Assembly (NCBI GenBank): GCA_963710605.1
Contig: CAVQBA010000004.1
Span: forward strand, 448,001-512,000
Direction: 5' to 3'
DNA length: 64,000 nt
Origin: an uncultured cyanobacterium
GTDB lineage: Bacteria; Cyanobacteriota; Cyanobacteriia; Cyanobacteriales; Cyanobacteriaceae
The translations under genes were made by a program, and so were the position numbers. This document shows positions 1 to 64,000 of the stretch, in pieces. The notes beneath the pieces are model-generated. The model did not search any database and was not told where the DNA came from. It worked only from the letters and a program-made list of their open reading frames with translations. Numbering within the stretch: position 1 is the first letter of the stretch; every line of letters starts with the position of its first letter.

Positions 1-1542
1 GTTAATTATCTTAATGCAGAAGCAATCCGTTTAGGTGTTCTTAATCCTGATAATCCAGAAGAGTTGACAATCCAATTCTGGCAACAAATGCGTGCTTTTC
101 CTTCGATCGAATATATTTATTTTGCTCATCAGCAAACAGGAGGATACGCAGGGGTAGCAAACTCAGAAACACTATTTCCTAATATTGAGGAAACCGAAAA
201 TTATACTTCGGGTAATTTGTTGATTTATAGCACTAATAATCAAGGTAATCGTCAAGAATTAATTAGCCAAACACCAAATTATAACCCTCATCTACGAGAT
301 TGGTATCAAAATGCAGTTGCTAATAAAAAATTAGGTTGGAGTAAAATTTACAATTTTTCTGGTGAATCAACCATTGGTATTTCCGCTACTATACCGATTT
401 ATAAATCCAATGGTCAACTTTGGGGCGTTATTGGTAATGATTTGGAGTTGGGAAATATTCATCAGTTTTTAGCTAGTTTAGATGTTCTACAAACAGGACA
501 AACTTTCTTGATGGAGCGAAATGGTAAATTAATCGCTAATTCTAATAATCGTAATATTTTCACTTCTAATAGTGTTTTAGCCGAACAATCTCAGCGACAA
601 TTAGTAACTGAAGCTGAAGAATCTTTAATTCGTTTGAGTGGAGAGAATTTACAAGCAAAATTTCCTAATTGGAATCAAACGAAAAAACCTTTAATATATT
701 CTTTTGAACACGAAAAAGAGCGTTATTTTATTCAAATTAGACCGATCGCTAATGATCTAGGTTTAGACTGGTTAACAGGAATAATTCTACCTGAGGCGGC
801 TTTTTCCCAACAGATAAAAATAAATACATATACCACAATCGGATTCTGTTTAATTGCATTAATCGTTGTCTTAACTGTCGGTGTTGCTACTTCTTTTTGG
901 ATTGAGCAAAGATTAAATAAACTTAGTGATACAGCCCAAGCAATTACAGAGGGTAAGTTAGATCGAAGAATTCCACCTTTTTCTCTACGTGAATTCGATC
1001 GTTTAGGAGAATCTTTTAATGCCATGGCAGACCATTTGCAAAGCGTGATTAATAAGTTAGCAGGTACGAATAATCAATTAGAAGAGCATATCGCCGAACT
1101 TGCCCAAGCTAGAGATGAAGCCGAAAATGCCAATCGTTATAAGAGTATGTTTCTAGCAAATATGAGTCATGAAATTCGCACTCCGATGAATGGTGTTTTA
1201 GGTATGTTAGCTTTAGTTGATGATTCGACTTTAGATACCGAACAACGATCGCAAATTAGTATGGCTCAATCTAGTGCTAAGTCTTTACTTATATTAATCA
1301 ATGATATTCTTGATTTTTCTAAAGTTGAAGCTGGCAAATTAGAATTAGAAGAATTGGATTTTAATCTATCTCTGTTTTTAACCGAATTTACTCAAACGAT
1401 CGCTTTAAATGCCCAAGAGAAAAATATCGACTTAATTCTTGATTTGGGTAACATCGAAAAAATAATGGTTATAGGCGATTCAGGGCGACTTAGGCAAATA
1501 TTAACCAATATCGTCGGTAATGCCATCAAATTTACCGAACAA

Positions 1543-3261
1543 CAGCAATTCTCATTATGGAAAAAATAGAGCGTATTTCTTTTGTTTACAAACAAGAATC
1601 ATAGTTCTCGGAAGTAATTTTTGTGGTTATGATAGATGTGACTTGAAATAAAATCTTAATTTTTGCTTCAACTTCATACTACATGAAAAAAAGTCCTGAG
1701 TTCGAACCATCACAGTTAATTGAATTTTTGCGTCAAGAATTAAATGGATTACCAGATAAAAGAACTGGAAAAAACATCAAATATCAAATTTCTGAGGCTG
1801 TTATGGCAGCATTTTCGGTCTTTTTTACCCAGTTACCTTCTTTTTTAGAACATCAACGTTCGATGAAGCAACAAAAAGGGAAAGATAATGCATTAAGTTT
1901 ATTTGGTTTAGAAGAAGTACCATCTGATAATCAACTGCGAACACTGTTAGACCCTGTAAGTGCAAAAATAGTTTTTCCCACATTTAAAAGGGTATTTCAA
2001 TGGTTAGATGAAAATAAAATCATGAAACAGTTTGAATACTTAGAAAATCAAATATTAGTAGCATTGGATGGAACCCAATATTATTCCTCTAAAAAGATTT
2101 ATTGTCCTCATTGTAATTGTCGCAATCATAGAAATGGTGAAACAACTTATTATCATCAAGTAATTACTCCAGTTATCGTCTCACCAAACAAAAAACAAGT
2201 AATTAACTTAGAGCCTGAATTTATTAGAAAACAGGATGGTAAAACGAAGCAAGATTGTGAAAACGTAGCGGTAAAAAGGTGGTTATTACGAAATTCAAAT
2301 GACCAAGAAAAAAATCAAATAACCTTATTGGGAGATGATCTTTATTCTCGTCAGCCAATATGTGAATTAGCGATAAAACAAGGATATAATTTTATATTTG
2401 TGGCTTTACCATCATCTCATAAAAGTTTATATGAATGGCTTGATTTTTTAGAAAAAAATGAAGAAATAAAGAAAGGAGAAATCAAAAAATATGAAAAAGG
2501 AAGACCGATAATTTATCGTTATAAGTATGTAAATAATGTACCAATGAGAGAAAAAAAGCCAAGCTTAATGGTCAATTGGTATGAGGTCGAGATAATTGAT
2601 AGAATTAAGAATAAAGTAATTTATTATAATAGCTTTATCACTAATCATAAATTAAAAGAAGACAATATATTAGTAATAATAAAAGGGGGAAGAACAAGAT
2701 GGAAAGTAGAAAATGAAGGTAATAATATCTTGAAAAATCAAGGATATAATTTTGAACATAATTTTGGTCATGGGCAAGAGAATTTGTCCGAAATATTGTT
2801 ATCATTAAATCTACTAGGATTTCTCTTTCACAATGTTTTAGAATTAGTGAATGTTAACTATCAAAAAATTAGAGACAAATTAGTGAGGAGAAAAACATTT
2901 TTTAATGATATAAGAGCGTTATTGAAATATATATGGTTTGAAAGTTGGCAGGATTTATTCATATTTGTACTAACGGAAGGAGAAGAAAGAAAGTTAATCA
3001 ACACAAGTTAAAAAGAGAAAAAATAAACAGTAAAGGTAAGTTGATTTTGAAGTAATGAATATCACAGAAAGAAGCCTAATTTTTATCAAGCAAGAAAATT
3101 AGGTCTAGTTTGTGATGACTATTTTTTTGAAGTGCTGATGTAATATAACAAAGAAAAGAAAAATCAGAACTGATAATCGTCTAATTTAGATTTAATTATG
3201 AATATTTACAATATAATTATTGTTGTGTTACATATATTCTTCTTCAAAATGAGAATTGCTG
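1543..3261 (+). mobile_element. Insertion sequence, 1719 bp, DDE transposase (ISNCY/ISMae2-like by recall)
   Basis: Perfect 14-bp terminal inverted repeat CAGCAATTCTCATT (1543-1556 / 3248-3261); 9-bp direct repeat ACCGAACAA at 1534-1542 and 3262-3270. Confidence 0.95.
1683..3011 (+). CDS. Transposase (DDE type), 442 aa
   Basis: Motifs ALDGT, LGDDLYS, RTRWKVENEGNN; sole ORF between the TIRs. Confidence 0.92.
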   Translation: MKKSPEFEPSQLIEFLRQELNGLPDKRTGKNIKYQISEAVMAAFSVFFTQLPSFLEHQRSMKQQKGKDNALSLFGLEEVPSDNQLRTLLDPVSAKIVFPTFKRVFQWLDENKIMKQFEYLENQILVALDGTQYYSSKKIYCPHCNCRNHRNGETTYYHQVITPVIVSPNKKQVINLEPEFIRKQDGKTKQDCENVAVKRWLLRNSNDQEKNQITLLGDDLYSRQPICELAIKQGYNFIFVALPSSHKSLYEWLDFLEKNEEIKKGEIKKYEKGRPIIYRYKYVNNVPMREKKPSLMVNWYEVEIIDRIKNKVIYYNSFITNHKLKEDNILVIIKGGRTRWKVENEGNNILKNQGYNFEHNFGHGQENLSEILLSLNLLGFLFHNVLELVNVNYQKIRDKLVRRKTFFNDIRALLKYIWFESWQDLFIFVLTEGEERKLINTS

Positions 3262-4594
3262 ACCGAACAAGGAGAAATTGTACTCAAATGTCATCTTACA
3301 ACTGAAGATGACGATGTTTTATTTGATTGTGAAATTACAGATACAGGTATTGGTATTCCTGAAGAAAGACTTGATCAACTTTTTAATTCATTCACTCAAG
3401 CAGATGCTAGCACTACTCGTCGATATGGTGGCACAGGATTAGGATTAGCCATTACTAAAAAACTCTGCGAATTAATGGGCGGTAAACTTACTGCTACTAG
3501 CGAAATAGGGCAAGGGAGTAAATTTAAATTCACAGTTAGATTAAAATCAAGTTCTAAACAGATTGATAACTCTATTCATAATTCAACGATCGATTTTGCC
3601 CGTTTAAAAATTTTAGTGATTGATACCAACAAAACTAGCCGAGAATTAATTAAAACTCAATTACAAACATGGAAAGCAAATGTTTTTGAAGCTAGTAATG
3701 ATATGACCGCCTTACAATTATGCTACGACAATATCGAAAATCAATCTGAGTCTCCTCCATTTGATCTTATTTTAATGGACGCATCTCAGGCTGATATTAA
3801 TGTTCAACTGTTAAATAAATGTTTTCAGTCTAATCATGTTTTGCAAAGAATGACGTTAGTAATCATAATCCCTATTACTCAACAAGGGCGTATGCAAGAA
3901 TTTACTGACTCTGGTTTCAATCGTTGTTTATTAAAACCAATTATTCGGGAAGACTTACTTAATCTTTTAGAAGTCACATTTAATGACAAAATAACCATAG
4001 AAAATCAATATTTACCCTTAGAAGCACAAATCAATTTACCCGAAACACAAAAAGATTCATCTTATAATCAAGTACAAGAGTTAGATGAAAAAGATAAACT
4101 TGCCTCTGTACTTTTAGTTGAAGATAATAGAGTTAATCAAGTTGTAATTAAAACTATTTTCAAAAAACGTGGTTTAAAAATAGATGTGGCTAAAAATGGG
4201 CAAGAAGCTTTATCCCTTCTCAAAAAAGTTCCTGAGCAGAATCCTCCTTACAATTTAATTTTGATGGATTGTCAAATGCCGATTATGGATGGCTATCAAG
4301 CAACCGAACAAATCCGTCTTGGTTATGTAGGAAGTCAATATCAAAATGTACCCATTATTGCTTTAACCGCTAATGCCATGAAAGGCGATTGAGAAAAATG
4401 TTTAGAAGCAGGAATGAATGACTATCTCAGTAAGCCAATCGATATCAAACAATTAAATCAAATTTTGCTTAAATGGTTGAAAATATAAACTAAATAAAAA
4501 AAGATTAAGCTCAAGAAAACTTTGAACAGATAAACTTATAAATTTTTTTTAGCATTATAAATTTGCTCTTTTATTAATTAGATATTTTGAGAGA

Positions 4595-5062
4595 TTAATC
4601 ATTAGTAAAATAATTCAAACATTGATTAAATAATTCTTTAGTATTATCATTAGCTTGCTGATAATTAAATTGGTAAGGGAATTCTTTTGATAACGACATT
4701 GTTTCTTCAGGGGAATTTTTAACCCATTCGCCTGTTCCCATTTCTTGATAAGCAAAAGTAACTTGATTAAATAATTCTTCTTGACGATCGTAATTACCTT
4801 GAAAACAAGAAATAATATCTGAATTTTGAACGTAAACTAATCCTTTAACTATATTGTTACTATTCTGAAAAATAATATATTCTCCACCAATTTCGGCGGC
4901 TTCTTCCTGATTACCATAAAAAGAAGTTTCGTTTTCGCCTACTGTTTGAGCTTTTATCAAAGCTGAAGAATTGTAAATAAATAAAGAAATAAAAATAGCA
5001 AATAAATTGAAAATTGAATTATATTTAAGTAAAAAACTATTGAAAATGGGTATATTCTTCAC
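4595..5062 (-). CDS. Hypothetical exported protein
   Basis: 155-aa ORF, hydrophobic N-terminal segment ending ...IKA-Q, acidic mature part with two Cys. Confidence 0.65.
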   Translation of the reverse strand: MKNIPIFNSFLLKYNSIFNLFAIFISLFIYNSSALIKAQTVGENETSFYGNQEEAAEIGGEYIIFQNSNNIVKGLVYVQNSDIISCFQGNYDRQEELFNQVTFAYQEMGTGEWVKNSPEETMSLSKEFPYQFNYQQANDNTKELFNQCLNYFTND

Positions 5063-5371
5063 TGCTTTAATTTAGGCATTTAATTATAGATTCAAAAAAG
5101 TATTTGATTTAAAAAGATTATATTTTTTTATTGTTTGAACGAAGATTTGACAATGTTATTTTTTAGCTTTAGAAATAAAAACTAATCTAAAAAAATAAGA
5201 AATAATAGCTATTTTTTGAATTATCTTATCAAAAATTTGTTAATTACTATACTTAATTTAGAACCAAAAAAAATACATTGATAAAGTAACACTTTCACAA
5301 TAAGACCTTTTTCACTGAGTTCTTATGATAGAGTTTTTTTGATACTTGTTTACTCTTCCATTGGAGATATA

Positions 5372-5470
5372 TTAAGATTTTTTACTAACTAACGTACATA
5401 GAATTAAAGTTGTCGTAGTTAAAAGCAACGCTACTGCTAAACCAGCCACTTGTTGATCGATCTCACTCAC
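5372..5470 (-). CDS. Possible 32-aa single-TM peptide MSEIDQQVAGLAVALLLTTTTLILCTLVSKKS
   Basis: Manual translation, GTG start, hydrophobic core with basic C-terminus; weak RBS. Confidence 0.3.
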   Translation of the reverse strand: MSEIDQQVAGLAVALLLTTTTLILCTLVSKKS

Positions 5471-5773
5471 AAATTCTCGATCGATTGGCAGTGAAAATTT
5501 ATATCTTTCTCCACTTGCCTTTTAAGCTCACTAATGTTATATCGATTATAACTAATTAGTCGAGCTAATCTTGTAATATCTCTGTATATTTTTATTATGC
5601 CAAAAACTGTTTTGGCTAAAAACTGAAAATCGTTATTTTGTCATGAAACGATACTTAATGTAATCAAACTTTAAACAAAGAGTAAACACTTTTAGTACTC
5701 AGCTAACATATATTGTGGTATTTTTTTGTTAAGACCACAATACAATCAGTAATGTGTTTCTCTTGTTAAAAGT

Positions 5774-5878
5774 TCAAAACGACTTAAAGTTGTTGTTGTG
5801 TAACTCTAAAGCTATATTAGCACCACTAGAAACAGTGATAGCTAAAACCAGAAGAAGGCAAGATAAGTTAAAAATCAT
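5774..5878 (-). CDS. Small hydrophobic peptide, 34 aa MIFNLSCLLLVLAITVSSGANIALELHNNNFKSF
   Basis: ATG preceded by AAAGGA RBS; paralog of 6101-6190. Confidence 0.55.
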   Translation of the reverse strand: MIFNLSCLLLVLAITVSSGANIALELHNNNFKSF

Positions 5879-6100
5879 GATTAATTTCCTTTAAGTGATT
5901 AATTTTGTTCTCACTAACTAATAGGTTTGAGTTTTCGGTAATATGCAGATTTTTCTCAAACAAATTTCAACAAAATATTAATAACCAAAGAAAACAGGCA
6001 GATATAACAGTACTTGTCTAGATACAGATAAACAACAAGTAATCTGTCTGTTTCCCTTATCAGAAGGAATTAAATATTCAAAATATCCTAGAGAGATTAA

Positions 6101-6190
6101 TTAGTCGTCACGTAACGCTAGCATTATATCAGCACCACTAGAAACAGTGATAGCTAAAACTAGAAGAAGGCAAGATAAGTTAAAAATCAT
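6101..6190 (-). CDS. Small hydrophobic peptide, 29 aa MIFNLSCLLLVLAITVSSGADIMLALRDD
   Basis: ATG preceded by AAAGGA RBS; first 20 aa identical to the 5774-5878 peptide with one synonymous difference (CTG/CTA). Confidence 0.55.
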   Translation of the reverse strand: MIFNLSCLLLVLAITVSSGADIMLALRDD

Positions 6191-6334
6191 GATTAATTTC
6201 CTTTGAGTGATTAATTTTGTTCTCACTAAATAATAGCCTTGATTTCAAATTTTAGGTAGATTTATTTTTATCAGAAAAATTTGAGATTGTGATCTTAATA
6301 AACTTATTGTCAATAATCAATGGTTAATTGTCAA

Positions 6335-9220
6335 CTATTTCGCTTCCATCCAATTATCTCCTGTATGTACATCAACAGATAAAGGAATATTGAGTTTAAT
6401 CACGTTTTCCATACAATCTTTAATTTTCTCTTGTAACTCATCAACTTCAGATGGAGGTAATTCTAAAACTAATTCATCATGCACTTGCAACAACATATTC
6501 GCTTGATAATCGTCCAAAATTCGATCGACTTCTACCATCGCTAATTTAATAATATCAGCACTAGAGCCTTGTATCGGTGCATTAGCCGCACTGCGTAACA
6601 TTTGGGTGGTGTAATAATCAAACTTAACTTTTGATAAATCGAGGGTATTAATATCGCTACCTGCAATTTTGTCTAACTCTTTTTCAGGAAAATCAAAGTA
6701 ACGTCTTCTACCTAAAATTGTTGTGACATAACCATCAAGTAAAGCTTGTTTTTTAGCATTTTCTAAATAGTTAAATACCCTTGAATATTTAGCACGATAT
6801 TTATCAACAAACTCTTGAGCTTTTTTATTAGAAACTTTTACTTCTCTGGCAAATTTTTGTACCCCCATTCCGTAAATCAAACCAAAATTAATTGTTTTAC
6901 CCATACTTCTTTCCTCAGAAGTAATTTCTTTTTTATCGAGAATAATTTGGGCGGTAACAGTATGAATATCTTGATTGTTTTGATAGGCAGAAATTAAAAT
7001 TGGTTCTTTACTTAAATGTGCTAAAATTCTTAATTCTATTTGTGAATAATCTGCACTCAAAAATTTCCAGTCACCTTGAGGGATAAATCCTCGTCTAATT
7101 TTGCGTGAAAATGCCGTTCTAATCGGGATATTTTGTAAGTTAGGATTAGATGATGAGAGTCTGCCTGTAGCTGTTACACTTTGATTATAATTGGTATGAA
7201 TACGATCGGTTTTAGGATTAATCAGTGTTGGTAAGGCATCAACATAAGTTGATTTTAGTTTAGCTAAAGTACGATGTTGAAGAATTTGTGGAATTAAAGG
7301 ATGATCATCTTTGAGTTTTTCTAATACAACTTGATTGGTAGAATATCCTGTTTTTATTTTTCTAGATTTACGTTTATCTAAGCCTAATTTATCAAACAAT
7401 AATTCGCTTAGTTGTTTAGGAGAAGCAAGATTAAATTCACCAAATTCAGCATAGACATTATTGGTAATTTCGTCTAAATCTTCATTAACAATATAAGAAA
7501 GTTTAGCTAAATAATCTTTATCTACTAATACCCCAGTCTGTTCCATTTTAGCTAAAATCGGTTCTAATTTTAGCTCAAGGTTAAATACTTCTTGTAAATC
7601 TAGATATAAAGCTAATTCGGTTTGTAATTTTTGGGTTAATTGCCACGTGCCTAAAACATCTAAGCCACAATATTGGGCAGTTTTATCGATGCTTAGGTGA
7701 GCGATCGATTGTTTTTTATCCAATCCTAAACTATCATAATCAAGGGCGATCGCTTCGATACCATATTCTTTGCATAAACTACTTAATTTATGACTAGCTT
7801 CTGGTTGTAAAACATAACTTGCCAACATCGTATCAAAGACAACTCCTTGTAAATCAAAACCGTGATTGAGTAAAATGAGACGATCGAATTTACTATGATG
7901 TAATGTCTTCGGATACTTAGGATTAGCTAAAAATGGTTGTAGTGCCGTTTGTATTTGAGCTATAGGTAATTGTTCTCCTTCTTCATGTAGAATCGGTATG
8001 TAAGCAACTTCGTTAGTTAATTTACCCCAACAACAACCAATCCCGACTAAATTAGCGGCTTGAGTATCTAATCCATCGGTTTCGGTATCCCAAGAAGTGA
8101 TAGAAGCTTTTTCTAATATTTCAATCAACTTAGTTAATTTGTCAGTATCATCAACAATTAGAGGTTGTAAGACTATTTCTGATTCGGGGGAAGAAACTGT
8201 TGCCGCTTTTTTAGTTACTTTCTTCTCCTTTTTTGCGGCAGGAAATAAAGATAATTGGTCACTATTTTTAGTATCTAAATTTAAAGGAGAAAAATCAATT
8301 AAAGGATTACCTAATTTTGCTTGTACTTTAGTTAGTTGTTTAATCAGTTTTTTTAATTCTAATTCCTCTAATAAACGAATTACTTCTTTTTGTTCAAAAC
8401 CTGTAAGATGATAATCTTCAAAATTATTATTTAAATCTATATCAGTAACAATTTTAGCTAAAAACTGTGAATGATAAGCACTATCTTTACCGTCAGTTAA
8501 TTTCTTTTTAACTCCTACTTTTAATTCATCTAAATTTTCATAAACATCAGCTAAAGTTTCGTATTCTCCTAACAAACTACTCGCTGTTTTTTCACCGATA
8601 CCTAATACCCCAGGGATACAATCAGATTTATCACCACATAAAGCTTTGAAGTCAACTATTTGTGTTGGTTTGACTTTCATTTTTTCGTAAACTGCTTCTT
8701 CGTCGTATGTCTCGAATTTACCAAAACTTCTACCCATGTATAAAACTTTGACACCACCTTCATCGTTAACTAGTTGAAACAAATCTCGATCGCCTGATAA
8801 AATTCTAACTAGATGATTCTCCTTCATTGCTTGGGTTGCCAGAGTGCCAATCACATCATCAGCTTCATAACCGACGGCGGTAACGATGGGTAAATTTAAA
8901 GCTTTTAACAACAAACGTAAATTTTGAACATCTTCAATAAAATCATCGGGTGCGGGTGGTCGATCTGCTTTATAATTATCATCAGCTTGATGGCGAAAAG
9001 TAGCTTCTTTCAAATCAAATGCGATCGCCACTAATTGCGGTTTAACGTCATTAATAATCGCAAACAAAGAATTAAGAAAACCGAAACAAACACTGGTAGG
9101 AACGCCTGTAGAGGTACGGAATGGTCCCGTACGAGCCTTTGCTAGAGCGTAATAAGCCCGAAATGCTAAAGAAAATCCATCGACGATTAAAAAAGAAGAA
9201 GCACGATCGTTTTCAGCCAT
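6335..9220 (-). CDS. polA: DNA polymerase I
   Basis: 5'-3' exonuclease (VDGFSLAFR, YEADDVIGT), 3'-5' exo WDTETDG, polymerase motifs ADYSQIELR, KTINFGLIYG, LQVHDEL. Confidence 0.98.
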   Translation of the reverse strand: MAENDRASSFLIVDGFSLAFRAYYALAKARTGPFRTSTGVPTSVCFGFLNSLFAIINDVKPQLVAIAFDLKEATFRHQADDNYKADRPPAPDDFIEDVQNLRLLLKALNLPIVTAVGYEADDVIGTLATQAMKENHLVRILSGDRDLFQLVNDEGGVKVLYMGRSFGKFETYDEEAVYEKMKVKPTQIVDFKALCGDKSDCIPGVLGIGEKTASSLLGEYETLADVYENLDELKVGVKKKLTDGKDSAYHSQFLAKIVTDIDLNNNFEDYHLTGFEQKEVIRLLEELELKKLIKQLTKVQAKLGNPLIDFSPLNLDTKNSDQLSLFPAAKKEKKVTKKAATVSSPESEIVLQPLIVDDTDKLTKLIEILEKASITSWDTETDGLDTQAANLVGIGCCWGKLTNEVAYIPILHEEGEQLPIAQIQTALQPFLANPKYPKTLHHSKFDRLILLNHGFDLQGVVFDTMLASYVLQPEASHKLSSLCKEYGIEAIALDYDSLGLDKKQSIAHLSIDKTAQYCGLDVLGTWQLTQKLQTELALYLDLQEVFNLELKLEPILAKMEQTGVLVDKDYLAKLSYIVNEDLDEITNNVYAEFGEFNLASPKQLSELLFDKLGLDKRKSRKIKTGYSTNQVVLEKLKDDHPLIPQILQHRTLAKLKSTYVDALPTLINPKTDRIHTNYNQSVTATGRLSSSNPNLQNIPIRTAFSRKIRRGFIPQGDWKFLSADYSQIELRILAHLSKEPILISAYQNNQDIHTVTAQIILDKKEITSEERSMGKTINFGLIYGMGVQKFAREVKVSNKKAQEFVDKYRAKYSRVFNYLENAKKQALLDGYVTTILGRRRYFDFPEKELDKIAGSDINTLDLSKVKFDYYTTQMLRSAANAPIQGSSADIIKLAMVEVDRILDDYQANMLLQVHDELVLELPPSEVDELQEKIKDCMENVIKLNIPLSVDVHTGDNWMEAK

Positions 9221-9224
9221 TATA

Positions 9225-9256
9225 GAGTTAAGAGTTAAGAGTTAAAAATTAAGAAT
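9225..9256. repeat. Heptameric short tandem repeat (GAGTTAA)n
   Basis: Direct reading; same unit at 54701-54743, 60478-60505, 60786-60858. Confidence 0.8.
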
Positions 9257-9470
9257 CAATTACTCGATCGTTTCCAATCGTTATGTATTCATTAAATCTA
9301 TTTTAGTAGATAAATACCATACAATGCGTTCGCTTCGATCGATCGTTTATCGTCTCTTTAAGCCATCACCAAATTTGTTTGTGTTTTTAAGGTGTTAAAT
9401 GTTGGGTTTGACTTCTATTTTATAGTTTTTTTATTTATTAAGTACGATCGATCGTTCATCGTAGTCGATC

Positions 9471-9638
9471 GTAGGATGGGTTAGGCTACGATACATTATA
9501 ATCTTCAACAAATTCATTAATAACTACCCGTAACCCATCATCAACCTTCAAAGTATTTTAGCGTATTAAATGTTGGCTTTAATTTTTGTTTTATGGTTTT
9601 TTCATATATTAAGTAATTAGCGGTTTAACCCAAACTAT
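9471..9638 (+). repeat. GTAG-REP doublet (REPIN-like) repeat R1
   Basis: GTAGGATGGGTTA...TAACCCATC hairpin followed by inverted TGTTGG...AACCCAAACTAT unit; partial extra copy at ~9361-9445. Confidence 0.75.
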
Positions 9639-9743
9639 AAAATGATAAATTTCTTTCATAAAAAACATATTATTTAATAGTTATAAATGCTAAAATTTGC
9701 TATAATTACTACTAAGAATAGTAAGAATAAATAATTTATTTCA

Positions 9744-10652
9744 ATGAGTCAATTTCCTCATGACGACTTTGTCAAAGAATATTTACCTGAATTAATATCT
9801 AATTATGGAATAGTTGTTTCGGGAAAGAAAATAGCTTCTCAGACTAAAGAGATTGATGTTTTTTTTCAACCTCATAGCAAGGTAATAGATGATTCTAATC
9901 AATTGGGTTTATTACGAAAACTACTAAATACAACCTGTTTATTTGAAGTCTATCGAAATTCAGTCACAGTTAATCAGATAAAAGAATGTATTGGTAAATT
10001 AATGGACGTTACTACTGCAATTACAAGAGAAAACAAAAAGAAAAATAAAGACGAAGAAGAAGTAAATTTATGGATTTTAACTCCTACTTTATCAGAAAAA
10101 ATACTAGAGTCTTTTGGAGCAAAAAGAAAAAATAACTGGGAAGAAGGTATTTACTTTTTAGCACCAGCTTTATCGACGGGAATAATAGTTGTACATCAGT
10201 TACCAGTAAGTGAAAAAACTCTCTGGTTAAGGATGTTAGGTAAAGGAAAAGTGCAGGAAAAAGCCATAGAAGAATTAAATACTTTACCAAAAGATAATCC
10301 TTACAGAGATAGTGTTTTAGAGTTGGTCAGTAATTTATTTACGATGCTACAATTGAACCAAGAAAAAAGGAAAGATTTAACCAAAGAGGATAAGGAATTA
10401 ATTATGAAATTATCACCAGTTTATAAGGCTAGATTAGAAGAAAGAGAACAAATTGGTTTACAAAAAGGGCTTCAACAGGAAGCAACTTTATTAGTTGTTC
10501 GTCAATTAAAAAGAAAAGTTGGTGAGTTATCTCCTAATCTAGAGGCAACAATTATGGGTTTACCTGTTAATGTTTTAGAAGATTTAGGTGAGGCTTTATT
10601 AGATTTTAACTCGGTAGATGATTTAATCAATTGGTTAGATAGTCATGAATAA
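9744..10652 (+). CDS. Rpn-like/PD-(D/E)XK-like protein with C-terminal DUF4351-type domain
   Basis: HDDFVK, EIDVFF, CLFEVYR; C-terminal RQLKRKVGEL...LEDLGEALLDF...DLINWL. Confidence 0.8.
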   Translation: MSQFPHDDFVKEYLPELISNYGIVVSGKKIASQTKEIDVFFQPHSKVIDDSNQLGLLRKLLNTTCLFEVYRNSVTVNQIKECIGKLMDVTTAITRENKKKNKDEEEVNLWILTPTLSEKILESFGAKRKNNWEEGIYFLAPALSTGIIVVHQLPVSEKTLWLRMLGKGKVQEKAIEELNTLPKDNPYRDSVLELVSNLFTMLQLNQEKRKDLTKEDKELIMKLSPVYKARLEEREQIGLQKGLQQEATLLVVRQLKRKVGELSPNLEATIMGLPVNVLEDLGEALLDFNSVDDLINWLDSHE

Positions 10653-10725
10653 TACTTATGCCTTAGTGCTTCTGGTCAAAAATACGATCGTTATTCTACA
10701 ACGATAAAACCTCGAATTAATTGTC

Positions 10726-10901
10726 GTAGGATGGGTAATAGCTTAATAGCTTGAACCATTATAATCTTCAACAAACTCATCAATAACGAGTGCCGTAACC
10801 CATCATCAACTTTCTTTGTGTTTTTATTGTTGAATGTTAGGTTTCGTTTTTATAATGCATTCTTGATCTATCAGTGGTTTTGATGCTTAACCGCTCTTTA
10901 C
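10726..10901 (+). repeat. GTAG-REP doublet repeat R2
   Basis: Shares GTAGGATGGGT, ATTATAATCTTCAACAAA, CGTAACCCATCATCAAC, AATGTT(A/G)G with R1. Confidence 0.75.
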
Positions 10902-10963
10902 AAGATTGGCTACTATAATAGACTTTTGTGTAACTCAACAAAATTATTTTTGACAATTAGTGT

Positions 10964-11242
10964 ATGTTAGAAGAAGATTATTTAGACACGGCTTTAGGGT
11001 TAATGATATTTTGCTTCGGATGGGGAATTTTTGCTTACTTATTTTTGTTTACAAATGGAAGTAGCGATTCATTAGGATTAGCTGTATCTGCTAGTGGGTT
11101 TATTAGTCCTACTTATAATATTGAGCCTCATGGTATTTGGCGTTTATTAGTAGGTATATTATGTTTAATTGGCAGTCTTTGTTGTGGTAGTTTGAGTGTT
11201 TATTCTATTTATCTTTATATAAAAGACAAAAAAGCAAACTGA
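10964..11242 (+). CDS. Hypothetical 2-TM membrane protein
   Basis: 92 aa, two hydrophobic segments, basic C-terminus. Confidence 0.65.
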   Translation: MLEEDYLDTALGLMIFCFGWGIFAYLFLFTNGSSDSLGLAVSASGFISPTYNIEPHGIWRLLVGILCLIGSLCCGSLSVYSIYLYIKDKKAN

Positions 11243-11301
11243 TCAAGATTAATCAAACTTGAAAATTGATAACGATCGTAAGTAAGATCGTTTATCACAA
11301 A

Positions 11302-11460
11302 ATAGGATACGCAATTATTAATTATAATCTTTAATAAATTGATTAATAACTTAGTTGTAAAGCATCATTAATTTTCATTATCTTTTTAGTGTTAAATGTT
11401 GGGTTTCGCTTTTGGGATGTCTGGTGTCTATATTAAGTAACTAGGCTCAACTAAAGCTAC
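11302..11460 (+). repeat. GTAG-REP doublet repeat R3 (degenerate left end)
   Basis: ATAGGATACG..ATTATAATCTT..AATGTTGGGTTTCGCTTTT..GCTCAAC..CTAC. Confidence 0.75.
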
Positions 11461-11485
11461 AAGTCGATCGTTAGTACTCTAATCC

Positions 11486-12124
11486 TTAACTAAAAGTAAT
11501 TAATAAATTATACTTAATACTAGCTAAAGACATATGATATAGTACCAATAAAACTAGTTTTTCGTCTGCAAGAATATCAGCTTTATCGAATAATTCATCA
11601 ACTTTTGAATCGTATAAAGAATCAAAATTTGTACTATACGTACCTAAATCAAATTTTAATTGATTTGCTAATTTTTTTAATTCATTACGAAGACTAATAC
11701 TCGAACCTAAAGTATTTAAAAATCGATCGGGTACATATATATTTTTAAAGTCAACTGGTACATAATATCCACTACCATTTAGTTGGGAATGTAAGATCAA
11801 ATGTGACTGCTTTTTTCCAAAAATCTCTGATAAAATCTCATTTGTGTAATTTGTTGTCTTGTCAAAAAGTAACGAATCACTTTGGGGTGTCCATTTGGGA
11901 TTGTATTCTAATTCGATTGCAATAATTTTTAAATTTTTAAATGCCTTTCTTACCCATCTAGACAACTGTATAGAGGAAGGTTCAATCTCATTTGGTAATG
12001 TATCACTTAACTTTACGTCATAATTATCAAGACCATAAGAATTCAATTTGTCGTTAACATATTTGTAACGTTCAAAAAAGAATTCACTCTTTAAATCTTC
12101 CATCAATTCAATAAATACAGACAT
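11486..12124 (-). CDS. Hypothetical protein
   Basis: 212-aa ORF, no recognised motif. Confidence 0.7.
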   Translation of the reverse strand: MSVFIELMEDLKSEFFFERYKYVNDKLNSYGLDNYDVKLSDTLPNEIEPSSIQLSRWVRKAFKNLKIIAIELEYNPKWTPQSDSLLFDKTTNYTNEILSEIFGKKQSHLILHSQLNGSGYYVPVDFKNIYVPDRFLNTLGSSISLRNELKKLANQLKFDLGTYSTNFDSLYDSKVDELFDKADILADEKLVLLVLYHMSLASIKYNLLITFS

Positions 12125-12169
12125 TATTTTTATAAACTATCATCAAATACGATCGCTTATCTTAATAAA

Positions 12170-12333
12170 ATAGGATACGTAATTACTAATTATAATCTTC
12201 AATAAATTTATTAATAACTTAGTTGTAACCCATCGTTAATTTTCATTATGTTTTTAGTGTGTTGAATGTTGGGTTTCGCTTTTATAATGTATCGTTTGTA
12301 TATTAGGTAATTAGTCGCTCAACCACAACCTAC
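12170..12333 (+). repeat. GTAG-REP doublet repeat R4
   Basis: Close to R3 throughout; ends GCTCAACCACAACCTAC. Confidence 0.78.
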
Positions 12334-12380
12334 AAGACGATCGTACTACCACTGCTTGCGATCGTCAATCAATCAGTTAT

Positions 12381-12917
12381 TCATTTGTTAACATTATTTT
12401 TTTCTTCTATTTTTTGTAATGCTTCTTTAAACTCTGATATTAAATCTCTTATAAATGAAGGAATAGCAAATCCAATGATTATCCAAATAATCCCAGAAAT
12501 TTGTATTTGTTTAGAAATGTTTGAAAGATGAACTAAACCACCTAACAAGAGTGGAATGATACCGAGTAAGCTATATATTGGAGAGGAAAACATAGATTTA
12601 TAAGGAATTGCTTTACCCTTTTCATTAAATGTTATCCTTATACTACTTCCAAACAAAGTATATAAAGTTTTACTAATTATTTGATTTTGGTTATATTTAA
12701 TAATGGCAAAAATATAATTAACTGATAAAAAATTAAAAAATCTCTCAAAGATATAATTTTTAGAACTATCAATCAAATCTTCATCTTTATTAACTTTTCT
12801 TATTTTATAAATAGATGAATATTTTTGAAGATAATAAAAATTATTTAACCAAATAAATATACTTACAGATAAAGCTATTAACAATTCGATAAACATACAT
12901 ATAATTATTGTTTTCAT
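12381..12917 (-). CDS. Hypothetical membrane protein
   Basis: 178 aa, three hydrophobic segments, very AT-rich. Confidence 0.6.
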   Translation of the reverse strand: MKTIIICMFIELLIALSVSIFIWLNNFYYLQKYSSIYKIRKVNKDEDLIDSSKNYIFERFFNFLSVNYIFAIIKYNQNQIISKTLYTLFGSSIRITFNEKGKAIPYKSMFSSPIYSLLGIIPLLLGGLVHLSNISKQIQISGIIWIIIGFAIPSFIRDLISEFKEALQKIEEKNNVNK

Positions 12918-13139
12918 TTTAATCTTGATGATAGTAAATCAAATAATTTTGTAAAAATGACAGGTACGAAAATACCTTGTTTGATACCATAATTAACAAA
13001 AGCTGTAGGATTAATCTCTCGAAAAAACTGTGTCACCTATTTTTTTTGATTTTAACGCCATCAAGAAATAATCATTAAATTTTGTACTTACGCCCTTAAT
13101 CCATTGAATAGCTTCAGGACTAAGTGTAACTGTATCAGT

Positions 13140-13253
13140 CGTAACTTATCATCAGCTTTTATTACGTTTCTAATTGTATTAAATGTTAGATTTTGCCTTT
13201 ACTAAGATGTATCGTTTATCTATTAAGTAATTATTCGCTCAACCACAACCTAC
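13140..13253 (+). repeat. GTAG-REP doublet repeat R5 (left-truncated)
   Basis: Ends TCGCTCAACCACAACCTACAAGAC identical to R4. Confidence 0.7.
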
Positions 13254-13566
13254 AAGACTAATAATCAAGAAAGACGATCGCACTCTTTTATAATTGTCCT
13301 TAATATTACAGCAACTTTTAAAACAATAACTAATCGATCGAAAATTAAAAATCCTGTTAATCAATTAATCTTGTCTAATCTTGATATAGACAGTGGAGAA
13401 ATAGGTAGTCCTTATCGTCAAATCCATTTGTCTATTTATTATTGGTTATTCGATCGATGTTATGATTAAGTTTTATGTAGTTAATTTTACTATTGCTTCT
13501 TTTCCCTACACAAAAAGTAAGTAGAGAAAGCCGATTGTAATTGATAGTTACCAAGTAAAATAATTT

Positions 13567-15360
13567 ATGAAAACTAAAACACAAGATAATGACTGGGGAT
13601 TATTATTAAAACTTCTTCCTTACGCTAAGAAAAATTCTCGGACATTAATTATTTCCTTATGTTTACTAATTCCCTTATCCCTAGCTGGTGCGGTGCAACC
13701 ATTACTTGTTGGGCAAGCTATTTCTTTATTAAAAGAAGAAGAAACATGGGATTTTTTGCAATCTTATCCGTTATCCCAATCATTAGATATACTGGGTTTG
13801 ATTTTACTTTTTTCAATTATAATCAGAACAGGTTTTCAAGCATGGCAAGGGTTTTTAGTCCAAAAAGTGGGGCAAGAAGTTACCGCCTCTGTACGCCAAG
13901 ATTTATTTAGTCATGTTACTTCTTTATCGTCTAATTTTTTCCACAAAACTCCTGTCGGTAAATTAGTTACTCGTATTACTAGTGATGTGGAAGCTTTAGG
14001 AGATGTTTTTGCTACAGGTGCGATCGGTATCCTCAGCGATTTGGTTTATATTTTAGTTATCATCATCACTATCTTTACTTTACAGTGGCAACTCGCTTCT
14101 TTATTAGTAGCAATGTTGATTCCCGTCACCGCATTAATTATTTATTTCCAAAAACAATACCGTAAAGCTAACTATGCCGCCCGTGAAGAATTATCGGTTT
14201 TAAACTCGATGTTACAAGAAAATGTTGTCGGTATTAATATCGTGCAATTATTTGGACGAGAAAAGTATAACAGTGAAATGTATCGTACTGCAAACGATCG
14301 TTATCGTATTGCTGTGGATAAAACAATCTTTCATGATTCGGCTGTCTCGGCTACTTTAGAATGGATTGCGTTAGTAGCGATCGCTGGAGTATTATGGTTA
14401 GGAGCAGTTTTTATCCTCCAAGACACACTTAGTATTGGTGCATTAAGTGCTTTTATTTTATACGCTCAACGTTTATTTGATCCTCTGAGACAATTTGCCG
14501 ACAAATTTACCATGTTTCAATCGGGATTCACGGCTATCGAAAGAATTACCGAATTGATGAGTATTCCTGCTGAGATTAAAGACCAAGATAATAATATCAG
14601 TTTGGGAACACATAGCGATCGAAATAGAATTGGCGAAATCAGATTTGAAAACGTTTGGTTTGGTTATAAAGCCGATGAATATATCCTAAAAGACTTAGAC
14701 TTTACCATCAAACCAGGTGAGAAAATTGCTTTAGTTGGTCCTACTGGTGCGGGTAAAAGCTCAATAATTCGTTTGCTATGCCGTCTATACGAGCCAAACC
14801 AAGGGCGTATTTTAGTTGATGGGGTGGATATTAAAGACATCGATCAAGCCGAGTTACGTCGTCATATCGGCGTAATTTTACAAGAAAGTTTTATTTTTGC
14901 AGGGGATGTTAAACGTAATATCACTTTAGGCGAAGAATACGATTTTAATCAAATTAAAAAAGCCGCTGAAATTACCAACGTCGATCGATTTATTACCAAC
15001 TTACCTGAAAGTTATGATACCCAATTAAGAGAAAGAGGGGCAAATCTGTCTGGAGGGCAAAAACAACTACTCGCTTTTGCTAGAGTCGCTATTCGTAATC
15101 CTAATATTTTAGTTTTAGATGAAGCAACTTCAAGTTTGGATGTAGCTACAGAAGCAGATACCCAACAAGCGTTAGAACATTTATTAGTAGGTAAAACAGC
15201 AATTATTATTGCTCACCGTCTTTCTACTATTCGTAATGTCGATCGTATTTTTGTACTCAAACAAGGAGAATTGATCGAATCGGGTAGTCACGAACAATTA
15301 TTAAGACAAGATGGATTGTATGCTAGTTTATACAAATTACAAATGTTGAGCAAAGCGTAG
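13567..15360 (+). CDS. ABC exporter, fused permease/ATPase (MsbA-like)
   Basis: TM domain then Walker A GPTGAGKS, LSGGQ, ILVLDEATS. Confidence 0.95.
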   Translation: MKTKTQDNDWGLLLKLLPYAKKNSRTLIISLCLLIPLSLAGAVQPLLVGQAISLLKEEETWDFLQSYPLSQSLDILGLILLFSIIIRTGFQAWQGFLVQKVGQEVTASVRQDLFSHVTSLSSNFFHKTPVGKLVTRITSDVEALGDVFATGAIGILSDLVYILVIIITIFTLQWQLASLLVAMLIPVTALIIYFQKQYRKANYAAREELSVLNSMLQENVVGINIVQLFGREKYNSEMYRTANDRYRIAVDKTIFHDSAVSATLEWIALVAIAGVLWLGAVFILQDTLSIGALSAFILYAQRLFDPLRQFADKFTMFQSGFTAIERITELMSIPAEIKDQDNNISLGTHSDRNRIGEIRFENVWFGYKADEYILKDLDFTIKPGEKIALVGPTGAGKSSIIRLLCRLYEPNQGRILVDGVDIKDIDQAELRRHIGVILQESFIFAGDVKRNITLGEEYDFNQIKKAAEITNVDRFITNLPESYDTQLRERGANLSGGQKQLLAFARVAIRNPNILVLDEATSSLDVATEADTQQALEHLLVGKTAIIIAHRLSTIRNVDRIFVLKQGELIESGSHEQLLRQDGLYASLYKLQMLSKA

Positions 15361-15450
15361 ATTAAGAATTGAGAATTGAGAATTGAGAATATACTCATGA
15401 TCATTGTAAAAATTATTACTTATTTACTGTAAATTATCTTTCACTAATTT

Positions 15451-17421
15451 ATGTCTAAACCACGTTTTCAATTCAATAAACAATTATGGCAACGTTTTAT
15501 TGAATCAGCCCAACCTTACTTTTTTCCCTGTAGAAAGACGACAGACAAGAATTTTTTTAGGCTTGATTCTGGTTTTGCTTGTCTTTGTTGTTTCTTTTAC
15601 TTTCTTTTTTACTGTTGCTTTAACTGAGTTAGCAAAAGCACTTTTTCCTGAATTTTTTGGTAAAGCCGCTCAAGGTTTGATTGAAAATGTCGATAATTTA
15701 CTGGCTTCTCCTGCACCTTATGTCTTTGTTGTATTGTTGATTGGTAGTATTTTAATTTTTGCTTCTCAACGTCAAAAATTGAGACAACGTTTGCCTCAAT
15801 GGTCGTTATTAGGGGTTTTACTGTTTTTATTATTCGTTGTTAATGGCTTGAATGTTATTTTGAGTTTTGCTTTCCGTTTGATAGATAATGCCCTCAATGA
15901 GAAAAACACCGAAATTTTCTGGCAAAACATGATTATCTATGGAATTGTTTTGGTGTTAGCAATTCCGATTATTGTTGGTTATCGATATATAAGACAAAAG
16001 TTAGGTTTGTTATGGCGAGAATGGTTGACTAAATATTTTCTCGATCGTTATTTTCGTCAACGGGCATATTATGAGTTAGATTCGAATTCTATTAATACTA
16101 ATATAGATAATCCAGATCAACGTATTACCCAAGATATACAATCATTTACGGCTGTTACTCTTGACTTTTTATTAGATATTCTCGATTCGATTCTTACTCT
16201 ATTTTCGTTTACTGCAATTTTATATGGTATTTCTACAACCTTAACTGGGGGATTATTAATTTATGCCACTTTTGGTACGGTTGTCGCTATTGTGGTGGGT
16301 GCGCGTTTAATCAGCATCAATTACGAGCAATTACGTTTAGAAGCTAACTTTCGTTACAATATGGTGAGGGTAAGAGATAACGCCGAATCGATCGCTTTTT
16401 ATCAAGGTGAGCAGTTAGAAAAAAGACAGGTTATCGATCGTTTAATGGATGCTGTCAGAAACTTTGATTTATTAATTATTTGGCAATCGATTATCGTTTT
16501 ATTCCAGTTAGGATATAACTATTTTACTCGCTTGATTCCTTATCTAATTATCGCTCCGCTATATTTTGCAGGAGAAGCTGATTTTGGTGCAATCGGGCAA
16601 GCGGCTTTCGCTTTTTCGATGGTATTAAGTGCTTTATCTTTAATCACTAACCAAATTCAAAGTATTAGTGGATTTGCCGCTAGTGTCAACCGTTTAGGAG
16701 AGTTTTATGAGTCTTTAGACGATCCCAGTGGAGAAAAAAGAAATCCTAAATTTACTAGTATTTTAACTGAAATAGACGATCGTATTAGTCTAGAAAACGT
16801 CACTTTACAACCACCTAATTCCGATCGAATTTTAATTCAAGACTTATCATTAGTCGTTAACCCAGAAGAAAATTTATTAATCATGGGTGCATCGGCAGTG
16901 GTAAAAGTTCGCTCCTTAGAGCAATAGCAGGATTGTGGAATACAGGAGATGGTGTTATTAATCGCCCCAACCTAGAAAACTTGTTATTTTTACCTCAACG
17001 CCCTTACATGATTTTGGGTACATTAAGAGAACAATTACTTTATCCTAATACCGCCAATCAAGTTGATAACGATTATCTACAACATATATTAGAGACAGTT
17101 AATTTACCTAATTTAGCCGAACGTTTTACCGATGGATTTGATACCAAAGAAAATTGGGAAAATGTGTTATCTTTAGGAGAACAACAACGGGTTGCATTTG
17201 CTAGAGTTTTAATTAGTCAACCTCGTTATGCCATCTTAGACGAAGCGACAAGTGCCTTAGATGTCAACAATGAAGAAGTACTTTATCAAAAACTTGCCTC
17301 TCAGGGAACAACTTATGTCAGTGTAGGGCATAGACCAACTTTAACCGATTATCATCAACAGTTGTTGGAAATTACCGAAGGAGGAGAATGGGAGATAAAA
17401 CAGATAACGTGCGAACAGTGA
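15451..17421 (+). pseudogene. ABC transporter permease/ATPase (ABCD/YddA-like) with two apparent frameshifts (or sequencing errors)
   Basis: ATG 15451 gives MSKPRFQF...AQPYFFP, one extra base in T6C3 run ~15520-15528; DNPDQRI and NAESIAFY motifs; one G missing at ~16894 in Walker A (GASG-SGKSSLLRAIAGLW); LSLGEQQR, ILDEATSALD. Confidence 0.85.
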
Positions 17422-17578
17422 ACAGTGAACAACTTAAATAATGGACAATTGACAATTGACAGTTGACAATTAATATTTCTTACTCATTACTCCTTACTCA
17501 TTACTCATTACTCATTTAATGGCTGGGGCGAGAAATTTATCTAGCCCCAAAAATACAACTCATACAAATACTACAAAG

Positions 17579-18013
17579 TTAAACTTCGTAGGGAGCTTTT
17601 CCAGAAAACTTGAGAGTAACAGGTTCGGGGTTATCACCAATTTTTCTGTCTTTTTTACCATCAAATGGTCTACCTTCGTTGACTTTTTCAGGAAAGACAC
17701 CATCAGCAGGATGAATGAATGTAACATCACCATCAGGAGTAATACGATAAACTTTATATTCATTAATTCTTGGTTTGATTTTAGTACGTAATGTAGCACC
17801 TAAAGCCAAACATTGCTCTTTACGAGCAAGATATAATAAGTTATCGCCTTCGTTCATGACAGCGGCGCCACCAGTAGGCATTTCAAAAACTTGCTCTTTT
17901 GGACTACTCCAAGTGATAGCGTATTTTTCCTCTCTTTCGGCTGCACTAAGCAAACCGCCAGTGCTACCACCGAATTTGGGCATTGTTCCGGTTAATTGAA
18001 TTGTTTCGCTCAT
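17579..18013 (-). CDS. psaD: Photosystem I subunit II
   Basis: [41 protein letters not shown]. Confidence 0.98.
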
Positions 18014-18080
18014 AAAGATATTATTTTTATCTATATATGATTTACTATCTAGGCAATGCTACCATTTGGATAACCACTCT

Positions 18081-18116
18081 TGTTCATGTTTGTTATGAAC
18101 TGTAACAGTTTGTTAC
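18081..18116 (-). promoter_or_regulatory. HLR1-like (RpaB) direct repeats upstream of psaD
   Basis: Minus strand GTAACAAA-CT-GTTACAGT-TC-ATAACAAA, 10-bp periodicity; PSI promoters are established RpaB targets. Confidence 0.55.
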
Positions 18117-18553
18117 TCTGGAGTCTTTATTGTGTCGTAATTTAAACTTTAATTTCGCTCAGAGACATGATCAAAATCAGTTTATTTGAAGATGAGCGTC
18201 AAGATAGATATTTCATTTGTGCCATTGTTTTCTGATTAATCTTACTTTGATTTTTATCTATATCTTCGATTCTTTTTCCAGTAATAAAAACGATACCTTA
18301 ATCAGTATTCGGTTATTGTAATATTTAATTTTTTAGTAAACGAAGTTAGGTCAATTTTTTCTAAGTTCGAGATGTACTAAATAATGAATTGCTGATTATA
18401 GCCATGACAAAATAGTCAGATAAATAATAACTTAATTTTGATATCAAAATAACAAACAAAAAAAATGATTTAGAGTAAGATGAGTGATTATACTCTGTAT
18501 GTAACTCGATCGATTAAAATAATAGCTAATCATAAAATAAACTTTTTTTGAAG

Positions 18554-19449
18554 ATGCACAGTGAAAAACTAAATCCTGCTAATTTAGTCCGCAATTACGG
18601 ATTTTGGATGGCGGTACTTTTATCAACTTTAGTACTAATTAATTTAACCATTTTTTATAAAATGGACAACATTGCCCATGCAGGAATTAGTGGCTTATGT
18701 TGGTTAGCTATTTTTTCTTTATTATGGGATAGACGAAAAGAATTACAATTTAAACAGCAACTATTACCAATTGCAATTGGTGTAGTTTTAGTCGCTATCA
18801 ATTTATGGTTTAGTAAATCAATACCCAATACAAAAGAAAGTAACGTACTGAGTGTTATGCCTTTTGTTTTCTCCGTTGGTGCGGCTTTGATTGCTTCAGG
18901 TTTTCAGGGATTAAAGCAATTTAAAGAGTGAATTATTAATTGTTTTTATTCGTTGGTGTACCCAGAGTAATATTAGAGTTATATACTAATATATCTCCTA
19001 TTACGGCTAAAGTTTCTTCTTTTATACTTCATTATGCAGGTTTCCCTGTAACATTGGAAGGAGTCTTTATTTATTTACCAAAAGGTGCGATCGAAGTATA
19101 TGCAGGTTGCTCTGGTGTTGAGGCAATGACTTATGTACTAAGTATAGCGATCGTCTCTTTAATTATGTTCCCAATTCGTAAAAAAGATCAATATTATGTA
19201 CCTATTCTTGCTTTAGCAATCGGTTTTGTTGTCAATGCTTTTAGAGTAGTTTTAATGGCTATTTTAGTTAATAGCGGTCGAATGGAAGCTTTTAAATATT
19301 GGCATGAAGGTGAAGGTTCATTAATTTTTGGTATGATTGCAGTCTGTACTTTTGCTGGATTTTATTGGCTTTTAATGAATAAAGCTGATAACAGTAATAA
19401 AATAAATAGCCATAACGAAACTGCTATACGAGAAGAAAGCTTTTTTTAA
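18554..19449 (+). pseudogene. crtA: Cyanoexosortase A-like exosortase, split at ~18922-18941
   Basis: Multi-TM; EVYAGCSG, VNAFRV, FKYWHEGEG (Cys-Arg-His triad); stops at 18929 and 18937 in the two long frames require two lesions. Confidence 0.75.
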
Positions 19450-19477
19450 TTTGTTATTAGTTTAAGATCAATTAAGT

Positions 19478-20794
19478 ATGAAACCTGCCTTAGTTAGCCG
19501 TATTATACCCGAAACGATCGCCTCTGAAATAGGTTTTGAAATCGGAGACAAAATCGTTACCATCAATGGAGTACAACCTAGAGACTTAATTGATTATCAA
19601 TTTCTTTGTAGTGACGAATTTTTAGAACTTGAAGTTGTTGACAAATGGGGTAAAAATCATCTTATCGATATCGAAAAAGATTACGATGAGGATTTAGGTT
19701 TAGAATTTGAAAATGCCCTTTTTGATGGTTTGATTCAATGTAACAATAATTGCCCTTTTTGTTTTATCGATCAACAACCTCCGGGGAAAAGAGATACTCT
19801 TTATCTTAAAGATGATGATTATCGCTTAAGTTTTCTTTATGGTAGTTATTTAACTTTAACTAATTTAACGGCAAAAGAATGGAATCGAATTGAACAAATG
19901 CGTTTGTCTCCTTTGTTTGTCTCTATTCACGCTACCGAGCCAGATATTCGGATTCGTTTACTTAAAAACCAACGTGCAGGAGAAATTAAAAATCAACTGG
20001 CATGGTTTCAAGAGCGACGTTTACAAATTCACGCTCAAGTGGTGGTTTGCCCTGATATTAATGATAAAGAGCATTTAGAGACGACTTTAAATGATTTGTT
20101 TTCTTTCCATCAAGGAGATATCCCTGCGGTTATTAGTGCGGCAGTTGTACCCGTCGGTTTAACTAAATTTCGTCCTAATGAAGATGAGTTAAAACCAGTT
20201 AGCCCAGAGAAAGCACAAGAAGTAATTCAACAAGTGCAAGCATTACAACAAAAATTCAAACAAAAATGTGGCTCTTATTTCGCTTGGTTAGCTGATGAAT
20301 GGTTTTTAATTGCAGGGCAAGATTTACCCCCTGAATCTGATTATGAAGATTATCCACAAATCGGTAATGGTGTTGGTTCGATTCGTTTGTTTATCAAAGA
20401 ATTTGAAGATACTGCTAATCAATGTTTACCAAGACAAATAAAAGAAACTAAAGAATATACTTGGATAGTCGGTAATGCAGTCGAAAATGCTTTTCAACCT
20501 TTAGTCAATCGTCTTAATCAAGTCAAAGGTTTAAAAGTTAATTTAATCGCTCTTAATAGTCTGTATTGGGGACAACAAATAACTGTAACTGGTTTGTTAA
20601 CAGGGCAAGATTTATTGTCACATCTTGAGGGTAAAACGATTAAAGGAGATATTTTGTTACCGACGGTGATGCTTAAACATGATGAAGATAAGTTTCTTGA
20701 TGATATGACGGTATCGGAAGTAGAAACTAAGTTAGGTACGATAATTCATCGTATCAAAGATATTCGACACTTGATGAGTTTTTGTAGTAGTTAA
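19478..20794 (+). CDS. PDZ-containing radical-SAM-like Fe-S protein (TIGR03279/DUF512 type)
   Basis: N-terminal PDZ-like segment; CNNNCPFCFIDQ; KDDDYRLSFL; PQIGNGVG. Confidence 0.88.
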   Translation: MKPALVSRIIPETIASEIGFEIGDKIVTINGVQPRDLIDYQFLCSDEFLELEVVDKWGKNHLIDIEKDYDEDLGLEFENALFDGLIQCNNNCPFCFIDQQPPGKRDTLYLKDDDYRLSFLYGSYLTLTNLTAKEWNRIEQMRLSPLFVSIHATEPDIRIRLLKNQRAGEIKNQLAWFQERRLQIHAQVVVCPDINDKEHLETTLNDLFSFHQGDIPAVISAAVVPVGLTKFRPNEDELKPVSPEKAQEVIQQVQALQQKFKQKCGSYFAWLADEWFLIAGQDLPPESDYEDYPQIGNGVGSIRLFIKEFEDTANQCLPRQIKETKEYTWIVGNAVENAFQPLVNRLNQVKGLKVNLIALNSLYWGQQITVTGLLTGQDLLSHLEGKTIKGDILLPTVMLKHDEDKFLDDMTVSEVETKLGTIIHRIKDIRHLMSFCSS

Positions 20795-20856
20795 TAATCA
20801 AAAAAGAAAACTTTGATATTTTGTCTTCACTAATTAATTTAATGCTACCTTAACAA

Positions 20857-22344
20857 CTATCGGCTTTTATATAATTGTATTCTCCCTGTACCTAAGTTAA
20901 AACCGACGGGATTATCACCATCGGGAAAGACGCTAATATGAAACTGGAAAGTACCTGAAAAGGGAGGATTTCGTTTAGCTTTAAGGACGATCGTGATAGT
21001 ATTATTAGCAGAAACTGGATTATCTAAAGATAGATTAATCGTTGGTGTCGAATCAGATGATAATGAAGCACTAATTGGTATCTCTGTTTTTTGATTATTA
21101 CTATCAACTACAAAGGCTGTAGTTTGCTCAAGTTTAAAATCAATATCTTCAGCATTCGCACTCGGTGTAATCATCACCTTTTTTAACGAGGAAGAAGAAT
21201 TTGCCGGCATTTGGATTTCTAGATAATATGTCGCATTGTAATATGAAGTTGTCTTATGAGGTGTTCTAAATGTAACTAGCTTGGGAGGAGTGCCAGTAAA
21301 GAGATTATTACGATTAACAGCTACAGTATTGTTAGTAACAGCAGATTTATTTTCATTGCGTGATGGTGTAGGAATAGAATTTTCTTCAACTTGATTTGGT
21401 ATTTTACCAAGAGACTCAACTACTTGTTGATTAGTTGTGGTTTGAGGAGTAAAATAAAAATCACCAATTAAAGAAGAAGATGTCCAAGGTACTTGTTCAT
21501 TATTAGTTTTTTGAGCGACATCAACACGAACTTTTTTAAAAACTTCTTCAATATTTTGATTTTGGTTATCTATATGTTTGAGTAACATCTCGGTAAATGT
21601 ACCATTTTTACCTGTACCATCTTGAGCTATATTCCCTGGTCCGGTCGCATAGGCAATAAAGCTACCTGTGGCACTATTATATACGGGTGCTAAGCCTTTA
21701 GTTATGGCGTTGCTACGACTCCAACTACGAGCAAAAGGATTGTCTCGACAAGCATCAAGAATAATGATATTAACATCATTTTGAGCATCTTCGATCGTGC
21801 CTAAAAGTTTTCCTAAAGGTAAGGTTTCGTAATTGACTTCACTAGCACTAGTTAAATCTGCATCTACAGGAATAAGATAGTTTTCGCCATTAACTTGTAC
21901 TCCATGCCCTGCGTAATAAAATAAACCGATCGCTCCTGAGGTTAGTTTCTGATAAAATTGCTTTAAACCTTGATCCATCGATCGTAAATCAGCATTAGTT
22001 AATAAAATTACCTCAAAACCCAAATTTCGTAATGAGCTAGCCATATCATTGGCATCGTTGATCGGATTACGTAAATTACCCCCATTTTGATATTCTGAAT
22101 TACCAACCACTAAAGCAACTCTTTTGGGTTGATTTTGGCTCAATAAAAAGTTATCACTAGAAAAAAATTGGTTGCTTGTATTAATGCTGGTAGCTGTCGA
22201 TAATGATTCAGTCAATTTTTGCTTGAAAGTAAATATAGGAGTCTTAGCATCTACCAAAGAAATATTGAGAGTAGAAGTAAATAAAGTTGTTACTGTAGTG
22301 ATAAAGAAATTACTTAATAATTGTTTTGATTTGTTTTTACTCAT
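20857..22344 (-). CDS. Caspase-family (peptidase C14) protein with N-terminal signal-like segment and C-terminal DUF2808-like domain
   Basis: ALVVGNSEY, LRNPINDA, FYYAGHG, ILDACR (His-Cys dyad), QVPW; C-terminus PPKL...RNPPFSGTFQF..VFPDGDNP..LGTGRI. Confidence 0.85.
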   Translation of the reverse strand: MSKNKSKQLLSNFFITTVTTLFTSTLNISLVDAKTPIFTFKQKLTESLSTATSINTSNQFFSSDNFLLSQNQPKRVALVVGNSEYQNGGNLRNPINDANDMASSLRNLGFEVILLTNADLRSMDQGLKQFYQKLTSGAIGLFYYAGHGVQVNGENYLIPVDADLTSASEVNYETLPLGKLLGTIEDAQNDVNIIILDACRDNPFARSWSRSNAITKGLAPVYNSATGSFIAYATGPGNIAQDGTGKNGTFTEMLLKHIDNQNQNIEEVFKKVRVDVAQKTNNEQVPWTSSSLIGDFYFTPQTTTNQQVVESLGKIPNQVEENSIPTPSRNENKSAVTNNTVAVNRNNLFTGTPPKLVTFRTPHKTTSYYNATYYLEIQMPANSSSSLKKVMITPSANAEDIDFKLEQTTAFVVDSNNQKTEIPISASLSSDSTPTINLSLDNPVSANNTITIVLKAKRNPPFSGTFQFHISVFPDGDNPVGFNLGTGRIQLYKSR

Positions 22345-22417
22345 AATTTTGTCTCAATAACTTCTCGCTCAAATCTTTATTTTTTACTTTTACTTTTTAG
22401 TTGTGGCGTTGGTAAAG

Positions 22418-23032
22418 TTATTCATTATCTGGGCATAAAAGTGGTGGGCAAGGAGATTGAGATGGAGGAGAGACAATCTGCTGATCTTTAGGTGTTATAT
22501 TATTTGTTGGGGTAGATTCGGTAGTAGTAGATATAACAGGGGCAGTATTTAAAAACGCTTCTAAATCTAAAATACCACCACGAGATAAACCACCAGAAGA
22601 AACACGAGCCGAGATATCAAATAATTCTTGTAATACAGTATTCGGATTATCTTTTGGTTCTAATGTTAAAAGCAAACCATCGGTTTGACAGCCGAAACCA
22701 GATGATTTTTTTTGAGCTACACAAATTACCGATTGTCGATTCATTGTTCCTGTAGCAACATAACGTAAAGTACCGTTATCGGAAAACTTTTGAAATCTTT
22801 TGCTTACCTCATCGCATCTTTTTTGTGGAGTCCAAGTAGAATTACTAAAAAAATTACTTTTCCAACTTATTAATTGAATTTTCCCTCTTTTTGTATCAAC
22901 TACGGTAGTCGGATTATTTTTAAATATTAAGCATTTGTAGGTATTTTTTGATTGTGCGACAGATGGCATTGCTAACACGCTATTAATCAACACTAATAAA
23001 GTTGAAATACCTGTTATCTGTTTAATATCCAT
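22418..23032 (-). CDS. Exported COP23-like domain protein
   Basis: Signal peptide; I.W.S..F...WTPQKRC..VS.RF, G.MN.Q.VIC, LL.TL.P.DNP; tail CPPLLCPDNE. Confidence 0.8.
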   Translation of the reverse strand: MDIKQITGISTLLVLINSVLAMPSVAQSKNTYKCLIFKNNPTTVVDTKRGKIQLISWKSNFFSNSTWTPQKRCDEVSKRFQKFSDNGTLRYVATGTMNRQSVICVAQKKSSGFGCQTDGLLLTLEPKDNPNTVLQELFDISARVSSGGLSRGGILDLEAFLNTAPVISTTTESTPTNNITPKDQQIVSPPSQSPCPPLLCPDNE

Positions 23033-23153
23033 GATTAAATATTAGCTACTAATTATTAATTATCAATTACTAATTATAGATAACAATTTTCAAGATCTAA
23101 TAGTAATTCTTACTAAACTTAACTATCAATATTACTTGGTAAAAAATTACTAA

Positions 23154-24059
23154 TTATTGATTAATATTATCTAATTGTTGTAAAATTTTATATAAACCAT
23201 GTGCGATCGTCTCAATCACTGATTCACTAGTCCAATAACTACAATGAGAAAGGGGATTCCAAGATTTTAATAGATTGCCATCATTTACTTCTTGATCTTC
23301 TTTTACTACACTGGCATAAGCATCGTTAAGAGACTTGAGAGGATAGCCCATAATATCGCTTTTATTATAAAAGTTAATCCATTCACCTTCTAAATCTGGG
23401 TAGTAGTTTGCTAACTTTTCTGAGGGTACTTTTATTGGTTGATCAAAGTTAGGATGTCGTAAAGACCAAAAAGGCATTTGGCTAGCTAAAGTATAAACAT
23501 TAGTCAACGTTTCTCCCCGCTCTAATGGTGTATCACCAATATCAACTTGAGCTTTTTGAGTTTGCAAATCGTAGATATAGTTACTGGTAATGATAGTACC
23601 TAAACTATGACAAATAATACATAATGGGGCAGTACTTCCTGCTTGATCTTCTTGTGCTAAACTATTCAAACTGTCAGCGTAACAGCGGTGAATGCCATCG
23701 TAACTCCAAAGATCTTCTACTTTTTTACTGGTCATGTGATAAGTCAAACTATCTGCGATCGCTTGAAATAAAAATTCTCTTAAACCAAAAAAACTTTCTA
23801 GTTTATCTACATCTAATCGATCGTATAAATCCTTACGCTCGTCTTGCAACACGGGAGTCCAATTAATTGCTGATATCGCCAATTTAGAATCAGCCCATTC
23901 TAGTTTTTCGTCTTTGTTTCCCTTTATTTGTGCAATCTCGGCTAGTTTGAGTTTTAAAGCATCTGCCATGCCTTTAGTGTATTTTGAGTTTTCTTTTTGA
24001 TCAAATTCATTACCTACACAAATACCGTGAACGATCGCAATCGCAATTTTGGTTGACAT
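23154..24059 (-). CDS. Putative alpha/beta-hydrolase-fold protein
   Basis: AIVHGI, ICHSLG nucleophile elbow, WINFYNKSD, SHCSYW. Confidence 0.7.
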   Translation of the reverse strand: MSTKIAIAIVHGICVGNEFDQKENSKYTKGMADALKLKLAEIAQIKGNKDEKLEWADSKLAISAINWTPVLQDERKDLYDRLDVDKLESFFGLREFLFQAIADSLTYHMTSKKVEDLWSYDGIHRCYADSLNSLAQEDQAGSTAPLCIICHSLGTIITSNYIYDLQTQKAQVDIGDTPLERGETLTNVYTLASQMPFWSLRHPNFDQPIKVPSEKLANYYPDLEGEWINFYNKSDIMGYPLKSLNDAYASVVKEDQEVNDGNLLKSWNPLSHCSYWTSESVIETIAHGLYKILQQLDNINQ

Positions 24060-24380
24060 AATATTTTATTTTAATTATCCATAGAGATAGTTTTAAATTT
24101 GCTTTAAACGATCTGACTTTAAGCGTAATTGCTTGAAGCTTTTAAATCAATCCTCTCAGATACTATCACTTGACAAATACGACTTGCTTACCAACTTTTT
24201 TTAAATGTGTCGTTTATAGCTTAAGTTTTTTAAGATTAAACCTATCACTAAAGGCGATCGTACTTAAATTAGGAAACTCGATCGTATTTCACTTTGGAGA
24301 TTTAACGATGATGAATTAATTATCTGTGGCATAATTTAAAGTAATTATTTATCCTATTCTAAGATCTATTCGTATTGCTT

Positions 24381-24797
24381 ATGTCTGCAAGAGATTTATT
24401 TCATCAATCAGTCAAAAAAGCCTTGCAGAAAGACGGATGGGAAATAACCCACGATCCTCTTCATCTAGCAGTAGATGATATAGAATTTTATGTAGATCTT
24501 GGAGCAGAAAGAATAATAGCGGCACAAAAAGCAGAAACCAAAATTGCGGTAGAAATTAAATCTTTTTTAGGAGCATCAGAGGTCAAAGAATTTCATTTAG
24601 CTGTCGGTCAAATTCTCAACTATAGATTCGCTTTGGAAAAAGAAGAGCCAAAACGTATATTATATTTAGCCATTGATCAAGATGTTTATAAAGATTTTTT
24701 TTCTCGTTTATTTGTGCAGAATGTTTAAAAAAAATATGAAATTAAATTATTAATTTTTAATTATATTGATGAGGAAATTGTGCTGTGGAAAGAATAA
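24381..24797 (+). pseudogene. xisH: XisH-family protein with in-frame TAA at 24726-24728
   Basis: SARDLFH..VKKAL.KDGW.ITHDP, VDLGAE, AVEIKSF; frame continues KKYEIKLLIFNYIDEEIVLWKE* after the stop. Confidence 0.82.
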
Positions 24798-25114
24798 ATT
24801 ATCCCAAAACGATTCAAAAAATATTAAGTCGTCACTCGACTAACGATTTAGCAAATGGAACAGAAATTAAGTTGATTTTTGATACAAATAAAAATCATTA
24901 TCAAGTATTAAATATTGGTTGGAAAGAGCAAAGAAGAGTTTATGGAGTGATCATTCATGTAGATATAATCGGCGACAAAATTTGGATTCAAAGAGATGGT
25001 ACTGAAATTGGTATTGCGAATGAATTACTTAATGAGGGTATTACCAAAGAAAACATTGTTTTAGGTTTCAAATCACCTTTTAAAAGACAATTTACCGATT
25101 TTGCTGTTGATTAA
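24785..25114 (+). CDS. xisI: XisI-family protein
   Basis: HYQV..IGW, IHVDI...KIWIQRDGTE.GIA.EL, IVLGF; overlaps xisH end. Confidence 0.9.
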   Translation: MERINYPKTIQKILSRHSTNDLANGTEIKLIFDTNKNHYQVLNIGWKEQRRVYGVIIHVDIIGDKIWIQRDGTEIGIANELLNEGITKENIVLGFKSPFKRQFTDFAVD

Positions 25115-25191
25115 ATATTTATTCTTTTTGTATTTACTGAAGTAATTACTATGTTAGAGAATCAATAGCCATCGCCCACGATCGATCGTAC

Positions 25192-25677
25192 TCAGTGAAT
25201 CTCATTCAAAATACTACCATCAGGCATAATAGTATTACAGAAAATACAACCTTTGATCCAAACACTTTCCCATTCTTCGACTCCAGTCAAATTGGCATTA
25301 GTCAAATTAGCATTGCGGAAATCAGCACTGAGAAAATTGGCATTAACCAATCTAGCACCAGTCAAATTAGCTTCTCTCAAAGTAGCACAACTCAAACAAG
25401 CCTCACTCAAATCAGCTCCCGTCAGATTAGCTTTTTCCAGACAAATTTGCCCCATAGAAGCATTACGGAGATTCGCACCACTTAAGTTAACCCCTTCCAT
25501 GTAAACTTCTGCCACGTTGGCGTCACTCAAATTAATTCCACTCAAATCAACATTAATCAAGCCCCCTTGGGTCACGTAAACATCAGTAAAATCCTGCCCT
25601 TCCAAATATATCCCAGAGAAATGCCGCTCACCAGAGTTGTATCTTCTAATCAATTCTTTAGCAGTAATATCTACCAT
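25192..25677 (-). CDS. Pentapeptide repeat protein
   Basis: A(N/D)Lxx repeats; ELIRRYNSGERHF start; TIMPDG end. Confidence 0.92.
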   Translation of the reverse strand: MVDITAKELIRRYNSGERHFSGIYLEGQDFTDVYVTQGGLINVDLSGINLSDANVAEVYMEGVNLSGANLRNASMGQICLEKANLTGADLSEACLSCATLREANLTGARLVNANFLSADFRNANLTNANLTGVEEWESVWIKGCIFCNTIMPDGSILNEIH

Positions 25678-25766
25678 AATTCAAATATCCAAACAATCTA
25701 TCAACTAAATAAGAGCGTAACTAAACGATGGTAAACCTTTATGCTCCAAACAAAGATAAATATAAC

Positions 25767-27686
25767 CTATGAAACTGGTGAGCAAATATCAATGGTGAGG
25801 GAAGTTTGTTGTTTTTGAAGATGATAAGCAATCCGAGATGCTAGTTGTTTTACCCCAACGGATTTATGAACTAACTCATCAGCATTACTAGTACATAATT
25901 GATTTTGAACTTTTTTATGTTGATGAATACTAAAGTATAATACGGGTAATTTATACCACTGAGGATTTGTTCTTAGTACCTGACACAATTCTATTCCGCT
26001 TAAGTGAGGCATTTCGATATCGAGTATTAGTAAATCGGGAGTAATCGCTTTAAATACATCCCAAAATTGTCGGGGATCATTTAAGGTAGTTACCTGAAGC
26101 CCCCAAGGCTCTAATGAACAAGGTAAAAGCTCTAATAATTCTCGATCGTCATCAACAATCATTACTTTTTTTTCTTGGCAAGAATTTTGTACTGCTTGTT
26201 GACAATAAACGATCGCTTCAGATGGGGTGATTGGTTGTTTGAGATAAAATGTTGCTCCGTTTTTAGCTAAAAGTAATCTATCTTCAAATCGATCACGATC
26301 GGCTATCACAATAATTGGGATTAAGGGAAATAATGAATGTACTTCTTTCATGAAAGATAAATATTCATCGAGAGATTGAGAATTTGAATGAGATTGAGAG
26401 CAAGAAACTCGTAACAAAATTGCATTAGGTAATCTTTTATTTTCTATCCCTTGAAGCCAACCTTGAGCTAGTTTGAGAGTAGCCGTCGATCTGGTTTCGA
26501 TGTTATGAACGATCGCTTCGGTGTTTAATCGTTCAATAAATTGTCGATCGTCATCAATGATAAGTAATGAAAAATTATACCCCGTCTCTAACTTTTTTGA
26601 GATTGGATTCTGTGAATTATGTTTGCTGGTTAATTGTTGATGTAAAGTGTTAAAAATAGTTTCAAATTGTAATACTTGTTTTTTTTCTTCATTTACTTTA
26701 TTTTCTAATAACTCCTCTAATTGTTTAGCGAGTTTTGAACCTTGATCAAAACCAAAAACACCAACCATTCCAGCTAATTTATGAGCGATCGATTTAGCTT
26801 CTTGACGTTTTACATCGATTAAATCATTTTGTTGCCATGCTAGTAAAGCGTTTTGTAAGACAGTTAATTGTTGACTTATCTTCGGTTGATATTTTTTCCA
26901 GGCTTGGGCTAGTGCTTCTAAATGTTGTTTTTGTTGATCAGACATTTTTGCTGGTTGCCGATCGTAATCAGTTGGGAAAGAAGAAGATTTTTGCTCTGAA
27001 TCAGGATTTGGAGGTAAAAATTTTAAGCAATATCCTCTACCCCTTAAAGTTTCGATCGGGTTATTTTTCACACCTGTTTTTTTTAGCTTTTGACGTAAAT
27101 ATCTTAAATGCGATCGAACAGTAGCTTCGCAAGGGTATTCCACTGATGACCATAAATTATCAATAATATCTTCAATACTAAAAACGAATTGAGGATTACT
27201 TAAAAATAGTTCTAATAACTGATATTCTTTAGTGGTCAAAGAAACCGATTTTTGTTGATAAACAACCTGACAATTACGAGTATCTAATTGTAAATCTTCC
27301 CAAGTCAAAATAGGCGAAAGATGAGACTGATTTCGACGTAATAAAGCCCTGATTCTTGCCCCTAATTCTTCTACATTAAAGGGCTTACACAAATAATCAT
27401 CAGCCCCGGCATCTAAACCAATAATTTTTTCTTGGTTACTATCATGAGCCGTTAATAACAAGATTGGCATCTCATAGCCATGACTACGAAAACGCTTACA
27501 TAAACTAATACCATCTAACTTTGGTAAAGACCAATCAAGAATAACTAAATCATAACTATAATTAGAGCCATAAGTCCATCCTTGCTCACCATCAAAAACC
27601 GCATCGAAAGTATAATTTTTTTCGCCGAGGAGTTTTTGCAATACATCAATTAAAATTTCGTCATCATCAACTAATAAAATTCTCAT
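25767..27686 (-). CDS. rcaC: Multidomain response regulator REC-wHTH(OmpR)-Hpt-REC-REC, RcaC-like
   Basis: LVILDWSLP, ETLRGRGY, Hpt AHKLAG, terminal LLILDIEMP; 639 aa; third gene of rcaE-F-C order. Confidence 0.82.
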   Translation of the reverse strand: MRILLVDDDEILIDVLQKLLGEKNYTFDAVFDGEQGWTYGSNYSYDLVILDWSLPKLDGISLCKRFRSHGYEMPILLLTAHDSNQEKIIGLDAGADDYLCKPFNVEELGARIRALLRRNQSHLSPILTWEDLQLDTRNCQVVYQQKSVSLTTKEYQLLELFLSNPQFVFSIEDIIDNLWSSVEYPCEATVRSHLRYLRQKLKKTGVKNNPIETLRGRGYCLKFLPPNPDSEQKSSSFPTDYDRQPAKMSDQQKQHLEALAQAWKKYQPKISQQLTVLQNALLAWQQNDLIDVKRQEAKSIAHKLAGMVGVFGFDQGSKLAKQLEELLENKVNEEKKQVLQFETIFNTLHQQLTSKHNSQNPISKKLETGYNFSLLIIDDDRQFIERLNTEAIVHNIETRSTATLKLAQGWLQGIENKRLPNAILLRVSCSQSHSNSQSLDEYLSFMKEVHSLFPLIPIIVIADRDRFEDRLLLAKNGATFYLKQPITPSEAIVYCQQAVQNSCQEKKVMIVDDDRELLELLPCSLEPWGLQVTTLNDPRQFWDVFKAITPDLLILDIEMPHLSGIELCQVLRTNPQWYKLPVLYFSIHQHKKVQNQLCTSNADELVHKSVGVKQLASRIAYHLQKQQTSLTIDICSPVS

Positions 27687-27716
27687 AAATTATACTTATA
27701 TAAAGTTCTAGCTAAA

Positions 27717-28097
27717 TTAATATTCCCAATGCAACATTTGAGCAACTCTACTGGCTATAGTCATAGAATTAAAAGGTTTAGTGATCACACCAATCACTCC
27801 TAAATCTTGAAATTGTGTTTTATCTGCACCTTGAGTTTTGGCAGTAAAAAAAATGACAGGAATTAATTTAGTTTGTCTATTAGTTTTCAATTTCGATAAA
27901 GTTTGAATACCATCCATCTCAGGCATCATCACATCTAAGAGAATGACATCAGGTTGTTGATTTTCAGCCATGGCTATACCATCTATTCCTGAACAAGCAC
28001 TCAAAACTTGCCAATCAGCTTCAATCTCAATCCCCATTTGAACAACTTCTCGAATCGCTTCATCATCATCAATTAGCAAAATACATTTATCATTCAT
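27717..28097 (-). CDS. rcaF: Single-domain response regulator, RcaF-like
   Basis: ILLIDDD, ILLDVMMP, ITKPF; between CBCR kinase and RcaC-like gene. Confidence 0.82.
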   Translation of the reverse strand: MNDKCILLIDDDEAIREVVQMGIEIEADWQVLSACSGIDGIAMAENQQPDVILLDVMMPEMDGIQTLSKLKTNRQTKLIPVIFFTAKTQGADKTQFQDLGVIGVITKPFNSMTIASRVAQMLHWEY

Positions 28098-28109
28098 TTA
28101 ATTAATTAA

Positions 28110-30200
28110 TTAACCTCCTTGCTCTATTAATAAGGGCAAAGTAAAGTAAAAAGTACTACCTTTTTGGGGAAAACTTTCCGCCCAGATTTCGCCTCCATGC
28201 CCTTCAATAATCTGGCGACAAATTGTTAAACCTAAACCTGTACCTCCTTTTTTACGAGAATCAGAAGAGTCAACTTGTTGAAAACGCTCAAAAATTGTCT
28301 CTAATTGATTATCAGGAATACCTTGCCCTTGATCTTTAACAGCAAAAGTAAGATAAGAAATTGATGGTGGCTTTTGCTTTAAGTTATGTCTGGGAGATTC
28401 AATTTTAGCGGAAAGGGAAATGGTACTATCAGGTAGGGAAAATTTAATTGCGTTACTTAATAAATTGGTTAAGGTTTGAACTATGTAGTCATAATCTGCC
28501 CAGACAAAAAGATTGACTGGTTTACTTAATAATTTGATTCCTCTTTCATTCGCCATGGTTTGCATTGCTTGACAGGCTTCTCGCATTAATTCTGTGGCGG
28601 GGCAAGCTTTTTTGTTCATTTTAATTTTGCCTGATTGAATGCTTTGTAAATCCAGAACATTATTAACTAAACGTACTAAACGATCGGTTTGTTCGTCGGC
28701 AATAGTCAGCATTCGATGCCCTTTGGGGGAAAGATTACCAAGTTTTCCTGTGGCTAATATTTTTAATGAGCTATGAATAGAAGTTAAGGGTGTTCGTAAT
28801 TCGTGACTAACAACAGAGATAAATTCGTCTTTCATTCTTTCGATCGCTTTTCGATCGCTTATATCACTAGTAAGGGCAAAAAATCCTTTAACAACTGCTT
28901 TTTTTTGTTTGTTGATGTGGGGTATATAAGTAACGTTGACGGTGTGGATATGACTATCTTGAAAAGTCTCTTCTTTTTCATAAGTAACTATTTCCCCTGA
29001 TAGCACTTTGTCTATATGTGGTTTTATTTTGTGATATTCTTCTTCACCATGAACTCTTTTTAGATGACAGCCGTAAATTTTATTGGGAGAAAATCCTAAC
29101 CATGTTTGGTAAGCTTGATTATTAAAGCGATAATATTGATCTTTATCTACATAGGCAATTAAAACGGGTATGCCATTAGCGATCAGACTAAGTTTTTCTT
29201 CACTACGTCTGAGTGCGGTTTCTGCTTTTTGACGATCGTTTATTTCTTCTTGCAAATTATGATTAGCTTCTCTTAATTTTGCTGTGCGTTGGGTGACTAA
29301 TTCTTCTAAATTTCCTCTTAACTCTGCTTGAGATAAAGCAATACCGATTTGAGCGGCTAGTTGTTGCATCAATTCCAATTCAAAATCTTGCCATTGTCTG
29401 GTGGTTTCGCATTGATGGGCTATCAATAAACCCCAAAGTTTAGGTTTTCTTTGTCCTTTTTGAGAGTCGAGGTTTTGCAGGATAGGTACTACTAGTTTTG
29501 CTTTTACCATCCATTGATTTAAAAATTCAATCAAACAATCGGCTAAATCTGCTTTTTGACTATGGGCATCAGCGATCGCTTGTATTCTTCCTTCTTGATA
29601 AAGTTCTCGATATTCAGAAGGAAAAACTTCTTCAGGAAATTCGATATTCAATACCTTTGGATATTTGGGTAATACTGCTTCGCTAATTGCCATACCTGTA
29701 CCATTGGCAAAAACTTGATAAATTAGTACTCGATCGGCTTTAAGAATTCTTTGCACTTGAGTAACCGCTGTCTGGAGAATTTCTTGAAGTTGAAGAGATT
29801 GATTAATTTTAAGGGTTACTTGCGAAAACAATTTGACTCTTTGATGTTGGCGATGAAGTTCTTCTTCTGCTGTTTGGAGCTGAGTTATATCTCTGAGAAT
29901 CAGTAATTTATAATTAGGTAAGACATCTTCAATTAGTTTGTATTTTAAGGTTTTGTTCTGACCGCTACAAGTACGAATTGGAATTCTTTCTTCATTATTA
30001 CTATTAAGAGTACCAATTAAAAAATCAAAAATCGATCGACCTAATAGTTCTTTTCTAGTACAACCAAATAAATTACAAGCACAAATATTGGCTTCGACAA
30101 AACAATCACGATCGTCGATGATTACAATTGCTTCAAAGGAGTTTTCAAATATAGCTTGAAATAAGATTTTTTGGTCGGAAAATAATTCTAATCCTTCCAT
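28110..30200 (-). CDS. rcaE: Green/red cyanobacteriochrome histidine kinase (PAS-GAF-PAS-HK), RcaE-like
   Basis: GAF with EEVFP, bilin Cys in CL (ADCLIEFL) rather than CH, VKAKLVVPI, LWGLLIAHQC; H-box VSHELRTP. Confidence 0.85.
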   Translation of the reverse strand: MEGLELFSDQKILFQAIFENSFEAIVIIDDRDCFVEANICACNLFGCTRKELLGRSIFDFLIGTLNSNNEERIPIRTCSGQNKTLKYKLIEDVLPNYKLLILRDITQLQTAEEELHRQHQRVKLFSQVTLKINQSLQLQEILQTAVTQVQRILKADRVLIYQVFANGTGMAISEAVLPKYPKVLNIEFPEEVFPSEYRELYQEGRIQAIADAHSQKADLADCLIEFLNQWMVKAKLVVPILQNLDSQKGQRKPKLWGLLIAHQCETTRQWQDFELELMQQLAAQIGIALSQAELRGNLEELVTQRTAKLREANHNLQEEINDRQKAETALRRSEEKLSLIANGIPVLIAYVDKDQYYRFNNQAYQTWLGFSPNKIYGCHLKRVHGEEEYHKIKPHIDKVLSGEIVTYEKEETFQDSHIHTVNVTYIPHINKQKKAVVKGFFALTSDISDRKAIERMKDEFISVVSHELRTPLTSIHSSLKILATGKLGNLSPKGHRMLTIADEQTDRLVRLVNNVLDLQSIQSGKIKMNKKACPATELMREACQAMQTMANERGIKLLSKPVNLFVWADYDYIVQTLTNLLSNAIKFSLPDSTISLSAKIESPRHNLKQKPPSISYLTFAVKDQGQGIPDNQLETIFERFQQVDSSDSRKKGGTGLGLTICRQIIEGHGGEIWAESFPQKGSTFYFTLPLLIEQGG

Positions 30201-30333
30201 GATTATGTCAAGAGATTAAGGAAGTTTAAACTATTTTAAACGATCGGTATTTTTATTAACTTTATGAGCAGACTATGCAAACTATCTTTACACAAACAGA
30301 TTGATTGTAATGAATGCTGTTGTTTTTATTTAA

Positions 30334-30735
30334 CTAATCATTACTCCATAATTTTTTCAAAATTTCGATTTTCTTTTCTGTGAATAATTCAGCAAGAGGA
30401 ATATCAGCTTTATCATTTTCAAGTTCAATAGTATTAATGTCTCGCTTGTTCGGTATAAAATTAGCTTTGTTTTTCCAGATATTTTCTTTTATGCAATAAC
30501 AACCAGCTAGTTCTGTTCCATCACTAGGTCTAGTTTCTTGTACTGAAATAATGTCTTCAATACCTACAAATTTGAAAGAAATTGTTTCTTCGTGTTCTTT
30601 TCCCCACAATAATGCTTTTTCATATGCTAATAGGGCATTTTTGGCTTCAAACAAAACATTACAGGTTTCACAATCAAAATTTTTATTGTCTTCAGATTCT
30701 TTTTCTGCAAAAAGAAGAAATGCAATGTACCACAT
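30334..30735 (-). CDS. Hypothetical protein (DUF4288-like)
   Basis: MWY start, A...AYEKA...G, FVGIED..., DGTEL. Confidence 0.65.
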   Translation of the reverse strand: MWYIAFLLFAEKESEDNKNFDCETCNVLFEAKNALLAYEKALLWGKEHEETISFKFVGIEDIISVQETRPSDGTELAGCYCIKENIWKNKANFIPNKRDINTIELENDKADIPLAELFTEKKIEILKKLWSND

Positions 30736-30852
30736 AATTTTTAAGATGATAAAAATAGTAATCGATTATTTTTTACAATCTTATCTATTTTGTAAATAAA
30801 TTCGATCGCAATTATAAAGTTTATTGCTAGTTCGATAGATAGTAAATAATGA

Positions 30853-31611
30853 TTAACTTGTTGGTTCGATACGAGGAAAATCAAATAACATTGTACTCAT
30901 ATATCGATCGCTCCATACCTTTCCTAAATACTTTTCTAGAACCTTTCTAGTTTTATCATTCTGTTGCTGTTTATTGCAGTAATAATGCTGTGCTTTGATG
31001 ATTTCTGACTTTTGAGTCTCAGAGAAAACAGCAGGTGTAGAATTGGCAATTTGACAGTGTAGATTTAATATTTGATCAACTCGATCGAGAAACTGTTGCT
31101 CTTCTTCAGTATCGTTAAGACGAACAAATAAACAAAATTGAGAAAAAATATCGCCCCATTCAGGCAAGTCACGAGGATGAGAAAAATTAATTTCAGGTAA
31201 GTTTGTTAAGGCATTTTGATAAGTAGAAGATAAAACACGTTGCGGATTCATCGGCGAAAGATCAACAATTGCCGCTCCGACACCACCATCAATTGTACCA
31301 ACCAAATCGAGTCCTAAAATAGGTAAAGGATAGTTAGGATGAGGAAACATGACACAATGAAGAATATCTAAACGATCGCCAACACGAGCTAATTCTAAAT
31401 GCAACTTACGAAAACTTGCTGTTTGATAACACTTATTTTCGATCGCTAGTTTTTCTCCTTCTAAGCTACTTTCTACATAACCTAAATCTTTTGGTATGTT
31501 GTAAGGCTTTAAAGCAAAATGTTTTTCCCAATTTCTTTCGATACAATTAGCTAATTTACCAATGAGAATGTGTTGAGTTTCTCTTAAAGACGATTGAGTA
31601 ATGGCAACCAT
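30853..31611 (-). CDS. pcyA: Phycocyanobilin:ferredoxin oxidoreductase, island copy
   Basis: [40 protein letters not shown]. Confidence 0.92.
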   Translation of the reverse strand: MVAITQSSLRETQHILIGKLANCIERNWEKHFALKPYNIPKDLGYVESSLEGEKLAIENKCYQTASFRKLHLELARVGDRLDILHCVMFPHPNYPLPILGLDLVGTIDGGVGAAIVDLSPMNPQRVLSSTYQNALTNLPEINFSHPRDLPEWGDIFSQFCLFVRLNDTEEEQQFLDRVDQILNLHCQIANSTPAVFSETQKSEIIKAQHYYCNKQQQNDKTRKVLEKYLGKVWSDRYMSTMLFDFPRIEPTS

Positions 31612-31690
31612 AAAATTATTATTTGAATATTATTATCTAAAATTTTTATGCAAGACGCTGTTGAATCAAGTTCCCCTTTTTAGTAAGGAG

Positions 31691-31879
31691 CAGGGCTGTT
31701 TCATGTCTTATTTTTGTAATTTCTACAACGCCAGAAATACCAGTAAATTTAGCCGTTTTTTTTCTAATAGTAAAAAGACAATGTGCTCAAATTACTCAAT
31801 CGAGTATGTAGTAATAGCTTCTAGCTATTTATTGTGAGCAGATAGCTATTTTCTTCTTCCTTTGAATGAAACAGCCCTC
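31691..31879 (+). mobile_element. MITE, 189 bp, TIR (C)AGGGCTGTTTCAT
   Basis: TIRs at 31691-31704 and 31866-31878; 12-bp flanks TTTAGTAAGGAG/CTTAGTAAAGAG (10/12); second copy 35777-35964. Confidence 0.85.
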
Positions 31880-31947
31880 CTTAGTAAAGAGGGGTTAGGG
31901 ATGGTTAAATATTTTAATCAATCAAACGCCTCTATCACATCAATTAA

Positions 31948-32235
31948 TTAATCTTCGGACTCAGTTTCGGTACTTTCATCAACATCATCGTTATTATTAC
32001 TCCATTCATCAATAGACATAATATTAACGATCGTTCCTCCCATCATGCTAATCCGTTTCATCTCTTGATTCATCCGAGAATAAGGAACTTTGAGAAAAAT
32101 ATTGTTACTACTACGAAAAGGATAGTTATTATTATCGTTTTCATCGTTTTGTCTGAATCCTTTTACTTCATACACAAAAACACGATTTGTTGATGCTGAG
32201 CCAGCACCCGAACTGATGACAGATTTACCTAACAT
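31948..32235 (-). CDS. cpcD: Phycocyanin rod-capping linker
   Basis: RVFVYEV.G, VPYSRMNQEM.RI..MGG.IV.I; acidic C-terminal extension. Confidence 0.93.
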   Translation of the reverse strand: MLGKSVISSGAGSASTNRVFVYEVKGFRQNDENDNNNYPFRSSNNIFLKVPYSRMNQEMKRISMMGGTIVNIMSIDEWSNNNDDVDESTETESED

Positions 32236-32267
32236 CTGTTTTATTCCTCCTAAAAATACGTTTATTG

Positions 32268-33129
32268 TTATGCTAAAGTTATACTGGCAACCTTACCGCC
32301 CATTTTTTGAATCTTTTGCAAGGTTGTAGAAAGTTGATCGTAAGGAACTAACCAAGCTTTATTAACTCGAAGTACTTTAGGATAACGAGGTCGATTCATT
32401 GCTGAGACTTCGATCCGATAAATACGACCTTCTTGGGTAGAATTTCTAAAAGTTTGATTAGGTGTTACTTTACGAGTAGAAGGTTGATATCCCCAACCTT
32501 GTCCGCCTCCAGAAGGAGCAATAACTGCGGATGCACTATTACGCCCTAAGTCTTTGGCTAAGCGAGATTTACTCCCAGCAACTTGAGATTCGATCGCTAT
32601 TAGCATAACCTCTGTACAATTGAAACATCCGAGTAAAACCAACAGTTTTTTGGTCAGTTTGAGTCGAAAATCCTCGGTAATAAGGAACGATATTATCACC
32701 AAAATTATTTTCATATTCAGCTGAATCAAGATAAGAATCAATATCAGCGTCAAAACCTTTATTTTGGTAAAGATCAAGATGATAAATTACTTCTGATTCA
32801 TCATAAGCCGCACGACCGAGTAAATGTTTTAAATTCAGCTCAATTACACGGGTTTGAAAATTGTCATACAAAAATTTTGATTTATATAACTCTGATTTTG
32901 CCACAGCTCGGACAAAATCTCTGACTGTAATCGAACCATTACATAACAAAGATTCTTCGCCTTTTAGACGTTCAGAAGTCATAATGTAATCGTTACCTAT
33001 CACCTGTCGATAAACTGCTTTGATTACTAACCTTGCTTCTTCTTTACTCCAATTAGAGCGTAATTCAAGAGGTTGCATATCGCTAAAAGCTGACACTCCT
33101 AGTCGAGATGCGGCTGATGTAATTGCCAC
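32268..33129 (-). pseudogene. cpcC: Phycocyanin rod linker (CpcC/CpcI-like, ~286 aa), +1 frameshift at ~32589
   Basis: [39 protein letters not shown]: deleting one A restores YANSDRSQVAG and joins the CpcD-like C-terminal domain. Confidence 0.88.
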
Positions 33130-33172
33130 TTTTAGTTTTCTCCTATTTATTTGTTAATTGTTTAAAACAAAA

Positions 33173-33359
33173 CTAAATGAATTGATGAGCATAGCAACTA
33201 ATAAGTTATTTAAGACTTTGTCACCTCCCGAATTCCGACTGGCATCTCCAAATCCCCTTAGTCCCCCCTTAGAAATGGGGGAAAGAGACAGGGAAACAGA
33301 TAAGGAAAAAGAGCAAAATGTCTTAATCTACTAGTTTTGTGCTATGCAAGTTCATTTAG
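33173..33359. mobile_element. MITE-like element inside the cpc operon
   Basis: Imperfect TIR CTAAATGAA..GCATAGCA / TGCTATGCAAGTTCATTTAG; internal CCCCCC-TTAGAAAT-GGGGG palindrome. Confidence 0.6.
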
Positions 33360-33373
33360 CGTTCCAAGTCAGT

Positions 33374-34192
33374 TTAGGCATCAGTTATGCTTAAAACCTG
33401 ACAGTTGCTTTTATTTATTTTTTGTAACGTTACTGAAAGTCGGTCATAAGGAACAACATACTCTTTGACACTACGTCTGAGTTGAGTGTTACCCATTTTG
33501 CCTCTTTGAATAACTCGTATTTTATACAACTGACCTTGTTGATCAATTGTTGTACCAGCAAGCTCTTTACCCATATTGGGTGTGTTGACAGGAGTAGCTG
33601 TATTACGGGCTAAATCGTAAGTTAGGCGAGGAGTGCCACTATTTCCTTGAGCTCGATCGCTATTGGCATAACCTCTATATAATTGAAACATACGGGTAAA
33701 GCCAACGGTTTTTTGTCCTCTTTGGGTTGAAAAACCACGATAATAAGGAACTATATTGTCACCAAAGTTTTGCGTATATTCATCTGAATCAATATATGAA
33801 TCAATATCAGCAGAAAATCCTTGATTTTGATAGGTATCAAGATGTTCAATAATTTCTGATTCATCATAAGGCGCTCGACCAAGTAAATGTTTGATATTTA
33901 ATTCGATCGTGCGAGGATGATAATTAGGATAGAAAAATTTGACTTTATATAATTCAGATTTAGCAACTGCTCTGACGAACTCACGTACGCAAATAGAACC
34001 ATTACATAATAAAGATTCGGCACTAGACAAACGCTCTGATTTCATCAAATGTTCATTTCCTAGTACTTGCCGATAAACAGCTCTGATTGCTATTTGGGCA
34101 TCTTCTAGAGTCCAATTAAAACGAAGTTCAACAGGGCTAGTATCACTAAAAGCAGATGTTCCTAAATTAGATGCTGTTGTGGTGATTGCCAT
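33374..34192 (-). CDS. cpcC: Phycocyanin rod linker (CpcC/CpcH-like, 272 aa)
   Basis: [25 protein letters not shown]-terminal VPYDRLS. Confidence 0.92.
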
Positions 34193-34246
34193 TAAACAAT
34201 GCTCCTAATTTTGATAAGTTTTGATAAAAAATTTTTGTTAAAGTAT

Positions 34247-34315
34247 TGCTGGGAATAATAACTAACCTCATTAGTCTAATTAGCTCCAGACTAGGGCTGG
34301 TTGCCATTCCCAACA
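34247..34315 (-). terminator. Long stem-loop 3' of cpcA (terminator/mRNA stabiliser)
   Basis: TGTTGGGAAT...TAGTCT..AGACTA...ATTCCCAGCA nested inverted repeats. Confidence 0.65.
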
Positions 34316-34333
34316 AATTATTATAATTAAGGC

Positions 34334-34822
34334 TTAGCTTAAGGCATTGATCGCATAATCAATATAAGAATTAGCTTCTACTGCTGGATCTCCACTTAGT
34401 CCATGATTTGATTTAATATGCTTTAGTGCTTCTATATACCAACTAGGAGAAAGTTCAAATGTTCTGTTAATTTCATCGATACCAGAAATTAAATACTCAT
34501 CCATGGGGCCTGTACCACCAGCAACTAAGCAATAAGTAATCATACGAAGATAGTAACCGATATCTCTGGCACACTTATCTTTACCACGTTGATCGGCGGC
34601 GTAATTATCTCCTTTCATTTGGGTGGTGTAAGGAAATTTTTTATACACAGCTTTAGCGGCACCATTGGTTAAACTGTCTGCATTTTTAGTTAAAGATTGA
34701 GCGGCTTCTAAACCTGATGTTGCTTGACGAAAACGTCCAAAAGCTACTTGAATTTCGGTACTACTTAAAAAGCGTCCTTGGGAATCTGCTGTTGATAATG
34801 CTTCAGTTAAAGGGGTTTTCAT
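34334..34822 (-). CDS. cpcA: Phycocyanin alpha subunit
   Basis: [26 protein letters not shown]; 162 aa. Confidence 0.98.
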
Positions 34823-34930
34823 TGTTTTAATTGCTTTTGATATTTGATAAAGTTTTTGAAGGTTGGGAGAATGTAAAAGCTAATTTTTGCTATTTATCTA
34901 CATTCATAGTCTATTTGTTAATTAAAAATA

Positions 34931-35449
34931 TTAGCCAACTGCTGATGCGGCACGATCGAAGTAGGTTGCAACTTCAGCCATTAAAGAACTACAATCACCA
35001 TCAGTAACATTGTTTTTATCGTTAGCAATTGAGATGGCGGCATCTTTCATTTTGTTAACACCGACTGCAACAGAAGAGCCGGGTGTACCTAAAGCTAAAT
35101 AGGTTTCACGAAGTCCATTTAAACAACGATCTTCTAAAACACTAGCGTCACCGCTGAAAATAGCATAGGTAACATAACGCAAAATAATTTCCATATCACG
35201 CAAACAAGCTGCCATACGACGACTGGTATAAGCATTTCCACCAGGAGCAATTAGTTGAGGTTGCTCAGCAAATAAAGAACGTGCCGCATTAGTTACAATC
35301 GCAGAAGCATTGCTGGTAATACGATTAACTGTATCCATGCGTTTATTGCTATCGCTAACCATTTGACTTAAAGCATCGATTTGGGAAGTAGTTAAAAATT
35401 CACCACGAGCATCAGCCTGAGATACAACTCTAGTAAAAGCGTCAAACAT
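34931..35449 (-). CDS. cpcB: Phycocyanin beta subunit
   Basis: [24 protein letters not shown]; 172 aa. Confidence 0.98.
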
Positions 35450-35647
35450 ATAAGATTTCTCCTTGATTTAAAATTTAGTTTTTAAAACTGAACCCTAACT
35501 AGTTTATTTATTACTAAAGAGTTGGTAAAACGGAGAGCTTAATGTTTTACTGTCTCAATTAACTAAAAAATTAGCTTTCTTTCTAGTAGTAATACCGAGT
35601 TAGGAATTCAGTGGCTTTGGACCTGACTATTATTCAACCAAAACTAC

Positions 35648-35665
35648 TGTGCAATTTTCGTGCAA
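35648..35665 (-). promoter_or_regulatory. L-box (RcaC binding site) upstream of cpcB
   Basis: Minus strand TTGCACG-AAAA-TTGCACA vs established TTGCACA-N4-TTGCACA (13/14). Confidence 0.85.
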
Positions 35666-35776
35666 TTTTTAAGCAAATTAGTAAAGTTTTATTGCTTTTT
35701 ATCACAAACAATCAACAACTATAGCAAAAAACACCTCGATCGAGTTCTTCAGTCTCCTGCACCCCTTTTGTAAGGG

Positions 35777-35964
35777 CAGGACTGATTCATGTCTTATTTC
35801 TATAATTTCTATACCTAAGAAATAGCAATAAATGTAGTTGTTTTTTTCGCTTTCGTAAAAAGACAAGATAACCAAATAGCTCGATCGTCTATGTAGTAAT
35901 AGCTTCTAGCTATTTATTCTGAGCAGATAGCTATTTTCTTCTTCCTTTGAATGAAACAGCCCTG
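35777..35964 (+). mobile_element. MITE, 188 bp, second copy
   Basis: CAGGACTGATTCAT...ATGAAACAGCCCTG; right half nearly identical to 31691-31879; 12-bp flanks CTTTTGTAAGGG/TTTTTCTAAGGG (10/12). Confidence 0.85.
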
Positions 35965-36068
35965 TTTTTCTAAGGGGGGACTAAGGGGAATCGGGGAGAT
36001 ACAGGCAGAAGGGGTAAAAGAGGGGTTAGGGGTGGTTAAACGTCTGTGACTGAATCAACAACTATCAA

Positions 36069-37889
36069 TTATGAACAAGTGCCTAAAGGATTTAATTCAC
36101 TTTCGTCACAAAGACAAACAACTCCGGGGGGGCAATCTTCTTTTTTAGGTTCAGGTTGAAGTATTATTTCGGGTAACTGATTACTATTATCAGGAGTAAT
36201 TGGTTGTATATTTACATTTCCCTGATCTTTTAAACACTTTTCAGCTTTATCAACTATTTTTTTGGCTTGTAATAACCAATAATCAGTGCCATATATTTGA
36301 CTCGCAGTTTTAATTGCCGCACTACAATATTCGTATTCTAAATCTTGATTAGCTTGATTAAGTAAACTTGTATTTTTTTGATGTTCTTCTTGCCATTGAC
36401 TCAGGTTAATTAATGCCGCTTCTTTTATTTTATTAGGGGGAATGGTATCTATTTTTTCTAATGCTTCTTCAAGATTACCATCTATTTTGTAAGAGCTTTT
36501 TGCTTTTTCAAAAATTTTTTTGCTCCAATCTTCTGTTTGTATTTGAACTTGGGTATAGTATTCATACTCTTGAGAAATAGGGGCGAGTATTTCTAAGGCT
36601 TCGTCATATCTTGTAAGTCGTGCTTTTTGTTTCGCTTCTTCAAAACGACAAAGTCCGATATATTCAGTTAAAACTTTATTCGGAATGACATTATTTTCTT
36701 CTTCTTTTGAGTCTTCTGCTGACTCATAACATTGAGTATAAGCTTTTTGATCGTATTTATTTTTTAAAGTATTGATGCCTTCTTCTTTTCGCTCAGCAGT
36801 ACGAGTTATTTCACTTTGATTCATTAAATAAATTCCTCCTGTGGCAACTAAACCGATCGTTAAAGCGGTGGTAACAGTTGAACCGAGGGGAGACTTTAAC
36901 CAATCAAGAACAACGTTTAATTTAGTCACTGGAGCAGGATTATTAGTTAAATTACTATTACTATTACTATTACTAGATGAATTATTATTTGGTTTAATTG
37001 AAGATTGGCTAGTTGTTTGTCTTACTTCTATTTCAGGTGGAGTTAGAAGATGACGATCGTTTTTGATACTTGATGGTTGCTGATAATTTTTTAATGCGGT
37101 TAATACTTCAGGTGCTGATTGATAACGTTTTTTATAACTACCAAGGGTCATTTTGTGCAAAATATTGGCTAATGCAGGATTTATTCCCTGTTGTGAGACA
37201 ATAATTTCTTCGTCATCGTTTTTATCAAAATCAGCGGGTTTTTTTCCTGTTAATGCTTGAATCGCAATAATACCTAAAGCATAAATATCGCTATTTTTAT
37301 AAGGTTTACCATCAAACTGCTCTTTGGGCATATACCAAGGAGTACCAATGGCACTAGTTCGATCGATTAAACGACTTTGATCTAAATTGAATTGTTTAAC
37401 TGCACCAAAATCAATCAAGACTAATTTTTGGTCTGCCACACAACGAATTAGGTTGTCTGGTTTAATATCTCGATGAATAATTCCTTGATTATGAATTACT
37501 TTAAGTATATCTAAACATTCTTGTAATAAATTAATTACCTTTTGTTCTGACCAAGGTTGACCAACAATCAACTCACTTTTAAGAGTCTCACCTTCGATGT
37601 AATCTTGAACTAAAAAAAATTGTCCTTCTTGCTCAAAATAATCAATCAATTTAGGTACTTGAGGATGATTAATTTGTTTAAGAATTTCAGCTTCTTGTTG
37701 AAAAAGTTGTTGAGCTTTCGCCACAAAATTTTGTTGTGCAGACATCAAATATAGTTGTTTGATGACGCACAAAGTTTGAGTTTCACTATTTTTAACTAAA
37801 TAAACATGACCAAAACTACCACTACCGATCGTTTTCACCATTTGATATGGAGAAGGTAAGTTGATTGTATTGGTAGTAGAATTATTCAT
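36069..37889 (-). CDS. Membrane Ser/Thr protein kinase with C-terminal helical-repeat ectodomain
   Basis: GSGSFG, VIK, HRDIKPDN, DFG, GTPWY; one TM; tail CPPGVVCLCD...TCS. Confidence 0.92.
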   Translation of the reverse strand: MNNSTTNTINLPSPYQMVKTIGSGSFGHVYLVKNSETQTLCVIKQLYLMSAQQNFVAKAQQLFQQEAEILKQINHPQVPKLIDYFEQEGQFFLVQDYIEGETLKSELIVGQPWSEQKVINLLQECLDILKVIHNQGIIHRDIKPDNLIRCVADQKLVLIDFGAVKQFNLDQSRLIDRTSAIGTPWYMPKEQFDGKPYKNSDIYALGIIAIQALTGKKPADFDKNDDEEIIVSQQGINPALANILHKMTLGSYKKRYQSAPEVLTALKNYQQPSSIKNDRHLLTPPEIEVRQTTSQSSIKPNNNSSSNSNSNSNLTNNPAPVTKLNVVLDWLKSPLGSTVTTALTIGLVATGGIYLMNQSEITRTAERKEEGINTLKNKYDQKAYTQCYESAEDSKEEENNVIPNKVLTEYIGLCRFEEAKQKARLTRYDEALEILAPISQEYEYYTQVQIQTEDWSKKIFEKAKSSYKIDGNLEEALEKIDTIPPNKIKEAALINLSQWQEEHQKNTSLLNQANQDLEYEYCSAAIKTASQIYGTDYWLLQAKKIVDKAEKCLKDQGNVNIQPITPDNSNQLPEIILQPEPKKEDCPPGVVCLCDESELNPLGTCS

Positions 37890-37917
37890 TATTTACTAAT
37901 TATTAAGAGCGTTCTAA

Positions 37918-39069
37918 TTAATCACATAAAACAGGAGGACATTCAATCACCTCCCCCGTTTTAGGTAATGGATCGGGTTTAGGTGGTTGTGGATTTGGTT
38001 GTGGATTTGGACGAGGTTTGGGTACAGGAGGGCTAATCACTGTTGGGGATGAATCCATTAAGGGTGCTTGAGTGAGATATTTTTCCATGTCTAATACTCT
38101 TTGACTTCTTCTTACTGGCATAGTACCAACTTTTACCGCTTGTTGAAATAAATCTTTCATTACATCATCAGGATTATCTTTTGGTTCTAATGTTAATAGT
38201 AATCCTGATGAATTACAGGTGATATTTGAGCCCGGTGATATTTGACCTCCAGAAACACAGATAACGTTATATTTGTAGCCATTATTTCCTGTCATTTTAC
38301 CTGTGGCAATATATCTTAAGTTACCTGTATCAGAAAAGCTTTGAAATCTTTTTGTAACTTCATCGCATCTTTTTTGTGGTGTCCATTGAGATTGGCTACT
38401 TTCAAAGAAACGACTTTCCCAGACAATCAGTTGTATTCTACCTCTAGAAGTATCCACGATCGTCATCGGCTTTCCTTGGTGTTGAATACAGCTATAAACT
38501 CTTTGAGATTTTTGGGCAACGATTTGAGTTGGTGATTTATTTTCTTCTAGTAACGGTGCTTGATCTAAAGTTGATTGAACTGATACGGTGTAATTAGTAG
38601 TTTGTACACTTCTAACCACAGGTGAGCCACCTTTTCTGGTTGCCTTACTAAATAGGTCTTGTAATACTTGATTTGGGTTATCATTTGGTTGTAAAGTCAT
38701 CAACAATCCATCTGACATACATTTATAACCACTACCTGCTGTACGTGTACCTGTACAAATTACAGGTTGATTATTCATTCTTCCTGTAGTGATATATCTT
38801 AAAGTGCCGTTATCGGAAAACTTTTGAAATCTTTTGCTTATTTCTTGACATCTTTTTTGAGGTGTCCATCCCGAATTTTTAAAGTATTGACTTTCCCAGA
38901 CTATTAACTGTATTTTGCCTCTAGAAGTATCAGCGACTGTTTTAGGTTTTCCTTGATGTTGAATACAACTGTAATTTACTTTTCCCTGTGCTTTGACTTG
39001 ACTCAATGAGCTAAAAGAAGTGAATGTCATCAGGATGACTAAAGTTTTTGTTAGTAAAGAAATATTCAT
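37918..39069 (-). CDS. Exported protein with two tandem COP23-like domains
   Basis: Signal peptide; two YSCIQHQGKP..DTSRG.IQLIVWES..WTPQKRC repeats; Pro-rich linker; tail CPPVLCD. Confidence 0.82.
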   Translation of the reverse strand: MNISLLTKTLVILMTFTSFSSLSQVKAQGKVNYSCIQHQGKPKTVADTSRGKIQLIVWESQYFKNSGWTPQKRCQEISKRFQKFSDNGTLRYITTGRMNNQPVICTGTRTAGSGYKCMSDGLLMTLQPNDNPNQVLQDLFSKATRKGGSPVVRSVQTTNYTVSVQSTLDQAPLLEENKSPTQIVAQKSQRVYSCIQHQGKPMTIVDTSRGRIQLIVWESRFFESSQSQWTPQKRCDEVTKRFQSFSDTGNLRYIATGKMTGNNGYKYNVICVSGGQISPGSNITCNSSGLLLTLEPKDNPDDVMKDLFQQAVKVGTMPVRRSQRVLDMEKYLTQAPLMDSSPTVISPPVPKPRPNPQPNPQPPKPDPLPKTGEVIECPPVLCD

Positions 39070-39437
39070 AGTATTTTTACAAAAAGATATTGATTAAATT
39101 CAGTAATGATTGTTAATGTTTAATTACCCGACACGACACAAAAGTTAGGATTACACGTTTAAATTTAATAATTTTACAGCTTATCTATTATTGTTTAAGC
39201 GAGCATAATCTATACCTAATAAATTCAGGTGTTACTGTGCTATGTATATATAGGTTGACATTTTTGTGTCTATGCAAGTTCCTTAAATAATTAACAAATA
39301 AATTTTCCGACTGAATCAAATAGCTAATCTGAACAGAAAAATCATCATTTTCATTCTACAGATAAAACTCACTATTTAACCATACTTATTATTTATTCTT
39401 AAAATTTGTTAACTTTATCTGAACGCTAGTTTTTTTT

Positions 39438-41117
39438 TTAGATTTGCCAAATCATTACACCGCCTTCTTTTAATGTACTTACAAATAAATTTCCTGTTTT
39501 ATTTACAGTAGTTAATTCCCCAATTTTTTCAGGAAAGTTAAAATCAAATATTGCTACATCTTGAGTCCGATCGATTATACTAAGATGATTATCTTGAAAT
39601 ATAGACAATATTAATTTTCCGTCATTACTTAGACTTAAATATTCGATCGCTGATTTACTATCAGTTTTAATTGTTTTTTCTTCTTCCGCAGTTTCTAAAT
39701 TCCAGATTTTAATTGTTTTATCTCCACCACCACTCAACACATATTTATTATCTTGACTCAAACATACACTATTCACGGCTAATTTATGACCTGAAAAACT
39801 ATTTATTTCGGTTTGTTTTTCTACATCCCAAATTTTAATTGTTTTGTCACTTCCACTACTTGCGACTATCTTACCGTCATTACTAATAGCTAAAGTATTA
39901 ATCGCTTGTTTATGCCCTGATAGACTAGCTATTTCGGTTTGATTTTCTATTTGCCAAAGTTTGATTGTTTTATCACTACCACTACTGATTAAAGTTTTAC
40001 TATCATCACTAAAAGTTAAACTATTAATTGACATTCTATGAGCTTTATTTATCGTTACTATTTCTTTTTTGTTTTGCCAATCCCATAGTTGAATACTTTT
40101 ATCTTTTAAAGCGATCGCTAAAACTTGATTTTGAGAATTTAAAGCTAAACATTCAATATTTTGGCTATCTATATCTAAGGTTGCAACTTCTTTAATTTGA
40201 ATTATATCCCATACTTTTTTTGTATTAGTTAATTCAGGAATAGCGATCGAAGATAAATCAATTTGTGGTTTATTTTCTGCTTCTTCTTCGGTTACTTTAT
40301 TATCTGTTTTTTTCGATTCTCTTCTTTGATTTCTTTTCGTTTTACTTTTAACTTCTTCTTTATTTTTATAGGCTATATCTTTGTTTTCATCTTCCGCTTT
40401 TGTTGTAAGTTTTTCCGAATCATCAGTTACTTTTTCAGATTTACTTTCTTCACTTGCCGATACATCTTTTTCAGCAACAGGAGTAGGTTTATTTTCTGTT
40501 TCTTCTATCGATTCTGAAGGTTGATTATCATCGCTAGTAGATTCTTCCTCTTTTTCTGGTTCGTTTTCTTCGGCAACAGGGGTAGGTTGATTCTCTGTTT
40601 CTTTTTCTGCCTCTTTTACCGATTCTGATTCGTTTTCTTCGGCAACAGGAGTAGGTTGATTTTCTGTTTCTTTTTCTACCGATTCATTTACTTTTGAAGA
40701 AGAAGTTTCCTCTGAGTTTTCTGTTGTTAAATCTACTTGTTTATCTTCAGGAATATCCATTAAAACAGTCGCTTCAAGTGCTTCTGTGATAAACAAAAAT
40801 TCTGGTCCTTTAAAACCTAATGTAATAGTATCTCCTGTTTGTAAAGCATGAGGATGATCAATCTTTTTACTATTAATTAATGTACCGTTAGTTGTACCTT
40901 TATCGACAATTTGCCATAAAATTTGATGATTATTTTCAATTAATTCAATTTGAGCGTGATACCGAGAAACTGTTGGGTATTCACTAGGATTAAGGACAAT
41001 TTGACAATCAGGAGAACGACCAAGTAAAGTTGTTTGTTGAGGTGCTAAAATATAATGTAATTTTTGATCTGAAGTTGGATTTTTTAAGGTTAAACTAGCA
41101 GATGAATAATTTTCCAT
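39438..41117 (-). CDS. FHA domain-acidic repeat linker-WD40 protein
   Basis: FHA LGR, VSRYHA, TNGT; GH..(S/G)DKTIK.W repeats; ETEN(Q/K)PTPVAE x3. Confidence 0.9.
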   Translation of the reverse strand: MENYSSASLTLKNPTSDQKLHYILAPQQTTLLGRSPDCQIVLNPSEYPTVSRYHAQIELIENNHQILWQIVDKGTTNGTLINSKKIDHPHALQTGDTITLGFKGPEFLFITEALEATVLMDIPEDKQVDLTTENSEETSSSKVNESVEKETENQPTPVAEENESESVKEAEKETENQPTPVAEENEPEKEEESTSDDNQPSESIEETENKPTPVAEKDVSASEESKSEKVTDDSEKLTTKAEDENKDIAYKNKEEVKSKTKRNQRRESKKTDNKVTEEEAENKPQIDLSSIAIPELTNTKKVWDIIQIKEVATLDIDSQNIECLALNSQNQVLAIALKDKSIQLWDWQNKKEIVTINKAHRMSINSLTFSDDSKTLISSGSDKTIKLWQIENQTEIASLSGHKQAINTLAISNDGKIVASSGSDKTIKIWDVEKQTEINSFSGHKLAVNSVCLSQDNKYVLSGGGDKTIKIWNLETAEEEKTIKTDSKSAIEYLSLSNDGKLILSIFQDNHLSIIDRTQDVAIFDFNFPEKIGELTTVNKTGNLFVSTLKEGGVMIWQI

Positions 41118-41154
41118 GATTTTTAAATTTTTAATAGTTGGTTATATGAACAGT

Positions 41155-41260
41155 TATAGTAGTTTCAAATAAAAACTAAACGTTTAAATTACCTCAAATA
41201 CAGATAAAACGATCGTCTATGGATAAATTTGATCTACCGAACTTATTTGAATTGACTATA
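41155..41260. mobile_element. Short MITE with TATAGT-ended TIRs
   Basis: TATAGTAGTTTCAAATAA ... TTATTTGAATTGACTATA; ends related to 46027-46188 and 59595-59755. Confidence 0.55.
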
Positions 41261-41349
41261 ATTTAAACATAAAACGATCGATGCGTTAAAAATTTAGATA
41301 GTCCCAAGGATAAAAATAAAAAGTATTAATTATAAATTATATTCTATAT

Positions 41350-43113
41350 TTATTCAGGACATAATGGACCTGGACAAACTTCCACCACACCATCTGTTAT
41401 TGTCGGAGTAGTCAAATCATTTTCTGTTTGCAGATTAGGGCATTTAGAAATCAAATCTAACGCCTGCTTTTTCCATACGCTACTTTCAGGAATACTTTCT
41501 AATCTCTGATTAGCTTGTGCAATATCACCTCCATTTTCACAAATTATTTTAGCTTCTTTTAACAGTTGTTCTGACCAATCATCGATAAATTTTCTGGCAC
41601 GAGTATAGTTAGGTGATTTATTATTTACTTTCACTGCTATAGTAATCGCCTCGGCGAAGTTTCTTGCTAATGCTTGTGATTCGGCTAAACCTAACCAGCA
41701 TTTACCTAAAAATTCTTGTGTCAAACTATCAGCTATGGCTAAAGATTGAGTTTCGGTAGAATTAATTAAGCTGATACAATTATTAAATTCGTCGTTTTGA
41801 TAATAAGTTTCAATTTGACTAATTAAGTTTTCAACTTTTTTTTGATAACGATAATTGTTATAAATACTAACTCCTAAAATGGTCATAAAGATTAAAATAA
41901 CGATCGTGATTATTCCTTTAGTTGTTTTGATTTGACTACTTAAGTTATTAATAAAAGTTAACTTATTGTTTGCTCTATTTTCTTCATTTTCAGGTGTAGA
42001 AATATTCTGCTCGCTCGTCGTATTATTATTTGTTAAAGTAGGTATTTCTGAGTTATTAGTTATTGCTTGATCAGAAGTATTTTCTAAGTTATTAGTTTGT
42101 TGATTATCTTCGGTCTTTTTTTCTTGAGGTATAGTTTCTGGGGTAACTATTTGCGTAGCATCTAAAATTAATGGAGGTGTATTTTTTTCTGGTTGAGGTG
42201 CTTGTTTTTCTTCTTCGACTATTTTGTCTTCTTCTGTTTCAAAGGTAATTATTTGTGTACGGGTATAATCAGTTTCAGTCGCCAAAATCTGCTTATTTTC
42301 TAATTGAGGGAAAGATTGATTAATTGTATCTAAAATCTCGGCTACATTTTGATAACGTAAACGATTTTTACGGTGAGTCATTTTATCGATTATATTCACA
42401 AATCGATCGCTAAAATTTTGATTTTGACTTTGATTCCAATTCCAAGTACCCGAATCGTTTTCTTCTAAACTAGAAACATTTACACCAATTATTGAAGTGA
42501 TAATTACCATTCCTAAGGCATATATATCAGTACTAAATGTGGCTTTTCCTTTAAGTTGATCTTGAGTAATATATCTAGTATCTTCAAATGATATAGTTGC
42601 CATTGAAGAAGAATATAAATCGGTAGTTACTTTACCATAGTTATTAAAAATAATCTGTTGATTAGTATTAGTTAAAGTTAGGTTTTGTGGTTTAATCATT
42701 TGATGAATTAAACCTCGATCGTGAATTAATTTTAAAGCTAATAATAAGTTTTTAAGTTGCTTTATAATTTCTATTTCTGTTTGATTATCAGCATTATTTA
42801 TTTTAGTTTTTAAACTTTCTCCCGCTATTTTTTCATAAACTAAATCGATCGTATTTTCTGCTTCAATAACTTTAATTAGATTCGTAAAATCTTTGTTTTC
42901 TAATTCTTGACTAGATAACGACTTTATGGTACTAATAGTATCTTGAATTAACTTATTTTCTTCTACCGATCTATTTTTCAAATCAATATGTTGAACCCAA
43001 TATTGCTTAGTTGAATCATCTTTAGTTGTGACTAAATATAATTGCTCAGCTTCAAAATATTCTAAATTTTCGACTATGTTATAAATAGAAGCGATCGAGT
43101 TACTGTTGTTCAT
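41350..43113 (-). CDS. Membrane Ser/Thr pseudokinase with helical-repeat ectodomain
   Basis: Kinase-like (IKPQN, TDIYALG) but HRD->HQM, DFG->NYG, no Gly loop or beta3 Lys; one TM; tail CPGPLCPE. Confidence 0.85.
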   Translation of the reverse strand: MNNSNSIASIYNIVENLEYFEAEQLYLVTTKDDSTKQYWVQHIDLKNRSVEENKLIQDTISTIKSLSSQELENKDFTNLIKVIEAENTIDLVYEKIAGESLKTKINNADNQTEIEIIKQLKNLLLALKLIHDRGLIHQMIKPQNLTLTNTNQQIIFNNYGKVTTDLYSSSMATISFEDTRYITQDQLKGKATFSTDIYALGMVIITSIIGVNVSSLEENDSGTWNWNQSQNQNFSDRFVNIIDKMTHRKNRLRYQNVAEILDTINQSFPQLENKQILATETDYTRTQIITFETEEDKIVEEEKQAPQPEKNTPPLILDATQIVTPETIPQEKKTEDNQQTNNLENTSDQAITNNSEIPTLTNNNTTSEQNISTPENEENRANNKLTFINNLSSQIKTTKGIITIVILIFMTILGVSIYNNYRYQKKVENLISQIETYYQNDEFNNCISLINSTETQSLAIADSLTQEFLGKCWLGLAESQALARNFAEAITIAVKVNNKSPNYTRARKFIDDWSEQLLKEAKIICENGGDIAQANQRLESIPESSVWKKQALDLISKCPNLQTENDLTTPTITDGVVEVCPGPLCPE

Positions 43114-43272
43114 GATTTATGTAGCAGATAGTTTAGCAATTAACAATTAATAATTAAATATTAATAATTGTTCAGTAAGAGAATTAAGGTGGAAGCGGTG
43201 CATATGTCATATATTCGCTCATAAAATCTCCCCTTAGATACAACAATGGACAATAAATATAATTAACTTCTC

Positions 43273-43375
43273 ACTCCTTACTCCTTACTCCTTGCGGTGG
43301 AAGCCCGCGTCGGCGAAAGACGCAAGGGAACGTCCACCAAGACACTCCTTACTCCTTACTCCTTACTCCTTACTC
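43273..43375. repeat. (ACTCCTT)n tandem repeat interrupted by a GC-rich hairpin
   Basis: GGTGGA-AGCCC-GCGTC-GGCGAAA-GACGC-AAGGG-AACG-TCCACC at ~43296-43338. Confidence 0.65.
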
Positions 43376-43395
43376 AAAAAACTATCAACTATTAA

Positions 43396-44745
43396 CTATA
43401 CTAAAGAGACTAATTCTTCGGCTGAAGTAGGATGAACACAAATAGTAGCATTAAAATCAGCTTTAGTCACACCCATTTTAACAGCCACGGCTATAGCTTG
43501 AATAATTTCTGAAGCATGATTACCTACCATATGTACACCTAGTATTCGATCGTTTTCTTGATTTACCACCAACTTCATCATCGTTTTATCTTCTTTCCCT
43601 GCTAAAGTGTAATACATCGGGCGGAATTTGGTACTATAGATTTTGATTTTGTCTTTACCATATTCTTTTTCTGCTTCAGTTTGAGTCATGCCGACTGTGC
43701 CACCTTCAGGATTACTAAATACAGCGGTGGGAATATTTTCGTAACTGATAACACGAGAGTTACCACCAAAAACAGTATCGACAAACGCTCTACCTTCACT
43801 GATAGCAACTGGGGTTAGATTTTTCTGGTTAGTACAATCTCCCACGGCATAAATATTTTCGACATCGGTGCAGTTATATTTATCCGAAACAATTGAGCCT
43901 TTTTCAACTTTGACACCAGTATTTTCTAAACCAAGTTTTTGCAGACTAGGTTTTCTACCTGTTGCGGCTAAGGTAATCGCATCGGTGCTGATAACTAATT
44001 GCGAGTCCCCTTTGAGGGTAATGTTATATCCGCCTTCAGTTTTCTCGATTTTTTGTGGTTCACTGTTGTAAAGAAACTTAATACCGTGTCGTTGCATATG
44101 TTCGGTAATAGTCTTACTTAAATCGTCATCAAATCCTTTTAAAATACGATCGCCTCGTAATACCATTGTGACATCAGAGCCTAATTTATTCATGATACAA
44201 GCAAACTCAACACCAATATAGCCACCACCAATGATAACTACATTTTGAGGTTGTTCGGTTAGTTTAAACATATCATCAGAAACGATCGCATGATCAATTC
44301 CAGCGAAATCTGGTTTGACAGGATGCCCACCTACAGCAATCAAAATTTTATCGGCTGTAATTTGACGCTCGTTTATTTCTACTGTATGGTTATCAACAAA
44401 ACGAGCATACCCACGAATAATTTCGACATCCTTATCTTGCAACATTTTTTGATAGACACCATTCAGCCTTTTGATTTCAGCGTGAATCTTCTCCATCATA
44501 GTTGACCAATTAAACCGACTTTGTACATCTTCCCAACCATAACCAGATGCCTCTTCAAACAAATTAGCAAAACCAGAAGCATATACCATCAGTTTTTTAG
44601 GGATACAACCACGATTAAGACAAGTACCACCCAATTCTTGATATTCAGCAATCCCTACCTTTGCACCATATTCAGCCGCTTTTCTGGCACTAGAAACACC
44701 ACCACTACCACCACCGATAACAAAAAGATCAAAATCGTAACTCAT
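43396..44745 (-). CDS. gor: Glutathione-disulfide reductase
   Basis: GGGSGG, GGTCLNRGCIPKK, GGGYIGVE, HPTSAEE. Confidence 0.95.
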   Translation of the reverse strand: MSYDFDLFVIGGGSGGVSSARKAAEYGAKVGIAEYQELGGTCLNRGCIPKKLMVYASGFANLFEEASGYGWEDVQSRFNWSTMMEKIHAEIKRLNGVYQKMLQDKDVEIIRGYARFVDNHTVEINERQITADKILIAVGGHPVKPDFAGIDHAIVSDDMFKLTEQPQNVVIIGGGYIGVEFACIMNKLGSDVTMVLRGDRILKGFDDDLSKTITEHMQRHGIKFLYNSEPQKIEKTEGGYNITLKGDSQLVISTDAITLAATGRKPSLQKLGLENTGVKVEKGSIVSDKYNCTDVENIYAVGDCTNQKNLTPVAISEGRAFVDTVFGGNSRVISYENIPTAVFSNPEGGTVGMTQTEAEKEYGKDKIKIYSTKFRPMYYTLAGKEDKTMMKLVVNQENDRILGVHMVGNHASEIIQAIAVAVKMGVTKADFNATICVHPTSAEELVSLV

Positions 44746-44921
44746 AACTATAATTAATTGTGATTAAATTTTCAGATACTATCTATTATTATATTCAATC
44801 AGTAAGCCAATATAGGGCTAGCTAGCTAACAACAAACAATGAACGAAAAATAATGGATACAAGCCTCGTCTTTTAATCTCTGGAAAAAAATAAAAATAAT
44901 ATTCGCACCTAGGCAAGCGTT

Positions 44922-44950
44922 GTACGGACGTTGCATTGCAACGTCTCTAC
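44922..44950. repeat. Short GTAG/CTAC-ended palindromic REP
   Basis: GTACGGACGTTGCA-T-TGCAACGTCTCTAC; related short palindromes at ~17521-17550, ~46274-46294, ~54876-54902. Confidence 0.65.
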
Positions 44951-45009
44951 AGGTGAAGGTAATTCTTAATTCTTAATTCTTATAGCACTGAACAATTCTC
45001 AATTTTGAT

Positions 45010-45750
45010 TTATCTCACACTCACATAATTACAATAAGTTTTAAGAGATTTATTTTCATCTATTTCAATAACTCTATAACCTGGTTGAGTATGAGAGATT
45101 TGGAAATGAGGTTGATGTCTATCAATTTGAAATATGGTTGAGGGAGTAAGAAAAACCTGTATATTATGATCAAAAAAACAACTCTCTTGATGATAATGAC
45201 CACAAAAGAATCTAAATGTTTTTTCTGGTATAGCTAAAAGTTTTTCTCTTAAAATCTGCCAGTTTTGTAGTTGATGACTATTGTCCATAAATGGTGAACC
45301 ACAAAGTAAGGTAGGATGATGAATAAAAGTAATTGTATTCTCATCAGTTGATTCTATTAACCAATTTATTTGAAAATTAGAAAGTGTTTTTTCGCTAGTA
45401 TCTAAACATAAAATATTTGTGTCTGCTAAATTCAATTGATAATTGAGTTTATTTTTCTCTAGATTAACTCGAAAAGGAAAATCAAAAACTTGCTCCATGT
45501 TATGGACATCATCGTGATTACCAGCCATCCAAACAATTTTATCTGAGAAATCTTTCGTTTTTTGAGCTAACCATTGATAGGCTTTTAAATTACCTTTGTC
45601 ACTTATATCTCCTGAAAAGATGATCAGATCAAAATTTTCTTTTTCCAGAGTTTGTTGTAAAACTAACGACAATTTTCCGTAAGCATCATATCCATGAGTT
45701 GTCGGTTTTTCATCCAGATGAGTATCTGTAATTTGTAATATTTTTTTCAT
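45010..45750 (-). CDS. Calcineurin-like metallophosphoesterase (CpdA/Icc-like)
   Basis: TDTH, SGDIS, GNHD, FIHHP, GHYH. Confidence 0.88.
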   Translation of the reverse strand: MKKILQITDTHLDEKPTTHGYDAYGKLSLVLQQTLEKENFDLIIFSGDISDKGNLKAYQWLAQKTKDFSDKIVWMAGNHDDVHNMEQVFDFPFRVNLEKNKLNYQLNLADTNILCLDTSEKTLSNFQINWLIESTDENTITFIHHPTLLCGSPFMDNSHQLQNWQILREKLLAIPEKTFRFFCGHYHQESCFFDHNIQVFLTPSTIFQIDRHQPHFQISHTQPGYRVIEIDENKSLKTYCNYVSVR

Positions 45751-46026
45751 TGCTTATTTCGATGATAAAAAGAGCAAAATCACAACTGATAACGATCGAT
45801 AATTGCGATTAAATGTTTAGAGATTTCCTATCATTATATTCAATCGGTGAAGCAATCATTTTACCCTTTTTTCAACTAACTACATACGATCGATTTTTAA
45901 TTGAGATAACAAAAACTTAAGACGATTTCGATCGACTACATACAAATATCCTAATAAAGTTTACAACCCACCTTGAATTCGGTCATTTAAGGCTAACAGC
46001 AAAACGTTTAATAAATTAAATTAAAA

Positions 46027-46188
46027 TTTAGTCATTTCAATTAAGATTAAGACAGTAATAATAACCCTGAAGCCAAGGTATTAAAACCGCCTTGAACTAT
46101 CGTGCAAGGCTAATATCCTGTTCGTTTAATAAATTAAACTTAAATTCAGGTACAGTAAAGTCTCTCATTTTTATTTGAAACAACTATA
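46027..46188. mobile_element. MITE ~162 bp carrying an internal GCCTTG..CAAGGCT hairpin repeat
   Basis: TAGTCATTTCAATTAA...TTATTTGAAACAACTATA; 161-bp sister at 59595-59755; free copy of the inner unit at ~45965-46025. Confidence 0.65.
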
Positions 46189-46318
46189 AACAATACGATC
46201 AAGTTACTTACATATTCTTCTGATATAGGGGTGTAAGGTTTGCCATGTGTTTCAACTTTATAATCATAAAAAAAGGTGGGCATTGCCCACCCTAAGATTA
46301 TTTAGATAAATTAAATGA

Positions 46319-47692
46319 TTAAACTTGAGTCGTTTCTTTTTCTTCGGTAGTTTTAGGAGTATAATGCTCATTATCAAAGGATTTATTGACAAGATTTTTC
46401 TCACTAATTTGCCCTGTAATCAGTCTTGCCCCTCTACCACGGGTGAAGTAATTCCAACCCCATTGTAATAGCACCACCAGTTTGTTATCAAATTCAATCA
46501 GATAATAAACATGAGCAAATACCCAAACAAACCAAGCAAGGAAACCAGAAAGTTTGATAAAACCTAAATCAGCAACAGCGTGATTATCACCAATAACCGC
46601 TAAACTACCTTTATCAATATATCTAAAAGCCTTTTCCGATTTACCGACTTTTTTAGCTCTAATTAACTTAGCGACATATTTACCTTCAGCCATCGCTACA
46701 GGGGCAATACCGGGTAATGGTTTTTCTCCTTGATGGGTAAAACTAGCCAAATCACCGACAACGAAGATATTCGGGTAATCTTTAATACTTAAATCTGGCT
46801 CAACAATAATTCTACCAGCTCGATCGCATTCTACATTAGTCCGTTTAGTAATCACTTCAGACATACCAGAAGCTTTAACACCCGCCGCCCACAAAATAGT
46901 TCTCGCTTTGATCGTTTCTTCGGCTTCTCCATGACGAATAGTTAAAGTGTTGTTGTCTATATTCGTCACCATTCGCTTAGTTAATACCTCTACACCTAAT
47001 TCTTCCAAAGATTCTTGAGCTTTTTGAGATAAATCTTCAGGATATGGAGGTAAAACACGATTCATCCCTTCAATTAAGATAATTCTGGCTTTGGTGGTAT
47101 CTATTTCTTGGAAATCTCTTTTGATCGTTTTATTCGCAATTTCAGCGATCGCCCCTGCTAATTCTACCCCAGTAGGGCCACCACCAACGATCGCAAAAGT
47201 TAACCATTCTTCGGTTTCTTTAGGAGAAGATAATTTTTCGGCTTCTTCAAAAGCGAGGAAGACTTTACGACGAATATCAAGGGCATTCTCAATACTTTTT
47301 AGCCCTGGTGCGTCTTTTTCCCAATGCTCGTTACCAAAATAATGGTGGCTCACCCCTGTACCGATAATTAAATGATCGTACTCTAATACGCCTTCTCGCA
47401 TCACTACTTGTTTTTCTTCGGGGCGAATATCAACAACTTCATCCAAAACAACACGAGTATTTTTGTTTCTACCAACAATTAATCTTAAAGGAGAACAAAT
47501 TTCGGCGGGGGATAAACTACCTGTAGCGACTTGATACAGTAAAGGTTGGAATAAATGAAAATTACGTTTGTCAATCAAAGTGATTTGTACAGGTGCATTA
47601 CCTAATTCTTTAGCGGCATATAAACCAGCAAAACCACCACCGACTATTACCACATGAGGTCGATCGGATTTTTGAGAAAAATGATTATACAT
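46319..47692 (-). CDS. Type II NAD(P)H dehydrogenase (NDH-2)
   Basis: GGGFAG, FQPLLYQ, GGGPTGVELAG, WAAG. Confidence 0.93.
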   Translation of the reverse strand: MYNHFSQKSDRPHVVIVGGGFAGLYAAKELGNAPVQITLIDKRNFHLFQPLLYQVATGSLSPAEICSPLRLIVGRNKNTRVVLDEVVDIRPEEKQVVMREGVLEYDHLIIGTGVSHHYFGNEHWEKDAPGLKSIENALDIRRKVFLAFEEAEKLSSPKETEEWLTFAIVGGGPTGVELAGAIAEIANKTIKRDFQEIDTTKARIILIEGMNRVLPPYPEDLSQKAQESLEELGVEVLTKRMVTNIDNNTLTIRHGEAEETIKARTILWAAGVKASGMSEVITKRTNVECDRAGRIIVEPDLSIKDYPNIFVVGDLASFTHQGEKPLPGIAPVAMAEGKYVAKLIRAKKVGKSEKAFRYIDKGSLAVIGDNHAVADLGFIKLSGFLAWFVWVFAHVYYLIEFDNKLVVLLQWGWNYFTRGRGARLITGQISEKNLVNKSFDNEHYTPKTTEEKETTQV

Positions 47693-48169
47693 AGTCTAGT
47701 TTGTCTAGTTTAAAAAAAATGAAAAGCTATTTTACTTATTTAGTATTAACTCTTACAGTAAAGGATATAGAAAAATTTAAGAGTAATTAACCATACATTC
47801 TGGTTAAAACTTTGTCGATTAGTTTGGGCTAAATAATTGAAAATTTTGTTTATTTCAATAGATAATAACATAATAACCAACTATTTTTAATAAAACTTTA
47901 CATAGATAAAATACCCTTGAGATAAAGAGCCTAGCAATTTAGACAACTTTACTCTCAGTTACTTTTTTATTATCAATAAGATTAATTTTATTAATATTGT
48001 GTTCTTTGTAACTAAAAAATAAACTCTAATTTTGACCGTAATTATTAATTATCTATTTTCTATTTCCTATTCTCATTATTATTGATTGTCAATTAGTCCT
48101 GTCTAGTTGCAAATAAAGTCCTAAATAAAGTATGATAAATGGATAAACCATTGACAAACCAAATTATCT

Positions 48170-48679
48170 ATGTCTTTAGATATAACGACATCAATCAAGA
48201 AAAAACTAAATTCTAGAGGTTGGCGGATGACACCGCAACGAGAGAGAATTTTAGATATTTTCCACCATTTACCCCAAGGTGATCATTTAAGTGCAGAGGA
48301 GCTTCATCACGCATTGACTGAGTCAGGAGAGAAAATTAGTTTGTCAACTATTTATCGTAGTGTCAAATTAATGACGAAAATGCGAGTACTTAGAGAGTTA
48401 GAATTAGCTGAAGGTCATAAACATTATGAATTAAATCATCCTTACCCTCATCATCATCATCATATTGTTTGTATTCAATGTAATAAAACGATCGAATTTC
48501 AAAATGATTCTATTCTCAAACAAAGTCTCAAACAATGCGAGAAAGAAGATTTTCAATTAATAGATTGCCAATTAACTGTAATGACTATTTGTAAAGAAGC
48601 GGTAGAAATGGGTTGGCCTTCAACTTTACCTGATAAATGGTGTTGTAGTCAAGCTATCGTAGATAAAGCAAATCACTAA
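48170..48679 (+). CDS. fur: Ferric uptake regulator (FurA-type)
   Basis: GWRMTPQRE, HLSAEEL, STIYR, HHHHHIVCIQC. Confidence 0.93.
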   Translation: MSLDITTSIKKKLNSRGWRMTPQRERILDIFHHLPQGDHLSAEELHHALTESGEKISLSTIYRSVKLMTKMRVLRELELAEGHKHYELNHPYPHHHHHIVCIQCNKTIEFQNDSILKQSLKQCEKEDFQLIDCQLTVMTICKEAVEMGWPSTLPDKWCCSQAIVDKANH

Positions 48680-48828
48680 CTACTGACAATTGATGACTAT
48701 CTTTTTGTCAGTATCAAATTAAAGTTAAATACATTATTTAAGATTAACCATTAACTAAACTCTATACGATCGTTTTTTTAAGCTAACCATAACAATAGCC
48801 AAAACTTTATTTCAACCAACATCAACAG

Positions 48829-49569
48829 TTAATTATCAACTGGTAAATCAAATAACACAGAATTTAAATAATTTTCTGCCCATTCTACACCAAAAGCTTT
48901 TTCCAGAACTTTTCTAGTTTTATCATTTTGTTGTTGTTGGAGGCAGTAATTTTTTTGTCCTTGTAAATAAACAAGTTTTTCTGTTTCTGAAACAGGAGTA
49001 GATGCCACCGCAATCTGGCAATGAATAGTTAAAAAATCTTCAACTCGATTGAGAAACAATCTTTCCTCTTCTTCATCAGCAGGGCGAATAAATAAACAAT
49101 AAGGAGAAAAAATATCTCCCCATGCAGGTAAATCTCTAGTTTCACTAAAATTCGGGTTACCTAAATCTGATAACAACTTTTGATATTGCGGTGATAAGGT
49201 TTTATCTTCACTTGTAGGAGACAAATCCACAATCGCTGCACTGATTCCCACTTTCCCCGCCACAATATCACAACCAAACATCGGTAAAGGATAATTTGTA
49301 TTAGGAAACATCACACAATGAAGAATATCAAGGTTTTTACCAACTTTTGCTAACTCCAAGTGCATTTTACGAAATTGAGGGGTTTGGTGACAACGATTTT
49401 TGATGGTTAATCTTTCTCCTTCTAAGTCACCTTCTACATAACCTAATCCTAATGGTAGTTGGTAAGGTGATAAATCTAAGCAGGTTTCCCATGTTTGTAC
49501 AATTGTATCAGCTAATTGATTAATCAAAGGATGTAATCGATGTTTTAAATCAGAAGTAGAATTGACCAT
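48829..49569 (-). CDS. pcyA: Phycocyanobilin:ferredoxin oxidoreductase, probable housekeeping copy
   Basis: [45 protein letters not shown]. Confidence 0.95.
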
Positions 49570-49855
49570 AAAAAATCTTAGGAATAATAATAGTTAGTTG
49601 ATAATTGAGCGTGAATATTTGAGTCTTGATGATAATTGTCTTACTCTATATTCTACATTTTCGATCGTGACACCGTTAATTAGTATAGTAAAGTTGTGGT
49701 TTCATCGTCAGGATATTGTTTTTTTTAATTAATATTTTTTAATAAATTTAGACTTAATTCGCCAAATTATTCAAGTAGATATCTTGATTTCCCCACTATG
49801 AAGTATATTTGTAAGGAAATGATAAACTAATCTTTTATTGTTAATCCTTAATTGA

Positions 49856-51145
49856 TCATAAATCCAAAATCAATTGTTCAATCACTGATTCTCTTAAATC
49901 TTCTTTCCAAAACAAAGATAACTTGTTATATACCGAGTCTTTAAATTTCTTGATAATCATTTTATGATCGTTATATTCAGACTTGAGTAAGAAAAATTTC
50001 TCGTTACCGTTTGTTTCTACTTCCGAAACCGTAAAAATATCTAAACCAATTAAAGATAACAAACAATGATTAATATTTTCGCTTTCAATTTCACTATAAA
50101 GAAGATTAATTTCTTCTAAAATTGTTTCTAAAGTATATTCTTGCTGATTTAAACAAGCAATACAAGCCGTAATTTTAAGAAAATTTGCGGAATTTATTAT
50201 CCTGATACGAGGGTTTCCTGTTGCTAAAATAGATTGATAATTTTCGACTGAATGTAAAAAGTCATCACCTAAAAAAGGTAATGGTTCAAATTCTTTGACA
50301 TCTGTATCACGAAAAGCTATTTTAGTTTGAAATTTATCTGAAGTGACTACTTTTAAATTTGTCTCACGGCAAATGTATTGTAAAAACTGAATAAATTTTG
50401 ATAAACCAATTCGAGCAGAATCAAAGTTTTCGATTCCGTATTTAAACGCTTCTTTCATTACCGAAAGATGAATTCCTGCGTGAGATAATTCTCTATTTCC
50501 TTCTTCGTCTTTAATAAACCAATCTAATATTTTTAATGATTGTTCAATAATATCTTGACGGTTATTACTAGATAATCTGGGAATAGATTGAGACATTTTA
50601 AGAACTAAAGGATTAGTAATTTTCAGAGTTTTTTCGAGTTCTTTTTTTTCTTCGTCTAATTCTTCTTCTGGTTCTTCAATTCCGATAAAATGGTCACAAA
50701 TTGATTCTAAAATATAGTTAGTTGATGACTTGTAACCACAACCGATTACATACTTACCATATTCATGTAACTTCTTGGCTACGGCGGAAAAACCACCATC
50801 ACCTGATACAATCACAAAGACATCTACAGATTCTCTGACATAAGCTAAATCGATCGCATCTACAGCTAATTGTATATCAGCGGCATTCTTTTTTTGGTAA
50901 TGAGAGAAACCAAAAATTTGAACGGGTTCAATACCTAATTCGTTTATTTCTCTTTTCATAACCGATAAACGAGAATCACTCCAATTTGCATAAGCTTTTT
51001 GGACAATAACACGACCTACATTAGGTACTTTTTTAACTTCTTTAAAAATAGTTTTTAAGGAGATACTACTAATATAGTCTTTAGAGGCATTATAGCCTTT
51101 GAGTAAATTTTCTACGTCATAAAAAATAGCCGTATTACTGTTCAT
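49856..51145 (-). CDS. NYN-domain protein (LabA/DUF88-like PIN fold) with C-terminal extension
   Basis: FYDVEN, KNAADIQL, VSGDGGF, CDHF; ATG at 51145 preferred over TTG at 51190. Confidence 0.85.
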   Translation of the reverse strand: MNSNTAIFYDVENLLKGYNASKDYISSISLKTIFKEVKKVPNVGRVIVQKAYANWSDSRLSVMKREINELGIEPVQIFGFSHYQKKNAADIQLAVDAIDLAYVRESVDVFVIVSGDGGFSAVAKKLHEYGKYVIGCGYKSSTNYILESICDHFIGIEEPEEELDEEKKELEKTLKITNPLVLKMSQSIPRLSSNNRQDIIEQSLKILDWFIKDEEGNRELSHAGIHLSVMKEAFKYGIENFDSARIGLSKFIQFLQYICRETNLKVVTSDKFQTKIAFRDTDVKEFEPLPFLGDDFLHSVENYQSILATGNPRIRIINSANFLKITACIACLNQQEYTLETILEEINLLYSEIESENINHCLLSLIGLDIFTVSEVETNGNEKFFLLKSEYNDHKMIIKKFKDSVYNKLSLFWKEDLRESVIEQLILDL

Positions 51146-51485
51146 CTTTTTATCCGTCACTAAAAATAAATCGCTAAAAAGAATAACCAAAACAAAACTA
51201 TAAAAGATAAAATTTATTGTCTAAATATGACTATATTTTAAAAATAATAGTAGTTTAAGATAATCAATTTAGTTTAAGGAAATTCTTTTCTTTTATGATA
51301 GTGTTTTTTTCAGTTAAATAAAGTTTATTTAATAAATTTATAATTATTGGATAATTTAAAGAATTGACAATTGATAATTCCGGAAATGGTGATTGATAAA
51401 ACTAATATCTCTCTATTCCCAACTCAGTTGATTTGAGGTCAAAAATTGTTAATCGGCAAAAAATAAGTTTTTGTAATTTATGGTT

Positions 51486-51515
51486 GTTGGGTTTCATCAC
51501 TTCAACCCAACCTAC
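51486..51515 (-). repeat. Single GTAG-REP (short loop), same stem as right half of R1-R5
   Basis: GTTGGGTTTCATCACTTCAACCCAACCTAC. Confidence 0.75.
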
Positions 51516-51764
51516 AAGTAAATAATGTGCAAATATAAATTTTCAATCATCGTGGACTTTTTTTCTTTAATATTTCGTTACCATAAAATAATCAACCAAA
51601 TATATAGTAACCGTCGGTATTAAACAACAATCGATCGAGGATTTTTGATTTTTGCTTATTGAATCTCAAAGATAATCAAAACCTCGTTTTTGACTTTTAA
51701 TTTTTGGCTTACGCTATATAAAAAATAAATTGAATTTAAAATAGAAACCATCTCTTCAGATATT

Positions 51765-54710
51765 ATGCTTGAATTAGAGAATCTCCATAGTACAACTACA
51801 ACCTCAGAAAACTCGACCAAAACAATACCTAATCATAACTTAGTCGTATTACCTCAAGAGCAATTTGATGAGCGTCATATAGGCATTACATCAACTACCC
51901 AACAAACGATGTTAAAGGCGTTAGGCTATGAAGATTTAGATAGTTTAATTAACGATACCGTACCTGAGTCTATACGTTTACATAAATCTCTAGATTTACC
52001 TTCTGCCCAAACCCAATCTCAAGCTTTACAAACCATAGCCAAAATTGCTGATAAAAATCAAGTATATCGATCGTTAATCGGTATGGGTTATCATAACTGT
52101 ATTACTCCTGCGGTAATTCAAAGAAACATCTTAGAAAACCCTAATTGGTACACAGCTTATACTCCGTATCAACCCGAAATTGCTCAAGGAAGATTAGAAG
52201 CACTATTGAACTTTCAAACCATGATTATGGAATTGACGGGTTTAGAAATTGCTAATGCGTCACTTTTAGACGAAGCTACCGCAGTCGCCGAAGCAATGAC
52301 GATGAGTTATAGTGTATCTAAAAGTAAAGCTGATGATTTTTTTGTTGATTCTAACTGTCATCCGCAAACGATCGAAGTTCTTAAAACTAGAGCTAAATAT
52401 CAAGATATTAATTTAATCATTGGTAATCCGCAAACCTTTGATTTCACAACACCTGTCTTCGGTTGTGTCTTACAATATCCCTCTACAGATGGCACTATTG
52501 TAGATTATAGCGACGTTATTAAGCTAGTTCATCAGCAAAAAGGATTAGTTACCTTTGCCTGTGATTTACTGAGTTTAGCCTTACTCAAATCTCCTGCCGA
52601 ATTAGGAGTTGATATCGCTGTCGGAAATAGTCAACGTTTTGGTGTACCCTTAGGTTATGGTGGACCTCATGCTGGATTTTTTGCCACTCGCAAACAATAT
52701 CAAAGACAAATACCAGGTAGGATTGTCGGTGTTTCTAAAGATGTTCACGGCAAACCTGCACTAAGACTTGCTTTACAAACTAGAGAGCAACATATTCGTC
52801 GGGATAAAGCCACTAGTAATATTTGTACCGCACAAGTACTTTTAGCTGTTATCGCTTCTAGTTATGCTGTCTATCACGGGCAAACAGGAATTAAAAATAT
52901 CGCTACACGAGTTCATACTTTAAGCAAACTTTTAGCTAGTGGTTTAACTAAGTTAGGTTACAGACTTCGATCGAATAACTTTTTTGATACCATTACAATA
53001 GATAAACTCGATCGTGATTTGGTTTCAAATATCCATCAACAAGCCGAGCAACAGCAAATAAACTTCCGTTACTACGATGATAATGCTATCGGTATTAGTT
53101 TAGATGAAATAAGTACGATCGAGGAAATAAAGTTAATTTGGTCAATATTTGCTCAAAAACAAGAGATTAACTTTGAGATACAACAATTAGCGATCGATAA
53201 GCTTGGTATTCCTACCTCTTTAACTAGAAAAAGTAGTTTTCTCACCAAATCTGTTTTTAACCTGTATCATAGCGAAACCGAATTACTACGTTACCTTCAT
53301 CGGTTAGAAAGTAAAGATTTATCCTTGACAACTTCTATGATAGCTTTAGGCTCATGTACGATGAAATTAAATGCCACCGCTGAGATGTTACCGATTAGTT
53401 GGGCAACCTTTAATAATATTCATCCTTTCGCCCCGTTATCTCAAACAGAAGGCTATCAAACTTTATGCCAACAATTAGAAGTATGGTTAAGCGAAATTAC
53501 AGGATTTGCCGGTATCTCTTTACAACCTAATGCCGGCTCACAAGGAGAGTATGCAGGATTACAAGTCATTCGTCAATATCATCATAGCAGAGGGGAAGAC
53601 GATCGTCATATTTGTCTTATTCCCGAATCTGCTCATGGTACAAATCCAGCCAGTGCGGTAATGTGTGGATTGAAAGTAATTGCCATTAAATGCGATAAAC
53701 AAGGTGATATAGATATTAACGACTTGCAAACCAAAGCTGAAAAATACGCTGATAAATTAGCCGCTTTGATGATTACTTATCCATCTACTCATGGAGTGTT
53801 TGAAACTAAAATCAAAGATGTTTGTCAATTAATCCATCAATATGGAGGGCAAGTTTATCTTGATGGAGCGAATATGAATGCTCAAGTTGGTTTATGTCGC
53901 CCTGGTGATTTTGGTGCTGATGTTTGTCATCTAAATCTACACAAAACATTCTGTATTCCTCATGGTGGAGGTGGTCCAGGTGTTGGTCCAATTGGCGTTA
54001 TGGCTCACTTATTACCTTTTTTACCTGCTACTAATTTAGACAATACTAGTGATGAGAATAATCAATCTATCGGTTGGATTTCTGCCGCCCCTTGGGGTAG
54101 TGCCAGTATTTTACCTATTTCTTGGATGTACATTGCCATGATGGGTGGTAAAGGTTTAACTCAAGCGACAAAAATAGCGATTTTGAATGCCAACTATATT
54201 GCCAAGCGTCTGGCTGATTATTACCCGATTTTGTTTACTGGTAAAAATGGTTTGGTTGCCCATGAATGTATTATCGATTTACGTCCATTTCGTAATTCTG
54301 CTGGGGTAACTGTTGAGGATGTGGCTAAACGTTTGATTGATTATGGTTTTCACGCACCAACTATGTCATGGCCAGTTAATGGTACGATGATGATTGAGCC
54401 GACTGAAAGTGAGTCTTTGCCTGAAATCGATCGTTTCTGTGAAGCGATGATTAGTATCTATCAAGAAATAAAATCGATCGTTGATGGTAATATAACCTCT
54501 GAAGATAATTGGCTAAAAAATGCTCCTCATACCGCCGAAAGTTTAGTTAGTGATGATTGGCAACATCCTTATACTCGTCAAAGTGCGGCTTATCCTACTG
54601 ATTGGATGAGAGAAAATAAATTCTGGAGTAGCGTCGGTAGAGTTGATAATGCTTTTGGCGATCGTAATTTGGTATGCTCTTGTTTAGGCATGGAAAACTA
54701 TAAGAGTTAA
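51765..54710 (+). CDS. gcvP: Glycine dehydrogenase (decarboxylating), glycine cleavage P protein
   Basis: [40 protein letters not shown]. Confidence 0.98.
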
Positions 54711-54745
54711 GAGTTAAGAGTTAAAAGTTAAGAGTTAAGAGTTTC

Positions 54746-54810
54746 GTAGGTTGGGTTGAGCTTCAAAACACTCTATATATAAATGATAGATAAACAAAGC
54801 GAAACCCAAC
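54746..54810 (+). repeat. Single GTAG-REP (long loop)
   Basis: GTAGGTTGGGTTGAGC...GCGAAACCCAAC; reverse complement of the right half of R3/R4. Confidence 0.78.
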
Positions 54811-54913
54811 ACCTAATAAATACTTTATGCAATTTAATTTATGATAAGTGTTGCCACTATAACGTAAAAAAAGATAAGGGCAGAATAATATTCTGCCCCT
54901 ACAATAAAAATTA

Positions 54914-55543
54914 TTAATTATCCAAATGCGATACATCCCCATTTAAAACTAATTGCCATTCTTCTTCGTCACTTTGAATTAGTTTCGTTAATGAGCAAAG
55001 TGAAGTTTTAATGGTTTCTTGATTATTACTCTTACCAAGTAATCCTTTAGCTATTCCTAAAACGGATATTTGATGCCCGATTAATAATAGATTACCTGAA
55101 AATTCTGAAGTGAGATAATGGGCAGTTAATTTCATTCTGTTTAATACTTGTGCTTCGGTTTCTGGATACTGAGGTACAATTTTCGATCGATAACTGGTAT
55201 CAATACGAGGATACAAAGGTTTTAATTCTGATAAAGGATGAATCTGCGGTGATTCACTCATCCATTCGCCATTATGCCATTCACTTAAACCTGCTTCTAA
55301 TTGAATTGATAAATCAAGGGTTTGAGCGATAATATGTGCTGTTTGAATAGTACGCAAAAAAGGAGAAGCAACAATATAATCTATTTTTTCGTTAGCTAAT
55401 CGATCGGCTAATTGTTGAGCTTGTATTTCACCGTCACTATATAAAGGAGGATCATATCTTCTTTTGGCGGTGTCAAACCATTCAGGATGAACAAAATCTA
55501 GTCTATTTCCGTGTCTAGCAATAAGTAGTTGAGAAGAAGACAT
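54914..55543 (-). CDS. Histidine phosphatase family protein
   Basis: RHG, SPFLRTIQTA, IGH, NGDVSHL. Confidence 0.9.
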   Translation of the reverse strand: MSSSQLLIARHGNRLDFVHPEWFDTAKRRYDPPLYSDGEIQAQQLADRLANEKIDYIVASPFLRTIQTAHIIAQTLDLSIQLEAGLSEWHNGEWMSESPQIHPLSELKPLYPRIDTSYRSKIVPQYPETEAQVLNRMKLTAHYLTSEFSGNLLLIGHQISVLGIAKGLLGKSNNQETIKTSLCSLTKLIQSDEEEWQLVLNGDVSHLDN

Positions 55544-55621
55544 TTGATAATTGATACTTAAAAGTATATTTTATTGTGAATTATTGTAGTAAAATTTTTA
55601 TTTTTAACATAACTTAGAATA

Positions 55622-55824
55622 TATAGCAATTATTAGTATTATGAATCACATATCGATCCCCCGCTCATCCCCATCCCCCTTGCCACGGGGCTTACAAGCA
55701 CCTAAAATCAATTCAGGTGACAGCCCCTTCCCTTTGTAAGGGGGAAATTTAAGGATGCTTCGCTTTTATTTTGTGGGGGACTTACAAATATAAGCTGTAC
55801 CTCGTAAAGATGGGAAATGCTATA
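55622..55824. mobile_element. TATAGC-ended MITE-like element with internal CCCC/GGGG palindromes
   Basis: TATAGCAATT...AATGCTATA ends; GC-rich interior in AT-rich intergenic DNA. Confidence 0.5.
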
Positions 55825-56191
55825 AATGAATACAGTTATATCTCTATTTAGTTTACGAATTAAAATTATCATAGATAAGAATTAACCATTTATATTTAAC
55901 CTTAAACCAACGATCGTTTTATCGTAAATTGTTAACTCTTGATAAGTTTTGCTTTGATTTGCAACTAAATTTTAACATCGTTACTCAGAAAGTTAAAAAA
56001 TGTAAATCATAATTGATGTAATAAGTCAAGTTATTTAATTTTGTTTTAAGATTCTTGACAAATAAGTGACAATCTAAAATTAAACGATTAACGTGGAAAG
56101 TAAGAAATATTAAATAAATATAAAATTCAATCAAGCACTGATAATTGTGAGTTGATTAAGTAGATAGGTAATTTATTAAAGAGGTCAAAAA

Positions 56192-56566
56192 ATGGATGTG
56201 TGGTTATCGTTATTTTTTTCAGTAGTACTAACTAGTTTAGTCAGTTTTTCCATTCCTTTAATTATTTGTTTATGCTTACTTGGTAGTCTGAATGTAATGT
56301 CTCATCTGAGTTTAATTGAAGGATGGGCGAATAGTGCTTACGAGAATACATGGCGGTTTTTTGCTGTGTTTGGGGAAGGCTCACCTTGGAGTGGTATTTT
56401 GATGATTGCTTCGGCTAGTGCTATTGTTGGTTTAGCATTTGAGTTGTTAAATTTTTATCGTTACGAGACTTTAATTAATCGTCGTTTTTCTAAGTCTTAT
56501 TTACCAAGTAAAAAAGTAGTTGAATTAGTTACTAAAATTGTTTATCAATCGAACGGTCGTAAATAA
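56192..56566 (+). CDS. Hypothetical membrane protein
   Basis: GAGG RBS, 124 aa, two hydrophobic segments around F..FG.G.P..G. Confidence 0.75.
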   Translation: MDVWLSLFFSVVLTSLVSFSIPLIICLCLLGSLNVMSHLSLIEGWANSAYENTWRFFAVFGEGSPWSGILMIASASAIVGLAFELLNFYRYETLINRRFSKSYLPSKKVVELVTKIVYQSNGRK

Positions 56567-56653
56567 TGAATAATTAATAATTAAAGAAAACGTAAAATGT
56601 CTTAACCTAAAAGGTAGTAGTAATTGTTAACTATTAACTCATAACTATGAGAG

Positions 56654-57454
56654 TTAGTCACCTAGATAAGCAGAAAGCACCGATTCATTTTGTTGAATAT
56701 TTTCAGGAGTGCCATCAGCTAAATTACTTCCTTCTGCCAAAACCCAGACATGAGAGCAAACAGACATAATGACATCCATATTATGTTCAATAATTAAAAA
56801 AGAAATTCCTCTTTTATTCCAAGTGATAATATGTTCACAAATTTGATTGATTAAAGTAGGATTAACACCAGCGGCTGGTTCATCTAATAAAATAAGTTGA
56901 GGGTTAGTCATCAAAGTTCGAGCTATTTCTAGTAATTTACGTTGCCCGCCAGATAAAGCACCTGCATAATCATATGCTTTCTCGATTAAACCCACAGATT
57001 CTAAAATACTCAAAGCTTTTTCTTTACTTTCTCTTTCTTGACGGCGAATTTTTTGAGGTTGAGTGATTACTGATAATAAATTTTCACCGATTTGATTTTG
57101 AGTACCTAATAACATATTTTCTAGCACTGTTAGACGAGATAAGACTCTGGCAACTTGAAAAGTACGAACAAAACCTTTTCTTGCAATTTGATGAGGTGGC
57201 AAATTTTGAATTGATTCACCATTAAACAAAACTTGACCTTCGTCTGCCACAATAAAATTGGATAATAAATTGAATAGGGTGCTTTTTCCTGCACCGTTTG
57301 GTCCAATTAAACCTGTAATAGTATTGGTTTTTACCGCTAAACGAGCTTGATTAACTGCTTTTAAACCACCAAAACTTTTAGATAAATTATCTGCTTGTAA
57401 AATAAATTCGCTCGGTTGAGATTGATGACTCGAATCCATTGTAATTAATTTCAA
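56654..57454 (-). CDS. Branched-chain/neutral amino acid ABC transporter ATPase (LivG/NatA-like)
   Basis: GPNGAGKS, RTFQ, LSGGQ, LLDEPAAG, AYLG. Confidence 0.92.
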   Translation of the reverse strand: MKLITMDSSHQSQPSEFILQADNLSKSFGGLKAVNQARLAVKTNTITGLIGPNGAGKSTLFNLLSNFIVADEGQVLFNGESIQNLPPHQIARKGFVRTFQVARVLSRLTVLENMLLGTQNQIGENLLSVITQPQKIRRQERESKEKALSILESVGLIEKAYDYAGALSGGQRKLLEIARTLMTNPQLILLDEPAAGVNPTLINQICEHIITWNKRGISFLIIEHNMDVIMSVCSHVWVLAEGSNLADGTPENIQQNESVLSAYLGD

Positions 57455-57963
57455 ATTGCCTTAAAGGTGATAATTATAACATCGTTACGCAGATAGTTTG
57501 AACAATCAATAAATTTGAGTTTTTACTCTTCTTAATTTGTTTTCTGTTTTGCCATATAATAAGTAATAAAATCAGCTAATTAATTAATAGATAACGTTCT
57601 TAATAGTACAAAACCATGTTGAAGCAAGATAGTCAAGACTAAGACAAACCAATCAAAATATTAGCTAATTGACTCGGTGTGGTATTAAATTATTTATAGT
57701 TTAGTCTTCTAAATCGACTTTGTTGGGTAAATTAGTAATTAAGGTTAATTGATCAGATTAATTTTTATAAGTAGAACAAAAGTAAGCAGTGAGTAATTCT
57801 TTAAAATAAGGACAATTATAGCCAAAAAGTTCGCAATAATTGATTAAACAGATTAAACTGAATTCAGTTAATCAATATGATATTTAAAGATAAAATTAGT
57901 AACTATAAGATTGTAGTTAACAAAAACGTTATTTGAAGATAAATCGTTAAGGGAAAATAATTT

Positions 57964-59544
57964 GTGTTGTATTTGGCAGAAGTTAAAGCTCAAAATAGAG
58001 GTTTCGTTGGTGGCTACAAAACTGAACTCAAGTTGTTGGCTTCACAAGAAGCTGATCAAACGTGGAATAGCGTGTCGTCTAGTAATCATGTAGTTAATGT
58101 CGAAAGTATTAACGAATCAGCTAGTAAGGGTACTCTTTATATTCTTAATTTAGATAGTAATCAACAGTCTCAAGCACAACCTGAGTTAGCTGGAAATCGA
58201 ATTGTTAATTATTTGAGATATCTATCTCGTGCCTTGGAAAAATCCAAAAATTTGGAAATAGAGATTGAAGAATGGAAAGATTCTTTAAAATTACAAGGGG
58301 AGCAAATTGGAAAGCGACAAAATGAATTAGATCAACAACAACAAATAATTAGTCAACAACAGCAAAATGTCGCTAAGTTAGAACAAGAAAAAGAACAACT
58401 TAACGGTGCATGGGAACAATTAAGATCTGAGCAATCACGTTCTAATCAAGCTAAAAACAAGTTAGCTGAGTTGTTACAAGAATTAAATAGTAATAGCTCT
58501 CAACCACAAAATATAGCTGATTTCCTGACTATTATCGATCGACAACAGCAATTGTTAAATACTTATTGGCAACAATTAGAGTCAGAAAAAAATTCTTTAT
58601 CAAGTGGCGAAAATGACTTAAAAACTAAACAAAGTCAATTAGAAGAATCTCGTCAACAATTAGATAACTTACAAAACCAACTACAATCAGTTCTAATCAA
58701 GCTCACATCTAATCAAAATTTGGTTTTAGAAAAAGAAGAGGCACTTAAACAATGCTCAGCTCAATTAGAAATAATTGAGAGTCTAGAACAAGAAGTGTTG
58801 ATGATTGCGGATGATGATGAAGATAACGTTACTGATACAAATGTTTTAGAAGGTATGCCTTTAGGAGATTTAGAAAATATAGTCAATCAATTACAACAAG
58901 AAACTTCTAAATTAGTTAATTTTGTTAATTTGCAAGAAGAAGAGCTTTCTTTACAATCAGATGAAGTAAAATCAATCGAGCAACAAATCAATCAATCAAA
59001 TGCGGTTGAAAAATTTAGTCTTGAAACCGAGCTAGCTGATGCTAAAGAAGCAATGAAGTTATTAAATGAAACTTTGGTTGGGCAAAGAAAAACTTTAAAA
59101 AGACAACAAAAAACTTTAAACAAACATTTAAAAATTTTAACTCGTCGTAAAGGTGTCGCTGATATTGATTTTAGCCAAAATATAAATGTCAAACCATTAC
59201 TAACTCAAATTACTAATCAACGTCAACTGGCGATGGAAAAGAAAGCGAACCTAACTAGCGAAATAGAGCAGTTAAATTTACTCATTAATCAATTAGAAGA
59301 ACAATTACCTACATTACAACAAGAATATCAAGAACAAAAAGAACAAGCTCAAGCTAAAGAAAAACAATTACTACAGATTTATCAACAAGTAACCGAGACA
59401 GAATGTAATCTCAGTTTATTAGAACAACTACTTGAACCAATCCAAGAGCAAGTAAGTATCATGACTGAAAAGATTTCAACTTTCCAACCACAACAAGATA
59501 GTAACATGACTGATTTACTTAACCAATTGCAATCGCTTCTTTAA
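57964..59544 (+). CDS. hmpF: HmpF-like coiled-coil pilus motility/taxis protein
   Basis: MLYLAEV...KTELKLLA start, EIEEWK.SL..Q, FV..QEEEL, LNETLVGQR. Confidence 0.8.
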   Translation: MLYLAEVKAQNRGFVGGYKTELKLLASQEADQTWNSVSSSNHVVNVESINESASKGTLYILNLDSNQQSQAQPELAGNRIVNYLRYLSRALEKSKNLEIEIEEWKDSLKLQGEQIGKRQNELDQQQQIISQQQQNVAKLEQEKEQLNGAWEQLRSEQSRSNQAKNKLAELLQELNSNSSQPQNIADFLTIIDRQQQLLNTYWQQLESEKNSLSSGENDLKTKQSQLEESRQQLDNLQNQLQSVLIKLTSNQNLVLEKEEALKQCSAQLEIIESLEQEVLMIADDDEDNVTDTNVLEGMPLGDLENIVNQLQQETSKLVNFVNLQEEELSLQSDEVKSIEQQINQSNAVEKFSLETELADAKEAMKLLNETLVGQRKTLKRQQKTLNKHLKILTRRKGVADIDFSQNINVKPLLTQITNQRQLAMEKKANLTSEIEQLNLLINQLEEQLPTLQQEYQEQKEQAQAKEKQLLQIYQQVTETECNLSLLEQLLEPIQEQVSIMTEKISTFQPQQDSNMTDLLNQLQSLL

Positions 59545-59594
59545 AATAGACGATCGATCGTATTAATCTAAAAATAGCATTCTTTAATTGATGA

Positions 59595-59755
59595 TATAGT
59601 CATTTCAATTAATATTGAGACAGCGTTAATAATAGCAAAAATGTGAGCATAAACACCGCCTTGAATTGTCATTACAAGGCTAAAATAATCCGTTTAATAA
59701 ATTAAACTAAAATCTAATTTCAAAAATTGTCTCATCGTTATTTTAAACTACTATA
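59595..59755. mobile_element. MITE ~161 bp, sister of 46027-46188
   Basis: TATAGTCATTTCAATTAATATTGAGACA ... TGTCTCA..TTATTTTAAACTACTATA. Confidence 0.68.
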
Positions 59756-59762
59756 ACTTGCC

Positions 59763-60476
59763 GTGAATCTATCTTCTATCTCCTTACTTGTTCTTACTCT
59801 ATTTATCTGCCTGATAGATAATTGCCCAACAAATGCTCAATCATTAGATATTCCAGAAGCGAGTATTGAGTTTGATGTTGATCCAACTATCATTGAAAAC
59901 AGCCCTGTTATCCAAGAATGGATACAAGAAATTCCTGATATATCAGAAAAAATTCGTAATGAGCCAAGTTTTCCTACCTTAGTCCGTTTTGGTTATAGTC
60001 AGTTTCCTTCTAATTATCATTCTGGTGGAATTTACATCGGGGTAGAAGACGTTTTTTTAGGTCAGACTCCTTTGACTTTTAGTGGTGAATATAATACTAG
60101 TGTAAGTGATGATTCTTCTAGAGATAATCGGCTTTCAGTGGGTGGCAATCTCAAATACTATCTTTTACCTTTAGGAAATTATGTTAATATCGCTCCAATT
60201 GTCGGTTACAAGTATATCGAAACAGGAGATTATCATACCGATGGTTTAAATGTAGGAGTTAAATTGATTTTAGCTTTATCGCCTAAAGGGGCGGCTGATG
60301 TTTATTTTGCTCATAGTTTTATTTCTCCTACTAGTGACGATGAAGTCGCTATCACTGAGTTAGGTGCAGGATATGCTATTACTGAAAGTATTCGTTTGTC
60401 TGCTGGTATAAAATGGCAAAATTCGATCGAAAACAATGATTCTCAGGTTAATATTGGTTTGGAGTGGATACCCTAA
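59763..60476 (+). CDS. Hypothetical exported, possibly outer-membrane beta-barrel protein
   Basis: Signal peptide; alternating hydrophobic strands; ends VNIGLEWIP. Confidence 0.7.
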   Translation: MNLSSISLLVLTLFICLIDNCPTNAQSLDIPEASIEFDVDPTIIENSPVIQEWIQEIPDISEKIRNEPSFPTLVRFGYSQFPSNYHSGGIYIGVEDVFLGQTPLTFSGEYNTSVSDDSSRDNRLSVGGNLKYYLLPLGNYVNIAPIVGYKYIETGDYHTDGLNVGVKLILALSPKGAADVYFAHSFISPTSDDEVAITELGAGYAITESIRLSAGIKWQNSIENNDSQVNIGLEWIP

Positions 60477-60630
60477 TAGTTAAAAGTTAAGAGTTAAGAG
60501 TTAACAGTTGTAAGCTATAGGCTATAAGCTCTAAGCCCTAAGCTAAAGAGTAAGTTCAAAGTTAATTATTTTTTATCCTTCATCCTTCATTTCTCATCCC
60601 TCATCCTTACTCCTTACTCATCATCTGTCT

Positions 60631-60678
60631 GCGTAGTTTATCTAAGGTATAATTAGCACGAAGAAGGCGTATTTGTTC
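60631..60678 (-). repeat. Degenerate duplicate of the cinA 3' end
   Basis: 41/48 identity by eye to 60870-60917. Confidence 0.8.
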
Positions 60679-60785
60679 TTTAGACCTTTAATATATTAGA
60701 CATGATTTTTTCTTTTGACTGAAAAATAGAACTTAATTGAATTTACGATCAACTAAAATTTAAAATGTGAAAATTATCACTAATA

Positions 60786-60858
60786 ACTCTCAACTCTTAA
60801 CTCTTAACTCTTAACTCTTAACTCTTAACTCTTAACTCTTAACTCTTAACTCTTAACT
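60786..60858. repeat. (AACTCTT)~10 tandem repeat overlapping the cinA stop
   Basis: Direct reading. Confidence 0.9.
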
Positions 60859-62123
60859 TTTAAGAGTCGGCGTAGTTTATCTAGGGCATAACTAGCACTG
60901 AGAAGACGTACTTGTTCACGAGATCTTTTTTGACCTAATTTGAATTCGTAGCTTTCTACACTACCATCAGGCTTAGCTATACCTGCATAAACTAAACCTA
61001 CAGGTTTAGCTTCACTTCCGCCATCTGGTCCGGCAATTCCTGTTAGACTTATACTCCAATCAGTTTTCATTATTTTTTGAATACCTCTTGCCATTTCCAT
61101 AGCGACTTGAGGGGAAACTGCTCCGTATTGTGCCAAAGTTTGGCGAGAAACTCCTAAATGATCGATTTTAATTTGATTGCTATAACTAATTATGCCACCA
61201 TGAAAATAAGTTGAACTTCCGGCAACTTGAGTCAACATAGCACCTAAACCGCCACCTGTACAAGATTCGGCAACGCTGATAGTTTGCTTTCTTTGAGTTA
61301 ATAATTGACCGACAACAGAAGCGATCGTATCTTCATTATCACCGAAATAGTCATCTCCTGCGATCGTTTTGATTTCTTCAGCGATCGGATTAATTAATTG
61401 TTGAGCTAATTCAGAAGTAGTGGTTTTAGCGGCAACTCTTAAACGAACTTCTCCCATTGAAGCATAAGGTGCAACTGTCGGGTTAGTTAAATCAAATAAA
61501 TGATTAACTTTTTCGGCTAAATTAGATTCTCCTATACCCCGAAAACGCATCATCCGACTATAAATAATTTCTTTTCCCCATCCTTGACTTTTAAGAAACG
61601 GTACAGCAGTATCTCGCCACATCTGTTTCATTTCTGAGGGTACACCAGGGAAAGTTAAAATGGTTAATTTAGCTTGAGGGTTATTTGTCTGGTTTAAAAA
61701 AGGTTGCCAAATCATACCTGGTGCTGTACCTGTTACGTTAGGTAATATGTTCGCTCCTTCTGGAATTAAGGCTTGTTTGAGGTTATTAGCCGTCATTTCT
61801 CGACCTCTAGTGGCAAATTTGTCTTTAATATCCGTCACTAATTCGGGCTGACTAACTAATTCAGTCTTCAAAAAAGAGGCGATCGCTTCTGTGGTTAAAT
61901 CATCAGGAGTTGGTCCTAAACCGCCTGTGAAAATTAATATTTGCGATCGCCCGCTAGCTTTTTTAATTACAGAATGAATTCTCTCTAGGTTATCACCTAC
62001 TACTGTTTGATAATAATGGGGAATACCTAAATTCGCTAATTCTTGAGCTAGATATTGGGAGTTACTATTTAATATATCGCCTAATAATAATTCGGTTCCG
62101 ATACAAATAATTTCTGCACTCAT
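60846..62123 (-). CDS. cinA: Competence/damage-inducible protein CinA (MocF + PncC domains)
   Basis: IGTELLLG, GGLGPTPDD, GTAPG, AESCTGG, TGIAGPDGG. Confidence 0.95.
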   Translation of the reverse strand: MSAEIICIGTELLLGDILNSNSQYLAQELANLGIPHYYQTVVGDNLERIHSVIKKASGRSQILIFTGGLGPTPDDLTTEAIASFLKTELVSQPELVTDIKDKFATRGREMTANNLKQALIPEGANILPNVTGTAPGMIWQPFLNQTNNPQAKLTILTFPGVPSEMKQMWRDTAVPFLKSQGWGKEIIYSRMMRFRGIGESNLAEKVNHLFDLTNPTVAPYASMGEVRLRVAAKTTTSELAQQLINPIAEEIKTIAGDDYFGDNEDTIASVVGQLLTQRKQTISVAESCTGGGLGAMLTQVAGSSTYFHGGIISYSNQIKIDHLGVSRQTLAQYGAVSPQVAMEMARGIQKIMKTDWSISLTGIAGPDGGSEAKPVGLVYAGIAKPDGSVESYEFKLGQKRSREQVRLLSASYALDKLRRLLKVKS

Positions 62124-62261
62124 TTTTGATAGGTAATAGGTAATAGGGAATAGGGAATAGGGAATAGAAAAGTAAGTAATAAATATTAATTGTTATCTGT
62201 TCACTGTTAACGCCTTTTGCCTATTTTAACTGTTAATTGTTCATTGTTCATTGTTCATTGT

Positions 62262-63410
62262 TTACTGTTTTAAGCCTGATAATTTGAACAGTAAAAACTG
62301 ATTTCTTTGTTCTCCTGCTTTACTAAAATTATTATCACTAAGTAAGATTAAACTACGACTGCCATCAGCAAAACGAGGACCAAAAGTCATTCCTTCTAAG
62401 TTATCTAATTCTACGTCTTCTAATGTGCCTAAATCAAAAAGTAATTTTTTACGAATTGGTGCAACATTATCGATATTACCAGCCAAACTTTTAAACGTGG
62501 AAGTATCAGTAGCGTTCGCCATTACAATTTGATATATTTTGACTCCAAATCCGGTTAAACCAAAAGTTCTTTCTACACTTAATAAATTTCCTTCTTGAGG
62601 TAAGGCAAGTAAATCAGAAATACCGTGATACAGTGTACCAAAAATGGGATCATCCATCATATATAAATGTTCAGCTACAAGTATCGGTTGACCGATCGGG
62701 TTAATGACATAATGGAGCAAACGGCTTCTATTAAAAGTTTGAGGATTTTCTAAATCAATGTCTTGTCTTAATGCTGATTCGGTAACTGTGAATAAACGAA
62801 AGGGATCTTGTGGCATAAAGCCGTTAGCCTTAATAGTTAAGGATTCAAACCCTTGATTATTTTCAATGCCTGTTTTTTCTTCTCGATTAGGTATATATCG
62901 ATCGGGAATTCTGATGATGTTTAAAAGATTTCCTTCTAAGTCAAATTCTTGAATAAAAGGTGGTACATCTTTATTAGCAAACCCTTCACTACTAACATAT
63001 AAAGTTTTTTTCGGGCTTAGTGAAACAGCTTCAGTATCGATCGAGCCAACCGAATATGTTTCTCCTTCTTCATTTTTAAAAAAATTAACGTCTTTCAATT
63101 TAATTTGTTGAATTTCTTCGTTATCAATATCGATATCGAGGGTATAAAAACGAGCAGGAGAAAAAAAAGCACGATCGTCAGAAACGACATAATATTGATT
63201 TAATTGACGATCGTAAGTAATACCTGAAAAACCACCAACTGTTGTATCTTGATAAGTCGTATCGGTTAATTCAGACTCACCTAAAAATTCTAAGTTCAAA
63301 TTTAAAAATAATCGCTCATCTTTTGCCGATGCCGTCAAATTACTATTAGTAAAAATCAAGCTCAAAAAACAAACACAAACGATTAACGATCGAAATAACT
63401 GACTAAACAT
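62262..63410 (-). CDS. Esterase-like/phytase-like exported protein
   Basis: Signal peptide; GGFSGI, SDDR, NQGFESL, DNLEG, SDNNF. Confidence 0.85.
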   Translation of the reverse strand: MFSQLFRSLIVCVCFLSLIFTNSNLTASAKDERLFLNLNLEFLGESELTDTTYQDTTVGGFSGITYDRQLNQYYVVSDDRAFFSPARFYTLDIDIDNEEIQQIKLKDVNFFKNEEGETYSVGSIDTEAVSLSPKKTLYVSSEGFANKDVPPFIQEFDLEGNLLNIIRIPDRYIPNREEKTGIENNQGFESLTIKANGFMPQDPFRLFTVTESALRQDIDLENPQTFNRSRLLHYVINPIGQPILVAEHLYMMDDPIFGTLYHGISDLLALPQEGNLLSVERTFGLTGFGVKIYQIVMANATDTSTFKSLAGNIDNVAPIRKKLLFDLGTLEDVELDNLEGMTFGPRFADGSRSLILLSDNNFSKAGEQRNQFLLFKLSGLKQ

Positions 63411-63486
63411 ATTAACTATTAACTATTAACTATTAACTATTTATACTGAGTTTCGACTATCGCTCAACTTCCGCTTAGTCGAAGTA

Positions 63487-63999
63487 TTAGAATGATTGCT
63501 CAAATAATTCTCTAGTCATTGGTTGATCAACCATCAGCCCTTCACCACCTAAAACTTCTAATGGTTCTCCATCAATACTAATCCAGACAGGGGCATTATT
63601 ATCTAAAGAAGTCGCTGTATAAACAATTTGACCTAAACGTCCAATCATCGAAGCTGAACCACCACCTTCAGTGAACTGCGAAGACAAATCAATATGGATA
63701 CCATCACCTTCGACTGTCAATTCTTTTAATTGAGTCTGATTAGGAATAGCGGAGTCAGTAAGTTCATTCGTTAATAGATAATTAAAACTACTAGTCAAAG
63801 TATCTTGAGGATTATTTGTTTGTTTAATGCTAACAGTTTGAGGTGATACTTCTAAATCATCATTCAGTAAATAAATCGCAACCTCTTGTTGCGGTATCTC
63901 ATCTGGCGTTTTTGTTGTTGTATCACCAGGTTGTACTTCTACAGGTGGATTTTGCTCGACTACAGGAGATTTATCTTCAAACTTACCATAAGTATATAA
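63487..63999 (-). CDS. GerMN-domain protein, 5' end outside window
   Basis: Frame open to window edge; SAIP..T, DLS..F..GGGSASM..RLGQIVYTATS, LGGEG. Confidence 0.85.
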   Translation of the reverse strand, partial: LYTYGKFEDKSPVVEQNPPVEVQPGDTTTKTPDEIPQQEVAIYLLNDDLEVSPQTVSIKQTNNPQDTLTSSFNYLLTNELTDSAIPNQTQLKELTVEGDGIHIDLSSQFTEGGGSASMIGRLGQIVYTATSLDNNAPVWISIDGEPLEVLGGEGLMVDQPMTRELFEQSF

Positions 64000-64000
64000 A

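Follow-up and report, generated by a model that had tools for sequence, protein, structure and literature searches.

Why do four proteins encoded in one stretch of cyanobacterial DNA end in a similar pair of cysteines, and what might such an ending do? The stretch, here called the window, comprises 64,000 nucleotides from an uncultured cyanobacterium. Four of its minus-strand genes encode two COP23 proteins, a receptor kinase and a pseudokinase (Table 1), and in all four products a low-complexity tether leads into a pair of Cys at the C-terminus. A preliminary description had taken these tails for a disulfide-constrained docking, cross-linking or sorting tag, an interpretation that our analysis supports in part. 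The open reading frames and tails read exactly as first described: the C-termini are ...SPCPPLLCPDNE (COP23c), ...IECPPVLCD (tandem COP23), ...VEVCPGPLCPE (pseudokinase) and ...EDCPPGVVCLCDESELNPLGTCS (kinase). The intergenic distances were also given correctly, with the tandem COP23 gene 28 bp upstream of the kinase gene and a 73-bp gap between COP23c and the caspase gene, and Pfam matches agree with the assigned COP23, kinase, FHA-WD40 and caspase-like identities. On both receptors and both COP23 proteins the loop follows the consensus C-P-x-x-[LI]-[LF]-C, spans 6-7 residues and stands behind a variable, flexible tether.

Table 1. Features of the module in the window, with the basis of each assignment.
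Feature	Position	Strand	Basis
Orthocaspase, exported, Peptidase_C14 and C-terminal DUF2808	20857..22344	-	Pfam C14 2.3e-41, DUF2808 1.1e-39
COP23c, single-domain COP23	22418..23032	-	Pfam COP23 1.6e-38, residues 32-148
COP23c Cys-loop tail CPPLLCPDNE (C195-C200)	22421..22450	-	ORF translation, ortholog conservation
Active single-pass Ser/Thr receptor kinase	36069..37889	-	Pfam Pkinase 8.3e-45 and alignment
Kinase ectodomain, predicted all-helical, TPR-like, residues 357 to ~560	36210..36821	-	AF2 model
Kinase tandem Cys-loop tail CPPGVVC-L-CDESELNPLGTC-S (C586, C592, C594, C605)	36072..36134	-	Translation and alignment
Tandem (two-domain) COP23	37918..39069	-	Pfam COP23 1.4e-72, two stretches
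Tandem COP23 Cys-loop tail CPPVLCD (C377-C382)	37921..37941	-	ORF translation
FHA-WD40 adaptor, cytoplasmic, acidic low-complexity linker	39438..41117	-	Pfam FHA 2.1e-17, WD40 1.8e-39
Single-pass pseudokinase, shorter homologous ectodomain	41350..43113	-	Pkinase 2.1e-14
Pseudokinase Cys-loop tail CPGPLCPE (C580-C585)	41353..41376	-	ORF translation

COP23c consists of a signal-like N-terminus, a domain with four Cys, a Pro/Thr/Ser tether and the tail; the signal-like segment is N-terminal in both COP23 proteins, while the kinases have a single hydrophobic segment between kinase domain and C-terminal part. The C-terminal parts of kinase and pseudokinase, together with the COP23 tails, probably face the periplasm. 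The orthocaspase has a hydrophobic segment at its N-terminus and no Cys tail. In the kinase, alignment identified the motifs GSGSFG, VIK, HRDIKPDN and DFG, followed by one predicted transmembrane segment (residues ~334-356) and the C-terminal ectodomain. The pseudokinase assignment proved sound: HQM replaces HRD, NYG replaces DFG, the Gly loop and the VAIK Lys are missing, and this loss is kept in four orthologs. Its BLASTP alignment to the kinase (E 1e-25) extends into the ectodomain. For the kinase, AF2 modelled this domain with nine helices (pLDDT 86); it contains four conserved Cys and lies outside every Pfam model, and 79 genomes out of 301 from the order have homologs of it. It resembles a TPR-like helical repeat, the best Foldseek rows being the TPR proteins LapB, YfgM and BamD, none of them significant (E no better than 0.03).

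The two sub-loci of the window are separated by about 13 kb, filled with unrelated genes (a phycocyanin operon and two-component genes). Their counterparts are contiguous in the same-genus relative L003, which indicates that the window holds one module split by this interval, in keeping with the single system proposed in the preliminary description. FHA-WD40 orthologs adjoin the pseudokinase in three loci (L008, L014 and, by sequence likeness only, L015), and the order COP23-then-caspase(-DUF2808) is retained in L003, L001, L114 and L115. The tandem COP23 matches two separate COP23 genes in L001/L002. A module of receptor kinase, COP23, secreted protease and FHA protein recurs across cyanobacterial families.

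We propose that the tail is a disulfide-closed docking tag assembling cognate periplasmic components, a reading held tentatively, at somewhat less than an even chance. In the oxidising periplasm the two tail Cys would close a small disulfide ring that presents a Pro-x-Leu-Leu knob, and this knob would be the docking tag, recognised by a pocket within the same module that may belong to the COP23 domain, to the TPR-like ectodomain or to an accessory domain of the protease. In this way soluble COP23 proteins would be tied both to the kinase/pseudokinase pair and to one another; occupancy or clustering of the tag may alter kinase activity, and the phospho-Thr so produced would be read by FHA-WD40. 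The helical-repeat model of the ectodomain counts in favour of this reading, its non-significant TPR likeness against it. C-terminal peptides are commonly bound by TPR domains.

The specificity of the motif speaks for docking. Searching all 3.93 Mb of the genome (7 contigs), we found CPx(2,3)[LV]C within the last 30 residues of 5 out of 5463 ORFs of at least 60 aa, four being the window proteins and the fifth an ORF of 78 aa, probably no real gene; at any position the motif occurred in only 6 ORFs. With ORFs of at least 100 aa, the count was 4/3225, all of them the window module proteins, whereas 300 within-protein shuffles averaged 0.2 and never exceeded 2. A phylum scan of 401 genomes with the pattern CPx[LIFM][LF]C[DE]-stop gave 17 matches versus 3 for the reversed motif; only three of the 17 are real protein ends, and all three are COP23 proteins of the window family, again in favour of docking. 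The four window tails use differing codons, so a shared DNA element is not the explanation. The tail is covered by neither Pfam nor NCBIfam models and is described in none of the papers found, in line with the preliminary description, which knew of no such family.

The conservation in relatives anticipated by the preliminary description was also observed. In loci L001-L020 the tail is present on 17 of 29 COP23 ORFs and 10 of 13 kinase ORFs, but on none of 195 other ORFs of at least 150 aa, a distribution that supports docking. All four genes carry it in L001 and in L002 (order COP23-COP23-kinase-COP23) and likewise in L005 (pseudokinase-COP23-COP23-kinase). Orthologs of COP23c at 55-65% identity (P0002-P0008) keep the tail, while their tethers are free to vary in length and sequence. 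The logo of 44 distinct COP23 tails reads C, P (41/44), P (32/44), L/I/V (41/44), L/F (44/44), C, with 32 stopping one residue past the second Cys; simple C-x4-C tails leave 1-7 residues between this Cys and the protein end. Within the family, each of the 24 complete ectodomain homologs terminates in a Cys pair, a further point for docking, and CPGPLC is the ending of all ten complete ORFs of the pseudokinase lineage seen in family f1 (L082-L085, L087-L090, L014, L015). The tail is, as judged from sequence comparison, a selected feature at the protein level, specific to COP23 and this kinase/pseudokinase family.

Paralogous or distant copies of the module bear other matching C-terminal tags (...PxxxW, ...LRDL, ...VPDxF). 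On contig C7 of the window genome, kinase (...PRPAW) and COP23 (...PKSAW) match, in favour of docking; they are among only 7 ORFs of this genome ending in [PR]x(2,3)W. In G010/G012 a W-ending tag is shared by COP23 (...PGIKW), DUF4344 (...RGIYW) and kinase (...PGSVW), and in genus g27 an LRDL tag by kinase (...PLRDL) and trypsin-TPR (...NLRDL), such a pair being the only long ORFs of G561 that end in [P/N/T/K/H/Q]-LRDL. We then compared 23 de-replicated adjacent COP23-kinase pairs, recruited by likeness to COP23 alone. Bearing in mind that these pairs are related by descent, so that all permutation P values overstate independence, their last six residues showed 25 identities versus 14.0 after shuffling (P = 0.002), and 19 versus 10.2 (P = 0.004) without the loci of the window family, both in favour of docking, but only 8 of 23 pairs shared a tag class (shuffled 5.5, P = 0.04), and outside the window family 3 of 17 did so, which is not significant (P = 0.19). 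Many adjacent pairs have C-termini that do not match. Further counter-evidence comes from the many COP23 proteins that have W, F or no tag at their end yet sit beside Cys-loop kinases (L168, L171, L177, L179, L185, L114/L115), from genus g3, where tandem-loop kinases accompany COP23 proteins without loops in those examined, and from the window genome itself, in which two of four COP23 clusters have no tag match. Several other families also have Cys loops on kinases and none on the neighbouring COP23. In the two AF2 single-chain models the tails are undocked (pLDDT <60), which likewise weighs against docking; for COP23c, tether and tail stand near 50 beside a core above 90.

The tail might instead be a protease-recognition tag, which we consider unlikely. 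In this reading each module would use its C-terminal tags to designate its own proteins as substrates or activators of the protease that it secretes (orthocaspase-DUF2808, trypsin-like, CHAT or metallopeptidase). At least one secreted protease is encoded in each cluster examined: caspase-DUF2808 in the window, L114 and L115, a C14 caspase in L001, a DUF2808 protein in L003, trypsin-like proteases in L005, L019, L111, L112, L125 and L126, CHAT proteases in L014, L038 and L128, and M48 and DUF4344 in L125/L126. P0064 is a COP23-CHAT fusion, in LRDL and W modules a protease bears the tag itself, and C-terminal peptides are known to activate DegS or to direct proteins to tail-specific proteases. 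However, the proteases of Cys-loop modules are untagged, and Pfam finds on them no PDZ or other known reader of C-termini. Protease recognition and docking are compatible, not mutually exclusive.

Tail forms bear on whether the Cys join two chains. The motif cited earlier for the kinase is real, but it is an extra loop: the tail has two in tandem, CPPGVVC (C586-C592) and C594...C605, and the second aligns with the canonical CPGPLC of orthologs. Kinases of another genus end in tandem CPP[NG]VLC-I-CPGPLC-PN, and L003/L067 and genus g3 kinases share this plan. Loops range from C-x4-C to C-x16-C. Cys totals are even (tailed COP23 6, tail-less 4; kinase ectodomains 4, 6 or 8), and both tail Cys are absent together in P0014 and P0018. 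Even counts, varying length and tandem loops fit a disulfide-closed loop, and to this extent the disulfide-constrained tag of the preliminary description stands. A tail-to-tail bridge, in which inter-chain disulfides or a shared metal ion would join COP23 to the receptors as in an antibody hinge or a zinc hook or clasp, is improbable. On both partners a Pro-rich tether ends in paired Cys followed by Pro, and the single unpaired tail Cys of genus g3 COP23 (five Cys in all) would suit an inter-chain bond, but the variable and tandem loops are more in keeping with self-closed rings than with a fixed metal site, and tag numbers are not 1:1 (L001 has three COP23 tails and one kinase tail). In Aphanothece, adjacent COP23 (...MAVPDLFQ) and kinase (...LEVPDDFR) lost the Cys in parallel and keep the remaining motif, which argues for docking. 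Given such Cys-less tails, the non-Cys tags of sister modules and the Cys-loop kinases with loop-less COP23, the shared element looks like a docking peptide merely stiffened by the disulfide, and an obligatory cross-link is disfavoured.

A sorting or anchoring signal, by which general envelope machinery would direct the proteins to the outer membrane, peptidoglycan or cell surface, has a low probability. In format, a short lineage-confined C-terminal motif that often stands behind a low-complexity linker and is carried by exported proteins of unrelated kinds, the tail resembles PEP-CTERM/exosortase, LPXTG/sortase and GlyGly-CTERM/rhombosortase, and about a third of 150 COP23 representatives have an aromatic last residue (38 W, 15 F/Y). 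In those systems a transmembrane helix and a basic cluster come after the motif, many proteins per genome carry it, and a dedicated enzyme processes it. The Cys-loop tail, unlike them, is near-terminal with no hydrophobic helix or basic cluster past the motif, marks only four proteins in the window genome, and has no dedicated enzyme gene conserved across the neighbourhoods examined; tags also differ between modules within one genome. A cyanoexosortase A gene does lie 1.4 kb from the window caspase gene, but it is broken into two frames. Least credible is a redox, metal or haem sensor with Cys-Pro dipeptides as thiol/disulfide switch or ligand site, which would report a metal or the redox state of the periplasm: many tails contain two such dipeptides (CPPLLCP, CPGPLCP), and elsewhere Cys-Pro motifs are known to bind haem, but orthologous and sister modules have Cys-less and non-Cys tags, loop spacing varies, and His or Met partners are absent.

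Compared with known systems, the proposed docking tag resembles in plan Hop-EEVD, PEX5-SKL and DegS-YxF (TPR/PDZ), which also pair a tethered extreme C-terminal peptide with a helical-repeat receptor and differ between parallel systems. Those peptides are linear, whereas the Cys-loop tag is closed by two Cys; with the TPR likeness of the ectodomain non-significant and no PDZ found, this remains an analogy. The oxytocin-type C-x4-C ring, the IgG hinge CPPC and the pilin C-terminal disulfide loop likewise have two nearby Cys in a Pro-rich setting at or near the C-terminus, a purely structural likeness. PknB/PASTA kinases likewise have an N-terminal Hanks-type kinase domain, cross the membrane once, end in an extracytoplasmic domain and have FHA partners, but the window kinase has no PASTA repeats, its helical ectodomain is unannotated, and it scores 141.5 bits with NCBIfam PknB_PASTA against a cut-off of 450. 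The PknB type is not known to be paired with a pseudokinase, to have COP23 partners or to bear C-terminal tags. Both window COP23 proteins are clear members of PF14218 (circadian oscillating protein, Cyanothece/Synechococcus RF-1), whose model stops short of tether and tail. In the literature listings found, cop23 features only as a rhythmic transcript, with no link to kinases or C-terminal tags.

Taken together, the window is best read as one copy of a conserved cyanobacterial signalling module that faces the periplasm. Its two-cysteine loop looks like a docking label, so far undescribed, on proteins acting together beyond the cell membrane, and since sister modules bear other C-terminal tags, the label may also keep parallel modules apart.

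All genes named in the preliminary description of this locus were recovered on the minus strand by ORF listing and Pfam searches (see table). Both COP23 proteins belong to PF14218, with 132 bits for the single-domain protein (gathering cut-off 27) and 242 bits over two domains for the tandem protein; the COP23 domain has four invariant cysteines. The FHA-WD40 protein combines FHA (63.8 bits) and WD40 (132.9 bits) in one chain, and no hydrophobic segment was found in it. The protease gene encodes an orthocaspase with a C14 domain (142.4 bits) and a DUF2808 domain (136.2 bits). It contains the sequences YAGHG and DACRD, which we take to be the context of the C14 His/Cys dyad, and C199 is its sole cysteine. 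Hanks-type kinases are marked by a Gly-rich loop, the VAIK lysine, the HRD catalytic loop and the DFG motif. The kinase carries GSGSFG, VIK, HRDIKPDN and DFG and is, by these motifs, predicted to be an active Hanks-type Ser/Thr kinase. The second kinase-like protein reads EYFEAE for the Gly loop, has no VAIK lysine and shows HQM for HRD and NYG for DFG, losses that are common to four orthologs in the alignment. As it nevertheless keeps the Pkinase fold (54 bits), it is a pseudokinase, just as had been proposed. One hydrophobic segment follows the kinase domain in each of the two proteins and both COP23 proteins have a signal-like N-terminus, which together suggest that all four tailed C-termini are on the periplasmic side.

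Coordinates of the features discussed, in the window and in other loci
Feature	Sequence	Coordinates	Strand	Basis
Cyanoexosortase A gene (TIGR03763), split	window	18548-19449 (ORFs 18548-18931 and 18940-19449)	plus	
TIGR03279 radical SAM gene, intact	window	19478-20794		
Caspase (Peptidase_C14) + DUF2808	window	20857-22344	minus	ORF listing, Pfam
COP23	window	22418-23032	minus	ORF listing, Pfam
301-aa protein	window	23154-24059	minus	
Second phycocyanin rod-linker gene, split	window	32268-33129 (PBS_linker 32569-33129; CpcD in ORF 32268-32777)	minus	
Neighbouring rod-linker copy, whole	window	33374-34192		
Ser/Thr kinase	window	36069-37889	minus	ORF listing, Pfam
Two-domain COP23	window	37918-39069	minus	ORF listing, Pfam
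FHA-WD40	window	39438-41117	minus	ORF listing, Pfam
Kinase-like protein (pseudokinase)	window	41350-43113	minus	ORF listing, Pfam
Kinase-COP23 pair ending in Trp (L038)	G000 contig C7	435815-437647		
Exported protein ending QPVRGLW	G000 contig C6	349486-350391		
Exported protein ending QPVRGLW	L013 (relative)	15140-15709		
GluR0-like channel gene beside COP23 gene	G000 contig C6	225626-226780		
Adjacent Cys-pair paralogs	L006 (G009)	7435-9504		
M48-COP23-trypsin-DUF4344-kinase cluster	L125 (G012)	5773-11436		
M48-COP23-trypsin-DUF4344-kinase cluster	L126 (G010)	3179-8716		
LRDL cluster (genus g27)	L111 (G561)	8577-13875		
LRDL cluster (genus g27)	L112 (G500)	6194-11410		

The two sub-loci are separated by unrelated genes for XisH/XisI, a pentapeptide protein, response regulators, a PAS-GAF histidine kinase, a bilin reductase, phycocyanin and rod linkers. 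The second rod-linker gene is split, with PBS_linker and CpcD in overlapping ORFs of different frames; the neighbouring copy is whole. Just upstream of the single COP23 gene lies a gene for a 301-aa protein without Pfam or NCBIfam match, and a protein with a similar start adjoins an ectodomain homolog in another locus (L104).

The four proteins end in CPPLLCPDNE (single COP23), CPPVLCD (tandem COP23), CPGPLCPE (pseudokinase) and CPPGVVCLCDESELNPLGTCS (kinase), and the likeness of these tails, on which the preliminary description was built, is real. Of the 5463 ORFs of at least 60 aa in the whole genome (3.93 Mb), 5 have CPx(2,3)[LV]C among their last 30 residues, namely the four window proteins and a probably spurious ORF of 78 aa; at any position, the motif is found in only 6 ORFs. 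Restricted to ORFs of at least 100 aa, the terminal motif is present in 4/3225, whereas 300 shuffles gave it 0.2 times on average and never more than twice; the genome's three remaining COP23 genes lack it. Three of the tails end 1-4 residues past the second Cys, and the tandem tail of the kinase one residue past its last Cys. Since the four tails are encoded with different bases at most third codon positions, their likeness was selected at the protein level; a shared DNA element or recent gene conversion is ruled out as source by the same differences. When 401 genomes from the phylum were scanned for CPx[LIFM][LF]C[DE] followed by a stop, only three matches were real protein ends, all COP23 proteins of the window family; the remaining 14 matches lie in frames of 8-47 codons.

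The tail had been expected to persist in orthologs, and it does. Its CP-based pattern was matched by 27 of 48 COP23 homologs, with one further tail (P0023) reading CSPLLC, and it is missing from more distant ones. The logo of 44 distinct COP23 tails runs C, P (41), P (32), L/I/V (41), L/F (44), C and then P or D; in 32 of the 44 the protein ends one residue after the second Cys, and the tethers in front vary freely in length and sequence. All 13 kinase-ectodomain homologs have a C-terminal Cys pair, as do all 24 complete ectodomain-homologous ORFs of the family (kinases and pseudokinases, 20 genomes), and 14 kinase tails fit [VI][IV]x[LIV]-C-P-[GP]-[PIL]-L-C, with P next in 12. For the window kinase itself, the CPPGVVC motif proposed as its tail is present, but the alignment identifies it as an extra loop, the canonical position being taken by C594...C605. 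Kinases of genus g3 end in DCPP[NG]VLC-I-CPGPLC-PN, and the window kinase tail is therefore two loops in tandem. Genus g3 also has COP23 proteins with a single conserved tether Cys (P-x-x-C-S) and an odd total of 5 Cys, adjoined by a zinc-ribbon-like protein (L009, L010, L017). In locus L006, two adjacent paralogs of 346 and 268 aa, from an unrelated family, lie beside a COP23 gene and both end in C-x-x-T-P-Q-P-x-x-C-[VL]-F.

Gene order in relatives places the tailed proteins in one module. In a relative of the same genus (L003), the genes for tandem COP23, kinase, COP23 and a DUF2808 protein are contiguous; the two window sub-loci are therefore one unit pulled apart. Other loci read COP23, COP23, kinase, COP23, caspase (L001, L002), GluR0-like channel, pseudokinase, COP23, COP23, kinase, FHA protein, trypsin-like peptidase (L005), or COP23, FHA-WD40, pseudokinase, channel (L008, L014, L015), and kinases and COP23 proteins are tailed wherever they are present in these loci. 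The suspected enrichment was confirmed over L001-L020: the tail is on 17/29 COP23 ORFs, counting the CPPLLCPDDNNNP of L003, which lies outside the regular expression, on 10/13 kinase-profile ORFs, counting the tandem tail of L003, and on 0/195 other ORFs of at least 150 aa. Within the window family it is seen only on those periplasmic members of one module that are not proteases. Of the 301 genomes sampled from the order, 79 have ectodomain homologs, and in family f9 the genes are still arranged as FHA-WD40, kinase, tandem COP23, caspase-DUF2808, CHAT-TPR. The other COP23 genes of the window genome likewise have kinases, FHA proteins and CHAT or trypsin-TPR proteases as neighbours. Among longer COP23 homologs there is a COP23-CHAT fusion; a kinase-COP23 fusion was not found in this search, whose 3 matches make this weak evidence. 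A DUF2808 protein is reported from the Anabaena exoproteome (PMC10957091). A gene for a GluR0-like ligand-gated potassium channel (SBP_bac_3 + Lig_chan) adjoins the pseudokinase in several genera (L005, L008, L014, L015 and L165, assigned by sequence likeness only in L015 and L165), and one lies beside a COP23 gene on contig C6 of the window genome.

Unexpectedly, sister or distant modules bear different matching C-termini. On contig C7 of the window genome, a kinase ending in ESPRPAW is adjacent to a COP23 protein ending in ETPKSAW, and the two are among only 7 of 3225 ORFs that end in [PR]x(2,3)W. This kinase has only about 18 residues outside the membrane, its COP23 neighbour is of lipoprotein type, and the pair has an FHA protein on its upstream and a CHAT-TPR-SH3 protein on its downstream side. 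Among 121 genomes no orthologous pair was found, the kinase giving only matches of at most 45% identity confined to the kinase domain. A cluster in genomes G010 and G012 encodes an M48 peptidase, COP23, a trypsin-like peptidase, a DUF4344 putative metallopeptidase and a kinase, and three of the five products end in [PR]-G-x-x-W (PGIKW, RGIYW, PGSVW); G012 holds the Cys-loop module too (L005). In genus g27, NAPLRDL ends the kinase, which has another LRDL further upstream; its trypsin-TPR neighbour ends in NNNLRDL or EENLRSL, and COP23 in THREL or NYRKL. The raw LRDL scan was close to its reversed control (13 vs 9; 24 vs 26), and the module genes stood out only after filtering for the ends of long ORFs, whereupon kinase and trypsin-TPR protein were the only long ORFs of G561 ending in [P/N/T/K/H/Q]-LRDL. 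This cluster further encodes an FHA protein (about 717-720 aa) as well as four helical proteins, each about 300 aa long, which are found again by the pseudokinase module in L008 and L013-L015. Aphanothece hegewaldii (L165) has the gene order of L005, and its adjacent COP23 and kinase end in MAVPDLFQ and LEVPDDFR, which, judged from the sequences, are versions of the Cys-loop motif in which COP23 and kinase alike have other residues for the two Cys. Cys loops are on both partners in Nostoc (L172-L178) and a Xenococcaceae genome (L192), and L199 pairs TSPLW with STPLW and LSDF with IEDF.

The best 150 COP23 representatives include 38 with a terminal W, 15 with F/Y and 21 with a Cys pair. Across 77 loci identified by similarity to COP23, the W end and the Cys pair occur on 39 and 14 of 88 COP23 ORFs and on 28 and 27 of 795 other ORFs, respectively; 21 of 44 neighbouring kinases end in a Cys pair. 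Exported proteins ending in QPVRGLW, one in the window genome and one in a relative, may be a further member of the terminal-Trp class outside COP23 and kinases. Tandem kinase-gene arrays with short similar tails (SRLVDCNI, AKTCKL, LAFCIK, LLSRNDL) were seen in four genomes (L042-L063; G027, G110, G341, G435).

The loci found by COP23 likeness contain 30 COP23-kinase pairs within 800 bp, 23 after de-replication. Over the last six residues these share 25 identities, compared with 14.0 in shuffled pairings (P = 0.002), and 19 compared with 10.2 without the loci of the window family (P = 0.004), P values that are generous because the pairs share ancestry. Tag classes match in 8 of the 23 pairs, with 5.5 expected from shuffling (P = 0.04); outside the window family this was not significant (3/17 vs 1.7, P = 0.19). 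Beside Cys-loop kinases there are also several COP23 proteins that end in W or F or have no tag. Partner-tail matching is real on average and far from universal.

Because the tail is confined to the non-protease periplasmic members of its module, sister modules are tagged otherwise and partner tails co-vary, we tentatively favour the reading that it is a module-specific docking tag. Such a tag could be read by the COP23 domain, by the TPR-like ectodomain or by the proteases. That the tail serves for recognition by a protease is unlikely in our estimation. Direct bridging from tail to tail appears rather improbable. Tailed COP23 proteins have 6 Cys in total, as against 4 in those without a tail; the count in kinase ectodomains is 4, 6 or 8; and two COP23 homologs have lost both tail Cys at once. 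With even Cys counts, variable loop length, tandem loops and Cys-less derivatives, the loop would be a self-closed ring lending rigidity to a short docking peptide, rather than a metal site or an inter-chain link that is obligatory.

A general sorting signal, suggested by the C-terminal position on exported proteins, is very unlikely. Substrates of PEP-CTERM/exosortase systems have a PEP motif, a transmembrane helix and a basic cluster, whereas the window tails have no hydrophobic stretch after the motif, and no C-terminal model in NCBIfam or Pfam matched them. A connection of the tails with the cyanoexosortase A and TIGR03279 radical SAM genes close by was rejected, as the tails lack PEP-CTERM features and the exosortase gene is broken into two frames, whether through frameshift, pseudogenisation or assembly error; the radical SAM gene following it is intact. 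Redox or metal sensing by the tail is highly unlikely.

The AF2 model of COP23 has a confident alpha/beta core, for which Foldseek returned no PDB match at E <=0.001; with VIA-align wide, the top match was partial and PH-like, and its Z of 4.9 over 49 residues is under the noise level stated for the tool. This modelled comparison yields no informative neighbour and nothing on function. The kinase ectodomain is modelled with nine helices, all-helical. No TPR was matched in it by Pfam; its best Foldseek rows are TPR proteins (BamD, LapB, YfgM), weak at E 0.03-0.06, and Atlas feature matches of 0.83-0.87 lie below 0.9 and are leads only. Neither single-chain model places the tail confidently in cis. 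PASTA-type receptor kinases (PknB/Stk1) carry PASTA repeats in the ectodomain, whereas that of the window kinase is predicted to be helical, and the kinase scores 141.5 bits against NF033483 (cut-off 450), over residues 15-402, which are the kinase domain and juxtamembrane part.

In line with the earlier remark that no family is described for this tail, no account of a C-P-x-x-L-C tag at a COP23 or kinase C-terminus, of a COP23-kinase link or of a molecular function for COP23 was found in the literature searched, which covered few subscription journals. COP23 was not found in the accessible parts of a bacterial kinase atlas preprint (10.1101/2025.01.12.632604) and a cyanobacterial kinase survey (PMC2176072). 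The family is widespread, with 1733 cluster representatives at E <=0.001, and our data give it a concrete context, that of a secreted partner of a receptor kinase/pseudokinase pair together with proteases and FHA adaptors.

It is conceivable, if doubtful, that cyanobacteria wire parallel periplasmic COP23-kinase-protease modules by a code of short C-terminal tags, the same within a module and different between modules of one cell, each read by a module-specific pocket. The Cys loop, PxxxW, LRDL and VPDxF would be tags of this code. For bacterial receptor Ser/Thr kinases, the means by which partners are recognised beyond the membrane are, to our knowledge, largely unexplained. If the code holds, partner choice beyond the membrane would be set by interchangeable address labels, and COP23 would be a tethered ligand or adaptor of these receptors. 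The tag is a simple handle open to mutation, and even if it does not set specificity, it would still be a clean annotation marker for the module. If it does, it would explain how periplasmic pathways are kept separate in cells with many paralogous kinases and would offer small portable tags for engineering periplasmic assemblies.
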